A stretch of 64,000 nucleotides of DNA from the IMG/VR virus record IMGVR_UViG_3300042922_001062, positions 1 to 64,000 of that record; one strand, written 5' to 3'. The translations under genes were made by a program, and so were the position numbers. Within the stretch, counting starts at the first letter, position 1. Every line of letters begins with the position of its first letter. Below are positions 1 through 64,000 of the stretch, piece by piece. Source of the stretch: a virus. The notes beneath the pieces are model-generated. The model searched no databases. It was given only the letters and a program-made list of their open reading frames with translations, and was not told the origin of the DNA.

Positions 1-1013
1 AGATCGCCATCATCGCCACCGCCATCATCGCCCTCGCCGCGGCCATGTTCGTCGCCCGCGCGGTGCTGATACCGATCGTCGCGGCGGTGATCATCGGCAG
101 CGTCATCGGCCCCGCCATCGAGGGGCTGGCGAAGCGCGGCGTGCCTATCGCGCTCGGCTCGCTATTGATCGTGGCGGGCCTTATCGCCGGGCTCTACGGC
201 GCGGCCGTGGCGCTGGCGGGGCCGGTCGCCGACTGGATGGGCAGGGCGCCCGAGGTCGGCGCCATTCTCCAGGAGCGCTTCGCCGCGCTCAAGCCGAGCC
301 TGCAGACCGTCATCTCGCTGATCGAATCGATCCAGTCCATCGGCCGCGTCGCCGAGCCCCCCATGGCGGTGGAGATCGCCAATTCGCGCATGCTGGAGAG
401 CATGGTGACGCTGGTGACCCCGGTGATCGGCGAGTTCATCCTGTTCATCGGCTCGCTGCTGTTCTTCCTGGCGGGGCGGGTGCAGATCAAGCGGCGCGTC
501 GTGCAGGTGATGGGGCCGCGCTCGGCGCGGCTGACGGCGCTGCGCGTGTTCCGCGAGATCGAGGACCGCCTCGGCGCCTATCTCGTCACCGCGACCTTCA
601 TCAATATCGGCCTCGGCCTCGCCACCGCGCTGATGACCTGGGCGCTCGGCCTGCCCAACCCGCCGCTCTGGGGCGCGGCGGCCGGCGTGCTGAACTACGT
701 CCCCTATGTCGGCCCGGCGGTGATGACGCTGATCCTGGCGGTCGCCGGCATCGTCACCTTTCCCGGCATCCTCGAGGCGATGCTGCCGGCGGCGTTCTTC
801 CTCATGATCACCAGCATAGAGGGCCAGTTCCTCACCCCGCTGATCATCGGCCGGCGGGTGGCGCTCAATCCCTTCGCCGTGTTCCTGTCCATGGCGTTCT
901 GGACCTGGCTGTGGGGACCGGCGGGCACCTTCCTCTCCGTGCCGCTGCTGATCGCGGTGATGGCGCTGGCCGACGCGCTGCTCGTCAAGCGGCGTCCACA
1001 GCTCCCCGGTTGA
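1..1013 (+). CDS. AI-2E family transporter (host gene, probably 5' truncated by the window)
   Basis: Multi-TM protein with typical AI-2E motifs (LNYVPYVGP, IEGQFLTPLIIGRRVALNP, WLWGPAG); frame is open to the window start; host-like codon use. Confidence 0.85.
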   Translation, partial: IAIIATAIIALAAAMFVARAVLIPIVAAVIIGSVIGPAIEGLAKRGVPIALGSLLIVAGLIAGLYGAAVALAGPVADWMGRAPEVGAILQERFAALKPSLQTVISLIESIQSIGRVAEPPMAVEIANSRMLESMVTLVTPVIGEFILFIGSLLFFLAGRVQIKRRVVQVMGPRSARLTALRVFREIEDRLGAYLVTATFINIGLGLATALMTWALGLPNPPLWGAAAGVLNYVPYVGPAVMTLILAVAGIVTFPGILEAMLPAAFFLMITSIEGQFLTPLIIGRRVALNPFAVFLSMAFWTWLWGPAGTFLSVPLLIAVMALADALLVKRRPQLPG

Positions 1014-1058
1014 GGTCGAGGCTTGGTGAGTATGCCTTGGAAAGCCGGCCGGACATGC

Positions 1059-1087
1059 TTGACACCCGGCGGGGGCTGCCTTAACAC
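1059..1087 (+). promoter_or_regulatory. Probable sigma70 promoter of tRNA-Asp
   Basis: TTGACA at 1059-1064 followed by CCTTAACA, about 40 nt upstream of the tRNA. Confidence 0.5.
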
Positions 1088-1126
1088 CCGCCGCACTCGA
1101 CGCGCGGCCCACTGAGGCCCGTCGTT

Positions 1127-2453
<1,327 letters not shown>

Positions 2454-2460
2454 AGGAGGC

Positions 2461-2733
2461 TCACAGGTTCGCAATGCGCTCACGCGCTACCTCCCTAGCG
2501 TCGCGTGCGCCGGCGGCCGTGGTCAAGCCTGAGCGGCGATCCATCCAGCTATCTATGGCCTTGAGGTCGAACATCCCCGTCGTCGGGTCCGCCGCGGGAA
2601 ACCCACGACGTTGCAGCTCTGGCAGTTTGGCGACGAATTCCGCCGGCGTGAGGTGGAGCCGACGTGCCGCCTTAGCGGGAGGCACGTCGCGCGGCTCAAC
2701 CGGAAACCTGACGGATGGCGCGCGGCCGATCAT
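2461..2733 (-). CDS. Excisionase-like winged-HTH protein
   Basis: 90 aa ORF just upstream of int; AARRLHLT..GFP..DPTTGMFDLKAIDSWMD pattern. Confidence 0.65.
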   Translation of the reverse strand: MIGRAPSVRFPVEPRDVPPAKAARRLHLTPAEFVAKLPELQRRGFPAADPTTGMFDLKAIDSWMDRRSGLTTAAGARDAREVARERIANL

Positions 2734-3215
2734 CGCTGTTCTCCGGCCGCGAGCGGCATCGACTGGTGGTAGGCCGATAATACGATCTTGCCGAGCGCCT
2801 GGACGATCTCCGGTTCGGCCATCCGGGCATCGCGCATGGTCACCGATGCGGCATAGAGCTTCGACGCGACGAACAGCGGATCGATGTTCCGCTGCTCCCA
2901 CCACCATTCTTCACCGAAGCGATGCTGCGCTTCCGAGCTGATGGTGTGGAACCAGGCGCAGAGCGGCACCGCCCATTTGTCGTCAGGCTTGATGCCGATG
3001 CCGGTGACCGGCTTGCCGTACATGGCGCTCGCATAGCGGATATGAGCGGCCTCGCCGGCCGGCATCTTGCCGCTGACCAGGCACGGCAGCTGCCGGATGA
3101 TTTTGAGGTGCTCGGGATCCTCGAGCCGGGTGCGCGGCGGCTTAGGACGGCGTCCGGATTTCGGGCGGGCGGTCTTCAGCTTGGGGCGGATGCCGGAATC
3201 GATGCGGGCAGCCAT
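2730..3215 (-). CDS. DUF968-like phage protein (Zn-binding, HNH-like)
   Basis: HLKIIRQLPCLVSG..AAHIR..KPDDKWAVPLC..H..QH. Confidence 0.65.
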   Translation of the reverse strand: MAARIDSGIRPKLKTARPKSGRRPKPPRTRLEDPEHLKIIRQLPCLVSGKMPAGEAAHIRYASAMYGKPVTGIGIKPDDKWAVPLCAWFHTISSEAQHRFGEEWWWEQRNIDPLFVASKLYAASVTMRDARMAEPEIVQALGKIVLSAYHQSMPLAAGEQR

Positions 3216-3217
3216 GG

Positions 3218-3727
3218 TCACCACCCGACCTTGCCGATCGAATATTCCCGATCGCGCCACCGGTTCGCCCGGGAGAGGGAACTGTTGTCGGGCTTGAAGC
3301 CGTCCGAGGCTGTTGCATACAGCGATCCATCACGACCGCGGTTTGCGACGGCGAGGAGCACATCGCCTATGCAGGGCTGGCCGAGTGCAGGCCAATCCGC
3401 GAGCGTCTTGCCGCGCAGGCTGCGTTCGACCTCCAGCAGAGACGGAGGGGCGGGCAATTGGGCGAGCACCTCCTTGGAGAGGAAACACCACAGCGGTTCG
3501 ACGATGGTCAGGCCCATCAGCCACGCATAATGCAGCCGCGTGACCATAAGCATCCGGCTGCCTCTGGTGTCTGCATCAAGGGAGAGCCGGGCATGGGTGA
3601 GGACATAGGGCTGGTCGATCCAGAACGGTGACCGCCATGGCGTAGCCCGATCGACACGCACGGCTCCGCGCGGCACGAAGGTGCGGCCGTTCACCTTGGT
3701 GAGGCGGACCCGCTGCGGTTCAGGCAT
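3218..3727 (-). CDS. DUF4326-like phage protein
   Basis: VRVDRATPWRSPF and LRGKTLADW..QPCIGDVLL motifs. Confidence 0.55.
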   Translation of the reverse strand: MPEPQRVRLTKVNGRTFVPRGAVRVDRATPWRSPFWIDQPYVLTHARLSLDADTRGSRMLMVTRLHYAWLMGLTIVEPLWCFLSKEVLAQLPAPPSLLEVERSLRGKTLADWPALGQPCIGDVLLAVANRGRDGSLYATASDGFKPDNSSLSRANRWRDREYSIGKVGW

Positions 3728-3864
3728 GGGTGACCTCGCGCAAGGATGCAACGCGCTTGGGACGAGGTCCGAATACTTGTGCGTTGCAAAGGTGGAGACA
3801 GATAATTGTCTGTCCATACCGCGAAACCGTCGAACTTGCACAAGTAGACAGAGGGTCGTTTCGC

Positions 3865-3889
3865 GGAACTATGCAGTGGCAAGACAGTT
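3865..3889 (+). promoter_or_regulatory. EcfG/RpoE2-type general stress promoter
   Basis: GGAAC-N16-AGTT upstream of 3927. Confidence 0.6.
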
Positions 3890-3926
3890 CTTTTTGGGCG
3901 GCATCATCCGCACAGGGAGAACTACA

Positions 3927-4109
3927 ATGGCCAACAATCCGGATCACAAGCAGGGCATGGGCGATCGGGACCAGCACAAGCAGGACCCGAACCAGAAGCC
4001 CGGCCAGGAGAAGCCCGGCCAGCAGCACACCCAGAACCCGGGTGGTCAGAAGCAGCACGGCGAGGAACGCCGTGATCAGAATGAACAGCACAAGGGCGGT
4101 CAGCGCTAA
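3927..4109 (+). CDS. Small hydrophilic stress-type protein (moron)
   Basis: 60 aa Q/G/K-rich; RBS GGGAGA; own promoter and terminator; opposite strand to its neighbours. Confidence 0.7.
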   Translation: MANNPDHKQGMGDRDQHKQDPNQKPGQEKPGQQHTQNPGGQKQHGEERRDQNEQHKGGQR

Positions 4110-4124
4110 GACGTAGCACGACCA

Positions 4125-4167
4125 CCGCCCGCCCGTTCCGGCTGACTGCCGGGGCGGGCGGTTTTTC
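4125..4167 (+). terminator. Rho-independent terminator
   Basis: CCGCCCGCCC...GGGCGGGCGG stem followed by TTTTT. Confidence 0.75.
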
Positions 4168-4198
4168 GTCGCGGCTCTCGTTGGACGGCGTTCGGCTG

Positions 4199-5041
4199 TC
4201 ATTCCGCCGCCTCTGGATCATTGGCCACACCGGCGCCGCGCCGCCGACGAGCCTGATGCTCCAGCTTCGCGACAGCCATGATGATGGGCTTCAGTTCGGC
4301 CGGGGCCTCGTCGTAGTTCCGAGCCGACTTTCCGTTCAGGCGGGGCAGCAACCCGATCGGCACCGCCTCCCAGTTTGAAGGATCGGTGTTCGACCGGTTG
4401 CCATCGAGGCACTTGAGCACGTGGCCCTCAGGAATCGGGCCGTTCTTCCGGCTCCAAAGCCATTTGTGCTTCTGCACGCGCCGCGTCGCTGCGCCGGTGT
4501 AGGGGTTCGTCTCGTCGACGATCAGCCACACATATCCGTGCGCGTCGATCGATTCATGGCCGGCGCCCCTGTAGGTGTGAGAACGCTGGCCCTTCTTGAA
4601 CTGAGTGCGTGCCGAGTTGGCGTTGAAGGGCATTTGCTTGCCCTTGTTCGCCGGCACTGCGCCCCGGCTGAAGCGCCCGTCGCGGCCGGTTTTCCAACCC
4701 TTCCGCTTCCGCAGTGCATGCAACTGCGCGGCCGTGACGTCGCCCCGGCCGAACTCAGCGCAGAACGCCTTATGGAACTCGGCGATCGGCAGCGCTCGGT
4801 TGTCGTGCAACCAACCGATCTCGACGGTGCTGAAGCGCCGGTGGCGCCCTGCGGTGCGTCCGGGAGCCCTTCCGACCTTCCAGCCCTTTCGCTTGCGCAG
4901 ACCATGGAGGTGAGCCGCCGACACGTCCGTGCGCCCGAACCGTTGAATGAACGCCCGGTGATAGTCGCTGATCACCAGCGTGCGGTTCTCTTCCAGCCAC
5001 GCCATCTCCGCGGCACTGTAGGCGATCCTACCGCCCCTCAT
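4199..5041 (-). CDS. HNH endonuclease with two tandem N-terminal HTH-like repeats
   Basis: HKWLW..NGPIPEGHVL..DGNRSN..PSN HNH-like motif; duplicated W....LRKRKGWK.GR segment. Confidence 0.75.
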   Translation of the reverse strand: MRGGRIAYSAAEMAWLEENRTLVISDYHRAFIQRFGRTDVSAAHLHGLRKRKGWKVGRAPGRTAGRHRRFSTVEIGWLHDNRALPIAEFHKAFCAEFGRGDVTAAQLHALRKRKGWKTGRDGRFSRGAVPANKGKQMPFNANSARTQFKKGQRSHTYRGAGHESIDAHGYVWLIVDETNPYTGAATRRVQKHKWLWSRKNGPIPEGHVLKCLDGNRSNTDPSNWEAVPIGLLPRLNGKSARNYDEAPAELKPIIMAVAKLEHQARRRRGAGVANDPEAAE

Positions 5042-5298
5042 TCCGATTGCCCCTTGATCACCGGGGCTGGGATTGCCGGTGCCGGCAGATAGGGGACGGG
5101 ATTGGCGCCGGCATCATAGGCGATCTTCGCCGCCTGGATCTGGAGCGCGGCATTGCGGATGATTTGATCCGCGACGGCCACCATCGCCTCGCCCCGCTTC
5201 GCCTCCGTCTCGATCTGTTCGGCCGTGAGATCCTCGTCAGAGAGGCGCTCAAGCTGCGCGAAGAGGTGATCGTTGAGATCGCTCAAGCGGTTCTTCAT
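5038..5298 (-). CDS. Phage hypothetical protein (MKNRLSDLNDHLFAQLERL type, commonly next to HNH genes)
   Basis: Overlapping start/stop coupling with the HNH gene. Confidence 0.7.
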   Translation of the reverse strand: MKNRLSDLNDHLFAQLERLSDEDLTAEQIETEAKRGEAMVAVADQIIRNAALQIQAAKIAYDAGANPVPYLPAPAIPAPVIKGQSE

Positions 5299-5443
5299 GG
5301 GATTCTGCCTTCCAATGAGGTCCGTCCGGTGTCGCAAAGCAGATCGGCAACGAGGATCTTGCGCGTCATGCCGCGACCCTCTCGACAGCATCTGCGCCCC
5401 GTTCAATTGTGGTCGGCACTGCCTTCCAGCTGGAATCCCCGCC

Positions 5444-5920
5444 GTGGTTTCGACGCGACCCTTGTTCCACTCGGCACCGATCCTTTTGGCGCCCGGCAGC
5501 GTCGTGATGCCCGGGAACTGGGGCCGCCTTTTGCGCGACCGAGCCGATCAGCACCCGCACTGGAACCGAGAGATGGCACTTGAAGAATGGAGATCCGCCC
5601 ACGCGCCAGATAAGCCGAGCAGGCTGTTCGCCTGTTTCGCGTGTGAGTGTCTTGCCGTGGCGGAGTTCTATGTGCAGCACGCTGTAAGAACGGGCAGCCC
5701 GCGCGCAGTGATCTACGAGGCAACGAAGGAAGACGCATCGGCGGGCGAGCACCGCGGCGACTTCAATTGCGTGCAGCCCGTAGCTGGTCTTTCCATGACC
5801 GAGGTCGCTCGGCACTATTGGTCCGGCGCGCAGCCGTTCCGGATCGAGGCGGATGAGCATCTCGATTGTTGGGAGATTGTCACCCCAAGCCCTCTGCGCA
5901 TTCTGCGCCGAGTTGGGTGA
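5444..5920 (+). CDS. DUF2441-like protein (possible ADP-ribosyltransferase fold)
   Basis: EMALEEWR..HAPDKPSRL..CFAC and YW....WEIV motifs; start uncertain. Confidence 0.5.
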   Translation: MVSTRPLFHSAPILLAPGSVVMPGNWGRLLRDRADQHPHWNREMALEEWRSAHAPDKPSRLFACFACECLAVAEFYVQHAVRTGSPRAVIYEATKEDASAGEHRGDFNCVQPVAGLSMTEVARHYWSGAQPFRIEADEHLDCWEIVTPSPLRILRRVG

Positions 5921-6015
5921 GGCGTCGCGGTGCTTGCGGTAAGGCGCGGATGCGTTCGCCTCGCCTCCCGTGAAACGGATGCTTAACCGCGTTTCTCGAA
6001 GAGCTTCACCCTGTC

Positions 6016-6040
6016 GGAACGTGGCCCGGCAGCCCCCGTT
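6016..6040 (+). promoter_or_regulatory. EcfG-type promoter
   Basis: GGAAC-N16-CGTT, exact consensus. Confidence 0.7.
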
Positions 6041-6073
6041 GGTCCGTAGAACTGTCGGAGCATGGGGGAGAAC

Positions 6074-6352
6074 ATGTCGACGACCGTCATTTCCGGCCAC
6101 GGCTGGCTTCGCACAGCTGGTCTCGGGGCCTCTACGGCCTGCTATCACCTGAACCGTACTGCCAGCGGCATCGACGGAGAGGTTTGCGCAGAGATGGCGA
6201 CCATGATCGAAGCTGCGGGGGCTCGGCGCGCGACGCTCGTGCTGGAATCCGGCAGGTCGGTGCGCGTGGATGTGCTGCGCCGCTCCGCCGAGGGGCTCAC
6301 GGTGCATGTTGTCGAGGGCGAGCAAGACGACCTGAGCGGTCCGCTGAGCTGA
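6074..6352 (+). CDS. Small hypothetical protein, paralogue of 19772..20077
   Basis: RBS GGGGGAG; sequence similarity to 19772..20077. Confidence 0.65.
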   Translation: MSTTVISGHGWLRTAGLGASTACYHLNRTASGIDGEVCAEMATMIEAAGARRATLVLESGRSVRVDVLRRSAEGLTVHVVEGEQDDLSGPLS

Positions 6353-6357
6353 TCGCG

Positions 6358-7059
6358 TCATCGCCGATCACTCGCGGGCATTGCGTCGATGTTCTGCTGG
6401 TGGACTGTGAAGGTGTAGGCGGCGATCCACGGGTTCGCGGCCCAGGAGCCGTCGCCGTTAATCCGGTCCCAGAGGTCGGCGTACCAGCCGCGCGCTGATG
6501 CGAACCACACGCCGCCGATGGCCATGGTGACGTAGTCGTCAGCCACGCGACCGCTGCGCGGGGCCACGTAGGCACCCTCCGCCCGCGCGTCGTCCTCGCT
6601 GATGTCATGCAGCCGCTGCACGCGGACGTCCCGCACGACGAGCGTCAGGCGGGATGCCCAGCGGGGCATGTGCATAGAGGCGCGGAGGCGGCCGATCCTA
6701 GAGATGCCCGGATAGCCCCACGTCTGATGTGCTCCGTCAGCCTCGTACCGGATCGGCTCCTCGCCGCCCATTTCGCAGGGCGCCAGATCGTCGTAGTTGG
6801 CAAGGCTCCGCCACGCCTCGCGGACCCAGAGCCGGTCGCCGGGCTGGATGCGATTCCAGTCTCTGGCGCTTTCTGGAAAGCCCTCGTCGACATGAGTGCC
6901 AGCAGCGCCGACGAAACCACCGTTGCGCCCCTCCCAAGACCACGCACCGTTGGGGTGTACGGTCGGCTGCGGCTTGATCGCCCGCCGCGTCTGCGTCTTC
7001 GTGCCGGCGAGCAGAGCGCGTATCATCGGTGGAGAGAAGAGGATGGGGAGGTCAGCCAT
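6358..7059 (-). CDS. ASCH-like phage protein
   Basis: PILFSPPMIRALLAGTKTQTRR, GDRLWVRE, SMHMPRWASR, W..NPW motifs. Confidence 0.75.
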   Translation of the reverse strand: MADLPILFSPPMIRALLAGTKTQTRRAIKPQPTVHPNGAWSWEGRNGGFVGAAGTHVDEGFPESARDWNRIQPGDRLWVREAWRSLANYDDLAPCEMGGEEPIRYEADGAHQTWGYPGISRIGRLRASMHMPRWASRLTLVVRDVRVQRLHDISEDDARAEGAYVAPRSGRVADDYVTMAIGGVWFASARGWYADLWDRINGDGSWAANPWIAAYTFTVHQQNIDAMPASDRR

Positions 7060-7357
7060 GGTATTGCGTCATTGCGGAGAGCGAGAACCGGTCGAGCTGT
7101 TGGAACGCCAGGCCATCAAGTTCGTGATGGTCAATGACCCCACCCGCGCGCGAATTGACTGCCTCGCGAGCTTCGCGGCCTTGCATGACATCGAGGGAGG
7201 TGAGGCTCCCGACAGGGAGGAGCGGATGAGGCGCTTCGAACGCAACCGCTTGGCTTTCGAGACGATCGCCGCATCCAAGTATGACGAGGGGCTTGCCGAG
7301 CCGAACGGTACGGTGATCGTGAAGACAGAGGACGTTCGCCGGCCTGAATTCCGATAG
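7058..7357 (+). CDS. DUF1488-like protein
   Basis: IDCLASFAALHD..FERNR..FE.IA..KY pattern; start uncertain. Confidence 0.45.
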   Translation: MVLRHCGEREPVELLERQAIKFVMVNDPTRARIDCLASFAALHDIEGGEAPDREERMRRFERNRLAFETIAASKYDEGLAEPNGTVIVKTEDVRRPEFR

Positions 7358-7376
7358 GGGATTCACCATCATCCGA

Positions 7377-7826
7377 TCAACCATGCGAGCCTAGCTTGGT
7401 CGCGCGCCGTTCGATCACCGACCAGATCTTCTGGGCGGTGTCGTCATCGGCGCGGATGAAGAACCGGTAGGGATCGAGCCGGAAGGATTCCCACGCGTTC
7501 CGGTCGCTCGCCGCGATGGCTCCGGCTTCGACGAGCTCGTGCATGTCGATGCCAACCATGATCCGAAGGCGGTTGTGGAAGTCGTCGAGCGCGGCGGTGG
7601 TGGCCGTATCGTGCAGGCGCAGGATCTCGACGGAGCGGGCGCGCTGCGGAATCCGACGGACGAAGCCCCGTTCCTCAAGGGCGTCGAGCATGCGAACGAT
7701 GCCCGCCTTGGACTTGAGGTGCATCGCCTCTGCCATCTCGCCGAAGTTCGGGGAGGACCCTCGCTGCTTGACGTAGCCGTCGATGAACTGGAGGAGCTCG
7801 TGCTGGCGCGGGGTGAGCATGCTCAC
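7377..7826 (-). CDS. LexA-type DNA-binding domain protein without protease domain
   Basis: MLTPRQHELLQFI..SPNFGEMAEAMHLKSKAGI.R...ALEERGFVRR.P.RARSVEI matches alphaproteobacterial LexA N-terminus; C-terminus unrelated. Confidence 0.75.
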   Translation of the reverse strand: MSMLTPRQHELLQFIDGYVKQRGSSPNFGEMAEAMHLKSKAGIVRMLDALEERGFVRRIPQRARSVEILRLHDTATTAALDDFHNRLRIMVGIDMHELVEAGAIAASDRNAWESFRLDPYRFFIRADDDTAQKIWSVIERRATKLGSHG

Positions 7827-8247
7827 AGCCCCGCGCCGATGTGCACGCCGGCGACGAGCAGTTCGGCGATCTCGGTCGCTTCCGCATCAGAGAGGCCGTT
7901 ATTGACGTCGACCGTGAAGACGTCGCGACCCTCGGCGTCGAGAACGACGCCGACGTCTTCTTCACTGAGCCGGAGCGGGAGCTTGATGCCCAGGCGATCA
8001 AGCGCGGCGACGAACTCTTCATCGCTGGCAGGATAATCACCCATGGGCGACCTCCATGCCGGCACAGATGGCGTTCACATGCCGGCGGTGGCGCGCCTCG
8101 CGGACGGCGAGGTGCCGAACGTCCGTGATCTCATGTTCGTCGTAGCCCGCCTCCAACAGGAGGATGGCGGTATCGGCCTCGTTCGAGAGGTCGACGGTCG
8201 ATTGGGCGAGCGTGATCGCCATGGCGTCGAGGATCGAGCGTTCCATG

Positions 8248-8802
8248 TCAGACCACCGTCGCCGGGTCAGCGCGCTCGAGCCATTGTTCGCGGCTGTCGC
8301 CGAGCCTCCAGTCCATCTGCTCCTCGGTCTCAGGCCAGAGGTGCATGTCATGGACGAGGCGCTGGTACGCCTCGTTGAACCACGTGCGGATATCGGGATC
8401 GGGGTGCTTGTAGCCGACGATCTCGAAGGAATGCAGAAGGTGAAGCTGGAAATGGTGCGGGATGCCGTCGAGATCCTTCAGGTAGTCGCCGAGGATCGAC
8501 CACATCTTACGAGACCATGTTTCGGGCAGGTCTCGGTACGCGGTCTCGTAGCTCGGCCCCATGAAGCTGCCGCCGCGGCTGTCCCACGGGTTGTCCAGTA
8601 CACAGCCGTCGAGCGATGAAACCAAGATGCAGCGCCGATACCAGCGCAACAGCATCTTGGTGGCGCCGTACTTCGGGATGCCGTCGGGACCGCGCACAGC
8701 GGTCAGCAACACGGTCTGCTGCATGAACGAAATGCCGTGGGTCCACGGCTGCGTCACGGGGCCTTTTTCAGCCATGCGGCACCTGTCCGGGATCATCGCC
8801 AT
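8248..8802 (-). CDS. Conserved phage hypothetical protein
   Basis: QQTVLLTAVRGPDG..PHHFQLHLLH..EIVGYKHP; within the leftward early operon. Confidence 0.6.
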   Translation of the reverse strand: MAMIPDRCRMAEKGPVTQPWTHGISFMQQTVLLTAVRGPDGIPKYGATKMLLRWYRRCILVSSLDGCVLDNPWDSRGGSFMGPSYETAYRDLPETWSRKMWSILGDYLKDLDGIPHHFQLHLLHSFEIVGYKHPDPDIRTWFNEAYQRLVHDMHLWPETEEQMDWRLGDSREQWLERADPATVV

Positions 8803-9333
8803 AAGGTTGGGCGTGCGGGTCGGGGAAATCGTCCTGATCGGCGCACCGAAGGCCGAGGACGAAGGCGAGCACGACGAAGGGGAACATGAGCGTGGCGCCC
8901 ATCGTCAGGGCGTACCAGAACTGCCGGTTCGCGCTGGCCACCTCGGAGGCGAGGGCGATGGTTTCCATCACGCGAGCCTCCCGACGAACGGGGAGCCGAG
9001 AGCGCGCTCGAGATGGATAAGCGCCTCGTCTCGGCGACCGACGTAGATCTCGTGCCGCGCGAGCGCGAGCTCGTCAGCGATGAGACCGTAAGTCGGCGCT
9101 ATGGCGTCTCCCTCTCGGGAGAGGACCCGTTCCGCCTCGGCTTCGGTGATCAGGCGGCGGTCGATCAGCGCTTGCAGCAGCTGATCGGTGTCGAAGTCGT
9201 TGAGGTCGGCTTCGACCTCGACGCGGTTGAATGTGCTGCAGCGTCTCCAGGCCATCAGACCGCTCCCGTCAGAATGCCGGCCCAAAGGCCGACGGCCATG
9301 ACGAAGAGCCCGAGCGCGGCCAAGGCCGCCGCT

Positions 9334-9720
9334 TCATGCGGCAGGGCGTGCAGCATGGTTCTGCTCCTTGCGAGAATTGGGAATGTCGAGTTTGCCAAGC
9401 CTGATGCGGGCATCGCGCGCATGCGCCTCGGTGACCTCGCCGGACGGCCAGCCGTCGAGATCGACGCGAGGCGCGCCGGCGATCAGCGCCTCGAGGTAGG
9501 TGCGGCCGGCCGTGTAGTCGAAGAGGGTGTTGCGCAGGACGACGGATGCCAGTTCGGGCGCGACCAACCGGATGTCGTGATAGATGCCGAGCTTCAGCGG
9601 GAGCTTCTTCTCGCCCTTGGCCATGAAGGCGCGCGGGAAGCGCTCAACCAGCGCCCGGCGCATGGCCGCAATTGCCGAGCGTCGGCTTCGGCGAGCGGCC
9701 CGAGCTTGGACCTCATCCAT
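9334..9720 (-). CDS. ProQ/FinO-domain RNA chaperone
   Basis: ERFPRAF..PLKLGIYHDI..YT...YL..GAPRVDLDG...GEVT. Confidence 0.8.
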   Translation of the reverse strand: MDEVQARAARRSRRSAIAAMRRALVERFPRAFMAKGEKKLPLKLGIYHDIRLVAPELASVVLRNTLFDYTAGRTYLEALIAGAPRVDLDGWPSGEVTEAHARDARIRLGKLDIPNSRKEQNHAARPAA

Positions 9721-9918
9721 GGCGCACCTGCTCGAACGGGAGGGCGCGCATGTCCCGGGACTTCGCCCTGAGAGCACGGATGCGGTCGTCGAGCTCAGCG
9801 ACCCGGTCGACCAACTGCAGCTTCAGCGCCTCCAGTTCGCCGGCAGTGATGTCGAGGACGCGCGCCGCCTGGTACTCGGGCGTCTGCTGCAGTTCGCTCG
9901 GAGTGGAGGAGGGTGCGA

Positions 9919-10167
9919 TCACTGCGGCCTCCCGTTCCGGTAGTAGGCCAGCACGTGGAGACGGACCGCCGACGAGAGATTGCCGTTGGAGCGGCTCGCA
10001 TCGATCTCGGCCACGATGTCCGAAAGGGTCCGCCTCGTTGCCGAGGCGATGTCACGAAGGGCCGACCAGAAGGCGTCTTCCATGGAGATGCTGGTCTTGT
10101 GACCGGCGATGACGATGGAGCGCTTGCGAACGGCCGATGGCGCGGTGACGACAGATGAGGCGATCAC
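9919..10167 (-). CDS. Ribbon-helix-helix (RHH_4) protein
   Basis: KRSIVIAGHKTSISMEDAFW..L..IA..NLSSAVRL. Confidence 0.8.
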   Translation of the reverse strand: MIASSVVTAPSAVRKRSIVIAGHKTSISMEDAFWSALRDIASATRRTLSDIVAEIDASRSNGNLSSAVRLHVLAYYRNGRPQ

Positions 10168-10487
10168 GGCTGGTCTCTCCGCTGAGAGGTTGCTGCACGC
10201 CGGCGCTCGACGTGACGGAAGGCGCCGTCGGCGGACTTGATGGCGCGGCGGATGGACTGGACGAGCTTGGGGCAGTCGGCTTCCTTGGCGTCGTCCAGCG
10301 CGGCGCGCAGGCGGTACTGCGCCGCCCGGACTGCCGACCGATGCTTGGAGGTCGCGGGGCGAAGCCTCGACGCTTCCTTGGTCTCGCTGCTCGACATGTT
10401 CGACGTCCTTGGAGGGAAGGGCGGCCGGATCGACTTGGGTTTTGGGAGGAGCGATCCGGCCGGGCGGTGCTTGGCACCCGCCAGAGT

Positions 10488-10790
10488 TCACGAGGCCTTG
10501 GCAGGCTTGCTGGCGAAGCGAGGCAGGAAGAACCCTGTGAGCTTGCCCGTGCGCCGGTCGATGTGGCGCTCAATGCCGAACACGTCGTGGGCGACGTTAA
10601 AGTCATCGGCAGCAGCCAGACGATCGAAGTCCATCGGGCAGCAGTTGGCGTGCGTGGCGCACAGATCCATTTCGCAGGACAATCTGTCGAACTTGATGCC
10701 GTGCTTGCGGCGAATGCTTCCCGCGCGCTTCACGATCCGCTGGATGTGCGGCAGAGCGTCTTCGGGGACATCGAAACTGACCTGAGCCAT
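10488..10790 (-). CDS. Phage hypothetical protein, first gene after PL
   Basis: MDL.ATHAN...DF..LAAADDFN.AHDVFGI.RH.DR.TGKL..FLPRF. Confidence 0.65.
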   Translation of the reverse strand: MAQVSFDVPEDALPHIQRIVKRAGSIRRKHGIKFDRLSCEMDLCATHANCCPMDFDRLAAADDFNVAHDVFGIERHIDRRTGKLTGFFLPRFASKPAKAS

Positions 10791-10887
10791 CGAGCTAATC
10801 CCATCAGCGGTTGACGTGCCCGGCGGCTAACCGGGGGGCGGTGGCTCAACCGCCGGGCACGCATCAGCAGGAGCGCTGAACGGGATA

Positions 10888-10939
10888 ACTATGAGATTAT
10901 CGCATAATCAGTGTCAAGCGTGTTTGTGAGATAAACTCA
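10888..10939 (-). promoter_or_regulatory. PL-like promoter with two CI operators
   Basis: Minus strand TTGACA-N18-CATAGT; operators TGAGATTATCGCA (10892-10904) and TGAGATAAACTCA (10927-10939). Confidence 0.75.
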
Positions 10940-11005
10940 TAACGTTTCGCATGCGGAAGGGTGCGTCGCGAGACTCGACTCCGGCAGGTATGGTTAGCAA
11001 AATGA

Positions 11006-11020
11006 GAACATAGAGGGAAC
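11006..11020 (+). promoter_or_regulatory. Alphaproteobacterial LexA (SOS) box
   Basis: GAAC-ATAGAGG-GAAC (GAAC-N7-GAAC), 18 nt upstream of ORF 11039. Confidence 0.7.
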
Positions 11021-11038
11021 ACACAGAGGGCCAGCCGC

Positions 11039-11272
11039 ATGCCAGCCGACGGAATCGCAGCCCGCTTCCGACTGAAAATTCGGTGCGACAATTGCAAGGT
11101 AGATACGGCACACCGTCTCGACGTGCCGGCCGTCGAGGATGCCCCGACCTGTCTCGACGAACTGTTGGAGAGCCAGTTCCTCGCGGAGCAGAAGTTCGCC
11201 TGCAAGGCGTGCGAAATGCCGATCGGCATCATCGTCGGCGCCGCGGACATCACGGAGCCGTCCTATGCATGA
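11039..11272 (+). CDS. Small Zn-ribbon protein
   Basis: Two CxxC motifs (CDNC, CKAC). Confidence 0.6.
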   Translation: MPADGIAARFRLKIRCDNCKVDTAHRLDVPAVEDAPTCLDELLESQFLAEQKFACKACEMPIGIIVGAADITEPSYA

Positions 11273-11600
11273 CGCTCCACCAGTGAACCGTGACCGAGCA
11301 GAATGGATCGCGATCGCTGTGCTCGGGACAATCGCAAAGCAGCAGGACAGGCTGACCCAGTTCCTGACGTTGACCGGGATCGAGCCGAAGGCGATCCGGG
11401 CGCTTGCGGAGGATCCTCGTTTCCTCGCCGGCGTGGTCGATTACGTTGCCGAGGATCCATCCCTAGCGGCGATCATCATCTCCGAGCTGGCGTTGCATCC
11501 CGCCGATCTCAGCATGGCGCAATACGCTCTGCGCAATCCCAAGCCCCGGCGCGAAGAGTGGCCGGATCGGCTCCCCATGCCTCCCAGGAGGGTTCAATGA
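11265..11600 (+). CDS. DUF3572 family protein
   Basis: AE.IAI..L..IA....L..FL.LTG.....IR..A.DP.FLAGV.DY. Confidence 0.7.
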   Translation: MHDAPPVNRDRAEWIAIAVLGTIAKQQDRLTQFLTLTGIEPKAIRALAEDPRFLAGVVDYVAEDPSLAAIIISELALHPADLSMAQYALRNPKPRREEWPDRLPMPPRRVQ

Positions 11601-11845
11601 CCAAGAAGACGTTCTATGTCGTGCAGCCGTTCGAGGTGCGGAAGCGGGGGCGGATCAAAGCCGGCATCCCTACGGAAGCGCGCGACGCCGAGGATGCCGA
11701 CCGCAAGGCCAAGCGATTCAGTCTGGTGAAGGCCGGCGCGATCGCCTTTTCGACTGAAGTGGAGACCGAGAGCGGTGACGCTGAACCGCCGGTGCTTATC
11801 GCCAGCTATGGTGAGGTGCCGGAAGGGGTTTTGGAGGCGAGCTAG
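11597..11845 (+). CDS. Hypothetical protein
   Basis: RBS GGAGG; ATGA coupling; YVVQPF..GAIAFS..YGEVP. Confidence 0.65.
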   Translation: MTKKTFYVVQPFEVRKRGRIKAGIPTEARDAEDADRKAKRFSLVKAGAIAFSTEVETESGDAEPPVLIASYGEVPEGVLEAS

Positions 11846-11876
11846 GGCGTCGCCCCTGTGCCTTTTTCGATGTTGA

Positions 11877-12623
11877 TTATCGACCAGGCTCGGCTGGGCG
11901 ATCGAGCGGGGCCTGACGCGCCAACGCATTCAGCACGGCATCAATGCGTCCCGTGAGCATCTCGATCTGTTGTGCGTTCTGCTTGCTGATGTTGAGGGCG
12001 TCGGTCGCCGCTTGAACGCTGGCAGAGGTAACCTGTACGCCGCCGTCGAAGCGATCTCCCCCGTAACTCAGGATAAGGCCGACTACGCCAATCACCGCAA
12101 CGGCGCCGCCCGCGACGGCCCAGATGATCTGTCCCAGCTTGGGAAGAGCGCCGACATTGGCCGTCAGGTTCGAAACGTTCGCCTCTAAGACACGTAGGCT
12201 TGCGGTCGCCTCCGTAATGCGCGCATCGATCCTATGCTCGGTGGCCTCCATTCGGGCCTCGGTCGCGGCCTGTTTGGCATCTATCTCTTCGCGGGTCATG
12301 GCTGCTGATTTCGCACTCTGATGTCCGCTTGACAAGGTCTTCGCTTCGCGAGGCTTCTGGCCAGAAGCGGGGGCTTGGTCCATTGGATCCGCGCCCTTGA
12401 GATCGGATCCTCCTGCAGTCAATTTGGCAAGAGTCGAAGCGCCGACATCGGCCCGCGTTTCTAGTGACCCCTTGAAAATAGAAAATCTTCGGTAAAGGTT
12501 TTCAGCCGGTTGAATTGTCGATGTAATGTTGTCCCGTTCCGTAGCCAGATTGTCGAGAAATGATATGGCTTGCTCTCTAGTGTATTGTCCCGACGGTAAA
12601 TTTATCCAATCGTTGCGCGACAT
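11877..12623 (-). CDS. Membrane protein with coiled coil (immunity-region cargo)
   Basis: One TM segment (IIWAVAGGAVAVIGVVGLIL); 5' part lower in GC. Confidence 0.55.
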   Translation of the reverse strand: MSRNDWINLPSGQYTREQAISFLDNLATERDNITSTIQPAENLYRRFSIFKGSLETRADVGASTLAKLTAGGSDLKGADPMDQAPASGQKPREAKTLSSGHQSAKSAAMTREEIDAKQAATEARMEATEHRIDARITEATASLRVLEANVSNLTANVGALPKLGQIIWAVAGGAVAVIGVVGLILSYGGDRFDGGVQVTSASVQAATDALNISKQNAQQIEMLTGRIDAVLNALARQAPLDRPAEPGR

Positions 12624-12624
12624 G

Positions 12625-12927
12625 TTACGCTTCCGCGGCAGCTCGATCTGCCGAGAGTCTATCTATAATTTCGTTTAATTCGGGGTCCTTTCTAAGATTT
12701 TTTTCGACAAAGTCGTTTATAAATAAATACATATCTATGAACTGTGAAGTGTCCATTATGATTTCGACCGGTATTTCAGGTACTCTGCTGGTGACGCTAT
12801 CCGATATGCTAAGAGATAAGAATGCAAGCCGGGTAACCCCGCCTGTTCTATTTAGGTTTATAAGCGCATCGGCAAATATTTGCTGTGTTCTGTCGACGCG
12901 ATATGACGCCTTTGCTTCCTCGCTCAT
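12625..12927 (-). CDS. Hypothetical protein, AT-rich, directly downstream of cI
   Basis: RBS GGAG; clearly low GC. Confidence 0.55.
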   Translation of the reverse strand: MSEEAKASYRVDRTQQIFADALINLNRTGGVTRLAFLSLSISDSVTSRVPEIPVEIIMDTSQFIDMYLFINDFVEKNLRKDPELNEIIDRLSADRAAAEA

Positions 12928-12982
12928 TCTCTCCCCTCCCCCCTTTGCCAATAGCCGCGATGAAGTTCTTGTCTTGCCTATC

Positions 12983-13672
12983 TCACAATCTTACCGGTCG
13001 GGTTACGTCCGTCACCAGCGCGATGATCTCGACCTTCTTGCCATCGTCGGCGTTGAGGTCCGTATCGACCACAATCGGCTTGTAGCGAGGATCCGTCGAG
13101 CGAGGGTGGAAGGTGTAGCCGTCGTCCCGGACCTCGATCTCTTTGACCGACCACTCGAGCATCTGCCCATCAGCGGTTGACCGCTGGATCACCACGGCCA
13201 TGCCGTTTCGAGGAACCTCCCGGATGTCCTCAAAGACTGGGCCGCTGACCCGAGAGCCATCCGGGATGGGCGGGTCGAAGGCATTCATGGAGTTGCCGCC
13301 CACATCGAATACGACCATTCGCGCCTGCGGATACCGCGGGTTGCGCGCAACGAGCACCTCTTCGGCATCTTGGTTTTCGACGCCGTCGACCTCTTGGAAA
13401 AGGCCGGCGCTCACCTGGCCGGAAACTGGCGTAGGGATGAGCGTCGTTCTGACCGGGCGAGCCTGGTCGAGAGGTGGATTGTCAGAGCTGAGCGAGGCGA
13501 AGAACGCCTCTGCCTTCTCAAGCTCTTCGGGCTGAACGCGTCGCAGGCCCTTCACGATCCTGTTGACCTTCGACGGGTCGTCCAATCCGATCTGTCGCGC
13601 AAGCTCGGACTGGGACACGCCCGTGGCGGCGAGCTGATCCGCGATCCATTGTTGATGCTTGCTTAGAGCCAT
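12983..13672 (-). CDS. CI-like repressor (XRE HTH plus S24 peptidase)
   Basis: VSQSELARQIGL..SKVNRIVKG HTH; VSAG cleavage site; GNSM and SVKE catalytic motifs. Confidence 0.88.
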   Translation of the reverse strand: MALSKHQQWIADQLAATGVSQSELARQIGLDDPSKVNRIVKGLRRVQPEELEKAEAFFASLSSDNPPLDQARPVRTTLIPTPVSGQVSAGLFQEVDGVENQDAEEVLVARNPRYPQARMVVFDVGGNSMNAFDPPIPDGSRVSGPVFEDIREVPRNGMAVVIQRSTADGQMLEWSVKEIEVRDDGYTFHPRSTDPRYKPIVVDTDLNADDGKKVEIIALVTDVTRPVRL

Positions 13673-13673
13673 A

Positions 13674-13758
13674 TGCGATTTTCGCACTAAAGCTGGCTCG
13701 ACGTCCTGTGCGATTGTCTCATAGCGACCTTGACGCGACTGTGCGATTATCTCATAGT
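13674..13758 (+). promoter_or_regulatory. OR region: three operators and PR
   Basis: TGCGATTTTCGCA 13674-13686, TGCGATTGTCTCA 13709-13721, TGCGATTATCTCA 13742-13754; TTGACG-N17-CATAGT. Confidence 0.8.
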
Positions 13759-13764
13759 CACGCA

Positions 13765-14094
13765 ATGCATTGTGAACCCGCCGCATCCGTCATTGCCCGC
13801 TTAGGCGGCCTTTCGAGGGTCGCCGTTGTCTGTGACTTGCACATTTCGACGGTCCAGCGTTGGCGGATGGCCAAGGCCAAGGGCGGCACCGGCGGCGTCA
13901 TTCCCGCGAAGTACATGCCCGTCCTTCTGCGCGAAGCGGAGCACGCCCGCATCGACGTTACCGCCAAGGACATGATCCCGATCGAGCACGAAGTTCCTCC
14001 GTCTGCTCACGCAAGTCAGTCATCGCACATTTCCCACCAAGATGCCGCCGCGAATGGCGCGGCCGAATTCTCAGGGGAGGGTCACCTTGGCTGA
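13765..14094 (+). CDS. Cro-like repressor
   Basis: Divergent from cI; VIARLGG..VA......STVQRW..GGTGGVIP. Confidence 0.75.
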   Translation: MHCEPAASVIARLGGLSRVAVVCDLHISTVQRWRMAKAKGGTGGVIPAKYMPVLLREAEHARIDVTAKDMIPIEHEVPPSAHASQSSHISHQDAAANGAAEFSGEGHLG

Positions 14095-14596
14095 GCACCC
14101 ACTCCCGCGCGCCTGGCGCCTGCGGATCGTCGCCGCGACCCGCGACCTGATCACCGAATGCGGCGGCGCCGAACGAAGCGCCGAGCTCCTCGGAGTCCAC
14201 CCCGGCAGCGTCTACCGCTACCAGCAGGACAAGGACCTGATCCCGCTTCTCTCCGCCATGGTGTTGGAGGCCGATTGCGGCCGCCCGTACGTCACCAAGG
14301 TGATGGCCGACTATAGCGGCCATGAGCTGACGCGGTCGGGTGACGATGACGGCGGCAAGCGGATCGACATCGACGCCCGGCACACCGCCGTCATGCGCGA
14401 GTTCGCCGACGTCACCCATGCCGTGGCCGACGCCCGGGCGGACGGACGTTTCTCGGCAACCGACGCCGAGCGGATCGACCGCGAAGCCGCCGACCTGGCG
14501 CGCGCTGTCGACGAGCTCCGGGAAGAGTGCGCGGAGATCAAGGCCGCGGGCGCGAGCAATGTGAGCCGGCTTCCCAAACAGGGAGGCGGCCGATGA
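14087..14596 (+). CDS. CII-like regulatory protein
   Basis: Position after cro; TTG start with GGGGAGG RBS; HTH plus helical tail (ADGRFSATDAERI). Confidence 0.6.
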   Translation: MAEHPLPRAWRLRIVAATRDLITECGGAERSAELLGVHPGSVYRYQQDKDLIPLLSAMVLEADCGRPYVTKVMADYSGHELTRSGDDDGGKRIDIDARHTAVMREFADVTHAVADARADGRFSATDAERIDREAADLARAVDELREECAEIKAAGASNVSRLPKQGGGR

Positions 14597-15044
14597 CCAA
14601 GAGCGCAGTGTTCAAGGTCAACCGGCCACGCGGCAAGCGTCGCGGCTTCGAGCGGTCGGCAGCCCGCCGCCGGCGCGAGCGGCAGCACTTCACGAAAGAC
14701 ATCATCGACATGGCGGCGAACCTGCTCGCCGCGCTCTTCGCCAGGTGACGAGGGGCAACCGCCATGCCGCGCACCTACCTCAAGACGGCCGACCCGAAGC
14801 CGACACCGACGGAGATGCGTCGGCGCAAGCTGGCCGCCGCCCGCGCTGACAAGATCGCTGAATACAAGCGGCTGAAGCAGGCGCACGACCGCCGCGCCCA
14901 AACCAGCAAAGAGCTCGTCGAGATCACCTCGGCGCTCATCGCTACCGAACTCAAGCAGCCCAAGCCCGCCGCGCGGCCGCCCGCGCCGGTGGCGGACCTT
15001 TTCGCGCGCTGATCCCCAGCCCGCCTAAACACCGAGGCCTTGCC

Positions 15045-15314
15045 ATGTCCGAAATACCGAATGACGAGCCGTCCGCCGCCGACTTCGCGAAGGAGCAGCT
15101 GATCTCCTTTATCGAGCGCATCGAGCGGCTCGAGGAAGAGAAGAAGACCATCTCGGACGACATCAAGGACGTCTTCGCCGAGGCCAAGGGCACCGGCTTC
15201 GACGTCAAGGCGCTGAAGGAGATCCTGAAGATCCGGCGCCAGGACGCCGACCAGCGCGCCGAGCACGAGGCGATCGTCGACCTCTATCTGCAATCGCTCG
15301 GCATGGTGGGCTGA
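15045..15314 (+). CDS. gapR: GapR-like (DUF2312) nucleoid protein
   Basis: [38 protein letters not shown]. Confidence 0.9.
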
Positions 15315-15315
15315 C

Positions 15316-16521
15316 ATGGAAACGGTCGACATCCGAGCGGGTGACCTCAAGGACACCCTCCTGCCGTTGAAGCCGATCACGGATCAGTGGTCCGAGATCC
15401 CGATCCTCAACACCGTGAAGTTCGAGTTCGAAGACGGCGCGGCGCAGGTTTCCGCGACTAACCTCGATCTCGAAATGATCCGCCGGTGCGCCACGGTCGG
15501 GCAACTCGGCGCTCCCTTCTGCATCGAACTCCGCTCGCTCCTGCGCGTCGTCCAGGGCTATCCGCGCGGCGATGTGCTCTCGCTGTCGATCGTGAAGGTC
15601 GGTGATCTGGAGCGGCTGAAGATCACCTCCGGCGGTGACGAATGGCTCCTGCCGACGTTCCCGAATGGTCCCGCCGACTGGCCCGACAGCTTTCCAGACA
15701 TTGCCGACACGGCTAAGGCGACACTCTCGCTGGACGCGGGGTTCCGCTCCGATGTCCTGATCCGCGTTCGGCACGCCGTCTCCCGTGAGGAGACGCGCTA
15801 CTACCTGAACGGCATCAATATCTCGGCGGAGGGCGACGAGCTCATTACCACGGCGACGGACGGCCATCGGCTGGTCTCGGTCCGCAGGCCCTACGCTGGG
15901 GCCGCCGACAAACTCGCCATCGTCAAGAAGTCCATCACTGTACCGAATGACTTCGTGAGGGCGATCGTCGAGGGGACGAGTGGTGCCCTCGAACTCGACT
16001 TCTACGAGGATCGACTGATCGCCACTGTTCGCGCCGACGGCGTCGTCATCCATGGCAAGCTGATCGACGGCTCTTATCCCGATTGGCGTCGCATTGTTCC
16101 GAACGCCGGCACCTGCGGCTACGAGGTTGACCGGCTCTCCCTCGTCGCGGGGCTAACGAAGCTCGCGGCAACCGATCGAGACGGCGGCCTTGCGGTGGCG
16201 ATGGCGCGTCGCGGGGGCCGTGTCGTTCTGGAGGCGAGGCACCCCGACGGCATCTCCAGCGTGCTGGCCGTAACCGCCTCGACCTTCGCGACTTGGCCGG
16301 AGCATCCCGTTTCCTTCAATCGAAAGCTGCTGCGCGGTCTCGTTCTGCTCGGGCGCGGGGGGGCACTGCGGCTGACGATGGGCGGCCCAATGGATTCGGT
16401 TCGGATCGAGGACAGCGCGTCCAGCGAACTCACCGTCGTGCTCGCGCCCATGCGTGGCAACGACGGGGTCGTTCACGAGCCGCCGAGCTCTCCCGCGTCC
16501 GAAACGCAATCGGCAGCGTGA
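15316..16521 (+). CDS. dnaN: DNA polymerase III beta-clamp-like protein
   Basis: PILN, SATNLDLE, EETRYYLNGI, ATDGHRL, KLIDGSYPDWRRIVP, VLAPMR. Confidence 0.88.
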   Translation: METVDIRAGDLKDTLLPLKPITDQWSEIPILNTVKFEFEDGAAQVSATNLDLEMIRRCATVGQLGAPFCIELRSLLRVVQGYPRGDVLSLSIVKVGDLERLKITSGGDEWLLPTFPNGPADWPDSFPDIADTAKATLSLDAGFRSDVLIRVRHAVSREETRYYLNGINISAEGDELITTATDGHRLVSVRRPYAGAADKLAIVKKSITVPNDFVRAIVEGTSGALELDFYEDRLIATVRADGVVIHGKLIDGSYPDWRRIVPNAGTCGYEVDRLSLVAGLTKLAATDRDGGLAVAMARRGGRVVLEARHPDGISSVLAVTASTFATWPEHPVSFNRKLLRGLVLLGRGGALRLTMGGPMDSVRIEDSASSELTVVLAPMRGNDGVVHEPPSSPASETQSAA

Positions 16522-16525
16522 CGTC

Positions 16526-16840
16526 GTGACCTGGCAAACACAAGCTCGCGCGCTTCACGCGAAGGGGGCTCGGCCGGCCACTATCGCTCGAGATCTCTGT
16601 GTCTCGAAGGAGCTGGTCTACCGCCTGCTGATCGCCGGATACGCCGAACGTCGGGCCGAAAAGGCGAGGGCGTGGCGAGCCAGAAATCCCGAGCGCAACC
16701 AGCGCTATCGCGGCTCCTCCGCGCCGGAAATCCTCCCGACTGAAACGACCGTCGTGAAAGAGCGATGCGACGGCACGCGCATCTCGCTGCCGCGGGTCAT
16801 GTGGCTGGAACGCCCGGATCCCCGCATCGCTCACCCCTGA
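16526..16840 (+). CDS. Small HTH protein
   Basis: ATIARDLCVSKELVYRLL. Confidence 0.5.
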   Translation: MTWQTQARALHAKGARPATIARDLCVSKELVYRLLIAGYAERRAEKARAWRARNPERNQRYRGSSAPEILPTETTVVKERCDGTRISLPRVMWLERPDPRIAHP

Positions 16841-16857
16841 CTTATCGAGGCGCCGTC

Positions 16858-18246
16858 ATGGATCAATCCACATGGACCCGGCTCCGCACCGTGCTCAAGG
16901 CGCGTGTTGGCGATGAGATCTACGCCAGCTGGTTCTCTCGGCTGGAATACGAGGGATGCGCCGACCGCGTTGTCGTGTTGTCGGTCCCGACCCGATTCCT
17001 GAAGGTATGGATCGCGCAGCATTATGAGCCGCTGCTGACGGAACTTTGGCGCATGGTCGAGCCTGAGGCTCGCCTTGTCATCAATGTCCGGCAGATCACG
17101 CTGAACCGGCCGCAAGCGGTCGAGGCGCCGCCGGTGAACATCACCGCGCCGCCTCTGGAACCGGCTGCGCCGCCGGTTCACGCCGTCGACACGCCGCACG
17201 GATCGCCCCTCGATCCTCGGCTGACCTTCGACACCCTCAAGATCGGCGATTCCAACCGCCTCGCCCATGCCGCTGCGAAGAGGGTCGCGGACGTGCCATT
17301 CGCCGGCGATCCGGTGTTCAACCCGCTCTTCATCCATGGGGGTGTCGGCGTCGGCAAGACACACCTGCTTCAGGCCATCGCCGCCACCAGCGAGGCGGGC
17401 GGCCGCCGCGTCCTCTACCTGACGGCCGAGCGCTTCATGTTCGGCTTCGTCGCTGCCCTGAAGGGCCAATCGGCGGCGGCATTCCAGGATGCCCTGCGCA
17501 CAGCCGACACGCTCATCATCGACGACGTGCAGTTCCTGCAGGGCAAGAGCGTCCTTAAGGAGTTCGCCTACACGCTCAACGCAGTGATCGCCTGCCGGCG
17601 CCAGGTTGTGCTTGCCGCCGATCGCTCGCCCGCCGAGCTCGATGCCATGGACGAGCGCGTGCGGTCCCGCATAGCGGGAGGTCTTGTCGTCGAGATCGCC
17701 TCGTTGGAGGACGAGCTCAAGCTCGAAATCCTCACGGCCCGCCTTGCCGTGCTCGCCCGGCAATATCCGAACTTCAGCATCGAGCCGGACATTTTCCGCT
17801 ATGTCGCCCGCCGGTGCGGGAAGACGGGGAGGGACCTCGACCGGGCGCTGAATCGACTGCTGGCCCACAACCAGCTGACCGGCCGCGGGATCACGCCCGA
17901 CGAAGCGGAGATGGCATTGCGCGACCTCATCCGCTCCGAGGAGCCGAAGAGGGTGCGCATCGACGACATCCTGCGCATCGTCGCCAAGCACTACAACGTC
18001 AGCCGCACCGACATCCTCTCGCAGCGTCGCACCGCGAACGTGGTGAAGCCGCGCCAGATTGCGATGTACCTCGCCAAGACGCTGACCCTGCGATCGCTGC
18101 CGGAGATCGGCCGACGTTTCGGCGGTCGCGACCACAAGACCGTGCACCACGCAGTTCACAAAATCGACGGGCTGGTGACTTCCGGCACTGAGGTCGCAGC
18201 CGAGGTGAAGTCGCTCGAGGCCATGCTGCAGGAGGATGCGGCGTGA
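16858..18246 (+). CDS. dnaA: Full-length DnaA homologue, prophage-encoded
   Basis: Domain I (YASWF..L..VPTRF), FNPLFIHGGVGVGKTHL, IIDDVQF, RSR arginine finger, domain IV RQIAMYL..SLPEIGRRFGGRDH. Confidence 0.93.
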   Translation: MDQSTWTRLRTVLKARVGDEIYASWFSRLEYEGCADRVVVLSVPTRFLKVWIAQHYEPLLTELWRMVEPEARLVINVRQITLNRPQAVEAPPVNITAPPLEPAAPPVHAVDTPHGSPLDPRLTFDTLKIGDSNRLAHAAAKRVADVPFAGDPVFNPLFIHGGVGVGKTHLLQAIAATSEAGGRRVLYLTAERFMFGFVAALKGQSAAAFQDALRTADTLIIDDVQFLQGKSVLKEFAYTLNAVIACRRQVVLAADRSPAELDAMDERVRSRIAGGLVVEIASLEDELKLEILTARLAVLARQYPNFSIEPDIFRYVARRCGKTGRDLDRALNRLLAHNQLTGRGITPDEAEMALRDLIRSEEPKRVRIDDILRIVAKHYNVSRTDILSQRRTANVVKPRQIAMYLAKTLTLRSLPEIGRRFGGRDHKTVHHAVHKIDGLVTSGTEVAAEVKSLEAMLQEDAA

Positions 18247-18851
18247 CCGGCTGGCCGTTCTCTCCCCTGTCGATGTTCGCCTACGACGTCGCCGAGATCG
18301 ATCCTGCGTGGACCTTCGTCCTTCGCTCGGCCAAGGGAGAGAAGAAGTCCGCCCAAGCGCAGTACCAGACGATGTCACTGGACGACATTAAGGCGCTGCC
18401 AGTGGGCAACCTGCTCGCGCCCGGCGGGGTGTGCATCATGTGGTGCACCTGGCCTCTGGTGGCGATCGGCGCCCATGTCGAGGTGATCCGCGGTTGGGGG
18501 CTGTTGCCGGTGACCGGCGGCGGATGGACCAAGCGGACACCAAGCGGAAAGATGCGGTGGGGTACGGGCTATGTCGCCCGCTCGCTCCACGAGCCGTACA
18601 TCATCGCGCGACTGCCCGGTTCGCCATGGAAAGGCGCCGGCTTCCCGAATCTGGTCGAGACGCTGGAAGCGGAAGCTATCGACGGCATTGCCCGCGAGCA
18701 TTCCCGCAAGCCCGACGAGTTCTATGCGGTCGTGGAGAAGGCATGGCCGGAGGCGCGACGCGTGTCCGTTTTCTCGCGGCAGTCGCGCGCCGGTTGGGAG
18801 ACGTGGGGCAACGAAGCGACGAAGTATGATCAGGCGGGATGCGGGCTGTGA
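18243..18851 (+). CDS. MT-A70 family adenine methyltransferase
   Basis: DPAW (DPPW variant), Y.TMSLDDIKALPV, GTGY, REHSRKPD, FSRQSR.GW..WGNE. Confidence 0.85.
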   Translation: MTGWPFSPLSMFAYDVAEIDPAWTFVLRSAKGEKKSAQAQYQTMSLDDIKALPVGNLLAPGGVCIMWCTWPLVAIGAHVEVIRGWGLLPVTGGGWTKRTPSGKMRWGTGYVARSLHEPYIIARLPGSPWKGAGFPNLVETLEAEAIDGIAREHSRKPDEFYAVVEKAWPEARRVSVFSRQSRAGWETWGNEATKYDQAGCGL

Positions 18852-18865
18852 GGAGGCTTCGGATC

Positions 18866-19384
18866 TCACAAGCTGGCGTCGGTGCCCGCATGCGAGAGCT
18901 TGACGTAGCGCGCCGTTACGTCTTCGACGTGCTGCTCGATCCAGCGCGACATGGCGACTTCTTCATCCAGCGACTGCTGCAACAGCGGCACGGCGAATGC
19001 CGACCCGTTGATCTCCGCCATCTTCAACAGGGATTTGTAGGCGGCCGTCTCGAAATTCTCGAAGGCGAAGTTGGCGAAGGTGGCCTTGAGGATCGCGTCG
19101 TCGGCCATGCTGGCGGCCATGGAGTTGGCGCTGCCCATGAAACCCATGACCACGTCCTTGAAGGTCGAGGTGTCCTCGCCGAGCTCCCCGAGGATTCGCT
19201 CAAGGCGTTCGTCCTGACCACGGGTCTCCTCGAGGTGCTGCTGCAGCTTTGTCTTCACTTCCGGATAGGTCTCGATCGACGAAATCTGACTTTCCATCAT
19301 CGAGATCGCTTCGCGCTCCATGGCGTGAGCGTTGCGAAGGCCTACGACAAAAAGAGAGCGCGGGGTTTCATCGGCAGAGGACAT
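18866..19384 (-). CDS. Ferritin-like DUF892 (YciE/YciF) stress protein
   Basis: GLRNAHAME.EA, HLEET..Q..RL, FENFETAAY, SLDEE. Confidence 0.85.
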   Translation of the reverse strand: MSSADETPRSLFVVGLRNAHAMEREAISMMESQISSIETYPEVKTKLQQHLEETRGQDERLERILGELGEDTSTFKDVVMGFMGSANSMAASMADDAILKATFANFAFENFETAAYKSLLKMAEINGSAFAVPLLQQSLDEEVAMSRWIEQHVEDVTARYVKLSHAGTDASL

Positions 19385-19421
19385 CAGGGTGCTCCGGACG
19401 CTGGCGAGGGACTGTCAATCC

Positions 19422-19446
19422 AACCTTCTGAAGGGAGGAAGGTTCC
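19422..19446 (-). promoter_or_regulatory. EcfG-type promoter
   Basis: Minus strand GGAAC-N16-GGTT. Confidence 0.65.
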
Positions 19447-19456
19447 TGACGCGCCG

Positions 19457-19702
19457 TCACAACTGCCCGCGCTGGCGCAGCAACTGCACGAGCCGCTCTG
19501 TAACGTCCTCCACAGCGGAGGGCTCTCCGCTCTGTCCGGCGGCTATGAGCTGATCGATGGTCGCTTCAACCTCGGGGGAGCGCTGCCCCTCGCTCGAGGC
19601 CAGAAACTCAACAGCTGCCAAGAAAGTGTCGATGGTGCGGGGCGGATCGCCCTGCAACACGATCGGCCTCGCAAGTGGTTGCTGCAGCCTATGGGGCATC
19701 AC
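19457..19702 (-). CDS. Small protein, DUF982-like
   Basis: PIVL....RTIDTF..A.EFL pattern. Confidence 0.4.
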   Translation of the reverse strand: MMPHRLQQPLARPIVLQGDPPRTIDTFLAAVEFLASSEGQRSPEVEATIDQLIAAGQSGEPSAVEDVTERLVQLLRQRGQL

Positions 19703-19771
19703 TGCAAACTCCTCGACAAGGATTATACCCCAACCGGCGCGGGCCCGGTCTCAAATGTGCAGAAGTGGGCA

Positions 19772-20077
19772 TTAGTCCAGCAGGCCGTTGAAGGGAGGCA
19801 GAACGCGGAACTCGGCCGTTGTGGTGGTGAGCGGGTGCAGTTCCACTTCGTAGACCGCGCCGGTTTCCAGCGTCAGCCAGGCGCGACCGTCGCGAGCGCC
19901 GAGAAGCGCGGCCATATCGGTCGCAACCTGCCCACTGATTATCACCTCGCCGGCCTTTGGGCCGGTCTTTCGACGCCTCACCGAAAGCCAGTAGTCAGCT
20001 TTGGCGGCCGCCATTCCGGGCGGGCGCAGCATGCCTTTGCCCGTCAGTCTGCGGAGAAATTCCACTGCCGTCCCCAC
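19772..20077 (-). CDS. Small hypothetical protein, paralogue of 6074..6352
   Basis: G.G.LR..G.....A.Y.L and L.LE.G shared with 6074..6352. Confidence 0.6.
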   Translation of the reverse strand: MGTAVEFLRRLTGKGMLRPPGMAAAKADYWLSVRRRKTGPKAGEVIISGQVATDMAALLGARDGRAWLTLETGAVYEVELHPLTTTTAEFRVLPPFNGLLD

Positions 20078-20107
20078 GCTTTAGGCGTCACCCCTGATGC
20101 AGCGGCG

Positions 20108-20132
20108 AACGCCCCGAGTGCCGTAAGGTTCC
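20108..20132 (-). promoter_or_regulatory. EcfG-type promoter
   Basis: Minus strand GGAAC-N16-CGTT, exact consensus. Confidence 0.7.
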
Positions 20133-20178
20133 GCGAAAATCGAAGCAAATTCGTCTGTTCCCGGCCGGGGGAGCGTTT

Positions 20179-20496
20179 ATGACACGCGAACTGCTCCCCG
20201 ATCGCCGCGCCGCCGAGAGCTTCGAGATCGAAGTGAAGGGCATCAGCTACACGGCCACCTTCGGCTATTACGACGACGGGCGCCTAGGCGAGATCTTCCT
20301 CTGTGGTCCCAAGGCCGGCACTGATGTCGAGGTGAATGCCCGCGATGCCGCGGTGGTCACTTCTATCGCCCTGCAGCACGGCGCCAGCCCGGACATGCTC
20401 CGGCACGGCCTGTCGCGCGATGAAGAGGGCAGGGCGCTCTCTCCGATCGGCACGGTGCTGGACATGCTGGCCTCCGCCACGGGGGACAGCGAATGA
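20179..20496 (+). CDS. Stand-alone TSCPD-like domain (class II ribonucleotide reductase C-terminus)
   Basis: R..LPDRR, G.YDDGRLGEIF, SIALQHG. Confidence 0.7.
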   Translation: MTRELLPDRRAAESFEIEVKGISYTATFGYYDDGRLGEIFLCGPKAGTDVEVNARDAAVVTSIALQHGASPDMLRHGLSRDEEGRALSPIGTVLDMLASATGDSE

Positions 20497-20840
20497 CGCC
20501 GTTCGAGGTCCGCCACCTCCTATCCGCCGTGCGCCTGCCGCTCGACAGCGAGAAAGCGTTGCAGGCCGCCATAGAGGCTCACCTGACTGCGTCGGGCACG
20601 GCGTTCAAGCGCGAGGTCACTCTGGCGCCGGGCGACATCGTCGACTTCATGGTCGGTGCCGTTGCCGTCGAGGTGAAGATCAAGGGCCAGCGGCGCGCCA
20701 TCTACCGCCAGTGCGAGCGCTACGCTGCGCATGACAGCGTTGAGGCCATCCTACTCGTCACAAACGTCGCCATGGGCTTTCCGCCCGAGATAGGCGGCAA
20801 GCCGACGGCCGTCCTGCATCTCGGGAGGGCCTGGCTGTGA
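20493..20840 (+). CDS. PD-(D/E)XK nuclease-like protein
   Basis: IVDFMVG...VEVK..Q..RY. Confidence 0.6.
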   Translation: MTPFEVRHLLSAVRLPLDSEKALQAAIEAHLTASGTAFKREVTLAPGDIVDFMVGAVAVEVKIKGQRRAIYRQCERYAAHDSVEAILLVTNVAMGFPPEIGGKPTAVLHLGRAWL

Positions 20841-22486
20841 AGACCTATGGCTCGCTGCATTACGAAGGTTCGCGCTGGGTGATGAGCGGCATCGACCCGC
20901 ATGTCGCCATCAAGCTCAAGGCGATGTTCCCGGCCGTGCCGAAATGGGCCACGGCACCCTTCACCTTTCCCGACACGGTGAGCATCGCCTCCGATCTCGA
21001 ATGGTTCCTGCATCGCTACCCGATGGATATGGCGGAGGCGGACCGCTCCCGCATGGTAGCCGGCCGTGTGGCCCTCACCGATCAGCGGAACGACGTCGAG
21101 CGCATCTTCGTGCCCGAATGGTCGCCGCCTGCCACGCTGGGCTTCAGGCCGGGCAGGGAGCTCTATCGCTATCAGGCCGAAGCGGCCGAAGTGATCCGCA
21201 AGCTGGGCCGCCTGCTGCTCCTGGACGATGTCGGGCTCGGCAAGACGGTGACGGCTCTCGGCGCCCTTTCGGATGGAAAGCACCTGCCGGCGGCGATCGT
21301 CGTGCAGCCGCACCTCCGCACCCAATGGGTGAAGGAGTACATCGCGAAGTTCACCACGCTGCGGGCGCACATCATTAAGGGCACCGTGCCCTATGAGCTC
21401 CCGCCCGCAGACCTCTACGTCTTCGCCTATTCGAACATCGCCGGCTGGGTCGACATCGCCGCCGAAGGGAAGTTCAAGGCGGTCGTCTACGACGAGGTCC
21501 AGGAGCTGCGCACCGGGCCGGACACCGCCAAGGGTGCGGCGGCCAAGGTCTTCACGGCCAATGCTCGCGTGCGCATCGGCCTGACCGCCACGCCGGTCTA
21601 CAACTACGGCACCGAGATGTTCCATGTTGTCGAGGCGATCGAGCCCGGCGCCCTCGGAGGATATTGGGACTTCGACCGCGAGTGGTGCAGCCACAATGGG
21701 TCGAAGGCCATCGTGAAGGATCCCGAGGCCCTCGGCACGTACCTGCGCGAGTTGCAGCTGGTGCTGCGCCGCGAGCGCGCCGGCGGCAACGTGAACACCG
21801 TGCCGATCGAGGTCGAATACGACCAGCAGGTCGAGGCCGATTCCGTCGATCTCATGCGCATCCTGGCGACCACCGTCGTCAGCGGCTCGTTCTCCGAGCG
21901 GGGACAGGCGGCGCGCGAACTCGACATCATGGCGCGCATGGTCACCGGCCTCGCCAAGGCCAAGGCGGTTGCCGCCTATGTCCGCTTGCTGCTGGAGGCC
22001 GGGCTGCCAGTCCTGCTCGCGGGGTGGCATCGCGAGGTCTACGATATCTGGGGCCGCGAGCTCGGCGAGTTCAAGCCGGTGCTCTACACCGGCTCCGAAA
22101 GCCCGGGGCAGAAGGACCGGGCCAAAGAGGCCTTCATCAGCGGCGACACCAACCTGATGATGATCTCTCTGCGGTCCGGCGCGGGGCTGGACGGGTTGCA
22201 GAAGCGATGCAACCACGTCGTCTTCGGCGAACTCGACTGGTCACCGAAGGTGCATGAGCAGGTCATCGGCCGGCTCGACCGACCGGGTCAGCAGGAGCAG
22301 GTGACGGCGATCTACCTGCATGCCAATGGCGGATCGGATCCTCTGATCCTCAGCATGCTCGGCCTCAAGGCCAGCCAAGCGCAGGGCATCGTCGATCCGG
22401 GCAAGGGCATTGTTCCCGTAACGTCCGACGGCAGCCGCATCCGTGCGCTCGCCGAGCGCTTCCTGCAGGGGAGCGCTGCGGCATGA
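20837..22486 (+). CDS. SNF2-like superfamily 2 helicase
   Basis: DDVGLGKT, DEVQ, LTATP, GAGLDGLQ, Q.IGRL.RPGQ. Confidence 0.88.
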   Translation: MKTYGSLHYEGSRWVMSGIDPHVAIKLKAMFPAVPKWATAPFTFPDTVSIASDLEWFLHRYPMDMAEADRSRMVAGRVALTDQRNDVERIFVPEWSPPATLGFRPGRELYRYQAEAAEVIRKLGRLLLLDDVGLGKTVTALGALSDGKHLPAAIVVQPHLRTQWVKEYIAKFTTLRAHIIKGTVPYELPPADLYVFAYSNIAGWVDIAAEGKFKAVVYDEVQELRTGPDTAKGAAAKVFTANARVRIGLTATPVYNYGTEMFHVVEAIEPGALGGYWDFDREWCSHNGSKAIVKDPEALGTYLRELQLVLRRERAGGNVNTVPIEVEYDQQVEADSVDLMRILATTVVSGSFSERGQAARELDIMARMVTGLAKAKAVAAYVRLLLEAGLPVLLAGWHREVYDIWGRELGEFKPVLYTGSESPGQKDRAKEAFISGDTNLMMISLRSGAGLDGLQKRCNHVVFGELDWSPKVHEQVIGRLDRPGQQEQVTAIYLHANGGSDPLILSMLGLKASQAQGIVDPGKGIVPVTSDGSRIRALAERFLQGSAAA

Positions 22487-22811
22487 GCGGGAGCGTCTTC
22501 CTCCGCCGCGGTTACAGCCTCGATGATGCCGGCCGCATCCATTATGACGATGTGTCCGCTACATGGGAGCAAGCTGATGCGCTCGCCGGCAGGCGCGTGG
22601 ATCGTCGGCGAGCCTACGCGATCATCAATGGCGATCTTTGCGAACTCGTTCGCTGGTCACAGCCGTGCACCGGGTGCTTCGAAGCGCCGGAATGCACCAT
22701 GTACGACATGGAAACCACGCGCGGCCATGGCTGCTGCGAGTGCGGCTACACAGGTCGCGTGCGGCAAGGTTCGTATGTCGAGCATTCGATCGCTGAGGCG
22801 GGGAGGGACGA

Positions 22812-23831
22812 TTGATCATCCGCCGCCGCTACAACCGCAACTTCACGGTCCTACCCAACTCGGTGCTCGATGATGATCGGCTGTCCGCCGAGGCCATGGG
22901 CGTGCTCTGCTATCTGCGCTCACGTCCGGCCGACTGGAACGTCGAACTTGCCCACCTTTCCGAACGCTTCAAGATCGGCCGGGATAAGACGCAGCGCGTG
23001 GTCGCGGAGCTTGTCGATGCCGGCTGGATAAAGCGTGAACGCACGCGGGATCCGGTCACCCGCGCCTTCAACGGCATCGACTATGTTGTGTACGACGAGC
23101 CGGCCGACACCATAGATAGCGGCTCCGACGATGTTGAAGGCGGCGAGCCACAGCCTGAAAATCCGGTTGTGGCTCCCGACACACCTAAACACCATCCACA
23201 ACCGGCTTTGCCGCGCGCGGCTTTTCAGGCTGTGCATATAGAAGAACCAAATACGGAAAAGGGAACAAACACCCCCATAGCCCCCAAGGGGGCGGTGGGC
23301 GAGGGGACTTCGTCAGGGCAGGAGGATGAGCTCTACGCCGAGTTCATCCGTCGGTACGCCGCGCCGCCGACGGCATCGACCGTCACCCCGCGCCGGCATT
23401 GGAACAAACTCTCGGATGCCGAGAGGCGGAAGGCCGTCGACGCCATCGCGCCGTACCGAGCGGCCTGCGCAGCCGAGAAACCCAAGCCGCGGAAGATGCT
23501 CGACCCGAGCGCCTATCTGGCCCGGCACATCTTCGCGAACTTCGCGACGTCGCTGGCACCGAGGCCGCCGGATAGCCCGGCCGTGGCGGCGCTGCGGCAG
23601 GCGCTGGGGCCGAACTTCGCGCACGGCGTCATCGTCGAGGTCGACACTCCCGAATGGCGGGAATGGCAGGCGGTCGCCGACGAGGCGGGGTTCCCGCTGC
23701 GGGCCATCGCATACCCGGCACGTCCGTTCGCTGGCCGACCTAGGGCGATCACCGGCCGGTTACTGCCGAGCGCATGGCCACCGAGCCGTGACGGGCCGGA
23801 TAGGCGTCAGCAGGCGGCGGGCGAACGGTAG
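22812..23831 (+). CDS. Phage replication initiator (winged HTH)
   Basis: NFTVLPNSVLDD.RLS.EA.G.L.YL.SRP.DW; internal inverted repeats. Confidence 0.75.
   Translation: MIIRRRYNRNFTVLPNSVLDDDRLSAEAMGVLCYLRSRPADWNVELAHLSERFKIGRDKTQRVVAELVDAGWIKRERTRDPVTRAFNGIDYVVYDEPADTIDSGSDDVEGGEPQPENPVVAPDTPKHHPQPALPRAAFQAVHIEEPNTEKGTNTPIAPKGAVGEGTSSGQEDELYAEFIRRYAAPPTASTVTPRRHWNKLSDAERRKAVDAIAPYRAACAAEKPKPRKMLDPSAYLARHIFANFATSLAPRPPDSPAVAALRQALGPNFAHGVIVEVDTPEWREWQAVADEAGFPLRAIAYPARPFAGRPRAITGRLLPSAWPPSRDGPDRRQQAAGER
23149..23234. repeat. Nested inverted repeats inside the rep gene (candidate origin)
   Basis: CACAGCCTGAAAA/TTTTCAGGCTGTG (13 bp) enclosing CCGGTTGTGG/CCACAACCGG (10 bp), followed by an A-rich tract. 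Confidence 0.6.
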
Positions 23832-24084
23832 CGGCGGAGAGGGACGATGACGGACATACGGAAGCAGGCGGTGATCGAGATCGCCGAAATCATCGATCCG
23901 ATGGCGTGGATCAGGATGCGCCATCACATCGACACCCCGCGCTTCGGAAGGCGTCGGCAACGCTCCATCGAGAAAGCGAGGTCGATCTTGATCGAGCTGG
24001 CCCGCAGAGAGCCCGGATGGCGTTCGGGTCTGACGGTGATGCTTCGGCGGAAGGACGGTGGTCGGGTGAAGCAGGAGGTTCGCG

Positions 24085-24780
24085 ATGGCGCGCAAAGGTA
24101 GGAAGAGGAAGGAAGGCGGGCGCACGCGCAGCGGCAAGCTCTCCGAGGCAAACACCGAGCGCGCCGCCCGCGGCCTGCGGGGCGTGATGGACGTGGCGCT
24201 CTCGCAGCCGCATCGGGCCTGGCTCGGCAAGGGGCGCCGCAGCGACCAACTGGCAGAGAATGCCCTGGGTCGCCTGCTGCTCGGCGGCAAGATCACGGAA
24301 TCGGAGTATTGGGCCGGCGACCGCTGGCGAAAGCTCGTCGGCGAGTTCCACCAAGTGCTGGCTGCGCCCGTCATGCCCGGTTCAGCTATGGGGCAGATGG
24401 TGGCCGATGAAGTCGACAGCGACAGCCGCAATCGTTCGGAGAGGTCGGGGACGGCGGCTGAGCGCGAGACGGACGAGGAACGCCGGGAGCGCGTGCTCGT
24501 GCAGCACAGCGCGGCCATGAATGCCATACGGCGCCTGTCAGACAAGAGGCAAGTGTTCGCGGTGATGGAGAGCGTCGTGCTTCGCGATGCCGAGATCGAC
24601 TTCGCACTTCTCCAGGTGCTGAAGGCGGGTCTGGGTCAACTTGCCCGCCTGTGGCGAATGGAGCGGCCGCACGATCCCATGGAGGAGAAGCACGGGCCGA
24701 AGCCGAGAGTGCGAGCACGGCGGGCGGATAGGCCATTGTGGGGCCACGAGGAAAGGGAGCTCGACATCACGTACAAATAG
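24085..24780 (+). CDS. Putative late-gene regulator
   Basis: Last gene of the early right operon; LGRLLL.G.IT...Y.AG..W pattern; assignment mostly positional. Confidence 0.45.
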   Translation: MARKGRKRKEGGRTRSGKLSEANTERAARGLRGVMDVALSQPHRAWLGKGRRSDQLAENALGRLLLGGKITESEYWAGDRWRKLVGEFHQVLAAPVMPGSAMGQMVADEVDSDSRNRSERSGTAAERETDEERRERVLVQHSAAMNAIRRLSDKRQVFAVMESVVLRDAEIDFALLQVLKAGLGQLARLWRMERPHDPMEEKHGPKPRVRARRADRPLWGHEERELDITYK

Positions 24781-24862
24781 GTGCGCAAGCGACGCTCGCC
24801 CTCTTGCGTTGATCGAGCAAATCAGTCCTAATTGCCGACGAAATTCATGATCGGAACGAAAT

Positions 24863-24893
24863 GCGCCCGCTGCTCCCGCCGCGGGCGTTTTTT
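24863..24893 (+). terminator. Rho-independent terminator
   Basis: CGCCCGC...GCGGGCG followed by TTTTTT. Confidence 0.7.
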
Positions 24894-24918
24894 GTGCCCG
24901 GAACGCGTACTCGCCCAA

Positions 24919-24944
24919 GGAACCTTCGTAACCATCCTCCTGTT
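24919..24944 (+). promoter_or_regulatory. EcfG-type promoter
   Basis: GGAAC-N17-TGTT. Confidence 0.55.
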
Positions 24945-25044
24945 ATCAGGCGCGGTCCTTCACGAGCCGTGAAACCGCCGGCACGACGGCGATCCTGGGC
25001 CCCTCCATGACACGCTCTCGCGCTGTTCAGTCAGGAGGAAATCC

Positions 25045-25959
25045 ATGGTCGAGACATATTCAGCGACGACGACCGCAGCGACGGTTGAATCGTCTTCATC
25101 CGCTGTAAGTTGGGGACCTGTCATTGCGGGCGCCGTTGCCGCTTCGGCTCTGACATTCGTGTTGATGCTGGTCGGCTCCGGCATCGGGCTCACCATGGTT
25201 TCTCCGTGGGTCAACGAGAGCGCAAGCGTTACGACTTTCGCGGTCTCCACGGCCATCTGGCTTGTCGTGGTGCAGTGGCTTTCGTCCGGGCTAGGAGGCT
25301 ATCTCACCGGGCGCCTACGGACGAAGTGGACGGGACCCAAGACAGGCGAGGCGATGTTTCGCGATACCGCCCACGGCTTTCTGGCCTGGGCCCTCGCCAC
25401 TCTGCTTGTCGTGTCGGTTCTAGGCTCCGCTATTTCGTCGACCGTCAACACCGGCGTGCAGGCTGTATCGACGGTCGCCTCGGGCGCTGCTCTAGGCGCT
25501 TCGGCTGGCGCGACGTCGAATGCTGGAGCCGAGGAGAGTTCAGGCGCCACCGCCTATTTCGTGGATGCGTTGTTCCGCCCAAGTGATCCTGCTCAACAAG
25601 CGGCACCCGGACCCGAGGGTGACGCTGCCGCGGCTGCGCAAGCCTCCCGGATCCTCATGGCCAGCGCGGCCGCGGGAGAGGTTTCGCCCGGCGACAAGGC
25701 CTATCTTGGCCAACTGGTCGCCGCTCGCACGGGTCTATCGGAGGCTGACGCCACGGCGCGGGTCGATGCCGTGCTGAAGCAGGTGAACGACGCGAAGGTG
25801 AAGGCGCAGCAGGCGGCGGATACTGCTCGCAAGGCGAGCGCGACATTCGCCCTCCTTGCCGCACTCTCGATGATGGTCGGGGCATTCATCGCTGCCGTCG
25901 CCGCTGCCATCGGCGGCTATCAGCGCGATGACGACAATCTGTATGTCAGAGCGCGCTAA
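25045..25959 (+). CDS. Multi-TM membrane protein (moron)
   Basis: SAVSWG.V.AGA, GGYLTGRLR, FRDTAHG.LAWA; RBS AGGAGG. Confidence 0.75.
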   Translation: MVETYSATTTAATVESSSSAVSWGPVIAGAVAASALTFVLMLVGSGIGLTMVSPWVNESASVTTFAVSTAIWLVVVQWLSSGLGGYLTGRLRTKWTGPKTGEAMFRDTAHGFLAWALATLLVVSVLGSAISSTVNTGVQAVSTVASGAALGASAGATSNAGAEESSGATAYFVDALFRPSDPAQQAAPGPEGDAAAAAQASRILMASAAAGEVSPGDKAYLGQLVAARTGLSEADATARVDAVLKQVNDAKVKAQQAADTARKASATFALLAALSMMVGAFIAAVAAAIGGYQRDDDNLYVRAR

Positions 25960-26104
25960 AGGCGCGAGTAGAGCGGGCGGAACTCATACCCTCCGTCGGA
26001 GCCCGACGTACCGTAATGGCTCGCTCCCTCTGGTCATGCTATGCATCGAGATGCATGTCACGCGAGGCGGACAGCATTAGTTTGACGATCTAAGGAATAG
26101 GCGA

Positions 26105-26314
26105 GTGGCTACAGGTACTGTGAAGTGGTTTAACGGCCAGAAGGGTTACGGCTTCATTCAGCCAGACCAAGGTGGGCCGGATGTCTTCGTGCACATTTCC
26201 GCCGTAGAGCGTGCCGGCCTCTCGGGCCTCGCCGACGGTCAGAAGGTCAGCTACGAGATCGAAAATGATCGCCGCTCCGGGAAGGCTTCTGCGGTCAACC
26301 TTCGGGCGCAGTGA
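26105..26314 (+). CDS. cspA: Cold-shock protein
   Basis: GTVKWFN..KGYGFI.P..DVFVHISA. Confidence 0.95.
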   Translation: MATGTVKWFNGQKGYGFIQPDQGGPDVFVHISAVERAGLSGLADGQKVSYEIENDRRSGKASAVNLRAQ

Positions 26315-26338
26315 CTTTCCAGTCTGTGCAACCATTAG

Positions 26339-26361
26339 ACCCGCCGCACGCGGCGGGTTTT
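26339..26361 (+). terminator. Terminator between convergent genes
   Basis: ACCCGCCGC..GCGGCGGGT plus TTT. Confidence 0.7.
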
Positions 26362-26364
26362 AGA

Positions 26365-26808
26365 TCATCCGGCTCCATCCGACACGCTAAGCTCCCCGCT
26401 CCGGCGCACAGACGTGTGAACGGTAACGCCTCGCTGAATTGAGTTGCTCACCGTTGAGCTCTCGATCGCCGTGCGGATCACCTTATCAATGTCAGCGCCT
26501 TGTTCGCAGGCGGTCGCATCAACGGTGACCGATGCAGAGGTAGCGAGGGCGGGAGAGCCTTCGAAGGTCACCTCAACATCGACGGCGATGGACGCTAGTT
26601 TCACGCTCATCTCGTGAGCGACATACTGCAGGTCGTTGCAGAGGCACCCGCCGATTGCGAGGGCGAGCAACTCACCCCCATTGAAGCCGAGACCCTGGCC
26701 GCCGGCCTTGCCCGCTGGCCTGTCCACCACGATCGTGTGGGCGCCTGATCGCCCTACCACCGCTTGGGTTTCGGGTAGGGTTCTCAGGTGGACAGACATC
26801 GTCGCCAT
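26365..26808 (-). CDS. OsmC-like protein
   Basis: VDRP...GG...GFNGGELL.LA.GGC; second Cys position is Ser (SSTVSNSI). Confidence 0.75.
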   Translation of the reverse strand: MATMSVHLRTLPETQAVVGRSGAHTIVVDRPAGKAGGQGLGFNGGELLALAIGGCLCNDLQYVAHEMSVKLASIAVDVEVTFEGSPALATSASVTVDATACEQGADIDKVIRTAIESSTVSNSIQRGVTVHTSVRRSGELSVSDGAG

Positions 26809-27158
26809 GAATCCCTCCGCTCTTGAAAGCCTGAGCTTAGCAAGGTCACGGGCCGCATGAACACGCCTGCGATCTCGCGCCGGGGCCGTCAATGAAGAAC
26901 CGGTGCAGTGAGGCCAGCCGTGTTGGAGAGACCCTTGGGAAGGGTGTCGCCGCCGCGCTCAATGCCGCGGTGAGGGTCGCCGTCATTGCCGCCTGCGGCC
27001 GCTATCTCGGATGGTGGTGATGGCGTGCGGTCCCTGCGGACGGGCGCGGCATGCGTCCAAGCTGGCGCTACGCGCCGCCATGAAGGGCGACCTACGAGAG
27101 GGCGCCATTCGCGCCAAGGAAGCCGCCGCTCACATCGGGGTGAAGATCAGGGGCCACG

Positions 27159-27536
27159 ATGCAGAAGCGACGTCTCAGGAACCTTCGGCCACGACTGGCA
27201 GCGGCGAAGCCTCGCCTCGGCTACGTTGAAGGTGACGCCAAGGCGCAAGACCGCCACCGCAACGCGCTGTCACCATGGCGCGCCTGGTACCACACCGAGC
27301 GCTGGCAGCGGCTGCGCCTGAAGATATTCGAGAGGGATGCCTACACCTGCCAGCGCACCGGAGAGGTCTGTGCCGGGCGGCACCCCGCCGCAAACAGCCC
27401 CGTGGCGAACCACATCCGCCCGCACAAGGGCGACCCGGCGCTGTTCTGGGATGAGGACAACCTCGAGACCGTGACCAAGGCGGTGCATGACGGCATCGTG
27501 CAGGCGGAGGAGCGGCGCGATGATACTCGCCCTTGA
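27159..27536 (+). CDS. Packaging-associated HNH endonuclease
   Basis: WY...RWQRLR..F.RD.YTCQ, ANHIRPHKGD..LFWD.DNL..H; upstream of terS. Confidence 0.8.
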   Translation: MQKRRLRNLRPRLAAAKPRLGYVEGDAKAQDRHRNALSPWRAWYHTERWQRLRLKIFERDAYTCQRTGEVCAGRHPAANSPVANHIRPHKGDPALFWDEDNLETVTKAVHDGIVQAEERRDDTRP

Positions 27537-27962
27537 CCACCTCATCTTCGGCAATGGCTACGGCATGGCTTCGCCGTTCTGTGATGCCCGCTATTACTGG
27601 CTCGTCGACACCCACCATCAGAAGCGGAGCGGTCGGAACGGAGAGCTCTATCAGTACGGCGCCGGCTTCGGGGCGCAGCTGAGGAGCCGGCAGTGGACGC
27701 ACCCCCGGGCCGGCGAACGCCGTAGACTTGCCGGCCGCGAGTTCGTGGTGTTCCACAGCACCCGGCGATGGTTCCGTGTCGAGGTGGCGTGGTCGATGGT
27801 CGGGCTGCCCCGGGCGATCGACGAGGCCAACGCCGCGCTCCGCGAGCTGGAACGGGACCTCGGGCGTGTCTAATCCCAACCCCACAAGGTGAAAACAACA
27901 GGTCACTTGTTGTTCCGCCGGTTCGTGGGCGACCTCGACCCGGAATTTTCCCTCCATGGGCA

Positions 27963-28074
27963 GGGGGGAGGGTCAAAAATCGACCATGGGTCAACCTACG
28001 GACCGGCGCCCCCTACATGCAGAGATTTTTTCCTCCCTGGACAAATTTCGGGGTGCGTACCAGCACTGCGTACT
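27963..28074 (+). other. Putative cos/packaging site of the helper
   Basis: Non-coding region between HNH and terS; GGGGGGAGGGTCAAAA..GGACCGGCGCCCCCT; duplicated in the satellite. Confidence 0.7.
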
Positions 28075-28078
28075 GCCG

Positions 28079-28648
28079 ATGAGCGATCAGAACTCCACCA
28101 TCGACTGGCCGGCGATCGAGCGTGATTTTCGTGCTGGATCAATGTCTAACCGCCAACTCGCTGATTGGTACTCGATCTCGGAAGGCGCGATCCGCAAGCG
28201 GGCGAAGAAGGAAGGTTGGACGAAGTCCGGTACGCAGCCGAAAGTGCGTACCGAGAGCGCGCACCGCGCTCCTCTCGCTCCGACGCCCACAACACCGGAG
28301 ACCACTGCGCCGGAGGCCATTGTCAGCCGGGGCCGCAATCTCACGCTCCGGCTTCTCGACGAACTCGAGGCCACCACCAGCCGCATCGGCGAGCTGGAGA
28401 TGATGATTGACGCTGTAGCCGACGGTGAAGACGCAGAAGAGCAACGCAAGGTCTTGAAGCAGATCATCTCGCTCAAGCAGCGCGCTGAAATCCTGAAGTC
28501 GCTCGCGCTGTCGGCAAAGACCCTTTCCGAAACGACAACCGCCGCTCCGGCCGGCAAGAAGGCCGAGAAGCAAGCCGCTGCGGAGAGGGTGGCAAGCAAG
28601 TTCGGTGTCCGTACCCCGCCTAAGCTGGTGGTCGACAACAAGCCATGA
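28079..28648 (+). CDS. terS: Terminase small subunit
   Basis: IDW.AIE.DFRAG..S.RQLA....[18 protein letters not shown]; overlaps terL start. Confidence 0.8.
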
Positions 28649-30324
28649 AGCCGTGGTCCACTGCCTGTCCTGATTGGGAACGACGGATCGTTGCCAAGCA
28701 GTCGCTGATCCCGTTCGCGCCGCTCTTCCCGTCGGAAGCAGAAGCCGCCCTGGAGGTCTTCAAGGCGCTGAAGATCGTCGACGCTCCTGGCAGTCCAACA
28801 TTCGGAGAAGCCTGCGAGCAGTGGGTGTTCGACTTCGTCGCCGCCATCTTCGGCGCGGCGGATCCGGAGACGGGCTCCCGGCTGATCCGAGAGTTCTTCC
28901 TGCTGATCAGCAAGAAGAACAGCAAATCGACGATCGCGGCCGGCATCATGCTCACTGCCCTGATCGTCAATTGGCGCCTCTCGGCGGAGTTGCTCATCCT
29001 GGCTCCGACGATCGAAGTCGCCGACAATTCGTTCAAGCCGGCGGCCGATATGGTCCGCCACGATGAGGAACTCTCAGATCTCCTGCATGTGCAGGACCAT
29101 ATCCGAACCATCACGCACCGCGTCACCAAGGCCTTCCTGAAGGTGGTCGCTGCGGACGCTGACACAGTGTCCGGCAAGAAGGCCGCCTTCGTTCTCATGG
29201 ACGAGCTCTGGGGTTTCGGAAAGAAGCCGCGCGCTGCTGCGATGCTGCGAGAGGCGACGGGTGGTCTCGTCTCGCGGCCGGAAGGCTTCGTGATCTATCT
29301 CTCAACCCAGTCCGACGAGGAACCCGCTGGCGTCTTCAAGGCCAAGCTGGACTATTTCCGGGGCGTTCGCGAAGGCACGATTGTCGATCCGACTAGTCTG
29401 CCGGTGTTGTATGAATTTCCGGAGCCAATGGTCGAAGCGACGTCGTATCTCGACCCGGCGAACTTCTACATCACGAACCCCAACATCGGACGGTCAGTCG
29501 ATCGGGGCTGGCTGGAAGATGAATATCGCAAGATCAAGGATGCGACCGGCGGCGAGCTGCAGGTCTTCTTGGCGAAGCATCTGAATGTCGAGATCGGTCT
29601 CCGCCTCGCACAGGATCGTTGGTCAGGAGCCGGCTATTGGCCTCGCTGTGCCCACCCGGCGCTGCGCGACCTCGATGTGTTCCTGGGCCGCTGCGACGTT
29701 GTCGTCGCGGGTGGTGACGGTGGAGGTCTCGACGATCTCTTCGGGCTCGTTTTGATCGGCCGTGACCGCGATACGCGAAAGTGGCTCCTTTGGGCGCACG
29801 CGTGGGCGCATCCTGACGTGCTTGAGCGCCGACAGGAAATCGCTCCGCGGCTGCGAGATTTCGAAGCCGAAGGCTCGCTCACCATCTGCAAGCACCCGAC
29901 ACAGGATCACGAAGAGATCGCTGCCATTCTTCAGCGGGTTCATCGCGCGGGGCTTTTGCCGGAAGAAGCTGCGATTGGACTTGATCCCTTCGGCGTGACC
30001 GCTCTCATCGACGTGCTGATCGAGGCGGGCATCAGCGAAGACCAGATCATCGGTATCGCTCAGGGCTACAAGCTGAACGGCGCCGTGCTTGGCCTGGAGC
30101 GCAAGCTGGCCGACGGCACCGTCGAACATGACGGCTCGACCATGATGAACTGGGTGGTCGGCAACGCGAAGGTGCAGAAGCGCGGCAATGCCGTGCTGGT
30201 GACCAAGGAAATCGCTGGCAAGGCCAAGATCGATCCACTCATGGCGGCCTTCAACGCAACGATGCTGATGGCGCGTAATCCCGAGCCGAAGCAAACCCCT
30301 TCCTATCAGATGATCATCATCTGA
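28645..30324 (+). CDS. terL: Terminase large subunit
   Basis: [11 protein letters not shown] Walker [24 protein letters not shown]. Confidence 0.93.
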
Positions 30325-30353
30325 GGCGGCTGCGACCGCCTGGAGATCCCGAC

Positions 30354-31481
30354 ATGAACCGGATGTATTCGGTCCTCACCGTCAAGGCGGTGGAGGATGA
30401 CCAGCGCATTATCCGCGGCACCGCCACCACGCCGTCGCCGGACCGCATGGGCGATATCGTCGAGCCGCTCGGCGTGACCTTCCAGAACCCGCTGGTGCTG
30501 CTTCACCAGCACGACAGCGACCGGCCGGTCGGCACGGTCACCTTCGACAGGCCGACGGCGAAGGGCATCACCTTCGAGGCGAGGCTCCCGACGATCGAAG
30601 AGCCCGGGCCGCTGAAAGACCGCGTCGACACCGCCTGGGGCGAGATCAAGGCCGGCTTGGTCCGTGCCGTCTCCATCGGTTTCCGAGCGCTCGAATACTC
30701 GTGGATGGATGATGGCGGCATCCGCTTCATCTCCACCGAGGTGCTCGAGCTCTCTCTCGTCTCCGTTCCGGCCAACGCCGAGGCGGTGATCTCCACCATC
30801 AAGTCGATCGACGCCCCTGTGCTCGCCGCGACCGGCAAGGGGCCGAAGGCGTCCGATCGGCCTGCACCTCCCGGCGTCTCGGGGAAATCCGTCAAACCAG
30901 TGAACCTGAGGCCGAAGGAGGCCAGGACCATGAAGACCATCGCTGAGCAGATTGCTGCTCTCGAAGCGTCGCGGCAGACCAAGGCCGCGCGCATGGCTGA
31001 AGTCATGCAGAAGAGCATCGACGAGGGCCGCTCGACCGACGCCGCGGAGCAGGAGGAGTTCGACACCCTTGAGCAGGAAGTGTCCGCGCTCGACGGCGAC
31101 CTCAAGCGCCTCCGCGCGCTGGAGAAGGCGCAGGCCGCCACCGGGAAGCCGGTGATCGCCAATCAGATCCGGACGGCCGAGCAGGGCACCACCGCGCGTT
31201 CGGGTGTCACCCTGAAGTCCGCGGCGCCGGATAAGGGCATCCGCTTCGCGCGGTACGCCAAGTGCCTCGCCATCTCCACCAAGACCCATCAGTCCGTGGT
31301 GTCGGTGGCCGAGGCCATGTACGGCGGCAAGGATGACGACTTCATCGACATCGTGAAGGCCGCTGTCTCGGCGATGACCACCGGCAACACCGATGCGCTC
31401 ATCGGCAACGAGGGCGGTTTCGCCGACTTCGTGGAATTCCTCCGCCCGATGACGAGTGTCAACCAAGCGGTCGCGATTTAG
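30354..31481 (+). pseudogene. 5' part of HK97-type prohead protease-major capsid fusion, interrupted by the satellite
   Basis: Protease motifs (DRMGDIV, LHQHD, VSIGF, ELSLVSVPAN) then coiled-coil capsid N-terminus; ends 9 codons after the att repeat. Confidence 0.9.
31436..31453 (+). repeat. attL core of the satellite (18 bp direct repeat)
   Basis: ATTCCTCCGCCCGATGAC, identical to 47198-47215. Confidence 0.95.
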
Positions 31482-31501
31482 CGAACACTTTCAATATGTT
31501 G

Positions 31502-31526
31502 AGCCCGGCCGTGCGCCGGGCTTTTT
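31502..31526 (+). terminator. Rho-independent terminator just inside satellite attL
   Basis: AGCCCGGC-CGTGC-GCCGGGCT plus TTTT. Confidence 0.8.
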
Positions 31527-31629
31527 CGTTTCCGTAGTGTCCACAGCGTTCAAGAAAATCAATGGCTTACACGGGCACCCGGTGCCTCCATGCGACAAAT
31601 GAGCGACAACGTAATCGAGGGAACTGGCT

Positions 31630-31902
31630 GTGAACGCGACAAAAAAAGCCGAAGGTGAAATCCTCTACGGGGTAAAGGCCATCGCGAAGTTTCTCGGGGT
31701 GACGCGCCGGCAAGCGCAACACCTCGTCGACTCCAAGGCGGTGCCAAGCTTCAAGATGGGGCGGACGGTGTGCGCCCGGCCCGAGCGGGTGCGAAGCGTG
31801 ATTGAAGCAGCGGAGAACGGCAGGGCCGCGCCAAGCGATCAGGTGGACCAACCGCAGGACGGCGGGCAGCTTAACCTTCTCGGCGGCGGCGAACATGGCT
31901 AG
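31630..31902 (+). CDS. Excisionase/AlpA-like HTH protein
   Basis: [18 protein letters not shown]......P.FK.G.TVCAR. Confidence 0.7.
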
Positions 31903-32959
31903 CGCCAGTATGCTCCCGATCGTCACGGTGTCGAATGGCATCGTGATTGCCTCCAGCCGCGACGTGGCGGCCTATTTCGACGCAGACCATCGCGTGGTGC
32001 TGCTGGCGATCGATACGCTCATGGTTGAGGCCCCCGACGTAGCCGAGGCACACTTCCGCGAGCACCACGGCGAGGCCAGGCACTACGACATGACGCGCGG
32101 TGGCCTAGCGCTGCTGGCGCGCTCGCTGAGCGGTCCGCAGGTCGGGCGGTGGCGTGAGCGCTATCTCGAAGCCTTCGACCGCCAGCAGCGCGCGCTGGGG
32201 CAGGGCAGCGCGCTCTCGGTGCGTCAGCATCAGCCGAGTCCGTCGCCGGCGTTGGTGCCTGCCCTGCCGGACAACCTTGCCGATGGTGAGCCTCTCACGA
32301 TGTCGAGCCGGGAGATCGCCGACCTCACCGGCAAGGAGCACGACAACGTCCGCCGGGACATCAAGAACCTCGCGGATGGGCTTTCCCTCAGCTTTGAGGA
32401 AAAGTCCGAACCGTCGGCAGGCGGGCGCCCCTCGAAGGTGTTTCTCCTTCCGAAGCGTGAGTGCCTGATCCTCGTCTCGGGGTACAGCATCGAGCTGCGT
32501 GCCCGTATCATCGATCGCTGGATGGAACTTGAGGTGCGGCAGGCGGACCCGGTGGCGATGTTCAACCCGTCCGATCCGCGCATCGTGTCGGCCGTGCTGT
32601 CCCATTGGCATCAGGAGGCCACGACGGCACACGCAGCGCTTGCCAAGGCCGAGGGCACGCTGGCGCGGATCGAGACCACTGCCGGCTCTCTCTGCATCAC
32701 GGACGCTGCGAAGGCGCTCTCGCACCCGCCCAAGGCGCTGTTCGCCAAGCTCTACCGCAACCATTGGACCTATCGGCGCGGTGGCAAGGGCGATTGGCTG
32801 GGCCATGCCGACAAGTGCCGTGCCGGCCTGCTGGATCACCAGCCTACGACTTATCAGCGTGACGGCGAGACGGTGATCGGCACGCAGGTCGTCGTGACAC
32901 CCAAGGGATTGCGGAAGCTGGCCGAGCTGCTCGCTCACGATCCGGATTGGAGGGACTGA
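31895..32959 (+). CDS. Rha-family regulator with two Rha domains and a C-terminal ANT/KilA-C domain
   Basis: ASSRDVA..F...H and [31 protein letters not shown]; [16 protein letters not shown]. Confidence 0.8.
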
Positions 32960-33186
32960 TGCCCGACATCATCGACGTCGACTGGGAATGCTGTGACGCC
33001 GAGGGTGAATCCTTTGAGCACCACGCCGAGCCGGACAAGGTGGCGGAAGGCCTGCTGATCGACGAGCCAGTGCTGGTGCGCTACCCCAACGGCCGTATAG
33101 CTGATGGCAACCGCATCGTGGTGACGGAGCGTGGCCTGGAGGCGCTGAAGTCCTTCGTCATCGAGGAATCGAAGGGCAGCCACTGA
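32959..33186 (+). CDS. Small acidic hypothetical protein
   Basis: RBS GGAGG; TGATG coupling. Confidence 0.55.
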   Translation: MPDIIDVDWECCDAEGESFEHHAEPDKVAEGLLIDEPVLVRYPNGRIADGNRIVVTERGLEALKSFVIEESKGSH

Positions 33187-33377
33187 GGGGGGGAGGTCAA
33201 AAGGTCAGACGGCGTCCGTCTCTGGACCGGCGCCCCCTACATGCAGAGATTTTTTCCTCCCTGGACAAATTCGGGGTGCGTACCAGCGCCGCGTACTACG
33301 TAATATCCATATGATATCAGGCAGATAGCCTCGGTACGCACCCTGCGTACCGCGCGTACTAAGTGCGCACTGCGTAC
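33187..33377 (+). repeat. Satellite copy of the helper packaging site plus GCGTAC cluster
   Basis: 33224-33271 identical (48 bp) to 28000-28047; similarity continues to about 33297. Confidence 0.9.
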
Positions 33378-33482
33378 CACTGATAGCAGAGGCCCCGGGG
33401 GGGTATGCGGAACGTCAGGGACGCCCTTCTCTGCACCGGCGGCCTCACCAAAACTCTCGCAAAGCCAGATTGAGGTCCCGGA

Positions 33483-33854
33483 ATGTCTAATCTGGCTTCC
33501 GAGATGAGCTTCGCGGCGCGCGTCGATGAGCGCGAGCGGATGATGCTGCAGGCGATCAGCCATGCGGGATGGTGGATGTCGCCCGACGGCCGGATCGGCG
33601 AACGGGATGCCGCGGCGCTCCTGGGGTACGGACACCCGGATTCATTCCGGAACGCGAGACGTCGCGCGGATCCTGGTGGGTGGCCACGTGTATTTCGCCT
33701 CGGCGGGAACGGAAACAAGCTGACCTATCAGGTCCGAGATCTGGCGGAGTTCGTCGAGCGCAAAGCAAATCCGCCGGCCGAAACCTACGATATTTTCCGC
33801 AAAGTCAATCGCGCGGGATCGGCGCTCTCCGACGCCCGTCGTAAGCTTGCTTGA
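33483..33854 (+). CDS. Hypothetical HTH-like protein
   Basis: ERDAAALLG..SFRN.R..P......YQVRDLAEFV. Confidence 0.55.
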   Translation: MSNLASEMSFAARVDERERMMLQAISHAGWWMSPDGRIGERDAAALLGYGHPDSFRNARRRADPGGWPRVFRLGGNGNKLTYQVRDLAEFVERKANPPAETYDIFRKVNRAGSALSDARRKLA

Positions 33855-34903
33855 CCTTGATAAGGAGCGAGCTGATGCGCATCAATTCCGCCGGACACCT
33901 GCCCGCGATCATGGGCTTTCTCGCCCGGGCGCACCTTGCCGGTGTTTCGCCCTTGGAGATCGCGGCGAAGGATGGTGCTCCGCCCGACCTTCAGCTCCTC
34001 GTCAGGGCTGCGACCGGTGCCGTCATGCTCGGCGACGTCGCTGCTGCTGGCGCGCTGCGCGCGGCGGTCGAAACCTTCATCGGGACGCTGCGCGGGCGCT
34101 CCATATTCTACACGCTCCTCGCTGATGGCGCGTTCGTCCGCGCGCCGATCCGCACACGGCTCACAGCAGTCGAGAACGGCGTGGTCGCCTACGTCGTGAG
34201 CGAGGGGCGTGCGAAGCCGGTTTCGAGGATCGGGCTCGACGCCGCGGGACTGGAACGCGCCAAGGCCACTTCGCTCATCGTGCTGACGCGCGAGGCTGTG
34301 TACGCATCCTCGCCGGCGCTGCTCGACTTCCTGACCTCTGAGCTGCAGGGCGCGGTCTCGGCGGCCGTCGACGCGGCCTTCATCGCAAGGATCATCGACG
34401 ACGGCTCGCCGAGCCTCACGCCGACCTTCAGCGCGTCGGGAGCGGGCATCGACGACATCAGGTTTGACCTCCGGCGACTGCTCGACGCCGTGAACGTCAC
34501 GGGCAGCGGCCATCTGGCATGGCTGATGTCGGCAGACGTCGCGAACCGCCTCGCCGTGCTCGTGGAGCACTTTCCCGGTATGGCGCCGAACGGTGGGACA
34601 TTGCTCGAGCAGCCGGCCTTCGTTTCCGAGGCCATCGACCCGGGCTCGCTGCACTGCCTCAACGCCGCGTCGATCGCGGCGGACAGCGAGGCCATCATCG
34701 TGCGGTCCAGCGACGTCGCCAGCGTCGTTATGGATACCGCCCCAGCGCAGGACAGCTCCACGCCGGCGGCGACGCAGAACGTGTCGATGTTTCAAACCAA
34801 CTCGACCGCCGTGCTCGCGGAGGCGTTTTTCGGAGCGCAACGGGTGCGGCCGAACGCGCTGGCGACGCTGACGGACATCGCCTGGGGCGACGTGGCCTCA
34901 TGA
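33851..34903 (+). CDS. Satellite-encoded HK97-fold capsid protein homologue
   Basis: VSEGRAKPVS, WLMS, VSMFQTNSTAVLAE align with helper WVGEGKGKP, WVMS, VSMFQTNSVAFRAE. Confidence 0.85.
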   Translation: MTLIRSELMRINSAGHLPAIMGFLARAHLAGVSPLEIAAKDGAPPDLQLLVRAATGAVMLGDVAAAGALRAAVETFIGTLRGRSIFYTLLADGAFVRAPIRTRLTAVENGVVAYVVSEGRAKPVSRIGLDAAGLERAKATSLIVLTREAVYASSPALLDFLTSELQGAVSAAVDAAFIARIIDDGSPSLTPTFSASGAGIDDIRFDLRRLLDAVNVTGSGHLAWLMSADVANRLAVLVEHFPGMAPNGGTLLEQPAFVSEAIDPGSLHCLNAASIAADSEAIIVRSSDVASVVMDTAPAQDSSTPAATQNVSMFQTNSTAVLAEAFFGAQRVRPNALATLTDIAWGDVAS

Positions 34904-35727
34904 GCAGGGTCGATCCCGCTACCGCAGCAGCGCTGAATAAAATTGACGTCCGCGTCGCGGAGATCGACGCCGCGCTCAAACGCCTCGACGCTGATGACTA
35001 CAAGCACTTCAAAGATTTGCACCGCGCCGGTGCAAACGAGAAGGTGCGGCAGCAGCTCAACGCGGAACGCGCGGTGCAGATGCACAACCGGGCGCGGGTG
35101 CTCGCAGGCGAGCCGGTTGAACAGCCAGCACCCACGGAGCAGGCCAAGGCACTGCGGCTGCCGCCGGTGGAGCTCTATGGCAAGGCCGAGCGACCCTGCA
35201 GAATCGAGCCAGCCATTACCCGCAGAGACGACTTGGTCGGCGTTGGCGATAGAACCGCCGATGAGATTCTCGATGTCGCCGAAGTTGAAGAGCGCGTGTC
35301 AGCGGACATCGCGCAGGCGATCGAGGTCGCCCACGCCAAGATGCGGGAGGCAATGACGCGCAATCCCACGTACGCGTTCGACTTGTCGACGCTGATCATG
35401 CTGAAGACCACCATCATCCAGGCGATGGCGCAGGCGACAATCATCGAAGCCGTCGGCGGTGTGCTGCGGCGCGAGCTCGAGGTGAAGCTCACCGATCGGA
35501 TCGCAGTGCTGGAAAAGCGGATCGAGGAGTTTGAGCGCGGCGGCTTCGAGTATCGCGGCATCTATCAGCGCGCCCAAGCCTACAGACGAGGTCAGGTCGT
35601 CACCCATGACGGAAGCATGTGGGTGGCCGCCAAGGACACCGTGCTGCCGCCGGGCGCGCCGGAAGGCATGAACGAGTGGACTTTGGCCGTTAAGCGTGGC
35701 CGGGACGGGAAGGACGCCACCCGATGA
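34900..35727 (+). CDS. Satellite homologue of the helper post-portal protein C-terminal domain
   Basis: YRGIYQ..Y.RG..VTHDGSMW..WTLAVKRGRDGKD vs helper YRGVFK..GDTVTWAGSLW..WTLAAKRGRDGKE. Confidence 0.8.
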   Translation: MSRVDPATAAALNKIDVRVAEIDAALKRLDADDYKHFKDLHRAGANEKVRQQLNAERAVQMHNRARVLAGEPVEQPAPTEQAKALRLPPVELYGKAERPCRIEPAITRRDDLVGVGDRTADEILDVAEVEERVSADIAQAIEVAHAKMREAMTRNPTYAFDLSTLIMLKTTIIQAMAQATIIEAVGGVLRRELEVKLTDRIAVLEKRIEEFERGGFEYRGIYQRAQAYRRGQVVTHDGSMWVAAKDTVLPPGAPEGMNEWTLAVKRGRDGKDATR

Positions 35728-35943
35728 AAGAGCAAGCCGTCGCCCTAACGAAGCGGTGCGTTGCGGCCTTCGTCGAGAAGATGGGCAGGCAGCCGGATGC
35801 GCACGAGCTCGATCTGCTCGCTGCGGCCGCGTGCCGGCATCTCCAAGACCGCGAGCACATGCGCCGATGGCCCGCCGCGACGGCGTCCGGATCTTCCACG
35901 GTGAACTAGCTCAAGCCTAGACCTCATAGCCTTAGGTGAGGCG

Positions 35944-36234
35944 ATGCCAAACTCAGAGATGCTCACAACTTACTCCCATGGTACCGTTTCAGTGACCAAG
36001 GGATCAAAGACCGTCCGGGGCAAAGGCGTTTTCTGGCTGGACGTGCGGTCGTGCGACAGCCTCGAAGCCGGGGACCGCTGCCTCACCACCATCGCCTCAG
36101 TAGACGCGACCGATTTCACCACATTGGAGCTTGCTGTGCCTTGGTGCGGCGAGACAGCGGAGGACGTCCCTTACGTGATCCGCTTCGACGCTCCGCAGCG
36201 ATTTCCCGGCTACAGGGGGCGCGCCGATGGCTGA
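35944..36234 (+). CDS. Stand-alone tail-fibre N-terminal domain
   Basis: YS.GTVSV..TIAS..LELAV..DVPYV.RFDAP shared with 36227. Confidence 0.65.
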   Translation: MPNSEMLTTYSHGTVSVTKGSKTVRGKGVFWLDVRSCDSLEAGDRCLTTIASVDATDFTTLELAVPWCGETAEDVPYVIRFDAPQRFPGYRGRADG

Positions 36235-37324
36235 CCTCTACAGCACCGGCACCGTCTCGGTGCCCAGCGGTGGCACGACTGTTACGCTGACCGGGGGGCT
36301 CTTTAGCGGTGTTCTCGCCGGCGATACGATCGAGATCGGCGAGCTTCCCGCGAAGACGATCGCATCGCCGACCGACGCCAGTCATCTGGAACTGGCCGTC
36401 GCGGTGACGTCCGATCAGGTGGATGTCCCCTATGTGCTTCGCTTCGACGCCCCGTCGCGCTTCACCTCCGGCTATCTCGCGGAGCAGGTGCGGGCGCTGA
36501 TCGCGCAGGCGGGCATCATCAAGGCCGCCCGGCCAAACTACGAGGTGCAGAGCCTCGGCGGCAACGCACCGCCTGGCTCTCCTGTGACGGGAGACATGTA
36601 CGTCGTCGGCACCGCGCCGACCGGCGCATGGGCTGGGCGGGCGAATAATTTGGCGCAGTGGACCGGCTCGGCGTGGCTGTTCACAGCGCCGGATCGAGGA
36701 ACGACGGTCGTTAGCGTGGCGACGGGTATTGTGTCGATCTGGGGCGGCGCGGCGTGGCTACCTTACATAGGCCCTGGCGCTTTCATGCAGACGCTGATGC
36801 CGGCGGCGACGCAGGCCGCGGCGCAGACTACGCTTGGGCTCGATAGGGCCGCCCGCACGCTCTGGACGGCGGATATCTCCACTCCTGTCGCGGCGATTAA
36901 CGTCCCGCTCGCGGCGGCGTATCGGGCGTTCAAGCTGACCATCGGCTGCCTCACCGGCTCGGATGCGACAGCCAACTTGATACACCGCATCAGCCGCGAC
37001 GGGTCCACGGTCGACACGGGTGCATCGGACTATCAGGGGTCTGCGCTTGTTGTCGTGGGTAGCGGAGTTTCCGCGGCGGCGCGGACGGCGTCGGATGCGT
37101 TTCTCGGCACGTTGACGGCCACGATGGTAGCAATGGACATCACGCCTGGCGCGGCCGGTCTGCCGTACATGTGCACTTCCCAGTCTATGGAGTTCGCCTC
37201 TGGATATCGTCTTGATTTCCGCGGTACCCGTGCCGCGAATGTCGGGCGCGCTCAGTTCATCCAGATCTACCCGTCAGCCGGCAATCTGACTGCTGGGACG
37301 CTGACGCTGGCCGGGTATCCGTGA
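36227..37324 (+). CDS. Tail fibre / receptor-binding protein with DUF2793
   Basis: APPGSPVTGD.YVVG..PTGAWAG....LA.W...AWLF.AP. Confidence 0.75.
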   Translation: MADLYSTGTVSVPSGGTTVTLTGGLFSGVLAGDTIEIGELPAKTIASPTDASHLELAVAVTSDQVDVPYVLRFDAPSRFTSGYLAEQVRALIAQAGIIKAARPNYEVQSLGGNAPPGSPVTGDMYVVGTAPTGAWAGRANNLAQWTGSAWLFTAPDRGTTVVSVATGIVSIWGGAAWLPYIGPGAFMQTLMPAATQAAAQTTLGLDRAARTLWTADISTPVAAINVPLAAAYRAFKLTIGCLTGSDATANLIHRISRDGSTVDTGASDYQGSALVVVGSGVSAAARTASDAFLGTLTATMVAMDITPGAAGLPYMCTSQSMEFASGYRLDFRGTRAANVGRAQFIQIYPSAGNLTAGTLTLAGYP

Positions 37325-37370
37325 CGCCCGCCGCCGGGCTTCGAGGTGGTGGCTCGGCGGTCAGATATGA

Positions 37371-37396
37371 AAAAGGCCGCCCCGAAGGGCGGCCTC
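37371..37396 (-). terminator. Terminator of 37410..37727
   Basis: AAAAAGGCCGCCCCGAAGGGCGGCCT. Confidence 0.7.
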
Positions 37397-37409
37397 TCTC
37401 ACCGTCCGG

Positions 37410-37727
37410 CTAGCACGGTGTCTGCTTATTGGTGCAATCGCGACGGCCGTCATCCGAATTGCCGCTGCCGGCGGCCTTGGCCTCGCCGGGGTTCATGGAG
37501 TTGTTGCGCCCCTCGCTGGGCATGGTCGATTTCGGCACACCGGAGCCAACGGCCGGGGACTGGTCCTTGTAGCGGCTCTCGGTGGTGCCCGAGCTATTGT
37601 CGGAGCCGGTTGTAGCTCCCGCCGTGGAACCCGAGTTCCCTTGGCCGCTGCTCTGGGCCATCACAGGTGTGCCGAGCGCCAGTAATGCTGCCAGCGTGGC
37701 GATGGAAGTCGTCTTGGCATAGTTCAT
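37410..37727 (-). CDS. Small secreted low-complexity protein (moron)
   Basis: Signal peptide (..LLALGTPVMA); RBS GAAGGAGG. Confidence 0.7.
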   Translation of the reverse strand: MNYAKTTSIATLAALLALGTPVMAQSSGQGNSGSTAGATTGSDNSSGTTESRYKDQSPAVGSGVPKSTMPSEGRNNSMNPGEAKAAGSGNSDDGRRDCTNKQTPC

Positions 37728-37751
37728 GAGTTCCTCCTTCGATATGAGGCG

Positions 37752-37776
37752 AACCCACAGCTCTAGATGACGTTCC
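37752..37776 (-). promoter_or_regulatory. EcfG-type promoter
   Basis: Minus strand GGAAC-N16-GGTT. Confidence 0.65.
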
Positions 37777-37941
37777 GACCAAATTGGCCGCTGAGGTACA
37801 CGGCTAATGCACCTCGCGCCAACGTGAGCACTTTCCTGCCAGGCGGCTATGTCGATTTATTCCTTCCGCGAATCGTCAATCATCGCCTCGATGGCCCCGA
37901 TCATCACTTCGAGGTCGGCGATCAGATGCAGTAACGATTTG

Positions 37942-38055
37942 CTCGACTTCCGCGGCACCCGCATCGCCAATCCAGGCCGTGCGCAGTTCATCCAGATATA
38001 CCCGTTCGCCGGTAATCTGGCAGCCGGCCCTCTCACGCTGAAGGACATTCTGTAG
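37942..38055 (+). pseudogene. Relic second copy of the tail fibre 3' end
   Basis: LDFRGTRIANPGRAQFIQIYPFAGNL vs LDFRGTRAANVGRAQFIQIYPSAGNL. Confidence 0.8.
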
Positions 38056-38066
38056 GAGCATCTCAC

Positions 38067-38504
38067 ATGAACATTCTGGACGTCGACGGCGTGATCAAGC
38101 CGGCCGACCCCGCCTGGATCGCCCAGCGCGCGCTTGACGCCCTCCCGGTGGCTCCGACGCCAGCGGACGTCATCGCCGAGCGCGAGCGGCGCCTGGCCCT
38201 CGGATTCGCCTACGACTTCGAAGACGAACGCGGCGTGCACCACATCGCGACCACCCCGGAAGACATGAAGGGCTGGGACGAGGTGACCATGCTCGCCAAC
38301 GCCGCCATCAATGCCGGCGTGGCGGCGACCGAGATCCTCATCCTCACCAGCACCGGCCCGGTCACCGTGACGGCCGCCGAGTGGCAGCAGGTGCTCCTCG
38401 CCTCGGCGAACTTCCGCCAGCCGATCTGGCAGACCAGCTTCGCGCTGCAGGCGATGGACCCGATCCCGGCTGACGTCACCGACGACGTGCACTGGCCGGA
38501 TTGA
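38067..38504 (+). CDS. DUF4376-like tail fibre assembly protein
   Basis: DV.AERERRLALGF..PIPAD..DD.HW; RBS AGGAG. Confidence 0.65.
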   Translation: MNILDVDGVIKPADPAWIAQRALDALPVAPTPADVIAERERRLALGFAYDFEDERGVHHIATTPEDMKGWDEVTMLANAAINAGVAATEILILTSTGPVTVTAAEWQQVLLASANFRQPIWQTSFALQAMDPIPADVTDDVHWPD

Positions 38505-38708
38505 CCTCCCAAGCGCCGCACGGTCATGACCGCTCGAGTTGATGGGCCGCGCTTGGTCTATTCGGGCACGAGGAAAGCCCAGCAGAATCCTGATTATCCA
38601 CCACTGGCCGGAAGAGATCGGAAAGGCCGCTGGCCACGGCAGTAGCGGCTTGAACAAGTCTCGCCCGGCGCGCCACAATTGCGGATGGGCATCCGAATCT
38701 GTACCGAC

Positions 38709-39356
38709 ATGCAATGCGTCGTCGACTGGCTCTACACGTGGCAGACGCTCATCTCGGGCGTGTTGGCACTGGGGGCGGCGGCGATGACTGTGGGGCTTCT
38801 GCGGATCCAGATCGAGGACGAGCGCGCCCGACACCGTTCCCAGCGGATAGCTAAGACATTGGCGGCCCGAGCGACGTTGCCAGATGCCCTGAGCGACATC
38901 GCGCGATACACCCGGGAGTGCATGGCTTATCTCGTCGGCAAGCGAGCCGAGCCACCGTTGGCGCCGGCCGACGGGATAGCCGCGATCAAGGGCGCAATTG
39001 AATTCTGCGATGGCGACCCGGCCACCGCTCTCTTCGCTCTCGCCAGCTATTATCAAGTCCAACGAGCCCGGCTGGCGGAACATCGAGTTCGCCGAGGTCC
39101 AGAAAATCTGGACCGAATGCGAGATTGTGCGCACCTCAGAGCGCTGAGCGATCGGCTATTCGATTACGCTCGAGGAGAAGGCCTCGATGTTCGGACGGGT
39201 CGGCCGGATCCTGAAGAAGTTGTGAGGGCACTTGGCCAGATCGTCGGGCCTGGACCCATGATGACTCGTCCGAACGAACGTGCTCGGCTCGAGGCCTGGA
39301 TAAGAGGCACTCCCTTACGCCCCGACGACGAAGATGAGGCCGAGGAAGACGAGTAG
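38709..39356 (+). CDS. Membrane-anchored hypothetical protein
   Basis: WQTLISGVLALGAA TM segment. Confidence 0.6.
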   Translation: MQCVVDWLYTWQTLISGVLALGAAAMTVGLLRIQIEDERARHRSQRIAKTLAARATLPDALSDIARYTRECMAYLVGKRAEPPLAPADGIAAIKGAIEFCDGDPATALFALASYYQVQRARLAEHRVRRGPENLDRMRDCAHLRALSDRLFDYARGEGLDVRTGRPDPEEVVRALGQIVGPGPMMTRPNERARLEAWIRGTPLRPDDEDEAEEDE

Positions 39357-39566
39357 ACGTCGGCTTGGCGGGTGCTCGCCTCCACGGTCTCTCTCGATCC
39401 CCGATGCCGCCGAATTGACACTGCTGCCGATCATGATGAACGTGTAGTGGCGGCGTAGGCGCCATGCCGGGCGAGAGCCTCGGCCTGGCCCTGCAGATCC
39501 TGACGGCTTTCCTATTCGGAGCGGAACAGGAGTAGGGACTGCCTCAGAGAATCTTGATTTACGTCC

Positions 39567-39632
39567 CTATAGTCCGGCCGCCTTGCGGAGCGCGGCATTG
39601 ATGCGATCCTGCCAGCCTGGCCCGTCCGAAGA
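39567..39632 (-). pseudogene. BrnA-like antitoxin C-terminal remnant
   Basis: Reads DGPGWQDRINAALRKAAGL-stop; no start codon, in-frame stop upstream. Confidence 0.65.
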
Positions 39633-39647
39633 CGAACCTTAGTTCGT

Positions 39648-42077
39648 TCAGGCAGCCGCAGGCTTTTGCCGAGCCACGTACATTGCCATAGGCACGCACG
39701 GCAAATGGTGATTCGAGCTCGACATGAGGAGCAATCGGTTCACGTTGTTGTCCTGGAACCCGCCGATCCGTATCACCGATTGCAGCCATCCGATGGAATG
39801 CGGCACTCTGGCCTTCTTGATAAGGCGTTGGATGGCTGTCCTACTTCGGGAATGTCGCGCCGCCAATTGCGCTTCGAAGTTTGGCTTCACTTCTTCCGCC
39901 TTCAGAGACTTTAGGTAGTTGAACGTGCGACGGATCACCGATCGGAACTCGACGAATTCAGGTGCTTCTCTCAAGCTAAGGATATCGTCGCACTGGGTCG
40001 GAAACTCCAGTGGGGCTGACCGGATGTCTGCCGCAAGCGAATGTAGCGTCGATGAAGTTCCCAAATAGCGGCGGTTCAAAGCTGCGTTCAGCTCCAGCCA
40101 ACGATGCTTGCTGTCAGTGAGGATCTGCGCCCCCGTGGCTTGCGCCAAATACATGGCGATTTCGAAGTTGGGTGCCAACTTCATGAGCTGGATCTGTCCA
40201 CCTGTTTCGGGAGCCAAGCTCTCCGGTTGGAGCACGGCAAGCGGGTCGGCCTCTCGGAGCTGGCCGATTTGCGGCATCAGTTCGTCGAGATCGACTGTTT
40301 CGCCCTGCGGCATTGCTCGAGCGATCTGATTGCGTAGCCCCTCTTCGGACAAAGCGAGGAGTGTGCGCTTGAAGTCGTCGCGCATCAGTTCCTCCATCCG
40401 AGGGTCGTTTGAAATCTCGAACTCAAGGCCGGATGCCCGCGCCCTGGCCATCGCCATCATTTGATCGCGCAGGTGGATGTCGAAGTCACAAGGATCGGGG
40501 ATCAGGTTGACCAGACCCGCCTCGACCAACGGCATCATGCTCACGAAGAAATGGATCGTCTTCAACAGTTCGCCCCGGTACTGACCCGGGTGCTCGGTCG
40601 GACGGAATTTCTTATTCAGGGTGCCGGGGTGGACGAAAGGGTGCTGAATCAGCATTTCACCGAAATACAGCGGCGAACCAATCGCGAATTCGTTGATGTG
40701 CTGGGGATGGAGGGAGCCGGTATAGACCGATCGAAGCTGCCCGTCCGGCTTTGGGAGTAAGTCGAGCAGGTCGGTTTCCAGTGGCCATAGGCCTTCGTAA
40801 AGGCTATAGGCACTTGCAATCTTTTCGTCGGTCATCTCGCGCCGAACTTGGGTCCAGTCCTTTCTGTCCAGTTCAAGGAGGTTCGACAAGCCGCGGAGAA
40901 GCATAAGGTTTCGCTCGCGGATGCTCCTAGCCGTCCAGCTCGGCCTTAGCTCGGATGGCTTCGGCTCGCAGCATCTGGCGAAGAGGTCGCCGGACCCACA
41001 ACCACAAGAGTCCTTCGGTTTCAGCGGTGACACCGGCAGATCCTTTTGAAGGAACGCGCGCGGCTTTTCTGACCGGCCAAACTCATCCTGATAGTGAACA
41101 TGTCCGCTGTCGAATTTGGCAAACATTTCACCGCCAAAAAGGTGGAGTTCGGTCTCTGGTGGTCGTAGTGTCTCCCGCAACTCCTTCCAAGATTTCTTCA
41201 CCGTTTTCTCTGGATAAAGCCATGCCTCGCGTCCAGCAGCGATGTATCTTTCGGAGCGAGCCTTGAGGATGAAGTTGATCTCCGAGACTTGTTGATCATC
41301 GAGTTCGCGAGACCGGATGAAATCGATCGTCGATACCATCGTCGGATGAAAGTTCCGAGCGAAGGTCCGGTTCTCAAGCGGATTCACGTCCGGGTTCTTT
41401 GCATACTCAAGATTTGTCAGGATCAGGCAGTGGTCTGGTCCCAGAGGGAAGATGGTCTGCGAACCTTTCCATGCAATTGCCGGATCGTCGGTTTGGTCGC
41501 AACCAAGGTCTGCGGGAGGAGCAGCATAGTTATAAATCGTTACCGGATGGTCGGTAATGATGAACTTGACAGAGGCATTTCCCGCCGAGACAATCTCCCG
41601 GACGCCAGTGGTCCAAATGGTACAATTGAGAAAACGAATACCCTGCATCTCAAGCATAAGCTCATTCTGGGAAAGCTCAGGGTACTGTCGCTTTAGCCAC
41701 TCTAGGCCCTTTGGAGTGCGAAGCTTTTGGATGTCGATATACTCGAAAAAGGTCTTGAAGTGGGAGTGCCATGCGGCCTTGTCCAAGCCAGAGAGGGCGC
41801 GGACCGCGTCCGCGCCGCGGGTGTCAATGTCGCCGAATAGTTGTCGCTCGATTTCATCGTTTACCGCCGTTCCAAAGAATGTTGAATAAAGATCCCTTTG
41901 AACGAACGCACGGGATGTTGGAGAGTCAAACAATGACCGCCCTGTGTTTTTTCCTCCATCCCTCCGTGTGAAAATCGGCGGTGACAAGTCGAGATAGAAT
42001 AAGGTTCTGCCTCCGTCGGTGAGGAAGCGTTCTTGATACCATTGGGGAACGTAGTGATTATTTCTTCTTACTGACAT
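39648..42077 (-). CDS. DUF4238 plus SEC-C motif protein (candidate anti-phage)
   Basis: NNHYVPQWY, FIITDHPV, IFPL.PD.CL; CGCGSG..F..CC; lower GC. Confidence 0.75.
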   Translation of the reverse strand: MSVRRNNHYVPQWYQERFLTDGGRTLFYLDLSPPIFTRRDGGKNTGRSLFDSPTSRAFVQRDLYSTFFGTAVNDEIERQLFGDIDTRGADAVRALSGLDKAAWHSHFKTFFEYIDIQKLRTPKGLEWLKRQYPELSQNELMLEMQGIRFLNCTIWTTGVREIVSAGNASVKFIITDHPVTIYNYAAPPADLGCDQTDDPAIAWKGSQTIFPLGPDHCLILTNLEYAKNPDVNPLENRTFARNFHPTMVSTIDFIRSRELDDQQVSEINFILKARSERYIAAGREAWLYPEKTVKKSWKELRETLRPPETELHLFGGEMFAKFDSGHVHYQDEFGRSEKPRAFLQKDLPVSPLKPKDSCGCGSGDLFARCCEPKPSELRPSWTARSIRERNLMLLRGLSNLLELDRKDWTQVRREMTDEKIASAYSLYEGLWPLETDLLDLLPKPDGQLRSVYTGSLHPQHINEFAIGSPLYFGEMLIQHPFVHPGTLNKKFRPTEHPGQYRGELLKTIHFFVSMMPLVEAGLVNLIPDPCDFDIHLRDQMMAMARARASGLEFEISNDPRMEELMRDDFKRTLLALSEEGLRNQIARAMPQGETVDLDELMPQIGQLREADPLAVLQPESLAPETGGQIQLMKLAPNFEIAMYLAQATGAQILTDSKHRWLELNAALNRRYLGTSSTLHSLAADIRSAPLEFPTQCDDILSLREAPEFVEFRSVIRRTFNYLKSLKAEEVKPNFEAQLAARHSRSRTAIQRLIKKARVPHSIGWLQSVIRIGGFQDNNVNRLLLMSSSNHHLPCVPMAMYVARQKPAAA

Positions 42078-42134
42078 TGCCCTTTAGCATCGCTCCCGCC
42101 GCTAGTTGCTGCAATTCTTACCGGCTTGGGCGAA

Positions 42135-43397
42135 TTAAGGATGGCCTCGCAGCGCGATCATCTTGTTCGCGACACGGGCGGCCAAGTCGGAATGAAACTC
42201 CTCAAGGCTCTCCGCGGCTTCGATGAGGGCTTCGTCGGCACCGTCATCGTCCATCGCTTCGACCAGCTGCTCGACCTGTTGCGCAAGCTCTTCGAGCGCC
42301 TGATAGAGCCGGGTGCATTGGTCCAGAGTGAGCGACGGGTCGGCGAGGGCAGCGGGGACATCCTTGGCGAGATGCTTCGCCCTCTCGCCGCGCTCGCGCA
42401 GCAAAGTCATCCAGTCCGTCGCCATGTCGACGCGCTCCAGCAAAGCCGTCAGCTCCGCCCGTTTCAGGGTCGCCTCGATAGTGGTCTCCTTCAACGCAGG
42501 TCCGCCGGGGCGGTGGGGGGACGTGACGGCCGCCCGAACGGCCAGTGCGCTCGATGGTGGCGCAGCGCCGATCGTGGCCATGAAATCCCCTTCGGGCACG
42601 ATGCGCACGATATGGCCGGCGGCGAGCATGGCTTCGGCCTTGAGGTGCTTCGCGCTCTTGGGCGTGCCGAAATGCACGTCTCGATCGCCGAGCACGAGCA
42701 TGGTGGTGTGGCGGGTGACGCCCGGATGAACGTCGGCGCCAGCGGCCGCGGCAAGATCGGCCGCGGCGCTCTTGCCGAGCTCCAGCTTGCCGGTGAACAC
42801 CACGACCTGGCCCGACAACGGCCCGTCGCCGACAGCCTCTCGGCGGATCGGAGCCGCCTTCTCGCCGGAGACCGGCAGTTCAACGCGGCGGAACCAGCCG
42901 TCCAGGTCCAGGCCGGTTTCTTCCATGGCGCGGTGCAGGATCACGCCGGCGGCGCGCGCGTCCTCAAGAGCGTCGTGGTGACGGAAGGCGATGCCGAACT
43001 CGGCGGCAATGATCGGCAGGCTGTAGCTCGCCCTGTCGGGCCATGCCCGCCGGGCGACGCGGATTGTGTCGAGCCAGCGGTTGCCGACGGATGCCAAGCC
43101 ATGGCGATCGCAGGCCCGCATCAGCGACGTCCGGTCGAAGGGTCCATGGCTGATAACGGGCCGGTCACCGAGAGCATTGAGAAGCCAGTCGTGCCGGTGG
43201 CGGAAGGGCAGGCACCCCGCGACGGCTTCCTCGTCGATGCCATGAATGCCGACGTTAAAGGCGTCGAAATAGTCCTCCGGGTCGATGAGGTGACATTCGG
43301 CGTGGATCTCTCTGCCGCCATCGAACACGACGACGCCAAGCTGGCAGATGCTGCTGTAGTTCGCGTTCGCGGTTTCTACATCGATCGCGACGAACAT
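42135..43397 (-). CDS. DEDDh 3'-5' exonuclease with BRCT domain
   Basis: FVAIDVETAN, HHDALEDA; GQVVVFTG.L..VT..TT.LV.G. Confidence 0.85.
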   Translation of the reverse strand: MFVAIDVETANANYSSICQLGVVVFDGGREIHAECHLIDPEDYFDAFNVGIHGIDEEAVAGCLPFRHRHDWLLNALGDRPVISHGPFDRTSLMRACDRHGLASVGNRWLDTIRVARRAWPDRASYSLPIIAAEFGIAFRHHDALEDARAAGVILHRAMEETGLDLDGWFRRVELPVSGEKAAPIRREAVGDGPLSGQVVVFTGKLELGKSAAADLAAAAGADVHPGVTRHTTMLVLGDRDVHFGTPKSAKHLKAEAMLAAGHIVRIVPEGDFMATIGAAPPSSALAVRAAVTSPHRPGGPALKETTIEATLKRAELTALLERVDMATDWMTLLRERGERAKHLAKDVPAALADPSLTLDQCTRLYQALEELAQQVEQLVEAMDDDGADEALIEAAESLEEFHSDLAARVANKMIALRGHP

Positions 43398-43468
43398 GGC
43401 TCCCTCCCATACCTTCCGGAAGGTTGCACATCGGCTCCGTTCACGGCAAGCGCGCCTGTTCTGCGACG

Positions 43469-44317
43469 CTACTCGGTGAGCAGCCCCGCCAAACGCCCCT
43501 TTGCGATAAGATAGCTAACAAAGGAAGCGCACGCTCCCAGCATGAACAACGCGTCAGCCTCGTCGACGTTCGCGGCGTCTTGGTCGAGCAGCGAGTGCCG
43601 TATGCCTTTCTCGTCGCTGGCATAGCCATAAAGGGCCGAGAATCCTTTCTTCATTGCCTCGTGGATGGCGCCAGCCTTTTCCAGTTTGACCAGAGCGGGG
43701 CCAAGTGTAGTCGATCCCGGCGCTAGCTGTACTGCGACCGCTTCAACAGCATGGATAGCTTCGCGCACGCAGTCCGGATACTTTCCTGCAGTGGCAGCTT
43801 CTATCGAGGACCTCAAATGGGCATAGGCGCCGGTGATGCCGACAGCGCGTGCGGACTTGAGTGCTGCTTCGAGAGCTGCAGCCTCCGTCGGATCGGTTAT
43901 GGGGGCAATAGTATCCCCGTCGACCACGCGATAAGCTGCGTGACAATTAACTAAAACGTCGGCAATATGCTTGCGGAATGCGGCTGGCGTATAATTGAAT
44001 CTTAGTATCCATTCAATAAATCCAAAAACTTCTACGTAGTCGCCGTTCTCTATAATTGTCTGAATTCGTCGTATTTGTTGAAAGTGCAAAGAAATGTATT
44101 CACTAGAGAATCTATTTTGATGAAATACAAACTCCGCCTTGAGAATTGCATTCCATGGCTCGGCAACGGTGTGGTCGCCGCGCCTTGGAAGAACATGCAT
44201 GTCGAACACGAAGAACAATTGAGCCCTCAGTTGAGGGGAAAGTTTTTTCAAGGCGAGTTGCGTTGGTAACGGTGCGCGACCTTCGGCTTGCTCAAAGGAG
44301 ACTAATTTCCTGTCCAT
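43469..44317 (-). CDS. AbiJ-like N-terminal domain plus HEPN-like protein (candidate abortive infection)
   Basis: SFEQAEG..LR..L, EVFGFIE, REAIHAVE, LYGYASDEKGIRHS; AT-rich. Confidence 0.6.
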   Translation of the reverse strand: MDRKLVSFEQAEGRAPLPTQLALKKLSPQLRAQLFFVFDMHVLPRRGDHTVAEPWNAILKAEFVFHQNRFSSEYISLHFQQIRRIQTIIENGDYVEVFGFIEWILRFNYTPAAFRKHIADVLVNCHAAYRVVDGDTIAPITDPTEAAALEAALKSARAVGITGAYAHLRSSIEAATAGKYPDCVREAIHAVEAVAVQLAPGSTTLGPALVKLEKAGAIHEAMKKGFSALYGYASDEKGIRHSLLDQDAANVDEADALFMLGACASFVSYLIAKGRLAGLLTE

Positions 44318-44346
44318 GATCCGCCCCACTTCCAATGCGTGGCAAC

Positions 44347-44549
44347 CTGCCATTGGAGTACCGGCAGCGCAATGAGCGCCTTCGCGATCCCCTCTTGGCG
44401 GAGGGGGCGAAGCAGCGCATAAATGGGATTGGGCTTGAACACCCGGACGAAAGTTATAGCGCGACGCCCTTGGCGGGGCTTGGCGCCGAAGCACAGCGCC
44501 CTTGGCGGGGCGGTGTGCAAGGTCGCACCTTGGCGGGTGCGCCGGACCT
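44347..44549. ncRNA. Candidate structured RNA: four hairpins with TTGGCG loops
   Basis: Hairpins at 44389-44406, 44466-44479, 44491-44518 and 44524-44541 have different stems and the same loop. Confidence 0.6.
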
Positions 44550-44694
44550 GGCCATCATGGCCGGGAGCGGTGCGCTATGTCCAGAGGGTACGCCCTTAAA
44601 AGCGCGTCGGCCTGTAACTTTCGCAGGTGTTCAACTCCCGGCTGCCGGTCTGCTACCGGCGACGGCCTTGAACAGCCGAACGAAAGTACATCCC

Positions 44695-45090
44695 ATGAAC
44701 ATGAACGCCAGCCGGCCGAGACCGGCCAGCATCCCACCGACCGAGGTCGCGCGGAAGCTTCTCGACATCCGTCACGACCTCCAGCGCGAGCTTCAGCGCG
44801 TGGACACCCTGCTTGCAATGCTCGGCGCCCCGGTGGCGGCGGCAGGGTGTCAGCCGGACACTCCGGCGGGACGTGGCCCCAATTTCGGGGAGACGTCGGC
44901 GAGTGATCTCCTCTATGGAGCGCCAGCCATTGCGGGCTATCTTGGCCTTACCGAGAAGCAGGCCCGGCACCGTATCGAGGCGGGGAATATTCCGGCCTTC
45001 AAGATCGGCGGCACGGTGTGCGCCCGCCAATCCTCCCTGTCCACATGGCTCGCGAACCTCGAAGCCGCAGCCGCGCATGCGGAGGACTGA
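44695..45090 (+). CDS. Excisionase-like HTH protein, paralogue of 31630
   Basis: LLYGAPAIAGYLGLTEKQARH..IPAFKIGGTVCAR. Confidence 0.7.
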   Translation: MNMNASRPRPASIPPTEVARKLLDIRHDLQRELQRVDTLLAMLGAPVAAAGCQPDTPAGRGPNFGETSASDLLYGAPAIAGYLGLTEKQARHRIEAGNIPAFKIGGTVCARQSSLSTWLANLEAAAAHAED

Positions 45091-45092
45091 TC

Positions 45093-45344
45093 ATGCTGGT
45101 GGATCATGATTTCGGCGGACTGCTTCCGCCGGCAAGCGTCGATCGCATCGCCACGCGCCGCGCGCTCGCGTCGATCATCGAGCGGGCGCTCGCGCTGCGG
45201 GATGCCCTCGATGATGACGCCGATCTTGAGGAGTGCGGCGACGCCGAGCCCAGCCTCGGTGCATCGGAGGCAGGCGCGCACTTCTGGTCTCAGATCGGAT
45301 GGGCGAGGGGAGGCGACGGCGACCTTGAATGGGGGGGGTCATGA
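45093..45344 (+). CDS. Small acidic hypothetical protein
   Basis: RBS GGAGG; DALDDDADLEE..AEPSLG. Confidence 0.55.
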   Translation: MLVDHDFGGLLPPASVDRIATRRALASIIERALALRDALDDDADLEECGDAEPSLGASEAGAHFWSQIGWARGGDGDLEWGGS

Positions 45345-45760
45345 CCGTGCGCTCTATGCTCTCGGTGGTCGGGGGAACTGACCTCGCGGAGGGTATGCCC
45401 AAATTTGGGGGTACCCCCTTCCGCTCCTCCAAGGTGTTCATCAACCCCGACTGGTCGGCCATCTGCCACGCACTGGAAGGTATCGACCCTGAGCACCTCC
45501 AGACGGCGCCCATAGCGTCGCTGGTGGCCGGTATGGAGGCGCGCCTGCGGTTCTGCTGCCAGACGCTCTCCCTGCCGTCCTACGCGTGGCAGGAGGGCCA
45601 TACGGCCATAGCGAAGTGCCTCGACGATGCGTCGGCGCTCTCCGACTTCGCGGCGCAGTGGGGAATCTCCACAGACTGGATACTACTAGGGGACGCCCGC
45701 TCCTATGTTCGGGTGCGCACCTTCGGCGCCGCCGGTAGCATCCGCTGGGCCGCTGACTGA
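45341..45760 (+). CDS. Hypothetical protein with XRE-like C-terminus
   Basis: FAAQWGISTDWILLG. Confidence 0.5.
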   Translation: MTVRSMLSVVGGTDLAEGMPKFGGTPFRSSKVFINPDWSAICHALEGIDPEHLQTAPIASLVAGMEARLRFCCQTLSLPSYAWQEGHTAIAKCLDDASALSDFAAQWGISTDWILLGDARSYVRVRTFGAAGSIRWAAD

Positions 45761-45891
45761 CTATCCGCCCGGCGCCGCCTCGCGCTGGCGCCGGGCATTT
45801 CGATACGACATGAGAATTTCATCAAGGCATTGAGCATGCTGGGCTTTCCCGGGCTTCCTAAAGCTGCATGCGACAACCGAGGCAAATCACC

Positions 45892-47190
45892 ATGGCGAGT
45901 GTTCGCAAGCGCAAGTGGATCCACAACGGCAAAGAGGGTGAAGCGTGGGTCGTCAACTATACCGACCAGGGGGGCAAGCGCCGGCAGAAGGCTTTCGACC
46001 GGAAGAAGGAAGCCGACGCTTATCGGACGGAGATCGAAGCGGAGATCAAGCAGGGAGTGCATACTGCTCTCAACGAGAGCGTGAAGGTCTCTGAGGCCGT
46101 GCGGGCGTTCTGCGTCGACTGCCAGAAGCGCGTGACGGCAGGAACGATGACGAATGGAGGATTCAAGAGCTACCGATGGAAGCTCGAAAAGTACGCAGTG
46201 CAGAAGTTCGGCACCCGCAAGGTTTCCACGATCACGGCTGAGGAGGTGCAAGATTGGGTGGACGAGTTGCTGCGGACGCTGTCGCCGACCTCTGTCACGG
46301 GCATCTACGTGGCCTTCGGCGTACTGCTATCGTTCGCGGTCCGGCGCCGTTGGGTGCGTAGGAACATCCTGCGGGACATGCCGTGCAAGCTACCGGCAAG
46401 GCCAAAGCGCAAGGCGGTGCCGACCAAGGCAGATATTTTGGCCCTGATGCACGCCGCATCTACGATGGAGCGCGGCGAGAACCTCCTGACGTTCGTCAAT
46501 CGGCTGGTCGTTGTGGCCTGCGGCGTGTTCGGCGGCTTCCGCCCTGGAGAAACGTTCGGCCTTCAATGGGAGGACGTCGACTGGCAGAAGGGCGTCATCC
46601 ACGTCCGCCACAGCCACACTAAAATGGACGGGCTGAAGGCGCCCAAGACCGAGGCGGGATATCGCGATGTTCCAATAACCGCCCCCATTGATCGGGCCTT
46701 GCGGCAGTGCGCGCGCTACTGGACGATCCGCCGGCTTGCTGAAGGGCCGGGTTTCGGCAGCGATCACCCGAAGGCGATCTTCTCGCGGATCGCGCGCATG
46801 TGGGAGGGCGAGTTTATCGCGGTGCGGCCGGAGGACCTGAAGGGGTTCGTAATCCTGACCAAGGTGGGCAAGCCGATGACGGCGACGGCGAGCGCAACGA
46901 CGTTCTGGTCCCGGCTGATGAAGGCGGCGGGCCTGCAAACGGAGGACGGGAAGAACCGCTTCACGCCGCACGCGCTGCGCCACGCCGCGGCGAGCCTGCT
47001 TATTGAGGCGGGTCTCGACGACATGAACCTGAAGCGCTTCATCGGGCACGCCTCGATCCAGACGACGAAGGATATCTACGGGCACCTTTTCCCGACAGAC
47101 GAACGGATGGTTGCAACAACGGCAGCGATTGCGCGCGATCTGGACGCAACAACAGAGCGACAAACATCTGTAAGGCACCCGCTGCAATAG
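45892..47190 (+). CDS. int: Satellite tyrosine integrase
   Basis: GFRPGE, PKT, HALRH, IGHASIQTT.DIYGH; stop 7 nt before attR. Confidence 0.93.
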   Translation: MASVRKRKWIHNGKEGEAWVVNYTDQGGKRRQKAFDRKKEADAYRTEIEAEIKQGVHTALNESVKVSEAVRAFCVDCQKRVTAGTMTNGGFKSYRWKLEKYAVQKFGTRKVSTITAEEVQDWVDELLRTLSPTSVTGIYVAFGVLLSFAVRRRWVRRNILRDMPCKLPARPKRKAVPTKADILALMHAASTMERGENLLTFVNRLVVVACGVFGGFRPGETFGLQWEDVDWQKGVIHVRHSHTKMDGLKAPKTEAGYRDVPITAPIDRALRQCARYWTIRRLAEGPGFGSDHPKAIFSRIARMWEGEFIAVRPEDLKGFVILTKVGKPMTATASATTFWSRLMKAAGLQTEDGKNRFTPHALRHAAASLLIEAGLDDMNLKRFIGHASIQTTKDIYGHLFPTDERMVATTAAIARDLDATTERQTSVRHPLQ

Positions 47191-47197
47191 GAAAAAT

Positions 47198-47215
47198 ATT
47201 CCTCCGCCCGATGAC
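47198..47215 (+). repeat. attR core of the satellite
   Basis: ATTCCTCCGCCCGATGAC. Confidence 0.95.
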
Positions 47216-48089
47216 CATCGTCGGCCGCTTCGGCACCGGCAACATCCCGGCGCTGACCCGCATCCCCTTCCGGGTGCCGCTGATCTCGGAGACCTCCGAG
47301 AGCGACGCCCAGTGGGTCGGTGAGGGCAAGGGCAAGCCGCTGACCAAGTTCGGTGTCGGTCGCACCGAGCTCACTCCCCTGAAGATCGCCACCATCGCTG
47401 TCCAGACGATGGAACTCATCCGCGACAGCTCGCCGTCTTCGGACGTGCTGGTGCGGAACTCGCTGGCGAAGGCCATCGCGAAGCGCACCGACCTCTCGTT
47501 CATCGATCCGTCCTCGGCGGCTTCCGCCGGCGTCCGCCCGGGTTCGGTTCTGAATGGTGTCGCCGCCACGGCGAACAGCACGGCCACGGGCGCCGACGGT
47601 GTCCGCGAGGATGTCCAGGCGATCATTGGCGCCTTCGTGGCGGCGAACAACCCGCTGCAATCCGGCGTCTGGGTGATGTCGGCGACCTACGCGCTTCGGC
47701 TCATGATGATGCTGAACCCGCTGGGCCAGCGCGAATTCCCCGGCATCACGATGCAGGGCGGCACCTTCTTCGAGCTGCCGGTCATCGTGTCGAACTACCT
47801 CGGCGACTACGTAGCCCTGGTCAATGCCGAGGACATCTGGTTCGCCGATGAAGGCGGGGTCGACGTCGCCATGTCGACTGAAGCGTCGCTGGAGATGGTG
47901 GACAACCCGACGCAGGACAGCGGCGCCGAAACTCCGGTCGATTCCGAGATGGTGTCGATGTTCCAGACCAACTCGGTCGCCTTCCGCGCCGAGCGCACGC
48001 TGAACTGGGCGCGCCGCCGCTCCAGCGCGGTAGCGTGGATGGACAACATCACCTGGAGTGATCCGGCCGAAGAGAGCGCCGGCGTCTGA
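47211..48089 (+). pseudogene. 3' part of the helper major capsid gene
   Basis: WVGEGKGKP, SMFQTN..AFRAER; joins in frame with the 5' part across the repeat. Confidence 0.9.
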
Positions 48090-48154
48090 TCGCCGCCGCG
48101 CGAATGAGCCGGCCGCGATCATGCGGCCGGCTTCCTCTTGATGGGGAGGCTTCC

Positions 48155-48511
48155 ATGAAGAGCCAGTCCTACATGACGCGGGCGCTACGCGCTCGTGACC
48201 CCCGCTTCGCACGGATACTGGGGCGGCTCGGTTACGCCGCGCCGGAAATGACCCTCGAAGCTGCCCCCTCCGCAGTTCCCCTGCAGGCCAGTGAACCGCC
48301 AGCCGCTGGCGCTGATCGGTCGGCCTCCGCAAGCTCCGCCGATCCGCTCGACCACGACGGCGACGGCACGAAGGGCGGCAGCAAGCCGGCCGAGCAGAGC
48401 GAAGAACTCAGCGCGCTGCGTGCCGAATATCAGGCTGTACTCAACAAGCGCCCCTTCCACGGCTGGGACGCCGAGACCCTGAAGGCGAAGATCGCGGAAG
48501 CGAAGGCCTGA
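48155..48511 (+). CDS. Head-region hypothetical protein
   Basis: RBS GGGGAGG; DPLDHDGDG.KGGS, LRAEY..KRPFHGW. Confidence 0.6.
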   Translation: MKSQSYMTRALRARDPRFARILGRLGYAAPEMTLEAAPSAVPLQASEPPAAGADRSASASSADPLDHDGDGTKGGSKPAEQSEELSALRAEYQAVLNKRPFHGWDAETLKAKIAEAKA

Positions 48512-48514
48512 CCG

Positions 48515-49873
48515 ATGCGCATCCTCGGCCTCACCATCACTCGCGAGAAGGCGATGGCCCCTGTCGCCCCGCGTAGTGGCGGCTGGTGGCCGATCATCCG
48601 CGAGAGCTTCGCCGGCGCCTGGCAGCAGAACGTCGAGGTCAAGTTCGACGCCGTATTATCGAACCATGCCGACTTCTCCTGCCGCACGCTGATCGCCTCC
48701 GACATCGGTAAGCTGCGCATCAAGCTGGTGCTGAAGCAGGGAGAGATCTGGCAGGAGACGACGAACCCGGCTTATTCGCCGGTGCTGCGGAAGCCGAACC
48801 ATTTCCAAACCCGGCAGCAGTTCATGGAATGCTGGGTGTTCTCCAAGCTCCAGCGCGGCAACACCTATGTGCTGAAGCAGCGCGATGGCCGCGGCGTCGT
48901 CACTCGGCTCTATGTGCTCGATCCCAACTTGGTGACGCCCCTCATCGCTGAGGACGGCAGCGTCTTCTACCAGCTGAGCGCGGACCCGCTGGCGTCGATC
49001 GAAGAGAGCATCGTTGTTCCGGCACGGGAGATCATCCACGACCGCTTCAACTGCTTCTTCCATCCGCTCGTCGGGCTGTCACCGATCTACGCCGGCGGCC
49101 TCGCTGCAATGCACGGGCTGGCGATCCAGAACATGTCGGCCAGCTTCTTCCAGAACGGCGCGCAGCCCGGTGGCATCCTGACGGCACCCGGCGCGATCTC
49201 CGACGAGACCGCCGCACGGCTGAAGGCCACCTGGGAGGCGAACTACGGCGGCAAAAACCGCGGCAGGGTGGCGGTGGTCGGCGACAACCTCAAATATGAG
49301 GCTTTGACCGCCAAGGCCGTCGATTCCCAGCTGTTGGAGCAGCTGAAGTGGACCGCCGAAGTGGTCTGCTCGACCTATCATGTCCCGCCGTACAAGGCCG
49401 GCGTCGGCGCCGCCCCGACCTACAACAACATTCAGGCGCTCAACGTCGAGTATTACTCGCAGTGCCTGCAGGCGCTCATCGAGGCGATCGAGGCCTGCCT
49501 TGATGAGGGGCTCGGGATGGACGGTGTCACCATGGGCACCGAGCTCGATCTCGACGGGCTGCTACGCATGGATTCCGTCACGCAGATGGAAGTGCTCGAC
49601 AAGGGAAAGTCGATCATGACCCCTGATGAGCAGCGCAAGAAACTGGACCTCCCACCGGTCGACGGTGGCGACGTCGTTTATCGGCAGCAGCAGGACTACT
49701 CGCTGGCGGCGCTGGCCAAGCGCGATGCCAAAGACGATCCGTTTGCCAAAGCCGGAGAGGCGCAGTCGTCGGCTCCACCTGCGAACGACAACGGCGAACT
49801 TGAAGCGGCCCGTGCGGGGTCTTCCTTCAAGGAGACCCTTGCCAAGCGGAGGCAGGCTTATGTTCGATGGTAA
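48515..49873 (+). CDS. HK97-family portal protein
   Basis: KPN..QT..QF, GNTY, GLSPI, FFQNGAQPGGIL, MTPDE.R..L.LPPV.GGD. Confidence 0.92.
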   Translation: MRILGLTITREKAMAPVAPRSGGWWPIIRESFAGAWQQNVEVKFDAVLSNHADFSCRTLIASDIGKLRIKLVLKQGEIWQETTNPAYSPVLRKPNHFQTRQQFMECWVFSKLQRGNTYVLKQRDGRGVVTRLYVLDPNLVTPLIAEDGSVFYQLSADPLASIEESIVVPAREIIHDRFNCFFHPLVGLSPIYAGGLAAMHGLAIQNMSASFFQNGAQPGGILTAPGAISDETAARLKATWEANYGGKNRGRVAVVGDNLKYEALTAKAVDSQLLEQLKWTAEVVCSTYHVPPYKAGVGAAPTYNNIQALNVEYYSQCLQALIEAIEACLDEGLGMDGVTMGTELDLDGLLRMDSVTQMEVLDKGKSIMTPDEQRKKLDLPPVDGGDVVYRQQQDYSLAALAKRDAKDDPFAKAGEAQSSAPPANDNGELEAARAGSSFKETLAKRRQAYVRW

Positions 49874-51146
49874 GGCTTTCGGCGAAGGACTGGCCTCGTC
49901 TGTAGCTGACCATATCGACGCTATTGTCCAGCCTCTGCTGAAGCGTATCGAGGAACTGGAAGCTCGCCAGCCCCAGCGCGGCGAAAAGGGTGCCGATGGC
50001 CGCGATGGCACCAGCGTGACCTTGGCTGACGTCGAGCCGGTCATTGTGCAGGCCATTCGGCTCGCGATGTCTGGGCTGCAGCCGGCGCGCGATGGTGCCG
50101 ATGGAAAGGATGGCCGCAGCATCACGGTCGAGGATGTGGCGCCCCTCATCGCCCAAGAGGTCGCCAAGGCCGTGGACGCCCTTCCGGTGCCCGTTGACGG
50201 CAAGGACGGCCGTGACGGTGAAACGCCCGGCGACGAGCAGATCGCCGCCGCTGTCGCCCGTCACTTCGAAGCGAACCCGCCTGCCGCCGGCCGTGACGGC
50301 GTCGATGGCGCTCCGGGTCGGGATGGCGCCGACGGCAAGGATGCCGCGCCTATCACCGATGCAGCGCTCCACGATGCCGTTGCGCGCTATCTCGCCGCCA
50401 ATCCGCCGCCGGCGGGTCGTGACGGCCGGGACGGTGTTGACGGCAGCCCTGGCAAGGATGGCGCCGATGGAGCGCCGGGACGGGACGGTGTCAACGGCAA
50501 GGACGCTGCGCCTATCACCGACGAAGACATCAACCTCGCTGTCACGCGCCATCTGCAGACCAATCCGCCAGCCGCCGGCCGGGACGGGCGTGACGGTATC
50601 GACGGCGCGCCCGGCCGGGATGGGATCGACGGCAAGGATGGCGCGCCTGGGAAGGATGGGTCTGATGGCCGTGACGGCGTCGGTCTCGCCGGCGCGCTCA
50701 TTGACCGGGTCGGCCAACTTGTCGTGACACTCACGGACGGCAGCACGCGCGAGCTCGGACCCGTCATCGGTCGCGACGGCCGTGACGGCGCCAACGGGCG
50801 GGATGGAGTGCCTGGTCGCGACGGGTTCTCGCTCAAGGATTTCGACGCCGAACTGAAGTCGGACGGCCGGACGCTGGTCCTGAAGTTCGACGACGGGTCG
50901 GACATCGCCTTCGCCGTCGAGCTTTCCTTCCCGGTCATGATCTATCGGGGTGTCTTCAAGGAAGGGCAGCCCTACGAGTGCGGTGACACCGTGACGTGGG
51001 CGGGCTCGCTGTGGCACTGCGATGCCGCCACCTCGGAGCGCCCCGGCGAAGGTTCGAAGGCGTGGACCTTGGCGGCGAAGCGCGGCCGCGACGGCAAGGA
51101 AGCCGTCTCGCTCCCGCGCGACCGCAACGAACCGGTGAAGCTGTGA
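49860..51146 (+). CDS. Collagen-like (GxD repeat) head accessory protein
   Basis: Three NPP.AGRDG..DG.PG.DG..GKD repeats; C-terminal YRGVF..TVTW.GSLW domain. Confidence 0.75.
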   Translation: MFDGKAFGEGLASSVADHIDAIVQPLLKRIEELEARQPQRGEKGADGRDGTSVTLADVEPVIVQAIRLAMSGLQPARDGADGKDGRSITVEDVAPLIAQEVAKAVDALPVPVDGKDGRDGETPGDEQIAAAVARHFEANPPAAGRDGVDGAPGRDGADGKDAAPITDAALHDAVARYLAANPPPAGRDGRDGVDGSPGKDGADGAPGRDGVNGKDAAPITDEDINLAVTRHLQTNPPAAGRDGRDGIDGAPGRDGIDGKDGAPGKDGSDGRDGVGLAGALIDRVGQLVVTLTDGSTRELGPVIGRDGRDGANGRDGVPGRDGFSLKDFDAELKSDGRTLVLKFDDGSDIAFAVELSFPVMIYRGVFKEGQPYECGDTVTWAGSLWHCDAATSERPGEGSKAWTLAAKRGRDGKEAVSLPRDRNEPVKL

Positions 51147-51442
51147 TGACCCTGATCTCTCTGGAAGAGGCGAAGCAGCACCTCAAGGTGGATGACGCCG
51201 CCGAGGATACCGAGATCGGAAATTTGGTCGCGTCCGCGTCGGACATGATCATGGATTACCTGAAGCGGACGGAGACCGGCTGGGATGAAGCTACCACGCC
51301 TCCGCTGGTGAAGGCGGCGACCAAGATCATCCTGTCCGGGCTCTATGACGATCGTGAGGGCACCGGCGCCGGCGACTTCTTCGCGCCGAATGGAGCCGTA
51401 GCCCGGATCTTGGCCCGCTACCGTGATCCCGCGATCGCCTGA
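51146..51442 (+). CDS. Head-tail connector (gp6-like)
   Basis: ISLEEAKQHLKVD..D.EI..P..VKAA..LYD.RE. Confidence 0.85.
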   Translation: MTLISLEEAKQHLKVDDAAEDTEIGNLVASASDMIMDYLKRTETGWDEATTPPLVKAATKIILSGLYDDREGTGAGDFFAPNGAVARILARYRDPAIA

Positions 51443-52055
51443 GGCCGCCTGGCCGGATTGGAGCGGCCGAACCTGTGTCGTGGTGGCCTCGGGGCCGAGT
51501 GCCGGCAACATTGACGTCGGCCTCGCGCGCGGAGCGTCGCCGGTAATCGTGATCAACGAAAGCTGGCGGCGCGCACCGTGGGCCGACGTCCTCTATGCCT
51601 GCGACCATGCATGGTGGCGGCACCGCGCCGGTGTCCCCGAATTCCGCGGAGTGAAGATCGCCGGCGACAGGCGTGCCTCCAACGAAGGCTGGGGCGTGCT
51701 GGCCGTAAGGGTGCGCCGCGTCGATACGATGGTGTTCGGGGAACCTGATGTGGTCGGGCGCGGCGGCGGCGCCAGCGGCTTTCAAGCCGTGAACCTCGCC
51801 GTGAACCGGGGTGCCCACCGGATCCTGCTTGTCGGCTTCGACATGCTGCCGGGCCGCCGGCACTGGCATCCCGATCACAGCGGGCGCCTGAGGAATCCGA
51901 CAGACCATCTCTTGCGGCTTTGGGCGAGCGCGCTCGATCGTGCGGCCGAGCCGCTTCGGGCGCGAGGCGTCGAGGTCGTGAACTGCAGCCCAACATCGGC
52001 GCTGACGGCATACCCCCAGATCGAATTCAAGGAGGCGGTGAGATGCGCGAACTGA
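51423..52055 (+). CDS. Glycosyltransferase-like protein (sialyltransferase/Maf-type motifs)
   Basis: VVVASGPS, VIN, SG..AVNLA..GA.RILLVGFDM. Confidence 0.55.
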   Translation: MIPRSPEAAWPDWSGRTCVVVASGPSAGNIDVGLARGASPVIVINESWRRAPWADVLYACDHAWWRHRAGVPEFRGVKIAGDRRASNEGWGVLAVRVRRVDTMVFGEPDVVGRGGGASGFQAVNLAVNRGAHRILLVGFDMLPGRRHWHPDHSGRLRNPTDHLLRLWASALDRAAEPLRARGVEVVNCSPTSALTAYPQIEFKEAVRCAN

Positions 52056-52618
52056 CCACCCGCAGCGGCCGCCGGCCGTCTCAACTCCCGGAAGAGCTCT
52101 TCGCCTTCACCGACCTCCTACGCGCTCGCGGGGTGACGTCGTACCTTGAGGTCGGTGCGCGACACGGCGACACCTTCAATACCGTGATGCGCTCGCTCCC
52201 TACGGGCGCTCGCGGTGTTGCCGTCGATCTCGGCGGCGGCCCTTGGGGCACGCTGAAGAGTGTTCGGGCGCTGGAGGATACGGTCCGCGCGCTTCGTCTC
52301 GACGGCTACGATGCCGATGTCGTCTTCGGCGACAGCACATCGGAGGAGGTCACCTCCGCGGTAGCCGCTACGGCGCCGTTCGATGCCATCTTCATCGATG
52401 GTGATCACCGCTACGACGGCGTAGCTGCGGACTGGAACAACTACGCCCGCATGGGCAAGATCATCGCATTCCATGACATCGCCGGCGACGGCATGACGGA
52501 TCGCGCTGGCAATCCCGTCGAGGTGCCGCGGCTCTGGGCAGAGATTCGAGCCGTCTGCAACACCGTCGAGTTCATCGCGCCCGGCTCCGCAATGGGTATC
52601 GGCGTCGTTCTGCCGTGA
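52043..52618 (+). CDS. Class I SAM methyltransferase (Methyltransf_24-like)
   Basis: YLEVG...G, GDS, FDAIFIDGDH.Y, IAFHD. Confidence 0.85.
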   Translation: MRELTTRSGRRPSQLPEELFAFTDLLRARGVTSYLEVGARHGDTFNTVMRSLPTGARGVAVDLGGGPWGTLKSVRALEDTVRALRLDGYDADVVFGDSTSEEVTSAVAATAPFDAIFIDGDHRYDGVAADWNNYARMGKIIAFHDIAGDGMTDRAGNPVEVPRLWAEIRAVCNTVEFIAPGSAMGIGVVLP

Positions 52619-53403
52619 GGGCGATCATCGTGGCGGCGCCGCGCGCCGCTCATCAGCAAGGCTTCGGCGGCGCTTTCGCCGCAGGCCTGCGCCGCCATGG
52701 CGTCACGGTGGAGATCCTGCCGGCGCCTGCGCCGTGTGACCTTCTCGTGCTCTGGGGCGTCCGCCAGCGCGGGGCGATCGAACGGCAGAAGGCGGCCGAG
52801 GGCGAGGTCTGCATCCTCGAGCGCGGTTACGTCGGCGACCGCTTCACATGGACATCGGTGTCATTCGGCGGCGGCTTGAACGGACGGGGCGAGTTCCGCG
52901 GTCCTGTCGATGATCGCAGCCGCTGGGATCGGCATTTCGCTGGCCTCATGCGGCCGTGGCGGCGACAGGCGGGCTACGCGCTCATCATGGGTCAGGTGCC
53001 CACGGATGCCGCGCTGCGCGGCATCAACCCGATGCGGCTATGGAACGATGCCGCCGCGCGCCTGAGAGAGCAGGGCGGGGAGGTTCGCTTCCGCCCGCAC
53101 CCGAAGGCACCCGGCGTCAGGCTCCGCGGTGTCCCGCTGGCGTGTGGCGGCCTCGACGAGGCCTTGGCCGGGGCATCGGTCGTCGCCACGATCAACAGCA
53201 ACAGCGGCGTCGATGCCGTCCTAGCCGGTGTTCCGACTGTGGCGCTCGATGCCGGCTCTATGGCCAGGCCCGTGGCCGCGCACGATGTGGGCGAGATCCT
53301 GACGCCGGATCGTGAGGCATGGGCCGCCCGGCTGGCGTGGTGTCAATGGACCATCGATGAACTCGGGTCCGGCCTCTGCTGGGAGATGGTCGGCCATGGC
53401 TAA
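52615..53403 (+). CDS. KpsS/KpsC-like capsule glycosyltransferase
   Basis: ILERGY, GQVPTD, FRPHP, TINSNSGVDAVLAGVP. Confidence 0.6.
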   Translation: MRAIIVAAPRAAHQQGFGGAFAAGLRRHGVTVEILPAPAPCDLLVLWGVRQRGAIERQKAAEGEVCILERGYVGDRFTWTSVSFGGGLNGRGEFRGPVDDRSRWDRHFAGLMRPWRRQAGYALIMGQVPTDAALRGINPMRLWNDAAARLREQGGEVRFRPHPKAPGVRLRGVPLACGGLDEALAGASVVATINSNSGVDAVLAGVPTVALDAGSMARPVAAHDVGEILTPDREAWAARLAWCQWTIDELGSGLCWEMVGHG

Positions 53404-53743
53404 CACCCCGCGTGTCGGCGAGCTTCGGCATCGTCTCGCTTTCGACAAGCGCGGCCAAGGCAATGATGGTTTCGGCAACACGGTGACATCCTGGCAGGAG
53501 CAGTTCGTTGTTTCCGCCGCCATGCGCCCTCGCGGCGGCTCGGAGGCCGTCATTGCCGCCCGCCTCGAAGGGCGCAACCTTGTCGGCGTCTATGTGCGGT
53601 CATCGACGCAGACCCGCCAGATCACGACTGACTGGCGTTCGCGCGACGTCCGTCGAGGCACCGAATACGCCATCGTCCACGTCGATGCCGTCACCGATCC
53701 GGCGTGGGTCTATCTCGATATCCGCAGCGGGACGGCGGCCTGA
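53396..53743 (+). CDS. Head closure / head-tail adaptor
   Basis: GELRHRL.F..DG.G..W. Confidence 0.8.
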   Translation: MANTPRVGELRHRLAFDKRGQGNDGFGNTVTSWQEQFVVSAAMRPRGGSEAVIAARLEGRNLVGVYVRSSTQTRQITTDWRSRDVRRGTEYAIVHVDAVTDPAWVYLDIRSGTAA

Positions 53744-54246
53744 TGGCCCGTCGCGGCGGGATCATCGGGCTGGCGAAGCTCGATCGAAAGTTGAAGCGGC
53801 TTCCACAAGTCGCTCTCATCGAAATCCGCTCGGCGATGGAAGCCACCGCCGGGCAGATCGTCGCTCTCGCGAAGTCGCTGGCGCCGAAGGAAAGCCACGC
53901 GCTGGAGAGGTCAATCGGCTGGACGTGGGGCCAGCCGCCTCGGGGCTCGATCACATTGGGCAAGGTGGCCCGCTCCGCTCTCGGGAAGCAACTCACCATC
54001 ACAATCTACGCCGGGGACGACGAGGCGTTCTATGCCCGATGGGTGGAGTTCGGCACGGCGCCGCATAGCCTTGCCAGCGGTGCGGATGTCGGCCGGAGCA
54101 AGAGGCAGGACGGCGGTGCCCAGCATCCCGGCGCGGCGGCGCATCCGTTCTTCTTCCCGGCCTACAGGGCAAACCGCAAGGAAGCGAAACGCAAGGTCCG
54201 CGCGGCGACCCGCCGAGCGGCCAAGCGCGTAGCTGCTGGAGGCTGA
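53743..54246 (+). CDS. HK97 gp10-like tail component
   Basis: FYARWVEFGT..AHPFFFPAY. Confidence 0.85.
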   Translation: MARRGGIIGLAKLDRKLKRLPQVALIEIRSAMEATAGQIVALAKSLAPKESHALERSIGWTWGQPPRGSITLGKVARSALGKQLTITIYAGDDEAFYARWVEFGTAPHSLASGADVGRSKRQDGGAQHPGAAAHPFFFPAYRANRKEAKRKVRAATRRAAKRVAAGG

Positions 54247-54247
54247 T

Positions 54248-54637
54248 ATGGACGCCTCGCTGGAACTGCAGGGCAAGCTGTTCGCCGCCCTCACCGCGGC
54301 GGGAATCGCCGGCGGCCGTGTCTACGATCACGTCCCGCCCGATGTCGCTTTCCCGTATGTCAGCTTCGGGCCGTGGACGTCGACGAGCGATGATGCCGAC
54401 TGCATCAGCGCCGACGAGATCACCGGGCAGATCGACGTCTGGTCCCGCCAGCCCGGCTTCGTCGAAGCGAAGCAGATCGCTCGCGCTGTCCGCGACGTCT
54501 TGCGGGATGCCGACCTGACATTGGCAAGCAATGCGCTGGTGCTTCTTGAGCACCGCATCACTCGCAACATGCGCGAGGCCGACGGCCTGACATCGCGCTC
54601 GGCGATCACCTTCACGGCTCTGATCGAAGAGCCCTGA
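54248..54637 (+). CDS. DUF3168 tail terminator
   Basis: GRVYD.VP...FPYV.FG..IDVWS. Confidence 0.85.
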   Translation: MDASLELQGKLFAALTAAGIAGGRVYDHVPPDVAFPYVSFGPWTSTSDDADCISADEITGQIDVWSRQPGFVEAKQIARAVRDVLRDADLTLASNALVLLEHRITRNMREADGLTSRSAITFTALIEEP

Positions 54638-54703
54638 TCCCTCGGCACCGCCCGAGATACCCGCCCGCTCTGCGGGCTTTCTGTGCTGCGACAGGAGATT
54701 TCA

Positions 54704-55141
54704 ATGGCACAGCCCGAAACCATCAAGGGCGGCAAGGTCAAGGTCTTGCTCGGCTCCGGCTCGCCCATCGATTACGGCGCCCCGTGCGGCTTCACCTCGA
54801 AGTCGATCACGCTGACCAAGGGCCTCGAAGAGGTGAACATTCCGGACTGCGACAACCCCGATGCGGTATCGTGGGTCGGCCGGGATGCTTCCAGCCTCTC
54901 GATGGCCGTTTCCGGCGAAGGTGTCACCGCTGCGGAATCGGTCGAGGTCTGGCTCGATGCCTGGGAGAGCGTCGAGAGCGTTCCGGCTCAGGTCGTGTGG
55001 GAGTTCCCGAGCAAGACGATCACCTGGGAGGGCTTCATGCACGTCGAGACCATCGAGGCGACTGCTCCGAACGGGCAGCGCGTCACGCAGACGGTGAGCA
55101 TGCAGTCCGACGGCGAGATGGTGCGCGTGGTGACGCCGTGA
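54704..55141 (+). CDS. Tail tube protein
   Basis: PCGFTSK..IPDCD.PD..SGEG..QSDG; position. Confidence 0.8.
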   Translation: MAQPETIKGGKVKVLLGSGSPIDYGAPCGFTSKSITLTKGLEEVNIPDCDNPDAVSWVGRDASSLSMAVSGEGVTAAESVEVWLDAWESVESVPAQVVWEFPSKTITWEGFMHVETIEATAPNGQRVTQTVSMQSDGEMVRVVTP

Positions 55142-55503
55142 GCCGAGACGCCAGGTTGGTCACCAAGGTCGCCGGCGTCGATGTCGAGTTTCGCCTCGGC
55201 TGGGGGCAATTGGTGACCCTCCAGGAAACGTGCGACGCCGGTCCCTTCGTTATCCTCAACCGGCTTGCCGACGGATCGTGGAAGACCGACGACATCGCCG
55301 CCACCTTAGTGCTCGGCCTTGTCGGTGCCGGGCGCACGCATATGGAGGCGCTCGGCATCGTCGAAGGCTGGCTCGACGAAAAGAACGGGCGGCTGCCGGT
55401 CGAGAACCTGACGCTCGCCCAGGCGGTGCTCGGCGCCAGTCTTGTCGGCGCGCCGGATGAACCGCTGGGAAAAGCGGCGGCGGCGGATCAGAAGATCGCC
55501 TAG
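55138..55503 (+). CDS. Tail assembly chaperone, with -1 frameshift extension to 55709
   Basis: GTA-gp10-like FRLG..LQE.CDAGP; G GGA AAA at 55467-55473. Confidence 0.8.
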   Translation: MSRDARLVTKVAGVDVEFRLGWGQLVTLQETCDAGPFVILNRLADGSWKTDDIAATLVLGLVGAGRTHMEALGIVEGWLDEKNGRLPVENLTLAQAVLGASLVGAPDEPLGKAAAADQKIA

Positions 55504-55719
55504 ACGATCTCCCGAACGGCAAGTTCAGGTTCGCCGCCATTTACGGGGCCGGGGCGGTCCTCGGCTTCACCCCGCAGCAGGTCGACGCCATGTCGATGTG
55601 GCAGTTCATGGCCGCCGTCGAAGGCTATGCCGCCGCGCACGATCCGAAGGCCGGGCAGCGGCTTAGCGCCCAAGAAAAGGACAGCCTCGCCGACTGGCTC
55701 GGGATTTAACCGGCGCTGG

Positions 55720-56319
55720 TCACCTGTCGGTTATCTCCGGCGGGTGTTGGCCTCTGTCGTCGGTTACACAGCGGGCGCGCTGCGGCAGATCGAGGCCAAG
55801 GCCGTTCTTCGCTGAGAAGTCGAAGGTCACCGCGACGTTGCCCGTCGGCGCTCTGTAGACGTTCGTTGTGAACCATGACTTGTCGAACGACGACGGGAAG
55901 CGAAGCGTCCTCCTGACGGACGTCTCGCACCGGGCGACGAGCTCGGAATCCGGAATGGCGACCGTCTTCTGCTGGATGGATACCGGGGCCAATCCGGCAT
56001 CAAGGTCGGCGGCAGTGAAATAGAACCGCTGCAGGTTCGTGCAGTCCACAAAGATCACGATCTTATTGGGCGGGGCGCTCCGGGTATCGGAGAGCTCCGA
56101 GACTTCCACCTTGTCGCATGCCGGGTTCGAAGCGGCTCGCTCGGCGGCCACCTTTCGGTAGCCATCGATACGAGCGACGGCCTTCGCGCCCCATTTCGCG
56201 AATGTCGTCGGATAACCCTTCGGGGTGTACGGCGCGTAGGCGATGGGATCGACCACGCCAGCGGGCGCCGCCGTCGACACCCAGGCGCCCAACAATCCGA
56301 TCAGCAGGCTCTTGAGCAA
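55720..56319 (-). CDS. Secreted protein (moron before the tape measure gene)
   Basis: Signal peptide, four Cys, opposite strand. Confidence 0.65.
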   Translation of the reverse strand: MLKSLLIGLLGAWVSTAAPAGVVDPIAYAPYTPKGYPTTFAKWGAKAVARIDGYRKVAAERAASNPACDKVEVSELSDTRSAPPNKIVIFVDCTNLQRFYFTAADLDAGLAPVSIQQKTVAIPDSELVARCETSVRRTLRFPSSFDKSWFTTNVYRAPTGNVAVTFDFSAKNGLGLDLPQRARCVTDDRGQHPPEITDR

Positions 56320-56331
56320 GAGAACCCCCCT

Positions 56332-58767
56332 ATGGCCTCTGCAACCGACCTTGAGCGCCTCGTCGTCCAGCTATCGGCCGACGTCAAAGGCTTCGAAAAC
56401 TCGATGAACCGCGCGGCCGGTATCATGAACCGGCAGGCCCGCGAAATCGAGCGTCGTAGCTCCCAGATGGCCAGCCGCCTCAACGGCATCGGTCGTCAGG
56501 CGGCGCAGAGCCTTATTGTGCCCTTTTCGGGGATCGCATCGGCACTCAGTGTCCGGGAAGTCGCCGCCTACGCCGACACCTGGACCGAGGCCGGCAACAA
56601 GATCCGTGCCGCGGCGACGTCTGCCGGTGTCCAGGCCCGGAGCCTCAACGATCTCAAGGATGCTGCGAACGCCGCGCGCACCGACCTCGAAAGCTATGTC
56701 GACCTCTATGCCCGGCTGATCCGCTCGGCTTCCGGCGTGGCTGAGAGCGAGCAGGAGATCGCGGCGGCAACGCAGATCGTGGCGCAGGCCTTCAAGGCCG
56801 GCGGCGCCTCCGCCTCGGAACAGGCCGCCGGCATCCTGCAGCTGGGGCAGGCGTTGGGCTCCGGGGTGCTGCAGGGCGACGAGCTCCGGTCCCTGCGCGA
56901 AAACGCGCCGATCCTGGCACAAGCCATTGCCGACGAATTCGGCGTGACGATCGCCGGATTGAAAGAGCTCGGCGCCGAAGGCGCGCTGACCTCGGAACGG
57001 GTGTTCCGGGCGATCCTCAATGCGCAGTCGAAGGTCGCGGCTCAGTTCAAGGCGACCAACGCGACGATCCGTGACGGCGTCACGGCCGTGAACAATGAGT
57101 TCCTTGCCTACATCGGGAACGCGGACAGCTCGGCAGGCGCCAGCCGCGCGCTCGCCGGCGCGCTGCTGGATCTCGCCGCAAACTTCGGCCCGGTCGCTGA
57201 CGGTGTGTCCGCGCTTGCTCTCATCATTGCCGGGTCTCTGACCGGTCGCGCTCTTGCCGGCTTGATCGTCACGCTGCCGAACGCCGTCGCGGCTCTTGGT
57301 GCCCTCCTGACGGCGCTGCGCGCTGGAGCGCCGGTGGCGGCGACCTTCACCGCAGCGCTTGGCCCTATCGGGCTGCTGGTCGGTGCCGCCGCTGCGGCGA
57401 TGCTCCTCTTGTCGTCTCGGCAGGAGCAGGCCGACGAGGCCGCCCAGGCTCACCGCAAGGCGCTCGTCGACCTACAGGACGCCTATGCTGCGGTGAAGAC
57501 CGGGAGCGAGGGCGCCGAGAAGAAGCTCGCCGACCTGTCGGCTAAGCACCTCGAAGCCGCGAAGGCCGCGGTCACCAACGCCAAGGCGCAGTTGGAGGCA
57601 GCCCGCGCGGTACAGGCCGCCGGCGAATCCACGATGCCGGCTTTCGGCCCGGAAGGTCTGCTGGCTCCGGCCGCGCAGGCCGGCTTCGTGGAGCGGAACA
57701 CCGCTGCTGCCATCGAGATGCTGGAGAAGCGGCAGGCCGAGCTCGCCGATCTCGAAAAGAGGCTCGCCAATCCGGAAACCGGGCTTGCCGGCGATACTGC
57801 CGGCTTCGGAAATGCCCCGGCGGTGACCTCAAGTTCGAAAGTCGGTCGGCGTACCGCTGACGACCGCTTCCGAGAGGACATCCAGTCGGTGCGAGACCGC
57901 ACCGCCGCGCTCGCCGAAGAACAGTCGATGATCGGCCAGAGCCTCGCCGTGCAGGAATCCCGCCGCGTCGCCCTCGATCTGGAGCAGCGAGCTCTTGCTG
58001 ATCTCCGCGAGGAAGCCCGACGCAAGGGCGAGACCGACCTCGAAAGCATCCAATTGGCGCCCGAGCAGATCGCGGCGATCCATGAGGTGGCGGACGCCTA
58101 TGGCCAGCAGGCTGCGGCGCTTCAACAGGCGCAGCAGGCTTTCGCTGAAGGAAATGCCTTGGCGCGCGACTTCACTGGCGACTTAGTCGACGGCTTGAAG
58201 GACGGGAAGCTCGAGGCAGGAGAACTCGCCGACGCCCTTGCTGATGTCGGTGATCAACTTCTCGACCTCGCACTGAACGCCCTATTCGACACCAGCAGCG
58301 GCGGCGGAATCCTGGGGGCGCTTTTCGGCGGCCTCGCCAAGGGCGGGACGGTCTCCGGTTCGGGCGGTATCGGTCATGCCGCGACCGGCGGCAGCATCAG
58401 CGGACCTGGAAGCGGAACCAGCGACAGCATCCCCATGATGTTGTCCGACGGCGAGTATGTCGTCCGTGCCAGCCAGGCCAAGAAGTTCGGCGCCCTGCTT
58501 GAAGCGATCAATTCTGGAAGGATCGGGAGGATGGCAGCGGGCGGCCCTGTGTCGGCCCCCCGCTTGCCGCCGCTGACGACAATGGGCGGTGCCTCCGGCG
58601 GGACCATGCGGTTCTCGTATCAGGGGCCGTCGGTGTCCATCGGGGCCGGGGCCTCGGTGGAATCCGTGGCCGCGCTACGCAAGGTGCTGGAAGAAGATCG
58701 CCGCAGCTTCGCGCAGCGCACGGTGCGCGTCATCCGCGACGCGCAGCGCCGCAATGTGGGGATCTGA
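56332..58767 (+). CDS. Tape measure protein (811 aa)
   Basis: QLGQALGSGVLQGDELRSL.EN; Ala-rich; GPGSGTSDSIP..LSDGEYV. Confidence 0.93.
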   Translation: MASATDLERLVVQLSADVKGFENSMNRAAGIMNRQAREIERRSSQMASRLNGIGRQAAQSLIVPFSGIASALSVREVAAYADTWTEAGNKIRAAATSAGVQARSLNDLKDAANAARTDLESYVDLYARLIRSASGVAESEQEIAAATQIVAQAFKAGGASASEQAAGILQLGQALGSGVLQGDELRSLRENAPILAQAIADEFGVTIAGLKELGAEGALTSERVFRAILNAQSKVAAQFKATNATIRDGVTAVNNEFLAYIGNADSSAGASRALAGALLDLAANFGPVADGVSALALIIAGSLTGRALAGLIVTLPNAVAALGALLTALRAGAPVAATFTAALGPIGLLVGAAAAAMLLLSSRQEQADEAAQAHRKALVDLQDAYAAVKTGSEGAEKKLADLSAKHLEAAKAAVTNAKAQLEAARAVQAAGESTMPAFGPEGLLAPAAQAGFVERNTAAAIEMLEKRQAELADLEKRLANPETGLAGDTAGFGNAPAVTSSSKVGRRTADDRFREDIQSVRDRTAALAEEQSMIGQSLAVQESRRVALDLEQRALADLREEARRKGETDLESIQLAPEQIAAIHEVADAYGQQAAALQQAQQAFAEGNALARDFTGDLVDGLKDGKLEAGELADALADVGDQLLDLALNALFDTSSGGGILGALFGGLAKGGTVSGSGGIGHAATGGSISGPGSGTSDSIPMMLSDGEYVVRASQAKKFGALLEAINSGRIGRMAAGGPVSAPRLPPLTTMGGASGGTMRFSYQGPSVSIGAGASVESVAALRKVLEEDRRSFAQRTVRVIRDAQRRNVGI

Positions 58768-58769
58768 CG

Positions 58770-59420
58770 GTGGCCATCACCTATCCTCGCAACCTGCCGG
58801 CCTGCGGCGCCCGGCGGGTCGCTTTTGAACTGCTCGATCCGGTCGTCTCGTCGCCAAGCAAGCGCGGACTGGTGATCAATCGCACGCAGGTGGTTGACCC
58901 GATCTGGCACCTGCGCGCGGAAACGTACACCCTGCGCCAGCCGGCGGAATGGGCTGCCTGGGGCGCGAGCCTCGGCGGCGGGCTTCGCACCTTCCTCGCC
59001 TCGGATTCCCGCTATCGCCGGCCTCTGGCCTATCCGAATGCAGAAGCCCCCGGCGACATCTCGCCGGGATGGGCGGGCACCGCCGCCATCACCGCACTCG
59101 GCGCCGGTGGTGCTCTATCTCTGGTCAGCCTGCCGGCAGCCTACAAGATCAAGGCCGGCGACCGCATCGGCATCCAGCAAGGATCGCCGGAGCGGTATGG
59201 CTATTACCAGGCCCTGGAGGATGTGACGGCGACGGCCGGCGGCGCCGCGACCTTGACCGTCGCGCCCTTTCTCCACACCAGCATCTTCACGGCGCCGGGC
59301 ACGGCCCGGCTGTGGCGCCCCAGCGTTGAATTCGTGCTGGACGCATCGTCCTGGCGTGAGGAGCCCGGCGCCCGGCCGGGATGGTCCACCTTCAGCTTCG
59401 AGGCCTGGCAGAAGCTATGA
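58770..59420 (+). CDS. Distal tail protein
   Basis: Position after the tape measure gene; L.GG.RTF...D..RRP.AYP. Confidence 0.65.
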   Translation: MAITYPRNLPACGARRVAFELLDPVVSSPSKRGLVINRTQVVDPIWHLRAETYTLRQPAEWAAWGASLGGGLRTFLASDSRYRRPLAYPNAEAPGDISPGWAGTAAITALGAGGALSLVSLPAAYKIKAGDRIGIQQGSPERYGYYQALEDVTATAGGAATLTVAPFLHTSIFTAPGTARLWRPSVEFVLDASSWREEPGARPGWSTFSFEAWQKL

Positions 59421-59447
59421 TCACGCTTCCTCCCAATCTGCTCGCAG

Positions 59448-59855
59448 CTATTGACGCTCTACCTTCAAGGGCGGCGCCGCTTCTGCGCTTCTCATTCGAG
59501 GACGGAGGGCGGCACTTAGCTCGCGTGGCAGACGAAAGTGGTGAACCGATCCGCCCTCTAACGTTAGAGAAAGCACAATTGTCCCCGGCGTCTCGGTCGG
59601 CCCAGCGTCGACGGCCGAAACCTCAGTCATTCTGACGAACCCCACCGTGCCGATGGGCGGTTGCATCACGCTCAGGTTCAAGAGCAGGCCGAGCTGGTAA
59701 TGCAGTTGTTCCGCTTTCTCTCGGCTGAGGCCCAAGTTCAGAACGCTATCTCCGGCTGCGATCGGCCAGGTTAAAACGACCGTATCCCCCTCTGGCGTCA
59801 TCGCCAGATCAACGCGGTCGCAATCATAGATTTTCTGGCTTGGTTCGTACTGCAT
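59448..59855 (-). CDS. Hypothetical protein (moron)
   Basis: RBS GGAGGGG; opposite strand; lower GC. Confidence 0.55.
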   Translation of the reverse strand: MQYEPSQKIYDCDRVDLAMTPEGDTVVLTWPIAAGDSVLNLGLSREKAEQLHYQLGLLLNLSVMQPPIGTVGFVRMTEVSAVDAGPTETPGTIVLSLTLEGGSVHHFRLPRELSAALRPRMRSAEAAPPLKVERQ

Positions 59856-59926
59856 AGCCCCCTCCCGTTGCGAAATACCATCAAACCATCCGCACGACGG
59901 ACGAGTCGAGCGGAGAACGGGGTTCC

Positions 59927-60553
59927 ATGATCACGCTCCCGTCCGACGTGCTGGCCCTGCTCGATGCCGGGCGGATTTCCATTCGCGGCCTGATCCGCTT
60001 CGACCTCGGGTCCGGCACATATGGCTTCGTGCGCTCGGTGCAGCCGCTCACCTGGTCCGGCGTGACCTACCAGCCGGGCGGTCTCATCTCCGTTTCCGAC
60101 CTCGATTCTTCGATGGACGGTTCGGCGCAGGCCTTCACGGTCAAGCTGGCGGCCTCGCCCGATGACGAGCTGACGCCCGAGGTGTTGCTGACGATCGAAG
60201 CCGAGGATTACCGGGACCGGCCGGTGACCATCTATGACGCCTATTTCCATCCCGACACCGGCGGCCTCCTGCATGTGCAGGCGCTGAAGCGCGGTTACAT
60301 CGACACGATCGACCACTTCGACGATCCGGAGGACGGCTACACTCTCGAGGCCAAGTGCGAGAGCCGGGCGCTCGATTACACCCGCACCAACGGGCGTCGC
60401 CGCACCGTCGTCGATCAGGCGCGCCGCGCGCCGGGCGATCTGTTCTTCGAGCACGCCGCCATGCGCGGTCGCGAAGTCATCTTCTGGGGGCGGGAAAAGG
60501 CGGCGGCGCCGCGACCCCAGGTGCCCCGATCGACGACGCCACGCCGGCGCTGA
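59927..60553 (+). CDS. Tail tip protein (DUF2163-like)
   Basis: RG.ID..CES....DQ.R..PGD.FF. Confidence 0.7.
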   Translation: MITLPSDVLALLDAGRISIRGLIRFDLGSGTYGFVRSVQPLTWSGVTYQPGGLISVSDLDSSMDGSAQAFTVKLAASPDDELTPEVLLTIEAEDYRDRPVTIYDAYFHPDTGGLLHVQALKRGYIDTIDHFDDPEDGYTLEAKCESRALDYTRTNGRRRTVVDQARRAPGDLFFEHAAMRGREVIFWGREKAAAPRPQVPRSTTPRRR

Positions 60554-60569
60554 AAGCGGACCACTCACC

Positions 60570-60974
60570 ATGCGGATCAAGGGATGGGAACGCGAGCTCC
60601 GGCTCGTGGTCGAGAAGCATATCGCCCTGCCGTCGGCCTATGGCATCTCGGATTGCTACATCATCGCCGACGACGCCGTCGAAGCCATCACCGGCAAGCG
60701 GATGTTCACCGGGGCGCGGGGCTATCGAACGGGGGCCGGCGCCGCGAAGAAGCTGCGGAAGCGCGGCTTCGCGACCGTCGCGGACGCCTTCGCGGCACGC
60801 TTCGCCGAGATCCCGGCGATGATGGCACAGCGCGGCGACATCGGCGTCATCCACCAGACCAATGGCGAGGTGACCGGGGGCGTGTTCACCGGGCTCGGCT
60901 TCTTTACCCGCGACGGTGATCGCGCCGTGTTCCTGCCCTGCACCGACGTCGCGCGCGCTTTCCGGGTCGACTGA
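60570..60974 (+). CDS. NlpC/P60-like tail protein
   Basis: YG.SDC..A.AV.AITG..AQRGD. Confidence 0.7.
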   Translation: MRIKGWERELRLVVEKHIALPSAYGISDCYIIADDAVEAITGKRMFTGARGYRTGAGAAKKLRKRGFATVADAFAARFAEIPAMMAQRGDIGVIHQTNGEVTGGVFTGLGFFTRDGDRAVFLPCTDVARAFRVD

Positions 60975-60977
60975 CAG

Positions 60978-63494
60978 ATGCCGTTCATTGCACCGATAGT
61001 TGGAGCCGTTGGTGCCGCCATCGGCGCCGTCGGTTCGTTCGTCGGCAGCCTCGGCATCGTCGGCCAGGCGCTGCTCGGCATCGGCGCCAGCGTGCTCTCC
61101 AGCGTCATCCAGAAGGAGACGGCCGGAAAGCCGGAGAAGCAGCCCGGCGGCGTGCAGTTCGAACGCCAATATGGCGGGGACGTACCGCGACAGGTGGCCT
61201 GCGGCCTCGTCGGCATTGCCGGGCACGACACCTATGTGAACACCTTCGGGCCGAGCAACGGCATCCTTCAGCAGATCTACACGCTGTCGGACTTTCCCTG
61301 CCATGGCCTGTCGCGCGTGGCGATCGACGGCAAGTGGGTGACGCTCGGTCCCGTTGGCGAAGATGGGATGCAGAAGGTCACCAGCGGCGAGTACGCCGAC
61401 TTGATCCGCATCCAGTTCGTCGATGGCACGCAGACCGCCGCGGTGGCGGGGCTCGTTACCGCGGCGAACCCGGCCGACCGATGGACGGCCGATCACATCG
61501 GCGCCGGCGTCGCCTTCGTCTATGTGGCGCTCGCCTTCACCGAACCGCTCACCAGCTTCCCCGACTTCTTCTTCGAGTTCTACGGCGCCCGGCTCTACGA
61601 CTGGCGCAAGGATTCGACGGTCGGCGGCTCCGGCGGGCACCGCTGGGGCAACTACGCCACCTATGAGTTCACCGAGAACCCGGTGGTGATGGAATACAAC
61701 TACCGGCGCGGCATCGCCTGGAATGGCGATTTGTTCTGCGGCATGGGCATGCCGGCCAGCGACCTGCCGCTCGCCAAATGGACCGATGCGGCGAACATCT
61801 GCGACGAGTCGACGGATTACGGCACGCGCTATCGCTGCTCGATCATGCTCGACTGCACCGCCATGCATGGTGAAAACATCTCGTCGCTACAGCTGTCGTG
61901 CGGGGCGAAGAAGGTCGATGCGGTCGATGGGTCCTGGCCGCTGGTCGGCCACGATCAGGCGGTGGTCGCCACCATCGCCGACGACGACCTGATCGTGGGC
62001 GTGCGGGGGCGCTGGACGGCACGCCGTTCGATGAGCGATCTCGTCAACTCGGTCGCGGGCAACTTCCCCGATCCCGACCAGCTGTGGTCGATGATCGGCT
62101 ATGAGACGCAAACCAGCCCGGCGCTGGTGACGCTCGACCGCCGCAACCGCGATATCGCCGTCGACTTCCCGATGGTGCGGTCGAAGGACCAGGCCGCACA
62201 GCTTGCCGGCATCTATCTCGAGGAGAACCGCTACGAGGCGACCGGTGAAGAGGTCTGGCGTCCGCGGTTTCAGGTGCTGGAGCCTGGAGACTGGATCCGT
62301 CGCATCGGGCGCACGCACGGCGACCGCATCTACCAGATCACCGGCCTGTCGCTCGCCTCGCACGACGCCGACGGGCCGCGCAACGTCTCGGTGACGCTGC
62401 AGGAAGTCGATGGGGCGATCTATGACGGCATCACGGCTCCGCCGATCGTCGTGCCGATGCCGCCCGGCGCGCCAGTGCTGCTCAACGAGGTGCAGTCATT
62501 TTCGCTTATCGCGATTTCGCTGCAGGGCTCCAATGGACGACTTCTTCCGGGCATCCGCGCCGCTTGGGCAACGATCGACGACGTGACGATCACGGCGGTC
62601 GATATCCAGTACTACCCGACGGCGCAGCCGGCGGCGGTGATCACCAAGACCGTGCCCGCGAGCCAGACCGTCATTATTCTTGCGGAGGGGCTGGTCTCGA
62701 ATACCGAGTATACGGTGCGGACCCGCCTGCGCACCGATCCGCCCCGAGTGATCGCCTGGACGGCCGGCGAGACGGTGATGACGGACAGCATCACTGATGA
62801 GGCCGAGGAATTCGCGCGCTGGGTGGCCGAAGAGGTGGCGCGGCAGAGCGGTGCGGCCTTCGCCGCCATCGACGCGCTGCGCGAGGATTTCGGCCAGCTG
62901 ATCGCCGAGCAGGATGCTCAGAACTGGCGCGACAAGGAAGAATGGGGGTTTCAGCTCTCCGCCTCCGCCGAGCGGGTGACCGCCTCCTACACCGAGAAGA
63001 TCACCGTCGTCGCCAGCGACGTCGCCGGCATCGCATCTCAGGTCGTGCAGTTGCAGGCGGAACTCGACAATCTCGACGCCGGCGTGACCTTTCGTTCGGT
63101 GGCGGCGGTCTCGCTACCGGCCGGTGCGCTCGCCGCCTATGAGGCTGCCGCGGAGGTAAGCGACGGCGTGTACACGGCGCGCGCCGCCATGATGATCGCG
63201 GCTTACAGCAATGCCGGCGTCACGTATTCGACCTTCGAAGCCGAGGCCGATCTGTTCGTGCTGACCCGGCGCGTGAACGATATCCGCGTCTCGCCCTTTG
63301 TGTCGAATGCCTCCGGCATCTTTATTCAGGGCAACCTGATCGTCGACGGGTCGATCACCGCGCCGAAGCTGAACGTGGCGAGTATAGACGCCATCTCCGG
63401 CAATTTTGGCGAGATGTGGGCCGGTCGGATTCGTCCGCCTAGCGGCAAGATGGATATAAACCTCAACTCCGTCTACATCGACTTCTGGAGCTGA
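60978..63494 (+). CDS. Central tail fibre / host-specificity protein
   Basis: G.RLYD.RKD.T.GG.G.HRW..Y..T.NP, AANICDE, LEPGD, DGSITA.KL. Confidence 0.8.
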   Translation: MPFIAPIVGAVGAAIGAVGSFVGSLGIVGQALLGIGASVLSSVIQKETAGKPEKQPGGVQFERQYGGDVPRQVACGLVGIAGHDTYVNTFGPSNGILQQIYTLSDFPCHGLSRVAIDGKWVTLGPVGEDGMQKVTSGEYADLIRIQFVDGTQTAAVAGLVTAANPADRWTADHIGAGVAFVYVALAFTEPLTSFPDFFFEFYGARLYDWRKDSTVGGSGGHRWGNYATYEFTENPVVMEYNYRRGIAWNGDLFCGMGMPASDLPLAKWTDAANICDESTDYGTRYRCSIMLDCTAMHGENISSLQLSCGAKKVDAVDGSWPLVGHDQAVVATIADDDLIVGVRGRWTARRSMSDLVNSVAGNFPDPDQLWSMIGYETQTSPALVTLDRRNRDIAVDFPMVRSKDQAAQLAGIYLEENRYEATGEEVWRPRFQVLEPGDWIRRIGRTHGDRIYQITGLSLASHDADGPRNVSVTLQEVDGAIYDGITAPPIVVPMPPGAPVLLNEVQSFSLIAISLQGSNGRLLPGIRAAWATIDDVTITAVDIQYYPTAQPAAVITKTVPASQTVIILAEGLVSNTEYTVRTRLRTDPPRVIAWTAGETVMTDSITDEAEEFARWVAEEVARQSGAAFAAIDALREDFGQLIAEQDAQNWRDKEEWGFQLSASAERVTASYTEKITVVASDVAGIASQVVQLQAELDNLDAGVTFRSVAAVSLPAGALAAYEAAAEVSDGVYTARAAMMIAAYSNAGVTYSTFEAEADLFVLTRRVNDIRVSPFVSNASGIFIQGNLIVDGSITAPKLNVASIDAISGNFGEMWAGRIRPPSGKMDINLNSVYIDFWS

Positions 63495-63496
63495 TC

Positions 63497-64000
63497 GTGG
63501 CGGCGAGCAACTTCACCATCGCAAGCCTCGGCGGGATCGTCCGGATTCGGAGCTGCCTCGCTCCATACGACCCGAAGAACCTCTCTCTCGATCCGCGCGT
63601 GGTGACGTTCGACAGCGGGCGCCGAAACGTCATGCGCCTGCTCACCAGCGGCGTAGCGGGTGCCGGCTCGCTGCCGACGAAGAACATCAACTATCCTTCT
63701 ACCTTCGGTGGCATCGCTGGTACGCGTAATGTGCGCCGCCTGGCGCTTGCCGGGGCCAACGGTCCGACCCGCCCGACGCTGGCATGGATGAGGAATGGCG
63801 GCGGCACGCTGACGCGGTACCCTGCCGGCTCTCCTGTCTCGGGCAGCGGAATTTCGACGAGCTACGCCCGCGGCTACGGCACTTGCGCCGTGACGCTGGA
63901 GAATGACGAGATTTGCTTTTCGCCCAGCCGGGCGAACGTGGAATATGCCTACTTCGTCTTCGGGACGAACCCGACAGCGTTGGAAGGGGCGGGTGGCAAT
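63497..64000 (+). CDS. Tail-region protein, partial
   Basis: GTG start just after the previous stop; frame appears open to the window end. Confidence 0.45.
   Translation, partial: MAASNFTIASLGGIVRIRSCLAPYDPKNLSLDPRVVTFDSGRRNVMRLLTSGVAGAGSLPTKNINYPSTFGGIAGTRNVRRLALAGANGPTRPTLAWMRNGGGTLTRYPAGSPVSGSGISTSYARGYGTCAVTLENDEICFSPSRANVEYAYFVFGTNPTALEGAGGN

Follow-up and report, generated by a model that had tools for sequence, protein, structure and literature searches.

The window, a stretch of 64,000 nucleotides, contains a 15,762-bp unit bounded by two copies of the 18-mer ATTCCTCCGCCCGATGAC. This sequence is found exactly twice, as a direct repeat; 100 shuffles gave an expectation of zero such 18-bp repeats, even with two mismatches allowed. 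The unit, referred to here as the element, lies in the same orientation as the late operon of the surrounding helper prophage and splits its gene for a 657-aa prohead-protease/capsid fusion, which is of the type found in PAJU2/IME307-like siphoviruses (Table 1). Both the repeat and the tyrosine integrase gene, which stops 7 nt before the right copy, were found as described in the original prediction. The in-frame junction foreseen there was also recovered. When 30354-31453 is joined to 47216-48089, the resulting 1974 nt encode 657 aa with no internal stop, the junction reads ..FADFVEFLRPMTIVGRFGTGN.., and the product carries Peptidase_S78 in its N-terminal and Phage_capsid in its C-terminal part. 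The comparison with uninterrupted homologues that had been proposed as a check bore this out: genes of 667-708 aa in three Microvirga lupini family genomes match the joined protein with no indel at the junction. A single 667-aa 'capsid and scaffold' gene of the Pseudomonas phages IME307 and PAJU2 is matched by both fragments, in adjacent stretches (18758-19894 and 19898-20740).

Table 1. Features of the element and of the flanking helper prophage
Feature	Position	Strand	Evidence
Helper HNH endonuclease, packaging module	27159..27536	+	phrog_589 HNH endonuclease 2.6e-23; Pfam without match at E<=0.01
Helper cos-like site between HNH and TerS	28000..28074	+	75 nt, 96% identical to 33224-33297
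Helper small terminase subunit (TerS)	28079..28648	+	phrog_1206 terminase small subunit 1.2e-30
Helper large terminase subunit (TerL)	28645..30324	+	TerL_ATPase and TerL_nuclease
Helper protease-scaffold-capsid fusion, N-terminal fragment	30354..31481	+	Peptidase_S78; 375 aa
attL core, left 18-bp repeat copy	31436..31453	+	repeat search; contigs of runs X2, X3, X6
Terminator-like GC hairpin and T-run, just inside the element	31501..31533	+	consensus match only
Small HTH_17-like (excisionase/AlpA-type) protein, first gene after attL	31630..31902	+	HTH_17 E = 0.002 to 1e-5, below Pfam cut-off
Rha/antirepressor (Ant) protein	31802..32959	+	Phage_pRha 1.2e-27; ANT KilAC 1.3e-18; phrog_63 1.2e-48
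Element copy of helper cos-like site	33187..33297	+	96% over 75 nt to 28000..28074
123-aa candidate small DNA-binding protein (Cox/HTH_17-like, lead only)	33483..33854	+	ESM Atlas neighbours; no Pfam or PHROG match
Element major capsid protein paralog (HK97 fold), without protease domain	33851..34903	+	Phage_capsid 9.6e-8; phrog_617 positions 312-626 of 626
Coiled-coil protein (start codon not fixed)	34903..35727	+	last 56 aa match C-terminus of helper collagen-like protein
96-aa protein, like N-terminus of tail/fibre proteins	35944..36234	+	phrog_24607, phrog_28473
Tail fibre variant with a helper-type anchor (N-terminal) and an unrelated tip (C-terminal)	36227..37324	+	DUF2793
DUF4376 protein (below cut-off)	38067..38504	+	DUF4376 4.6e-5, 24.3 bits vs cut-off 25; phrog_27624 2.5e-13
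DUF4238 protein, 809 aa, cargo	39648..42077	-	DUF4238 1.3e-14; lower G+C, 0.52-0.59; PADLOC without match
DEDDh exonuclease, candidate defence	42135..43397	-	RNase_T 2.3e-12; PADLOC PDC-S48 2.9e-23; weak sub-threshold BRCT-like match
AbiJ-N-terminal-domain protein, candidate defence	43469..44494	-	AbiJ_NTD4 1e-9; PADLOC PDC-S32 5.6e-54
Second HTH_17-like protein, upstream of integrase	44695..45090	+	HTH_17 E = 0.0019, below cut-off; phrog_18541 4.2e-9
Tyrosine integrase, outward towards attR	45868..47190	+	Phage_integrase 8.6e-22; phrog_1 4.9e-58
attR core, right 18-bp repeat copy	47198..47215	+	repeat search; empty-site contigs
Helper capsid gene, C-terminal fragment	47211..48089	+	Phage_capsid 2.2e-15; 59% identity to IME307/PAJU2
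Helper portal, downstream of interrupted gene	48515..49873	+	Phage_portal 6.2e-81
Helper collagen-like protein	49626-51146		C-terminus matched by element coiled-coil protein
Helper tail fibre	contig 64889-66082		N-terminal anchor similar to element fibre

Across 99% of its length, the N-terminal fragment shares 44% identity with the PAJU2/IME307 fusion protein. Its reading frame extends 9 codons into the element before a stop, and the whole protease and coiled-coil part is retained. In the 79.5-kb record, Phage_capsid matches are confined to the two helper gene fragments and the element paralog. The tyrosine integrase recombined the element site-specifically into the helper's only protease-scaffold-capsid gene, at the EFLRP(M)T codons; what remains of that gene encodes a truncated protease-scaffold protein and, without a promoter, a C-terminal capsid fragment. 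The helper is best explained as a cos-type siphovirus of about 52 kb, PAJU2/IME307-like, of an Ancylobacter novellus-like soil bacterium; neither its own integrase nor its right end was found.

Contigs of three other public runs, from two studies, join position 31435 to 47198 exactly, with the 18 nt fitting both sides. These contigs, from X2 and X3 (both of study P2) and from X6 (study P3), belong to near-identical helpers and skip exactly 15,762 bp; record 29 of X6 has 3 differences in 980 nt. A near-identical helper with an empty site therefore exists, and the earlier proposal that the satellite is always inherited with its helper does not hold. The probable source run yielded contigs of the integrated form alone.

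The integrase is at most 26% identical to any integrase among 50,697 phage records. Its relatives at 63-75% identity occupy the same capsid-gene site or are in a circular attP form. Four of them (63-68% identical; Microvirga and metagenomes) belong to elements inserted at the same EFLRP codons, with cores TTCCTCCGGCC or TTCCTGCGGCC, in helpers that are 55-88% identical in the capsid fragment; including the present one, the same codon is occupied in five diverged helpers. A fifth relative is a 10.7-kb circle with the expected attP, found in two metagenomes. One of its records, L059, has an exact 56-nt terminal overlap, and the junction is built as attP; the other, L136, from another metagenome, is a permutation of L059 and is 99.96-100% identical to it. 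More distant relatives of the integrase adjoin truncated TerL, lambda-E-type capsid and ClpP-protease genes. These comparisons support placing the element in a conserved family whose members insert at the same codon.

The first gene downstream of attL keeps its position in the relatives, and its counterparts in the Microvirga elements are 46-48% identical to it. The 123-aa protein has Cox/HTH_17-like clusters as its ESM Atlas neighbours (score 0.90-0.92, TM 0.52-0.54). As had been noted originally, the element carries a packaging-site copy, a capsid paralog, a head-associated protein and a tail fibre, and no terminase or Rep; searches with Pfam and PHROGs also gave no primase, portal or recognisable replicase. 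No replication origin was found, neither a DnaA-box cluster nor iterons being detected. The N-terminal 180 aa of the element fibre are 85% identical to the helper fibre (82% in DNA over 521 nt), and the coiled-coil protein matches the C-terminus of the helper's collagen-like protein at 50% over 56 aa (E = 4e-13). A fibre-accessory role of the DUF4376 protein is only a guess from its position after the fibre gene.

A capsid paralog is encoded in five of the five family members examined, in each case as an intact ORF. These paralogs, full-length proteins of the HK97 type (348-410 aa), have a helical leader at the N-terminus and span the region homologous to the att site. The present one shares 32% identity with the helper's capsid domain (E = 2e-27), and its structure model, of low confidence (mean pLDDT 56), has the D3 and HK97 capsids as best PDB matches. 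One family member, L058, additionally encodes a protease paralog.

Each of three elements copies the HNH-TerS intergenic sequence of its own helper (75 nt at 96% in this window, 57 nt at 96% in M. lupini and 40 nt at 97.5% in a Microvirga MAG); the L058 element has no copy of at least 18 nt of its resident helper's region. The copy in the present element is followed by GCGTAC repeats up to about 33380. The cos copy, the capsid paralog and the matching fibre anchor together support the view that the element is adapted to this helper.

Several other explanations of the locus were considered. The assembly is of metagenome type, the ends of the record are given as 'linear' and its completeness is estimated at 86%, all of which would suit a chimera of two unrelated elements. 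Such an artefact is hardly credible: single Logan contigs of run X1 bridge attL (29500-33253) and attR (39588-48900) with no differences and at an even depth of 41-47, the same nesting occurs in the isolate genome of Microvirga lupini AT3.9 and in other records, and neither an 18-bp duplication nor in-frame restoration is expected from a chimera. The shared 75-nt block might serve late transcription, as a promoter or activator site, instead of being cos; the element would then use the helper's late transcription to express its own structural genes, and packaging, if any, would follow another route. The block does immediately precede gene clusters in helper and element alike, and in the Microvirga MAG element it is present twice, at a spacing of 2.3 kb; a gene cluster follows each copy, and one copy remains similar up to the start codon. 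The location between HNH and TerS, however, is that of cos in the D3/PAJU2 phages. The helper site is also laid out (GGGTCAAAA, about 24 nt, GGAC-CGGCGCCCCC) like the physical ends of the D3 and PAJU2 genomes: both records break at the matching CGCGCCC motif (a 9-10-nt G+C motif), one on either side of it. A promoter in place of cos is unlikely, though the two roles are mutually compatible and the block could be, or contain, a late promoter or operator.

The capsid paralog admits a variant in which it alone builds the satellite heads, together with the free 375-aa protease-scaffold fragment and the helper portal, terminase and tails, possibly before excision. The completeness of the paralogs, with their leader and att-homologous region, the protease paralog of L058 and the retention of the protease and coiled-coil part in the truncated helper ORF speak for this variant; the distance of the paralog from the helper capsid domain and the low confidence of the model speak against it, and it is considered possible but doubtful. 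A more radical view is that a defence-gene integrative island inactivated the prophage, with no helper-dependent transfer and with the phage-like genes as debris. It would account for the missing replicase, terminase and portal, the defence-type cargo, the presence of the integrated form alone in the probable source run and the helper integrase that was not identified. Such a dead end is very unlikely given the same codon in five diverged helpers, the three elements that each copy their own helper's cos-region sequence, the 85% identity of the fibre anchor, the relative found as a circle in two metagenomes and the intact capsid paralogs.

The 15,762-bp unit is most probably a phage satellite residing inside its helper prophage, with the following putative roles in excision, packaging, capsid, fibre and defence. 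Induction of the helper would lead to excision of the element by its integrase together with a directionality factor of the HTH_17 type; the candidate for this factor is the first gene after attL, which is co-oriented with the helper late operon and whose HTH_17 match is below the Pfam cut-off. Excision would make the capsid gene whole again and the late operon continuous, and the gene structure suggests that capsid and virion production are gated in this way. The helper HNH, TerS and TerL would recognise the element's cos copy and package its 15.8-kb DNA. By analogy with SaPIbov5 Ccm, the capsid paralog may build or remodel heads for a genome about 30% the size of the helper's. The fibre, with a helper anchor and a different tip, may give particles of another receptor specificity, and the minus-strand block is presumably defence cargo.

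The gene set differs from those of P4, PICIs, cf-PICIs and PLEs, in agreement with the original prediction. The skin element in sigK and phi10403S in comK likewise restore a split gene by excision and so time its expression, but the gene split here is another virus's and the insert bears the hallmarks of that virus's parasite. With P4 and its helper P2 the element shares an integrase, a helper-matching cos, a genome about one third of the helper's, defence cargo and a candidate antirepressor acting on the helper (epsilon in P4, Ant here). Unlike P4, which integrates in a tRNA gene, it resides in the helper, and no Sid, Psu, Delta or alpha primase homologues (Pfam and PHROGs) and no C4/isrK-type RNA (Rfam, E<=1) were detected in it. 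Cf-PICIs also encode their own HK97-fold capsid protein, but as part of a full head module (portal, protease, head-tail connectors, terminase small subunit), whereas the present element has the capsid protein only. SaPIbov5 is a terminase-free satellite with a helper cos and a helper capsid homologue, Ccm, which occupies pentamers and forces small heads (PMC5052747, PMC8569155); it differs in being a chromosomal island of Gram-positive bacteria that is under Stl repression, encodes its own primase/replicase and lies outside its helper.

The element is a real helper-embedded satellite, an alphaproteobacterial counterpart of the HE-PICIs, which have so far been described only in enterobacteria. 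Like them, it lies inside and co-oriented with a prophage late gene, the capsid gene being their commonest target (PMC10111431), disrupts that gene and has an attP without replacement sequence. It also has no terS, has cos-region sequence in common with the helper, carries captured capsid and other late genes and a Rha/Ant-type (Bro-network) protein, and has integrase relatives that target several different late genes. The HE-PICI integrase is upstream, beside alpA; the present one is remote and stands at the downstream end pointing outward. The hosts here belong to the Alphaproteobacteria (Ancylobacter, Microvirga), and the gene hit is an HK97-type protease-capsid fusion. Neither a primase nor a replication zone was detected, and the fibre combines the helper anchor with a new tip. 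The principle, with its capsid-gene targets, cos sharing and captured capsid genes, is already on record for the HE-PICIs of enterobacteria (Tommasini, Mageeney and Williams 2023; PMC10111431), and the authors of that work reported no phage-surrounded relatives of their integrase outside Enterobacterales. The suggestion of a distinct type overstates the novelty; what is new is the lineage, with the absence of a primase, the different layout, the remote integrase clade, the fibre variant and the alphaproteobacterial hosts.

The capsid gene of the helper, a siphovirus prophage of the PAJU2/IME307 type, is interrupted by an element of 15,762 bp. The window contains exactly two copies of the 18-mer ATTCCTCCGCCCGATGAC, where none would be expected by chance, and these copies, attL and attR, delimit the element. 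The reading frame that contains the left copy (the N-fragment) stops nine codons past the repeat, and the right copy opens a second frame (the C-fragment). When 30354-31453 is joined to 47216-48089, a stop-free frame of 1974 nt and 657 aa is formed, which reads ..FVEFLRPMTIVGRFG.. The repeats, the position of the integrase and this in-frame joining had all been put forward in the original prediction and are confirmed in every detail. Uninterrupted homologues of the joined protein also exist. In the Pseudomonas phages IME307 and PAJU2 both fragments match adjoining parts (18758-19894 and 19898-20740) of one 667-aa 'capsid and scaffold' gene, and the order TerS-TerL-capsid-portal is common to these phages and the helper. 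Uninterrupted homologues of 667-708 aa, with which the junction aligns without an indel, are found in three genomes of the Microvirga lupini family as well. Besides the split gene and a capsid paralog carried by the element, no capsid gene was found in the 79.5-kb record. A PDB sequence search with the helper fragments returned a match to the Bxb1 capsid only, from which the maturation cleavage site could not be placed.

Contigs of four public sequencing runs were aligned to 29500-48900. In X1, the probable source run, single contigs span attL (29500-33253) and attR (39588-48900) with zero differences and an even depth of 41-47, which makes an assembly chimera at either junction, the artefact that would have undone the predicted insertion, unlikely. 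X2 and X3 (plant metagenomes of study P2) and X6 ('organism A' of study P3) each contain a contig that runs from 31435 straight to 47198 and skips 15,762 bp; the 18 nt fit both sides. Record 29 of X6, which spans 31177-31435 and 47198-47918, has 3 differences over these 980 nt. These exact skips fix the boundaries of the element to the base and indicate that a near-identical helper with an intact capsid gene circulates free of the element, which contradicts the earlier claim that the element is always inherited with the helper. The element is a site-specific insertion that disrupts the only capsid gene of the helper, and the empty-site form exists. The X1 contigs contain no excision joint; contigs drop rare variants and are therefore uninformative on excision.

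Features of the element and its helper (window coordinates)
Feature	Position	Remarks
tRNA-Asp	1127-1203	follows the AI-2E transporter gene
Helper early genes		DnaN-, DnaA-, MT-A70- and SNF2-type
Helper HNH endonuclease	27159-27536	
Helper TerS	28079-28648	
Helper TerL	28645-30324	
N-fragment	30354-31481	contains left repeat copy; Peptidase_S78 prohead protease, then long coiled coil
attL repeat	31436-31453	
Element interior	31454-47197	first gene block co-oriented with the helper late operon
Small HTH_17-like gene	31630-31902	below Pfam cut-off; kept as first gene in relatives
Rha/Ant	31802-32959	
cos-like copy	33187-33297	
Cox/HTH-like protein		123 aa; a lead only
Capsid paralog	33851-34903	350 aa; 32% identical to helper capsid domain; without protease
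Fibre module	35944-38504	
Lower-G+C block		minus strand; DUF4238 protein, DEDDh exonuclease, AbiJ-NTD protein
Final three genes		second HTH_17-like gene, 143-aa ORF, integrase
Tyrosine integrase	45868-47190	ends 7 nt before right repeat copy
attR repeat	47198-47215	
C-fragment	47211-48089	opened by right repeat copy; Phage_capsid domain
Helper late genes		portal, collagen-like protein, head-tail and tail genes, tape measure, tail-tip protein
Helper genes beyond the window		DUF2793 fibre, lysozyme

Integrases 63-68% identical to that of the element lie directly upstream of a capsid C-fragment in four other records: the isolate genome of M. lupini AT3.9 (L025), a Microvirga MAG (L026), the provirus IMGVR_UViG_2843075475_000002 (L058) and a metagenome contig (L137). 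In the first three the N-fragment is present as well, and the elements, of 9.6-10.5 kb, begin with an HTH_17-like gene and encode a capsid paralog. The M. lupini element has extra genes for a PC4-like protein and an acetyltransferase, and in L058 the capsid paralog is followed immediately by a prohead protease paralog (5104-5652), which is 39% identical to residues 1-213 of the helper N-fragment. The cores of the relatives, TTCCTCCGGCC and TTCCTGCGGCC, lie on the same EFLRP codons, in helper capsid fragments only 55-88% identical to this one. A circular form of a family member was found twice. The 10,756-nt contig IMGVR_UViG_3300004213_000426 has an exact 56-nt terminal overlap, and Ga0210040_10010097, from another metagenome, is a circular permutation of it, 99.96-100% identical. 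After the integrase stop their junction reads AATATTCCTGCGTCC joined to AAGAACGAGCAT, that is, the family right arm, core and left arm, and so represents attP. A circular assembly with attP in two metagenomes indicates that this family member exists as a free circle or a concatemer. For the element of the window, attP carries no replacement sequence for the disrupted target gene, and precise excision would give a gene colinear with the intact homologues.

The integrase is the last gene of the element and points outward towards attR, and the upstream end is occupied by the HTH_17-like and Rha/Ant genes. Searches of the element with Pfam and PHROGs gave no gene for a terminase, portal or tail tube, nor, among the main candidate ORFs (GC3-selected or long), one for a primase, Rep or helicase; the lack of Rep and terminase noticed from the sequence alone thus holds in both. 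Neither an excess of DnaA boxes (4 matches versus 3.6 expected) nor iterons were found. The model of the capsid paralog has a low mean pLDDT of 55.8, and for this reason its family-level PDB match alone was used. PADLOC assigns the DEDDh exonuclease to PDC-S48, with a weak, sub-threshold BRCT-like match, and the AbiJ-NTD protein to PDC-S32. The last 99 nt of the element fibre gene (37211-37309) recur with 76% identity at 37942-38040, where a 68-aa ORF ends just ahead of the DUF4376 gene; a second fibre tip cassette may have left this repeat behind. Four short hairpins with the common loop TTGGCG, namely CCCTCTTGGCGGAGGGG, GCCCTTGGCGGGGC (twice) and GCACCTTGGCGGGTGC, are found at 44389-44690, and the words TTGAACACC...CGAAAGTTA are repeated and inverted upstream of the ATG at 44695. 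A C4/CI-type RNA switch was proposed for these hairpins and is not supported by Rfam, which gave no match at E<=1; over 31000-48200 the Rfam search at this threshold gave no C4/isrK and no other convincing RNA family.

The element and the helper have only two long DNA identities in common. The segment 33224-33297 is 96% identical to helper 28000-28074, which is located between the HNH and TerS genes, and 36237-36757 is 82% identical to 64899-65419 of the contig, beyond the window. Blastn rows alone were used here, since compositional matches dominated the tblastx comparison of element and helper. The layout of the first segment is cos-like and consists of a G-run, GGGTCAAAA, about 24 nt and GGAC-CGGCGCCCCC. 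The right end of the phage D3 record has the same layout, ...GGGTCAAAACC, 24 nt and GGACACCGCGCCCCCA, at which the record stops, with HNH just upstream and TerS at the left end. In PAJU2, again with this layout, the break falls between ...TCTAGAC and CGCGCCCGAAAG... The break lies on one side of a common 9-10-nt motif in D3 and on the other side in PAJU2, which is what a cohesive end would give. D3 has 9-base 3' cohesive ends. The argument for a cos site is drawn from the ends of these two GenBank records.

The cos-like copy changes with the helper. The M. lupini element carries a copy of the HNH-TerS-position sequence of its own helper (57 nt at 96%), and the element of the Microvirga MAG carries a copy of that of its own helper (40 nt at 97.5%) and a second copy at 90%. 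The sequences of the three helpers at this position differ from one another, and the copy co-varies with the helper in three of the four pairs tested. In the provirus L058 no helper-element repeat of at least 18 nt was found beyond chance-like matches, and no cos copy of the resident helper was detected. The two copies in the Microvirga MAG, at 2420-2430 and 4718-4728, are 2.3 kb apart. The similarity of the second extends up to a start codon, followed by the extra genes of this element (tail-assembly, gp10-like and tape-measure-like), and for this copy a role as promoter is at least as fitting as one in packaging. The element fibre also resembles that of its helper: the first 180 aa are 85% identical and the remainder is unrelated. 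Taken together, the cos-like copy, its co-variation and the fibre anchor speak in favour of a parasite with adaptations to the lineage of this helper and against an accidental insertion.

The host is related to Ancylobacter novellus DSM 506, its closest named relative, to which the flanking AI-2E transporter (45-1013) is 99% identical. The window comprises bases 1-64000 of the 79,477-bp IMG/VR record, in which the integrase, att sites and right end of the helper were not found; the tRNA-Asp has no partial repeat elsewhere in the 79.5 kb, and the adjoining 445-aa ORF has no Pfam or PHROG match. Without the element the helper is about 52 kb long. Its early region (15045-18851) includes genes for a beta-clamp-like protein, for a full-length DnaA-like protein in which all three Pfam domains are present, and for an MT-A70 methylase. 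After the portal, 49626-51146 encodes a collagen-repeat protein with 162-nt tandem units at 50295-50618. Its 56-aa C-terminal domain is common to the coiled-coil protein of the element, the last 56 aa of which are 50% identical to it. The G+C content falls to 0.52-0.57, versus about 0.65 elsewhere, at 12001-13000 and at contig positions 70001-76000, and the stretch past the helper lysozyme may be another island.

More distant integrases, 32-47% identical, lie directly upstream of truncated late genes, with both sides verified in L063 only. In that record (G641:C1:37933-52416) the integrase is followed by a lambda-E-type capsid (profile positions 114-329), the N-terminal part of which (positions 1-122) is found 13.4 kb upstream on the same strand. 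The integrase is followed in L143 by a TerL without about 80 N-terminal residues and in L064 by a TerL C-terminal stub and then the portal, the position within TerL being different in the two. A ClpP-type protease fragment (L139), a GpJ-like tail-tip protein (L067) and an 833-aa frame of no family (L060) follow the integrase in the other records. The targets observed for the integrase group as a whole are an HK97-type capsid fusion, a lambda-E-type capsid and two TerL sites, and probably also ClpP protease and tail-tip genes. In L067 (7635-9247), where the integrase is 36% identical, an AbiJ-NTD protein (56%) and a 251-aa HTH_17 ORF (55%) are arranged divergently upstream of the integrase, just as in this element, which points to a regulatory or defence module that has been conserved. 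Of the 180 proteins related to the integrase at E<=1e-30, every one with a named source comes from Alphaproteobacteria; Paenirhodobacter, Shinella, Ancylobacter and Azospirillum are among the named integrase relatives. A match at E<=1e-40 is present in 2 of 401 sampled genomes of the order, and among 50,697 phage records no integrase is more than 26% identical.

In the mechanism that we propose, excision after induction would restore the capsid gene. Of the capsid switch in the original prediction, the split gene and the empty-site form are established, and excision upon induction stays a presumed step. In the integrated state, the portal and tail genes downstream would be transcribed less, owing to a terminator-like hairpin (31501-31533) and to the antisense block of 4.8 kb. 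The HNH, TerS and TerL proteins of the helper would package the element, the capsid paralog would set or build heads for a genome about 30% the size of that of the helper, and the element fibre would change receptor specificity. By analogy with P4 epsilon, Ant may act on the helper repressor. How a replicase-less circle becomes a packaging substrate may be answered most simply by its passive replication as part of the composite, ahead of excision, an explanation also put forward for the helper-embedded HE-PICIs (PMC10111431). If the composite is inducible in M. lupini AT3.9 or in an A. novellus-like bacterium, it would offer a tractable system for relating excision timing to helper yield and the paralog to head size, and for following a possible retargeting of helper-built particles to new hosts. 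For annotation, split capsid genes make prophages look defective, which they may not be.

In gene content the element has the general marks of a satellite: essential virion and packaging genes are absent, and a putative packaging signal matches that of the helper. The one indirect hint at helper-dependent induction, packaging and transfer is that a relative was recovered in circular form from two metagenomes. Of the cf-PICI head module (capsid, protease, portal, connectors and TerS) it has the capsid paralog only. The Sid, Psu, Delta and alpha-primase families of P4 are unmatched by Pfam and PHROGs, and the CI-type immunity RNA has no counterpart in that no C4/isrK was found in Rfam at E<=1. 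The view that the element does not correspond to P4 or cf-PICI is thus borne out. In SaPIbov5, Ccm fills the pentamers of small heads (PMC8569155). The combination of a cos-like copy with a capsid paralog that may redirect head size parallels SaPIbov5; the Stl/Pri-Rep PICI core is absent. Marine VEIMEs are without capsid genes.

Tommasini et al. (PMC10111431) described 491 HE-PICIs, which occupy 14 sites within nine late genes of lambda type and were all found in Enterobacteriaceae, with integrases that form one clade within the P4/PICI group. According to these authors, their integrase and AlpA are upstream and point inward, followed by a Bro-network, a primase and a late zone with captured capsid genes; cos-region sequence is common with the helper, terS is absent, and a TBLASTN survey gave no phage-surrounded integrase relatives outside Enterobacterales. 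The element is like the HE-PICIs in the regulated integrity of a helper late gene, co-orientation with the late operon, sharing of cos-region sequence, absence of terS, a captured capsid gene and a Rha/Ant protein. Host class, integrase, target gene, gene order (with the integrase at the downstream end and pointing outward), the fibre variant and the lack of a detectable primase or replication module set it apart. We therefore file it outside the HE-PICI family, although the principle is already known. Compared with what the available text on HE-PICIs describes (PMC10111431), two features are new, the fibre with a helper anchor and a changed tip and the apparent absence of a replicase. Helper-embedded satellites have so far been documented only in Enterobacterales, with one integrase clade, and the strategy now reaches Alphaproteobacteria associated with soil and plants, where a remote integrase is used. 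There are hints that late-gene tropism arose more than once. The chances are about even that a second, alphaproteobacterial clade, unrelated or remotely related to the HE-PICI integrases, gained this tropism independently and that its members are replicase-less, capsid-gating satellites with their own capsid protein and a fibre-tip swap. If this is true, embedding in the helper is a recurrent, convergent strategy of satellites and not an enterobacterial curiosity.

Follow-up and report, generated by a model that had tools for sequence, protein, structure and literature searches.

Phage P4 and the PICIs of the EcCICFT073 type carry a cos site that is recognized by the helper terminase and have no terminase of their own. 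In the case of EcCICFT073, Rpp is described as redirecting helper TerS to a distinct PICI cos. In HNH-dependent cos phages, the canonical position of cos is between the HNH gene and terS.

Both cos mimicry and a helper-embedded satellite that shares the cos region of its helper have already been published (PMC10111431, PMC5052747). SaPIbov4 and SaPIbov5 have no functional terS, and the cos site of their HNH-dependent cos helpers phi12 and phiSLT is present in them as a conserved copy (PMC5052747). HE-PICIs, found only in Enterobacterales and with lambda-like helpers, are inserted most commonly in the capsid gene (PMC10111431). Such is Eco567.11capE (11capE) in the prophage 50icd, where the block shared by the satellite and the helper covers 258 bp at 90% identity (PMC10111431). 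The HE-PICIs are marked by their integrase clade (more than 400 bits to the integrase of 11capE), by int-alpA at one end, by a primase/ori zone, and by a doubled TGTATTGC around attP; for HE-PICI-related integrases, phage-gene surroundings have been found only in Enterobacterales (PMC10111431). Finally, cf-PICIs bring a complete set of head and packaging genes of their own (capsid, portal, protease, connectors, terS, and HNH) and depend on the helper for tails only (10.1101/2022.09.08.507074).

The window considered here is the whole stretch of viral DNA that was analysed, 64,000 nt in length (positions 1 to 64,000 of IMG/VR record IMGVR_UViG_3300042922_001062). Its positions 33187-33378 (hereafter cos2) are probably, at a chance of about three in four, a functional copy of the helper cos (cos1), borne by a satellite-like element in which no terminase was detected. 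As judged from the sequence, the element is most likely packaged by the helper machinery.

The interrupted helper and the embedded element

The late genes of the helper lie on the plus strand in the order HNH, a 128-aa ORF, the first copy of the shared block, terS, terL, and a truncated 375-aa half of a capsid-fusion gene. The succession of HNH, cos, terS, and terL matches the layout of HNH-dependent (HK97-type) cos packaging.

27159..27536, plus strand, helper HNH endonuclease, the last annotated gene before cos (PHROG phrog_589, E 2.6e-23)
28079..28648, plus strand, helper small terminase terS (phrog_1206, E 2.5e-30; reading frame checked)
28645..30324, plus strand, helper large terminase terL (Pfam TerL_ATPase and TerL_nuclease; phrog_9, E 3e-123)
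30354..31481, plus strand, 5′ part of the helper fused protease-scaffold-capsid gene (phrog_617 positions 10-372/626; Peptidase_S78)
47211..48089, plus strand, 3′ capsid-domain part of the interrupted helper gene, a 292-aa ORF (phrog_617 positions 368-626, E 2e-71)

In related phages, the protease-scaffold-capsid locus is a single fused ORF. Here, the phrog_617 gene is split by the element between 31453 and 47198, and the final 8 codons of the 375-aa half, together with its stop, are supplied by the element. Joining the 5′ half in silico to 47216-48089 gives an intact 657-aa ORF. The insertion point corresponds to about position 370 of 626 in the phrog_617 profile, roughly the boundary of the scaffold and capsid domains. 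The portal gene comes next after the 3′ part, and after it a collagen-repeat gene (49626-51146) contains tandem 162-nt repeats at 50295-50618. Farther along the record, a lysozyme gene (68112-68780) is followed by methyltransferase and glycosyltransferase genes.

As for the outer boundaries of the helper, a 15-bp repeat (12745/71505) would delimit a prophage of 43 kb. No integrase stands beside this repeat, and no helper integrase was recognized in positions 1-14000 of the window or 64001-79477 of the record; a tRNA-Asp (1127-1203) has no second copy in the record. Neither the cos block nor the satellite DNA occurs in any isolated phage of the collection searched.

31454..47197, plus strand, helper-embedded satellite-like element of 15,744 bp (empty site in runs X2 and X6; own integrase and att repeats)
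31436..31453, plus strand, attL core ATTCCTCCGCCCGATGAC, an 18-bp direct repeat
47198..47215, plus strand, attR core, an 18-bp direct repeat matching the attL core

The same phage, at 96-99% identity, is present with an empty site in two independent public runs, the plant metagenome X2 and the isolate X6. In their contigs, 31435 is joined straight to 47198; 18 letters at the joint are ambiguous, and each flank exceeds 255 letters. These joints are precise. The element is therefore a discrete insertion, without which the helper also occurs. The contigs of the source run (X1, a soil metagenome) showed neither an attP nor an excised-circle joint; assembled contigs drop rare forms. The attR core gives an in-frame ATG to the capsid half in the window and in Microvirga lupini, which is not so in a second Microvirga composite, from a MAG (both composites are described below). 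Repeats of the GCGACAA type lie near both att arms (31592-31642 and 47145-47163), their window-wide count being not above chance, and a tandem CGCGACAA is kept in the right arms of the Microvirga elements; either may represent arm-type integrase sites. Run X2, in which the helper site is empty, also contains a contig of low depth that matches the beginning of the satellite integrase almost letter for letter (45743-46145, with a 9-nt deletion), which suggests a related element elsewhere in the X2 community.

The integrase and most other genes of the element are on the plus strand, as are the helper late genes.

31501..31523, plus strand, intrinsic terminator after the truncated helper gene, at the left end of the element (equivalent hairpin and T-run in both Microvirga composites)
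31630..31902, plus strand, excisionase-like HTH gene (phrog_18541, E 2e-10; phrog_12527 excisionase, E 3e-4; Pfam HTH_17, E 0.002)
31802..32959, plus strand, Rha/KilAC anti-repressor-like regulator (Pfam Phage_pRha, E 1e-27; ANT, E 1e-18; phrog_63)
33483..33854, plus strand, first ORF after cos2, 123 aa, not terS-like (no Pfam or PHROG match; BLASTP against helper terS, E 0.22)
33851..34903, plus strand, HK97-fold major capsid protein homologue (Pfam Phage_capsid, E 1e-7; phrog_617 positions 312-626)
45868..47190, plus strand, tyrosine integrase (Pfam Phage_integrase, E 9e-22; phrog_1, E 5e-58)

The terminator at 31501-31523 is a strong one and would block helper late read-through into the satellite. 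The anti-repressor-like gene is separated from cos2 by a 79-aa ORF, and the capsid homologue has about 30% protein identity with the capsid part of the helper. Portal, protease, tail, lysis, and replication genes were not detected by Pfam or PHROG in the element ORFs tested; tail-fibre-like genes are present. The latter (DUF2793, DUF4376) occupy 35944-38504 and include a 99-nt internal repeat (37211-37309/37942-38040), and fragments about 92% identical to this region occur in the runs with the empty helper site. A 275-aa satellite protein (34900-35727) has its last 52 residues 48% identical to the C-terminus of the helper collagen-repeat protein.

The excisionase-like HTH genes are two paralogues, 31630-31902 and the C-terminal part of 44335-45090, which share 30 nt at 87% (31749-31778/44997-45026). 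Cargo of lower GC content (52-60% against about 65%) lies on the minus strand at 39648-44494. Its candidate defence genes encode an 809-aa DUF4238 protein, a DEDDh exonuclease with a BRCT-like tail (PADLOC PDC-S48-like), and a PDC-S32/AbiJ-N-terminal-like protein.

Two copies of a putative cos site

Positions 28000-28047 of the helper and 33224-33271 of the satellite are identical (48/48), and the similarity reaches 28074/33297 with one 1-nt indel and two mismatches. Upstream of each copy stands GGGGGGAGGGTCAAAA (27963-27978, helper) or GGGGGGGAGGTCAAAA (33187-33202, satellite), so that a G-run and then TCAAAA are found 21-22 bp 5′ of either copy. When the inserted element was compared with the rest of the window by blastn, the shared block came out as 75 bp at 96% (E 2e-27). 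A second, weak match (42 bp, 81%) fell inside the two capsid genes, and beyond these two no further meaningful DNA similarity between the element and the helper was found. Terminase genes were likewise not found by Pfam or PHROGs in the element ORFs tested (31454-47197), and tblastn with helper terS (in the correct frame) and terL returned the helper genes only and nothing in the element.

Thus, the original prediction is borne out in what it had said of the block: the 48-bp identity, the approximately 26 bp of further similarity with one indel and two mismatches, the shared upstream G-run with TCAAAA, and the location of the helper copy between the HNH gene (27159-27536) and terS (28079-28648). 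It had also called the block the sole long DNA identity between the two elements, a claim which leaves aside only the weak capsid-gene match, and had described the satellite as having no terS or terL, neither of which was found. Its reading of the block as the site through which the helper would package the satellite is, on comparative grounds, well supported.

Both sites are surrounded by copies of an 8-nt motif, YGCGTACY. The window contains 14 copies; shuffling predicts 5.05, and in none of 100 shuffles were there as many as 14. Ten of the copies sit at the two sites, four at the helper site (28054, 28067, 28229(-), and 28245, the last two within terS) and six at the satellite site (33277, 33290, 33333(-), 33344, 33353, and 33371). 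The right limit of 33377 chosen in the original prediction is accounted for by these repeats, which extend that far. The two copies of the block have the same orientation and are 5,224 bp apart in one replicon.

27963..28074, plus strand, cos1, putative helper cos region (conserved architecture in about 20 terL relatives; contig ends of relatives map here)
Parts of cos1: G-box 27963-27978; GC-rich box 28000-28013; T-run 28026-31; YGCGTACY at 28054 and 28067
33187..33378, plus strand, cos2, putative satellite copy of cos (block 33224-33297 with 48 bp identical to cos1; motif search and blastn)
Parts of cos2: G-box 33187-33202; block 33224-33297; six YGCGTACY from 33277 to 33378

About 20 terL relatives in IMG/VR (57-78% identical) keep the same order of parts: a G-box, consisting of a G-run and then TC(A/G)AAAG, followed by a variable spacer, a GACC(G/C)GCG-CCCCC box, an A/T run, and paired direct repeats immediately before terS. 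Every part of this conserved architecture is present in the satellite copy. The direct repeat is TGCGTACC here and in the relative L007, whose terS is 69% identical, and TGCGAACC, TGCAAACC, or TGGAAACC where terS is only about 40-50% identical; the repeat therefore varies with terS, the pattern expected for putative TerS-binding sites. For a conserved hairpin in the variable stretch that separates the G-box from the cut box, considered as a further part, no support was obtained (mean z -0.5; only 6 of 21 sequences below -1).

Evidence of a cut comes from contig ends. About 26 IMG/VR contigs end within approximately 1 kb upstream of terL, and nine of them, from at least 7 samples, start at one homologous nucleotide, 12-13 nt before the A/T run. 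Its counterpart is position 28014 of the window for the helper and 33238 for the satellite, in both cases immediately preceded by GGACCGGCGCCCCC. Nine coincident starts are not given by random fragmentation and thus point to a physical DNA end inside the 48-bp block, as transferred by homology from phages with 57-68% identical TerL; the evidence is drawn from assembled contigs, in which the other ends of the cos-starting contigs are fragment ends. The top-strand end is accordingly placed by us, as a prediction, between 28013 and 28014 in cos1 and between 33237 and 33238 in cos2. Cleavage had been expected near CCGGCGCCCC, and this fits, the contigs of the nine relatives starting immediately 3′ of this run (the 28014 homologue).

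In two linear contigs, G007 and G008, terL and HNH stand at opposite ends, the break falling within a few nucleotides of the homologous point, and the left end of G008 coincides with the homologous nucleotide itself. The record of the Stenotrophomonas phage Silvanus is laid out similarly, terS-terL being at the opposite end from HNH. No consistent overhang follows from the right ends of the two contigs taken with the start of the Silvanus record; the authors of Silvanus reported that PhageTerm could not map its termini. Overall, the identification of the block as a putative cos site is supported by its position, by the conserved architecture, and by the contig ends of relatives.

A search for integrase relatives in genome, viral, and metagenome contigs, together with 401 same-family genomes, returned only two composites, both from Microvirga: the isolate M. 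lupini AT3.9 and one Microvirga MAG. Their integrases are 66-67% identical to that of the window, and the same sequences are also in IMG/VR. Both elements are about 10 kb long, have their own capsid homologue, and split the homologous fused protease-capsid gene at the same EFLRP codons (the core being of 11 bp). A stop codon and then a terminator come after each truncated half. The terminases and the HNH-terS intergenic sequences of the Microvirga helpers differ from those of the window. The M. lupini element nevertheless carries a copy of the HNH-terS block of its own helper (57 bp at 96.5%), and the MAG element carries the block of its own helper twice (43 bp at 95% and 59 bp at 86%).

By global alignment, the block identity is 80-98% within a pair versus 48-64% between pairs, the latter being the background level; this covariation rests on three helper-satellite pairs. 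A block copy lies upstream of the satellite capsid gene in all three. In the MAG (L146 with L166), the copies flank the capsid homologue (extended-locus positions 10848-10890 and 13145-13202). Among 66 related phage loci, none has a comparably long, near-identical second copy, and one has a weak match of 35 bp at 83%. Moreover, the helper variant of run X2, 96% identical, differs from the window helper at 28038 and 28045, and the satellite copy does not. The satellite copy, which fits the resident helper and not the X2 variant, has therefore been kept matched by selection, by gene conversion, or by both; gene conversion alone, without selection, can homogenise two repeats in one replicon.

The satellite capsid protein has no close relative in IMG/VR; homologues at 54% and 42% identity exist, one of them from Sinorhizobium medicae. 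A profile of capsid homologues found 52 loci, none with a long direct repeat.

A model of packaging and its rivals

Upon induction, the helper would make TerS, TerL, and the HNH accessory nuclease. TerS would bind the YGCGTACY repeats that flank both sites, six in the satellite and four in the helper, and TerL with HNH would cut the identical GC-rich box, leaving a top-strand end after 28013 in the helper and, presumably, after 33237 at cos2. The satellite DNA, presumably excised by its own integrase before packaging, would be packaged cos to cos into helper-derived particles, with capsids possibly altered by the capsid homologue of the satellite, and might then be transferred. A packageable substrate could arise without a satellite replicon, the obvious route being passive replication inside the helper, as shown for HE-PICI. 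An unexcised composite would offer two cos start points of the same orientation, 5,224 bp from each other.

A further-reaching proposal, tentative and in our opinion rather unlikely, is that the helper-embedded satellites of Alphaproteobacteria are a lineage of their own, which arose by convergent evolution and splits the fused helper gene exactly where scaffold and capsid meet, and in which the own capsid protein and the helper scaffold make satellite capsids and cos2 out-competes the helper. If it is true, the satellite stop and terminator would release the protease-scaffold half free, with the helper capsid domain withheld, and the extra TerS-binding repeats would let cos2 prevail over the helper in the competition for terminase.

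The main rival to packaging by cos mimicry is transcriptional control: the block might be a late promoter or an activator or antiterminator site that co-activates the satellite capsid operon and the helper terS operon. The model for this is P4 and P2, whose late promoters answer each other's activators. In both elements a rightward structural operon does begin right after the block, and the satellite, cut off from helper read-through by the terminator at 31501-31523, needs a late signal of its own. However, no sigma-70-like promoter lies within the shared block, the contig ends of nine related phages fall inside it, and its place between HNH and terS is, like its GC-rich box, A/T run, and paired repeats varying with terS, that of a cos; the second block copy of the MAG, in addition, lies downstream of the satellite capsid gene. 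Transcriptional control is thus regarded by us as improbable. A distinctly improbable reading is that the copy serves mainly interference, either as a decoy cos that titrates terminase or as a second cut 5.2 kb into unexcised concatemers that sabotages the helper. Satellites commonly interfere with helper packaging (PMC5052747), and the two sites of the same orientation in one replicon, 5,224 bp apart, the excess of YGCGTACY repeats in the satellite over the helper, and the candidate defence genes all agree with such a role. Against it stand the integrase, the excisionase-like genes, and the capsid homologue, which are typical of a transferable satellite, as well as the presence of related elements in different helpers and hosts, which implies horizontal spread. 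A decoy effect is, besides, compatible with a role in packaging and not exclusive of it, and may add to it.

It is very improbable that the copy is a non-functional recombination scar, helper DNA captured or gene-converted and identical because the event was recent. PICI-type satellites do capture helper late-region DNA (PMC10111431), and the copy is closer to the resident helper than the 96% identical helper variant is, and is therefore young. Still, a copy confined to the HNH-terS interval recurs in three pairs, with unrelated sequences and at the same place in the satellite, which makes a scar unlikely; no flanking coding DNA was captured, and comparably long near-identical second copies were seen in 0 of the 66 related loci. 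The least credible reading, with hardly any weight, is a metagenome mis-join at a short repeat. In the source run, the repeat is precisely where the contigs break (28018-33253 and 33242-36490), which a de Bruijn graph would lead one to expect, but the architecture is shared by an isolate genome and a MAG, X2 contigs run unbroken across cos1 into terS, the empty-site joint is precise, and the alternative path through the graph would yield an implausible circle of 5.2 kb.

Comparison with known satellites

The proposed packaging of the element through a copied cos is not categorically new; it differs from the published cases by the alphaproteobacterial host group, the HNH-cos helper, and the gene content. 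If the reading is correct, cos-copying helper-embedded satellites are not confined to lambda-like prophages of Enterobacterales. The use of the same strategy by an unrelated-looking element, whose close relatives belong to Alphaproteobacteria associated with plants and soil, points to a solution that recurs. The pair-specific copies of the three pairs amount to a natural covariation experiment, which would pinpoint the packaging signal of a large, uncharacterised phage group: the G-box, the GC-rich cut box, the A/T run, and the putative TerS repeats. Microvirga lupini AT3.9 is an isolate that carries the composite, in which the model can be tested. With its candidate anti-phage defence genes, the element may also spread defence cargo from one strain to another.

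Like a cf-PICI, the satellite encodes its own capsid protein; of the cf-PICI head and packaging module, it has the capsid homologue only and therefore falls outside the cf-PICI definition. As compared with EcCICFT073, the putative TerS-binding repeats here are of the same motif as those of the helper, and no homologue of Rpp, Psu, Sid, Delta, or primase was detected in the element.

With the cos-type SaPIs, the element shares an HK97-fold capsid homologue, named Ccm in SaPIs (PMC5052747), and a further likeness is in size, cos-type SaPIs being about one third of the size of their helper (PMC5052747). Those islands differ in that they belong to Gram-positive bacteria, integrate in the chromosome and not in the helper, and possess a replication module. 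The small-capsid role of Ccm has been shown experimentally, whereas for the capsid homologue of the present element such a role is a possibility.

The likeness to HE-PICIs consists in an own capsid homologue, the lack of terS, a short block shared at the position of the helper cos, and a helper gene that becomes whole again only after the element excises. The differences concern first of all the host and the helper: the relatives of the present element are in Microvirga (Alphaproteobacteria), and its helper, a cos phage of the HNH-dependent kind, has protease, scaffold, and capsid fused in one gene. Moreover, attP here would lie between int and the excisionase-like gene, and the terminator would block read-through, in contrast to 11capE, for which passive late transcription has been proposed (PMC10111431). 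The doubled TGTATTGC motif is absent even with up to 3 mismatches allowed, the element gives no Phage_AlpA match, only the weak HTH_17 and excisionase-like ones, and no ORF tested has a primase or replication match. As these three marks were not found, the element is considered to work like an HE-PICI or a cos-type SaPI and is not filed as a member of the HE-PICIs. With its putative copy of the helper cos, no terminase genes found, and a discrete body bounded by att sites and equipped with an integrase, it has the features of a cos-mimicking satellite.

Follow-up and report, generated by a model that had tools for sequence, protein, structure and literature searches.

The gene at 33851..34903 (+ strand) encodes an intact HK97-fold homologue of a major capsid protein, and it is carried by a 15,762-bp integrative element that splits its helper's fused protease–scaffold–capsid gene and is flanked by an 18-bp direct repeat. 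The window analysed here covers the first 64 kb of an IMG/VR virus record of 79.5 kb, and its gene content, read together with that of related elements, makes it probable in our estimation that this is a helper-embedded satellite whose capsid protein assembles small satellite heads, packaged via a copied cos site. Previous reports of helper-embedded satellites are confined to a single integrase clade in Enterobacteriaceae. The combination described here of insertion at a conserved codon block of a helper late gene, a capsid homologue and a copied packaging site indicates, at the level of sequence, that the same strategy arose independently. In this independent version, which belongs to soil- and plant-associated high-GC bacteria, the integrase is unrelated, the genes are ordered differently and replication genes are apparently missing.

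Helper prophage and insertion site

The helper is a siphophage whose late operon runs on the + strand from terS (27956..28648) through the large terminase gene terL (28645..30324; phrog_9, E 3e-123; Pfam TerL_ATPase and TerL_nuclease) to a 375-aa open reading frame (30354..31481, +). Beyond the element it continues with a second capsid-gene fragment (47211..48089, +), the portal gene (48515..49873, +; phrog_2271, E 4e-133), connector genes, the major tail protein, the tape measure and fibres. The 375-aa frame is the 5' part of the fused gene and, as the preliminary description had stated, it keeps the complete protease and the coiled coil, with a Peptidase_S78 domain at residues 47-149 and a match to phrog_617 (positions 10-372), the 'major head protein' profile of 626 positions that represents fused protease–scaffold–capsid proteins. 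Reading the sequence places its last helper codon at 31453, after which come 8 element-derived codons and a stop. The 3' part holds the HK97 domain and matches phrog_617 positions 368-626 (E 2e-71) and Pfam Phage_capsid (2e-15). Measured from the early genes (14 kb) or a tRNA-Asp (1.2 kb) to the lysis genes (69 kb), with the insert subtracted, the helper has a size of roughly 40-52 kb. The tRNA-Asp at 1127-1203 has no matching repeat at the far end of the record that would mark the prophage ends, and an integrase HMM detected no second integrase in the record. A GapR homologue is also encoded by the helper; its match to Caulobacter-type GapR structures (E 8e-28) suggests a host among the Alphaproteobacteria, probably one from soil.

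The borders of the element are defined by two 18-bp identity blocks that form the direct repeat, attL at 31436..31453 and attR at 47198..47215, and the contig joints of runs X2-X4 described below fall in the same blocks. The core-like pattern TTCCTNCGNCC has no further occurrence anywhere in the 79.5-kb record. In silico removal of the 15,762 bp between the repeat copies yields a single 657-codon open frame reading ...FVEFLRPMTIVGRF..., with the insertion point at codons E-F-L-R-P of the helper fused gene. Among about 47 related phage and prophage loci from IMG/VR and genomes, both halves of this gene are contiguous in the order terL, capsid, portal, and nearly all of them have the motif x-E-[FY]-x-R-P at the junction.

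The empty site also exists in nature. When public contigs were aligned to positions 29500-48800, those of three plant-metagenome runs from another study (X2-X4) connected position 31435 straight to 47198, the joint lying within the 18-bp block and the 15,762 bp being skipped. These contigs represent a near-identical helper with an intact capsid gene; one of them, 3,570 bp long, differs at 5 and 13 positions on its two sides. The helper therefore occurs in nature with its capsid gene whole, and the borders of the element are exact, which, together with the repeat and the restored frame, bears out the initial claim that a satellite disrupts the helper capsid gene. In soil run X1, the probable source of the record, read depth is even over helper and insert, and the contigs contain the integrated form only, with neither an attP nor an attB joint; contigs lose rare variants and are for that reason uninformative on excision. 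An attP joint was likewise absent from the contigs of every run examined.

Two other accounts of the locus were considered and ruled out. A chance juxtaposition of two prophage remnants is incompatible with the natural empty site and with the two capsid-gene fragments, which abut in phrog_617 coordinates (372/368), and a nested complete prophage is incompatible with an insert that has no terminase, portal, tail-tube or lysis genes. A capsid gene that looks 'broken' in a prophage prediction need not be decaying; it can carry a switch-like insertion.

The capsid homologue and the other genes of the element

An AAGGAG Shine–Dalgarno box lies 7 nt 5' of the ATG at 33875, so that the product of the 350-aa open reading frame is probably 342 aa long, and the automatic gene caller likewise picked the 342-aa start. 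The protein matches Pfam Phage_capsid (PF05065) over residues 76-341 with 32.2 bits against a cut-off of 24.2, and it aligns to phrog_617 positions 312-626 (E 9e-21). BLASTP against the helper capsid 3' fragment (47211-48089) gave 32% identity over 276 aa (E 2e-27), and this alignment contains every one of the motifs (V.EG..KP, W.MS and VSMFQTNS.A..AE) that the preliminary description had picked out by inspection as shared with the helper capsid. BLASTP against the helper protease/coiled-coil fragment found no significant similarity, in agreement with the earlier observation that the satellite protein has neither part. Of the helper's scaffold (delta) region it retains ~70-90 residues on the capsid-proximal side; the coiled-coil segment (helper residues ~193-270) and the protease are missing. 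The gene has a typical coding bias, with a GC3 of 0.85 as in the helper late genes.

Structure prediction, which had been proposed as a check on the fold, gave an AlphaFold (AF2) model with a pLDDT of 77 and a pTM of 0.67 from a 34-sequence alignment, in which five short helices (residues 17-91) precede an HK97 core. The best Foldseek matches in the PDB were the Bxb1, Cozz, D3 and HK97 capsids (E 5e-13 to 1e-10, probability 1.00), and a cf-PICI capsid (9gyi) was also among the matches. Model and matches together identify the HK97 fold, which is defined by an E-loop, a spine helix, and P and A domains. The fold search was required, as phmmer against PDB sequences found no match for the satellite capsid; scans of genome and viral contigs with the single capsid sequence were similarly empty, and an alignment was needed as the query. 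The stand-alone homologues match the satellite capsid in length, and the closest are 54% (P0002) and 42% identical (P0003, Sinorhizobium medicae). The satellite capsids of the window and of two relatives described below (L087 and L191) cluster with stand-alone capsids of ~340 aa, separate from helper-type capsids, to which the satellite homologues are 23-36% identical. Judged by this divergence, the satellite capsid homologues are old lineages and not fresh copies of the helper gene.

A second link to the helper lies just upstream of the capsid operon. The PHROG terS match begins at residue 45 of the frame at 27956-28648, and a cos-like region (27962..28075, +) is located directly upstream of the true terS start (~28079). 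Cos sites of such phages lie immediately upstream of terS. The element carries a copy of this cos-like site at 33224..33297 (+), in the intergenic gap before the capsid operon, and the 75-bp helper core (28000-28074) and the copy are 96% identical, which is the sole long DNA identity between insert and helper. Cos-like copies are also present in three other composites (G1r, G2 and L174). In each of the full records of L060 and L061, a sequence located just 5' of the helper terminase region recurs as 43-57-bp copies that are 86-96% identical. With such a copy present and genes for terminase, portal and tail tube missing, the insert appears to depend on its helper for packaging.

At the left end of the element, just inside attL, an intrinsic-terminator-like hairpin (31501..31523, +) lies 3' of int in the circular form; equivalent hairpins with T-runs are found in L060, L061, L191 and the circular L087, and we read the hairpin as the predicted int terminator of the circular form. 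Because of its position, helper late transcription may not simply enter the element. The hairpin is followed by a gene for an AlpA/excisionase-like HTH protein (31630..31902, +; a weak HTH_17 match, 47-48% identical to the L060 and L061 counterparts) and one for a Rha/KilAC antirepressor, a Bro-network protein (31802..32959, +; Pfam Phage_pRha 1e-27 and ANT 1e-18; phrog_63). A 123-aa frame that overlaps the capsid gene start (33483..33854, +) matched nothing in family searches.

Downstream, the capsid stop codon overlaps as ATGA the start of a 275-aa gene (34900..35727, +), whose product is coiled-coil-like in its N-terminal part and shares its C-terminal ~55 aa with the helper's collagen-like post-portal protein (49626-51146). 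Its Atlas neighbours are 'portal-associated' or CBM5/12-like proteins, which serve as leads only. The tail-fibre module (35944..37324, +) comprises a 96-aa anchor-like frame and a DUF2793 fibre (36227-37324), the latter 85% identical to the helper fibre (positions 64889-65428 of the record) over residues 1-180 and divergent thereafter, and a DUF4376 fibre-chaperone-like frame follows (38067..38504, +). Low-GC cargo on the minus strand (39648..44494), encoding a DUF4238 protein, a DEDDh exonuclease–BRCT protein (PDC-S48) and an AbiJ-like protein (PDC-S32), appears from these assignments to be of defence type. The right end of the element holds a second AlpA-like HTH gene (44890..45090, +), a 143-aa frame directly upstream of int (45329..45760, +) that has no family match and is 69% identical to a homologue in the L233 element, and the tyrosine integrase gene itself (45868..47190, +; Pfam Phage_integrase 9e-22), which stops 7 nt before attR and was also placed by the clade analysis below. 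The int and AlpA-like genes thus sit at opposite ends of the integrated element, that is, on either side of attP. Within the element, Pfam, PHROGs and PADLOC returned no replication gene (primase, SSB or Rep), and genes for scaffold or protease were as absent as those for terminase, portal, tail tube and lysis. An Rfam search of the element (E <= 1) yielded no C4/isrK-type immunity RNA, with only two sub-threshold matches at chance level.

Related elements and the proposed role of the capsid protein

The element belongs to a recurrent same-site family that also occurs as a free circle. Integrases 63-68% identical to that of the window occupy the same codons in other prophages (L060, L061, L191 and L088), directly upstream of the capsid 3' half, and in the three complete capsid-site relatives the 5' half, an alpA gene and a separate capsid homologue are found 10 kb upstream of the integrase. 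The att cores of these relatives read TTCCT(C/G/T)CG(G/C)CC at the same codons. A further member was assembled in two samples as a free 10.7-kb circle, once with a 56-bp terminal overlap (L167) and once in permuted form (L087), and its attP consists of an int-side arm, the core and an alpA-side arm, as predicted from the attR and attL of the relatives. No complete capsid-site member lacks a capsid homologue, and the L191 element carries its own S78 protease beside its capsid gene. A capsid homologue is also present in the terminase-site relative L174, in which a 9.8-kb insert splits terL, both halves being present, and the helper capsid gene is untouched; this insert contains alpA, a 75-bp copy of the region upstream of the helper terL, the capsid homologue (486 aa) and a tape-measure gene.

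The integrases place these elements in a wider context. In a tree of 120 integrases retrieved with the family alignment, the six capsid-site integrases form one clade (support 100), and a second clade (support 99) is made up of three integrases next to a terminase gene that is cut short at residue ~79-86. The capsid-site clade falls within a 26-member group (support 92), along with integrases that adjoin several truncated late genes, namely Terminase_1-type terL, gpA-type terminase (profile positions 52 and 68), two portal families (one from profile position 169), ClpP protease (positions 19 and 118) and a J-like tail-tip gene; both halves of the split gene were confirmed for the capsid-site cases and L174 only. 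Most of the remaining integrases in the tree lie at contig ends and resemble ordinary prophage integrases. This lead, which we have followed in part, points to a late-gene tropism in an integrase clade that is unrelated to the clade of the helper-embedded satellites known so far (HE-PICIs, discussed below) and would mirror it.

In the model that we favour, the satellite would be replicated passively inside the induced helper, after which Int and AlpA would excise it and so restore the helper capsid gene. The helper terminase would recognise the copied cos site and package unit-length satellite DNA, and the satellite capsid protein would build small heads specific to the satellite, either by itself or together with helper subunits, using the helper portal and, in trans, the helper protease. 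Such heads would fit about 16 kb, not about 50 kb, and would be joined to helper tails bearing the satellite fibre. Excision in this scheme is favoured by the att repeat, the restored 657-codon frame, the empty site and the circular relative with its predicted attP. The earlier estimate that the satellite unit is about one third of the helper is reasonable, and a cos-packaged 15.8-kb unit would underfill a helper-size head, so that either small heads or the packing of about three copies would be expected; multimers in normal-size helper heads also fit the sizes (3 x 15.8 kb ~ 47 kb). We lean slightly towards a dedicated role of the satellite capsid in building or sizing satellite heads, because the capsid homologue is kept whatever late gene is interrupted, as L174 illustrates, and because the homologues represent old lineages. 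Several points speak against small heads. With no portal, terminase, scaffold or protease genes in the element, the capsid protein alone may not be enough for head assembly, and knockout of the capsid gene of a gram-negative PICI kept transfer (as cited in PMC10111431). The terminator inside attL could, moreover, keep helper late transcription from the capsid gene unless it is antiterminated.

It is unlikely that the satellite capsid instead serves as a backup copy, replacing the broken helper capsid in unexcised composites while the 375-aa fragment acts as free scaffold and protease, so that heads are made before or without excision. The idea has been raised by the HE-PICI authors (PMC10111431), and it draws strength from the leftover fragment, which stops 8 codons beyond the junction, is followed by a terminator and supplies exactly what the satellite capsid lacks, a protease and a coiled coil; the protease next to the L191 capsid gene likewise suggests that a free protease is useful. 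Yet L174 splits a terminase gene and spares the helper capsid gene while still carrying a capsid homologue, and the composite, as helper plus 15.8 kb, would exceed a helper-sized head. The identity of just 32% between satellite and helper capsids argues against a recent copy, and the intact int, alpA and att sites, the empty site and the circular relative point to excision as the normal route. Of the interpretation offered in the preliminary description, the location of the satellite in the helper capsid gene and the true capsid homologue have stood, whereas the comparative data from L174 and L191 lean against simple replacement of the helper capsid.

We hold it equally improbable that integration frees the 375-aa protease–scaffold protein and that the satellite capsid uses it in trans to form small heads from unexcised copies. 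Such use of the leftover fragment is attractive because the missing parts coincide and because L191 has its own protease; it could not, however, hold throughout the wider clade, and it is at odds with the excision that packaging requires. If it were true, the conserved E-F-L-R-P point would have been selected for separating the two functions, and the integrase lineage would count as a second, independent clade inherently biased towards the late genes of prophages, covering capsid, tail tip, ClpP protease and two types each of terminase and portal.

More doubtful still is the possibility that the capsid gene and the structural genes beside it are remnants of late genes once captured, or that the insert is a decayed nested prophage. 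The missing replication, portal and terminase genes and the mosaic content with defence cargo would suit such a relic, as would the frequent capture of late genes in elements of this kind (PMC10111431). Against it stand the open frame with its good start and typical codon bias, same-length stand-alone homologues of up to 54% identity, a capsid gene in all complete family members, a cos copy that is 96% identical to the helper site, and a relative that forms a 10.7-kb circle. Least probable of all is interference, in which the capsid homologue would co-assemble with helper subunits and poison or misdirect helper heads, mainly cutting helper yield: the protein is homologous to the helper capsid though it has no scaffold coiled coil or protease, and satellites often inhibit their helpers (general knowledge; discussed in PMC10111431), but the same element already physically blocks the helper capsid gene, and conservation of the capsid gene alongside the cos copy and other virion genes fits particle building. 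Whichever part the capsid plays, the small-head model included, the element offers a natural system for studying how a capsid protein that has no scaffold and protease forms or resizes heads, why such integrases home to late genes, and how satellites swap fibres and defence cargo.

Comparison with known satellites and split genes

The helper-embedded PICI (HE-PICI) arrangement has been published (Tommasini, Mageeney & Williams 2023, NAR Genom Bioinform; PMC10111431), and the present case, a lineage independent of it, differs in architecture, target gene and host range. The arrangement itself is recognisable here from the split gene, the att repeat, the restored frame and the empty site. The closest precedent is HE-PICI Eco567.11capE of E. 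coli, not SaPIbov5 Ccm. We located 11capE in NC_017634.1 between two capsid-gene halves, in the order int-alpA-...-primase-SSB-capsid-decoration-HTH and with HEPN/DUF262 genes on the opposite strand. After induction, the 11capE composite excises and replicates, and excision of the satellite comes later (PMC10111431). Both elements are inserted in a major capsid gene, carry a capsid gene of their own and have opposite-strand defence genes, and even the pairing in 11capE of capsid plus decoration gene with such cargo has its match in the present element. As in HE-PICIs, attP brings no replacement sequence, so that the helper gene is whole only once the element is excised. Further shared features are a Bro-network protein, a stretch at the cos position that the helper also has, and a dynamic 'late zone' of captured helper genes (PMC10111431).

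The differences from 11capE begin with the integrases, which are unrelated (22% identity, E 7e-4). The 11capE integrase has a P4-type Arm-DNA-bind_3 domain that the present integrase does not have, and its partner is a Phage_AlpA protein, whereas the present partner is only weakly HTH_17. In our tree the 11capE integrase is a distant outgroup on a branch of 3.35 outside all 120 relatives, so the present integrase falls outside the P4-like HE-PICI clade. The four-zone HE-PICI order of int-alpA, Bro, replication (primase) and late genes is not followed, although Bro-type and late genes are present: here int points outward from the right end and alpA occupies the left end, whereas int and alpA stand together upstream in 11capE, and the HE-PICI primase has no counterpart, neither primase nor SSB having been found in the element. 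The doubled motif of the HE-PICI attP arm, TGTATTGC, occurs nowhere in the window. The gene targeted here is a fused protease–scaffold–HK97 capsid gene, and that targeted by 11capE is of the lambda E type. The proposal made for 11capE that helper late transcription runs into the element may not apply here as simply, with a hairpin inside attL. The elements of the HE-PICI study all came from Enterobacteriaceae, matches to non-enterobacterial integrases having been discarded (PMC10111431), whereas the host here is probably a soil alphaproteobacterium.

Other satellites share individual features with the present element. Ccm of the staphylococcal island SaPIbov5 is linked to small heads and, like the present protein, is a satellite-encoded HK97-fold homologue of the helper capsid in a cos-type satellite that bears the helper cos site; the sizes, 15.8 kb against roughly 40-52 kb for the helper, would be compatible with head resizing of the Ccm type. 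Unlike SaPIbov5, which is chromosomal, the present element sits in its helper, and Ccm has no sequence relationship to its capsid protein. The cf-PICIs also encode an HK97-fold capsid of their own and take their tails from a helper. They carry a full head and packaging module comprising portal, protease, connectors and terminase, whereas the present element has the capsid homologue and one adjacent head-related gene only. A broader parallel is offered by regulated gene integrity and active lysogeny, as in the skin element in sigK and the phage in comK, where an integrase-bearing element splits a gene that precise excision restores (PMC10111431). In contrast to those cases, it is a gene of another mobile element that is split here, and the satellite is the one that probably benefits.

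Packaging, fibre and structural genes

In our analysis, the satellite embedded in the helper prophage carries, at 33224-33297, a near-exact 75-bp duplicate of the helper region upstream of terS (28000-28074), and counterparts of this copy are also present in three other helper-satellite composites, the capsid-site relatives L060 and L061 and the terL-site relative L174. The duplicate is likely a cos/pac mimic. The satellite fibre (36227-37324) and the helper fibre, encoded past the end of the window (L086 889-2082, record 64889-66082), are 85% identical over residues 1-180 and unrelated thereafter, a pattern that suggests a helper-compatible anchor with an exchanged receptor-binding tip. The C-terminal coding end of the satellite fibre is duplicated downstream of its gene as a 99-bp direct repeat, 76% identical (37211-37309 and 37942-38040), which could either be left over from fibre-tip exchange or serve as a cassette for it.

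Several family members encode their own tape measure (L061 6074-8101, L087 818-2827, L174 5211-7097) of 628-675 aa, versus 811 aa in the window's helper, and these satellite-borne proteins hint at altered tail length; the window's satellite has no such gene. One 10.7-kb member, recovered as a circular assembly in two samples (L167 1-10756 and L087 1-10878), encodes a capsid homologue, a 669-aa tape measure and an HNH endonuclease, with attP present. In another capsid-site element, L191 (3972-5087 and 4933-5841), a stand-alone S78 prohead protease that includes part of the scaffold directly follows the capsid homologue.

Helper genes and host

Among the helper genes, a GapR (UPF0335) homologue (15045-15314) matches Caulobacter-type structures (E 8e-28), which points to an alphaproteobacterial host. 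The helper's portal ORF (48515-49873) overlaps by ~250 nt with the next ORF (49626-51146), which contains collagen repeats and is CBM-like at its end, and the two jointly match a single 859-position "portal" PHROG; the pair may reflect a frameshift or a split, or may be a normal two-gene form.

Related integrases, capsids and shared modules

Various late genes that lack their 5' part directly follow integrases 25-39% identical to that of the window's satellite: terL (L172, L173, L174, L180, L185), gpA terminase (L184, L170/L171), portal (L179, L181, L183), ClpP (L200, L177) and a J-like gene (L233). Among these loci both gene halves were checked in L174 only. Their association with such varied truncated genes suggests a second integrase clade preferring prophage late genes. 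The L233 element (7635-9920) and the window's satellite (43469-45760) have in common an AbiJ-like gene, a second alpA, o114 and o143 (the 143-aa ORF just upstream of int, 45329-45760) at 56-69% amino-acid identity, despite integrases only 36% identical and a different target in L233, where the integrase adjoins the J-like gene. Satellites that differ in target appear to have exchanged modules here.

Stand-alone capsids that share a clade with the satellite capsid homologue (33851-34903) are also encoded on the chromosome of a Rhodanobacter and in an alphaproteobacterial MAG, each a few kb from an integrase (L003 5076-6344 and 10001-11011; L004 2360-3745 and 9818-10687), and these loci may represent satellites with this capsid lineage that reside in the chromosome.

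Follow-up and report, generated by a model that had tools for sequence, protein, structure and literature searches.

What function could be served by a set of hairpins which carry the same six-nucleotide loop on different stems, and which lie together in the gap between two divergent genes of a viral genome? The question arises from a stretch of DNA of 64,000 nucleotides (hereafter, the window), corresponding to positions 1 to 64,000 of the IMG/VR virus record IMGVR_UViG_3300042922_001062. In this stretch, a reading of the letters (hereafter, the original prediction) had noticed four hairpins with a TTGGCG loop, for which three kinds of role had been proposed: (i) an RNA-based immunity or excision switch; (ii) an RNA antitoxin for the adjacent gene; and (iii) the control of a replicon.

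Hairpins and loop motif in the window

The presence of four TTGGCG-loop hairpins starting at 44389, 44466, 44491 and 44524 was confirmed in the sequence, and so was their location in the divergent gap that separates an AbiJ-like gene from an HTH-integrase operon. The hairpins of the region are the following:

44372-44420, + strand: hairpin 1, with an inner stem-loop at 44389-44406 (CCCCTC-TTGGCG-GAGGGG; loop 44395-44400)
44372-44385 with 44407-44420, + strand: outer stem of hairpin 1
44466-44479, + strand: hairpin A (originally hairpin 2), GCCC-TTGGCG-GGGC, loop 44470-44475
44491-44518, + strand: hairpin B (originally hairpin 3), GCACAGCGCCC-TTGGCG-GGGCGGTGTGC, 11-bp stem, loop 44502-44507
44524-44541, + strand: hairpin C (originally hairpin 4), CGCACC-TTGGCG-GGTGCG, 6-bp stem, loop 44530-44535
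44550-44562, + strand: hairpin D, GGCC-ATCAT-GGCC, with an A/T-rich loop, directly 5' of the CI-like domain described below

Hairpin D is possibly a processing site or, alternatively, the -10 of a minus-strand promoter. A fifth TTGGCG (44480-44485) belongs to the outer stem of hairpin A and forms no loop.

Taking both strands of the 64-kb window together, TTGGCG occurs 71 times versus 50 +/- 7 times in shuffled sequences. The local density, with five copies of the hexamer lying on the same strand in 141 nt, amounts, by arithmetic from the window count, to about 60 times the window average. The 10-mer CCTTGGCGGG is found at exactly three sites in the 79-kb IMG/VR record, namely hairpins A, B and C, which follow one another at intervals of 32 and 28 nt. 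No enrichment of this 10-mer was found in the genomes of five hosts of the element (147 matches versus 104 for the reversed control) and, in consequence, a genome-wide, REP-like dispersed repeat was ruled out as the origin of the hairpin motif.

Relatives of the hairpin region and selection on RNA structure

Relatives were searched for with two patterns. The first one (two CCTTGGCGGG copies 10-30 nt apart) gave more than 119 loci in viral contigs, most of them coding tandem repeats which were set aside. About 20 of these loci have the layout of the window, that is, three TTGGCG-loop hairpins with differing stems and then a strongly conserved block; the hairpin spacing in these viral-contig relatives is ~33-36 and ~29-32 nt. 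The second pattern comprised the conserved block only, with the loops excluded, and was run on both viral contigs and genomes. It yielded further members in viral contigs and in the genomes of Mesorhizobium, Devosia, Neorhizobium, Oryzicola and other Alphaproteobacteria; the carriers include Devosia enhydra ATCC 23634, Neorhizobium alkalisoli and Oryzicola mucosus. Of the 45 matches to an nhmmer profile, 38 are non-identical and full-length, and an alignment of 36 non-identical relatives (at least 36 carry hairpins A, B and C) was used for covariation and loop counts. A covariance model of the core is present in 7 of the 151 sampled genomes of the order, a sporadic presence which is as expected for a mobile element.

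Across the 36 relatives, hairpins A-C are 93.6% paired, with compensatory changes in all 15 tested pairs; none of 500 shuffles reached the observed values, and slid controls gave 33-49%. The loop reads TTGGCG in 31 (A), 29 (B) and 33 (C) of the 36 sequences and, by hand count, in 12 (A), 9 (B) and 13-14 (C) of the 16 members found with the loop-free pattern; hairpin C is the best conserved of the trio in the alignment. The loop is, therefore, conserved in homologous elements, and these figures support the claim that hairpins A-C are under selection as RNA structure, with covarying stems and a constant loop. Furthermore, G-U combinations outnumber A-C ones in the local helices (122 versus 15; in the three hairpins alone, 16 versus 4), which argues for the + strand as the folded RNA.

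Hairpin 1 stands apart from the trio. It lies upstream of segment (a) (see below), outside the conserved leader, and is common at that place only to the closest relative, L010; other members have there a GC hairpin with other loops, or have it 8 nt further upstream (L066, L110). Its TTGGCG loop is located 17-18 nt before CATAAAT (44418-44424), and the aligned relatives show TTGTCA, TTGACG or TTGCAT ~16-17 nt before a TAnnnn box, which is followed by the GGG of segment (a). Hairpin 1 is then likely a promoter-region sequence, with its loop at the likely -35 box, and not leader RNA. This assignment comes from the aligned upstream sequences, the promoter (-35/CATAAAT) not having been called by the promoter scan. 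Of the four hairpins that had been regarded as one RNA, hairpins 2-4 remain together in a conserved leader, whereas hairpin 1 falls upstream of the inferred start and is shared, at its place, with L010 only.

Architecture of the leader

Hairpins 2-4 lie inside a leader of ~270 nt which contains three co-varying segments: a, b and c. The parts of the leader are as follows:

44431-44455, + strand: segment (a), seqA-like; hairpin GGG-CTTGAACA-CCC with a1 (44435-44441) in the loop, then a2 (44450-44455)
44558-44661, + strand: CI/c4-like domain, including hairpin F (44645-44659); fold of ~90-100 nt at 44558-44651, scored 90.7 bits by model R1
44559-44569 with 44635-44643, + strand: closing helix of the CI-like domain, covarying, GGCCGGGRG with CYCCCGGCU
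44610-44634, + strand: segment (b); hairpin 44610-44628 with loop b2 (44615-44621), then single-stranded b1 (44628-44634)
44663-44688, + strand: segment (c), seqC-like; hairpin CGGC-CTTGAACA-GCCG with c1 (44668-44674), then c2 (GAAAGTA, 44682-44688)

The stretch b1 is complementary to a1, and b2 to a2. Segment (c) is a second copy of (a), and segment (b) is complementary to both. In the 36 members, pairing amounts to 87.6% for a:b (105 double-change cells) and 90.6% for b:c (96 double-change cells); neither was equalled in any of 500 shuffles, and the slid controls gave ~27-50%. As many as 18 different heptamers (a1/b1/c1) occur among these members. In all 36 of them, c2 (of the GAGA, GAAAG and AAGAG types) ends 5-10 nt before the ATG, located at 44695 in the window, and c2 can consequently be regarded as the Shine-Dalgarno region. 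When the leaders were folded, a:b formed in 28 of the 36; with (a) masked, b:c formed in 27 of the 36 and the unpaired Shine-Dalgarno-like bases went from 3.3 to 0.6 of 6.

The CI-like domain is placed between the inferred start (~44430) and the ATG in 36 of 36 aligned members, on the same strand as the operon. Its fold is an RNAalifold consensus with covariation. The first arm holds the invariant ATGTCCAG (44577-44584) and TAAAA, which at the RNA level are an invariant AUGUCCAG / UAAAA internal loop. Some compact relatives are devoid of segment (c) and have a terminator at their end; the switch may hence act through termination rather than translation.

Two other explanations for parts of this layout were tried and rejected: (i) segments (a), (b) and (c) as three promoters, as the hexamer spacing is unfit and the copies covary as pairing partners; and (ii) a leader peptide starting at the invariant ATGTCC, as the length of hairpin E varies by non-multiples of 3 and neither frame nor stop is conserved.

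Hairpins 2-4 are probably + strand RNA hairpins of the untranslated leader (~44430-44694) of an excisionase-like/integrase operon. The excess of G-U over A-C combinations is small in the long-range pairings (22 versus 15 in a:b; 19 versus 11 in b:c) and, in consequence, their covariation alone is compatible with three copies of a DNA operator. According to an explanation at the DNA level, a, inverted b and c would be operators, and the TTGGCG palindromes would be protein sites, cruciforms or single-stranded DNA hairpins of an origin or recombination site. The operators of heteroimmune phages likewise change together in all copies and, besides, the spacing of the hairpins is close to three helical turns. 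Yet such an explanation is improbable: the heptamers are displayed by small hairpin loops and by an unpaired strand within a covarying fold which mirrors P4 CI and seqA; segment (c) overlaps the ribosome-binding site in every member; the local helices show the strong G-U excess given above; and the centre of the palindromes is asymmetric and constant while their arms vary, which is the opposite of a dimer-binding site. In addition, the att site is 2.7 kb away and no replication initiator is adjacent.

The element and its genes

The leader, which we regard as RNA, belongs to an element with the following features:

31437-47216: satellite-like integrative element of 15.7 kb, with direct repeats TTCCTCCGCCCGATGAC at 31437-31454 and 47199-47216
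43469-44317, - strand: AbiJ_NTD4-domain gene, divergent, variable cargo, unlinked to the RNA family
44695-45090, + strand: first operon gene, 131 aa, with a C-terminal HTH_17/excisionase-like domain
45106-45381 and 45329-45760, + strand: two small ORFs between the HTH_17 gene and the integrase
45868-47190, + strand: tyrosine integrase, at the end of the putatively controlled operon

The genes of the element encode a Rha/KilAC antirepressor, its own capsid-like protein, a DUF2793 tail-fibre-like protein, an exonuclease, a DUF4238 protein and AbiJ, followed by the switch and the integrase. The right copy of the direct repeat is located at the start of a phage capsid ORF (47211-48089).

Among the relatives, the flanking genes of the window are common only to L010. 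The AbiJ gene is present upstream in the window and in L010 only, its place being taken elsewhere by HNH endonucleases or unknowns; the upstream genes are variable cargo. The first downstream gene is of an uncharacterised family that occurs in Rhizobium, Shinella and Mesorhizobium, and an integrase is the last operon gene in the window, L010, L052 and L104. The locus search found no relatives of the 131-aa HTH protein in viral contigs, and neither Pfam nor PHROGs gave an RNA-binding candidate common to the flanking genes of the relatives.

These data bear on two of the proposed roles. The idea of an RNA-controlled replicon found no footing, as no replication gene follows the hairpins: the operon consists of the HTH/excisionase-like gene, the two small ORFs and the integrase. 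A type III toxin-antitoxin system, in which the repeated RNA would be the antitoxin of the adjacent AbiJ/HEPN-like gene, draws on the proximity of the AbiJ_NTD4 gene and on the regular repetition of the units at 32 and 28 nt, but it is very hard to sustain. The upstream gene differs, and is unrelated, in nearly all relatives; the RNA has in all cases the orientation of the downstream operon and runs up to its start codon; its strand, which the G-U and A-C counts indicate to be the + strand, is opposite to the AbiJ gene; and, because their stems differ, the hairpins are not tandem copies of one unit.

Role and partner of the UUGGCG loops

The trio is located in the spacer between the seqA-like and the CI-like parts of the leader. 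In diverged relatives, this same spacer holds a terminator (L128) or one unrelated hairpin (L137, L249-L258), and L125 and L131 have only hairpin C of the trio, with a YUGRCG loop, while segment (a) and the domain are kept. Since the diverged relatives have other spacers or only hairpin C, the trio appears to be a derived module of one subfamily, with hairpin C as its oldest part.

Could the trio be just a passive spacer or a folding timer which separates (a) from (b), resists Rho or RNases, or aids the excision of the CI-like RNA, its loop sequence being kept for stability or through descent by duplication? Its position, which is that of the terminator of P4 and L128 and that of the unrelated hairpin of other compact relatives, is consistent with this possibility, and four members (L216, L127, L129, L167) have lost the loop motif of A or B and kept the rest of the leader intact. 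We nonetheless consider a passive role rather unlikely, since the stems diverge freely while the six loop bases are fixed in three hairpins, 36 members and 18 specificities, a pattern that is the mark of sequence-specific recognition and not of stability. UUGGCG is not known as an extra-stable loop.

What, then, do the loops recognize? As judged from the alignment, specificity is set by segments a, b and c and not by the UUGGCG loops, which stay unchanged across the 18 heptamer specificities. The predicted immunity or excision switch of the P4 kind holds, in this respect, for its layout (a/b/c before the operon) but not for its determinants, which had been sought in the UUGGCG loops. Given that the loops are identical, that they are constant over 18 specificities and that those of A and B changed together in L130 (CTGCAA, i.e., CUGCAA, in both, on unrelated stems), we infer one shared loop partner. 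The CGCCAA near 31828 that had been put forward for this role falls at 31829 within a small HTH-like ORF and counts among 71 chance-level hexamers. No conserved same-strand CGCCAA was found within 800 nt in the members, nor was a conserved CGCCAA or CGCC partner found near the start codon. A candidate partner is CGCYA (44573-44577), a stretch of the internal loop that is conserved in the CI-like domain: it varies only by C/U exchanges, which leave its pairing to UGGCG intact, and it can accommodate the deviant C loops of L130 and L124. The loop of L131 fails to match it, and part of the stretch falls within a predicted helix.

It is also conceivable, at a low probability, that the three UUGGCG loops are an invariant sensor array which captures a cellular or helper-derived RNA common to all hosts. 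Candidates for such an RNA would be (i) the ...CGCCA 3' end of uncharged G73 tRNAs, through UGGC:GCCA pairing as in T-box leaders; and (ii) the (C/U)GCCAA single strand of a heterologous c4-type RNA. If true, the array would tie both excision and induction of the element to starvation, or else to the condition of a co-resident phage.

The partner of the loops might, on the other hand, be the complementary strand. A minus-strand countertranscript across hairpins C, B and A and segment (a) would form a sense/antisense pair with the leader, with UUGGCG/CGCCAA kissing loops and control of the leader or of the leftward operon. It would run toward the leftward cargo genes, facing the leader promoter with an overlap of ~115 nt, in the manner of ColE1 RNA I/II or IncI Inc RNA. 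The following match may be its promoter:

44554-44583, - strand: sigma-70-like promoter match, TGGACA-18 nt-CATGAT, from the promoter scan, of uncertain function

The scan gave 2 matches in the region versus 0.1 in shuffles, and in the conserved block the site takes the form TGGACA-17/18 nt-CATAAT-like. ATGTCCA, its -35-like element, shows no variation and, despite the GC-rich surroundings, hardly any is seen in the A/T-rich loop of hairpin D. Moreover, the upstream genes of the relatives are mostly on the minus strand, and UUGGCG is a YUNR U-turn motif, YUNR loops being a common scaffold for the first contact between sense and antisense RNAs (PMC3834814). Against this, several compact relatives without the trio keep ATGTCCAG, yet their spacing to the A/T-rich stretch is 19-20 nt, and L128 and L137, with a spacing of 17 nt, have poor -10 hexamers. 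With the promoter spacing off in compact relatives, the conservation of ATGTCCAG is better explained at the RNA level. Besides, a cis-antisense RNA is complementary by construction, which leaves unexplained the identity and invariance of the loops and their paired change in L130, and the G-U and A-C counts of the hairpin stems favour folding of the + strand. On balance, a countertranscript is a doubtful explanation for the trio.

Proposed mechanism

The explanation that we deem likely is that the leader is an RNA immunity switch of the P4-CI/P1-c4 type located before an excisionase-integrase operon. Conservation, covariation, three-way complementarity, strand bias and architecture are the observations from which we infer transcription, processing, the direction of regulation and the role of the loops. 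The CI-like domain would expose b2 in a hairpin loop and b1 in a single strand. In a lone transcript, (b) would pair with (a), leaving the ribosome-binding site in (c) free. As processed CI-like RNA accumulates, it would occupy (a) and (c) of new transcripts; with (c) occupied, translation of the first gene would be blocked, an early stop of transcription being also possible, and with the first gene blocked, excisionase and integrase would be off. The 18 a1/b1/c1 heptamers would represent distinct immunity specificities. Finally, the UUGGCG trio may be a docking array for one shared trans-acting partner, either a protein or a CGCYA stretch (for instance, that of the CI-like domain), and the docked partner would tune how the antisense RNA folds, matures or is recruited.

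RNA-only immunity of the P4 CI / P1 c4 kind is known mainly from enterobacterial phages and from their Rfam models. Here, the same logic would operate in at least 45 leaders of Rhizobiales-type prophages and satellite-like elements which are missed by every Rfam model and would guard an excisionase-integrase operon. The 18 putative lock-and-key specificities offer a natural set for testing the evolution of heteroimmunity, and the invariant UUGGCG trio points to an extra shared input (protein or RNA) which is absent from the classical systems. A covariance model of the family would improve the annotation of alphaproteobacterial mobile elements.

Comparison with known systems

The P4 CI / P1 c4 class comprises small stable RNAs that processing sets free, with RNase P acting at the 5' end, and that provide trans-acting immunity. 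In P4, premature termination results from the pairing of seqA and seqC with the CI RNA, which is itself a processing product of the leader (PMC4825925). In the P4 sequence, where these sites belong to the leader of the PLE operon, the upstream site (seqA) is GTGAGAAC..TTCACAGG, CI presents the loop CCTGTGAA and the single strand TTCTCAC, and the downstream site (seqC) is GTGAGAAC..TTCACAGGAGG-ATG, a copy that lies on the Shine-Dalgarno sequence. Rfam models match phage P4 at 8420-8507 (C4, 74.9 bits), 8653-8705 (c4-a1b1) and 8615-8692 (isrK, RF01394).

The leader described here resembles that of P4 in several respects: (i) the order seqA / CI / seqC corresponds to (a) / (b) domain / (c); (ii) a same-strand antisense RNA lies within the leader that it controls, or would control, with a two-part complementarity upstream and downstream; (iii) the Shine-Dalgarno sequence of the first ORF coincides in part with the downstream copy; (iv) the seqA hairpin of P4, CGGG-CGTGAGAA-CCCG, is similar to the (a) hairpin of member L004, GGGTGTGAGAACCC (GGG-loop-CCC, with the heptamer in the loop); (v) the CI strand TTCTCACCCCCG matches the (b) strand TTCTCACCCCCCGG; (vi) P4 CI and C4 share with the CI-like domain two hairpins and a single strand with CCCC at its end, enclosed by a long helix; and (vii) both are borne by a satellite-like integrative host element. 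In contrast, the first arm is enlarged here and has the invariant internal loop mentioned above; the spacer consists of three UUGGCG hairpins instead of the Rho-independent terminator of P4; the operon encodes an excisionase-like protein and an integrase instead of the replication genes of P4; and the hosts are Alphaproteobacteria.

The Rfam search that had been suggested together with the covariation analysis did not parallel its outcome: the stems covary across relatives, but no Rfam model reached its threshold in the window, in 43000-46000, in 44380-44720, in 15 related loci or in the compact relatives. The C4 model (RF01695, gathering threshold 45 bits) gave no match at E<=10 in either the whole record or 44380-44720, while the RNAalifold consensus matches the C4 fold (a pair of hairpins inside a closing helix, with an unpaired stretch ahead of the 3' strand of that helix). 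The c4-a1b1 model (RF03163) gave no match at E<=10 in 44380-44720, the likeness being limited to the GGG-loop-CCC hairpin. Conversely, the domain model R1 finds the CI locus of P4 at 10.3 bits (E 0.6, rank 4), a score too low to argue for common descent with C4.

The best Rfam match is sRNA-Xcc1 (RF02221), with 22.3 bits versus a threshold of 53 bits; it spans exactly 44559-44651 and covers the whole model, and the architecture (closing helix, hairpin pair, single strand) is the same. The compact relatives score 29.8-30.6 bits with this model, also below the threshold of 53. The sRNA-Xcc1 family is an integron- and island-borne sRNA of Xanthomonas and Xylella, for which target sites and a hairpin trio are undescribed. 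In Xylella, copies of sRNA-Xcc1 adjoin C4 and isrK matches (PMC12189769), and this side-by-side arrangement suggests that the three Rfam families are related.

The immI region of P1/P7 has a similar order of elements (a1b1 - c4 antisense RNA - a2b2, then icd and ant), and its heteroimmunity arises from an antisense RNA and targets that change in concert, to be compared with the 18 heptamer types found here. According to the Rfam consensus of the canonical systems, the target loop is UUUGGCAG, close to UUGGCG, and the single strand of c4 is UGCCAA. In contrast to P1/P7, the antisense domain offers here no single strand complementary to the UUGGCG loops; pairing relies on other, variable sequences, and the controlled genes differ. 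The UUGGCG hairpins may have descended from a-type target loops.

In the IncI-alpha/IncB plasmids, the antisense control of the ColIb-P9 repZ leader by Inc RNA involves a rUUGGCG loop. The analogy with these plasmids, drawn in the original prediction, is one of loop sequence only, the identical hexamer being presented by a hairpin within an mRNA leader: here there are three loops instead of one, no rep gene and no conserved CGCC partner near the ribosome-binding site, and a countertranscript is putative, with the promoter-like site on the minus strand as its possible source. The STAXI motif (Weinberg et al., 2010) is a structured unit, usually in three repeats, located close to integrases and, in some cases, to c4 antisense RNAs (PMC2864571). 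STAXI units are, unlike the hairpins of the trio, pseudoknots, often with UUCG loops, and the Rfam STAXI model gave no match at E<=10 here. As its architecture fits the P4 CI / P1 c4 class and its membership in the corresponding Rfam families fails, the leader can best be regarded as an uncatalogued variant that would work like P4 CI and P1 c4.

Element boundaries, apparent insertion site and gene content

The 15.7-kb integrative element is satellite-like and encodes a capsid of its own; it is not a plain island. The following features delimit and characterise it:

31437-31454 and 47199-47216: direct repeats of 17-18 bp flanking the element
31631-31903 (+): small ORF, AlpA/excisionase-type HTH-like by sequence, just within the left end of the element
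33851-34903: capsid-family gene belonging to the element itself (major head protein in PHROG)
36227-37324: DUF2793 tail-fibre-like gene

The integrase of the element terminates shortly before the right repeat copy. A Phage_capsid ORF (47211-48089) begins within this copy, and it looks as if the capsid gene of the host phage had been interrupted by the element. At the other end, a Rha/KilAC antirepressor gene lies downstream of the small HTH-like ORF. In ORF 31802-32959, the Rha domain begins only at residue 167 and, therefore, the real start of the antirepressor is probably further downstream.

A tRNA gene close to the left end of the record probably serves the large prophage as its attachment site in the host:

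1127-1203: tRNA-Asp(GTC), CCA encoded

The 3' end of this tRNA, CGCCA, is complementary to UGGCG.

First gene after the leader

In five related loci (L007, L052, L069, L104 and L118; 8254-8853 in L052), the leader is followed by a gene whose product belongs to an uncharacterised family of acidic proteins with the motif ERLIxxLDxxD ... D/E-rich ... EPSLG(W), for which neither Pfam nor PHROG gives a match. The N-terminal half of the corresponding window gene (44695-45090) groups with this family: in both the window and L010, an HTH_17 domain is fused to an N-terminal helix resembling that of the acidic proteins.

Variation of the leader among relatives

Among the related loci that depart from the TTGGCG loop is the following:

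L130:11924-12199 (-): leader of L130

Here, CTGCAA replaces TTGGCG in both hairpins A and B, whose stems are unrelated, and hairpin C carries TTAGCG. Such a concerted loop change hints at a co-evolving partner.

Among the compact relatives, which lack the hairpin trio, five copies (L251, L255, L256, L257 and L258) occur in one same-order genome (G096). Their layout comprises, in this order: (i) the hairpin of the upstream target segment (a); (ii) one other hairpin; (iii) the CI-like domain; (iv) a hairpin and U-run terminator; and (v) a canonical AAGGGAG Shine-Dalgarno sequence. All five are devoid of a copy of the downstream target segment (c), and the paired heptamers a1/b1 vary from one copy to the next.

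Comparison with phage P4

In phage P4, CATTATGCC (8515-8530, -) is located approximately 15 nt 5' of the 5' end of the CI RNA, and resembles CCATTATGGCC, which directly precedes the CI-like domain of the leader studied here; this likeness may reflect a common processing context or, alternatively, coincidence.
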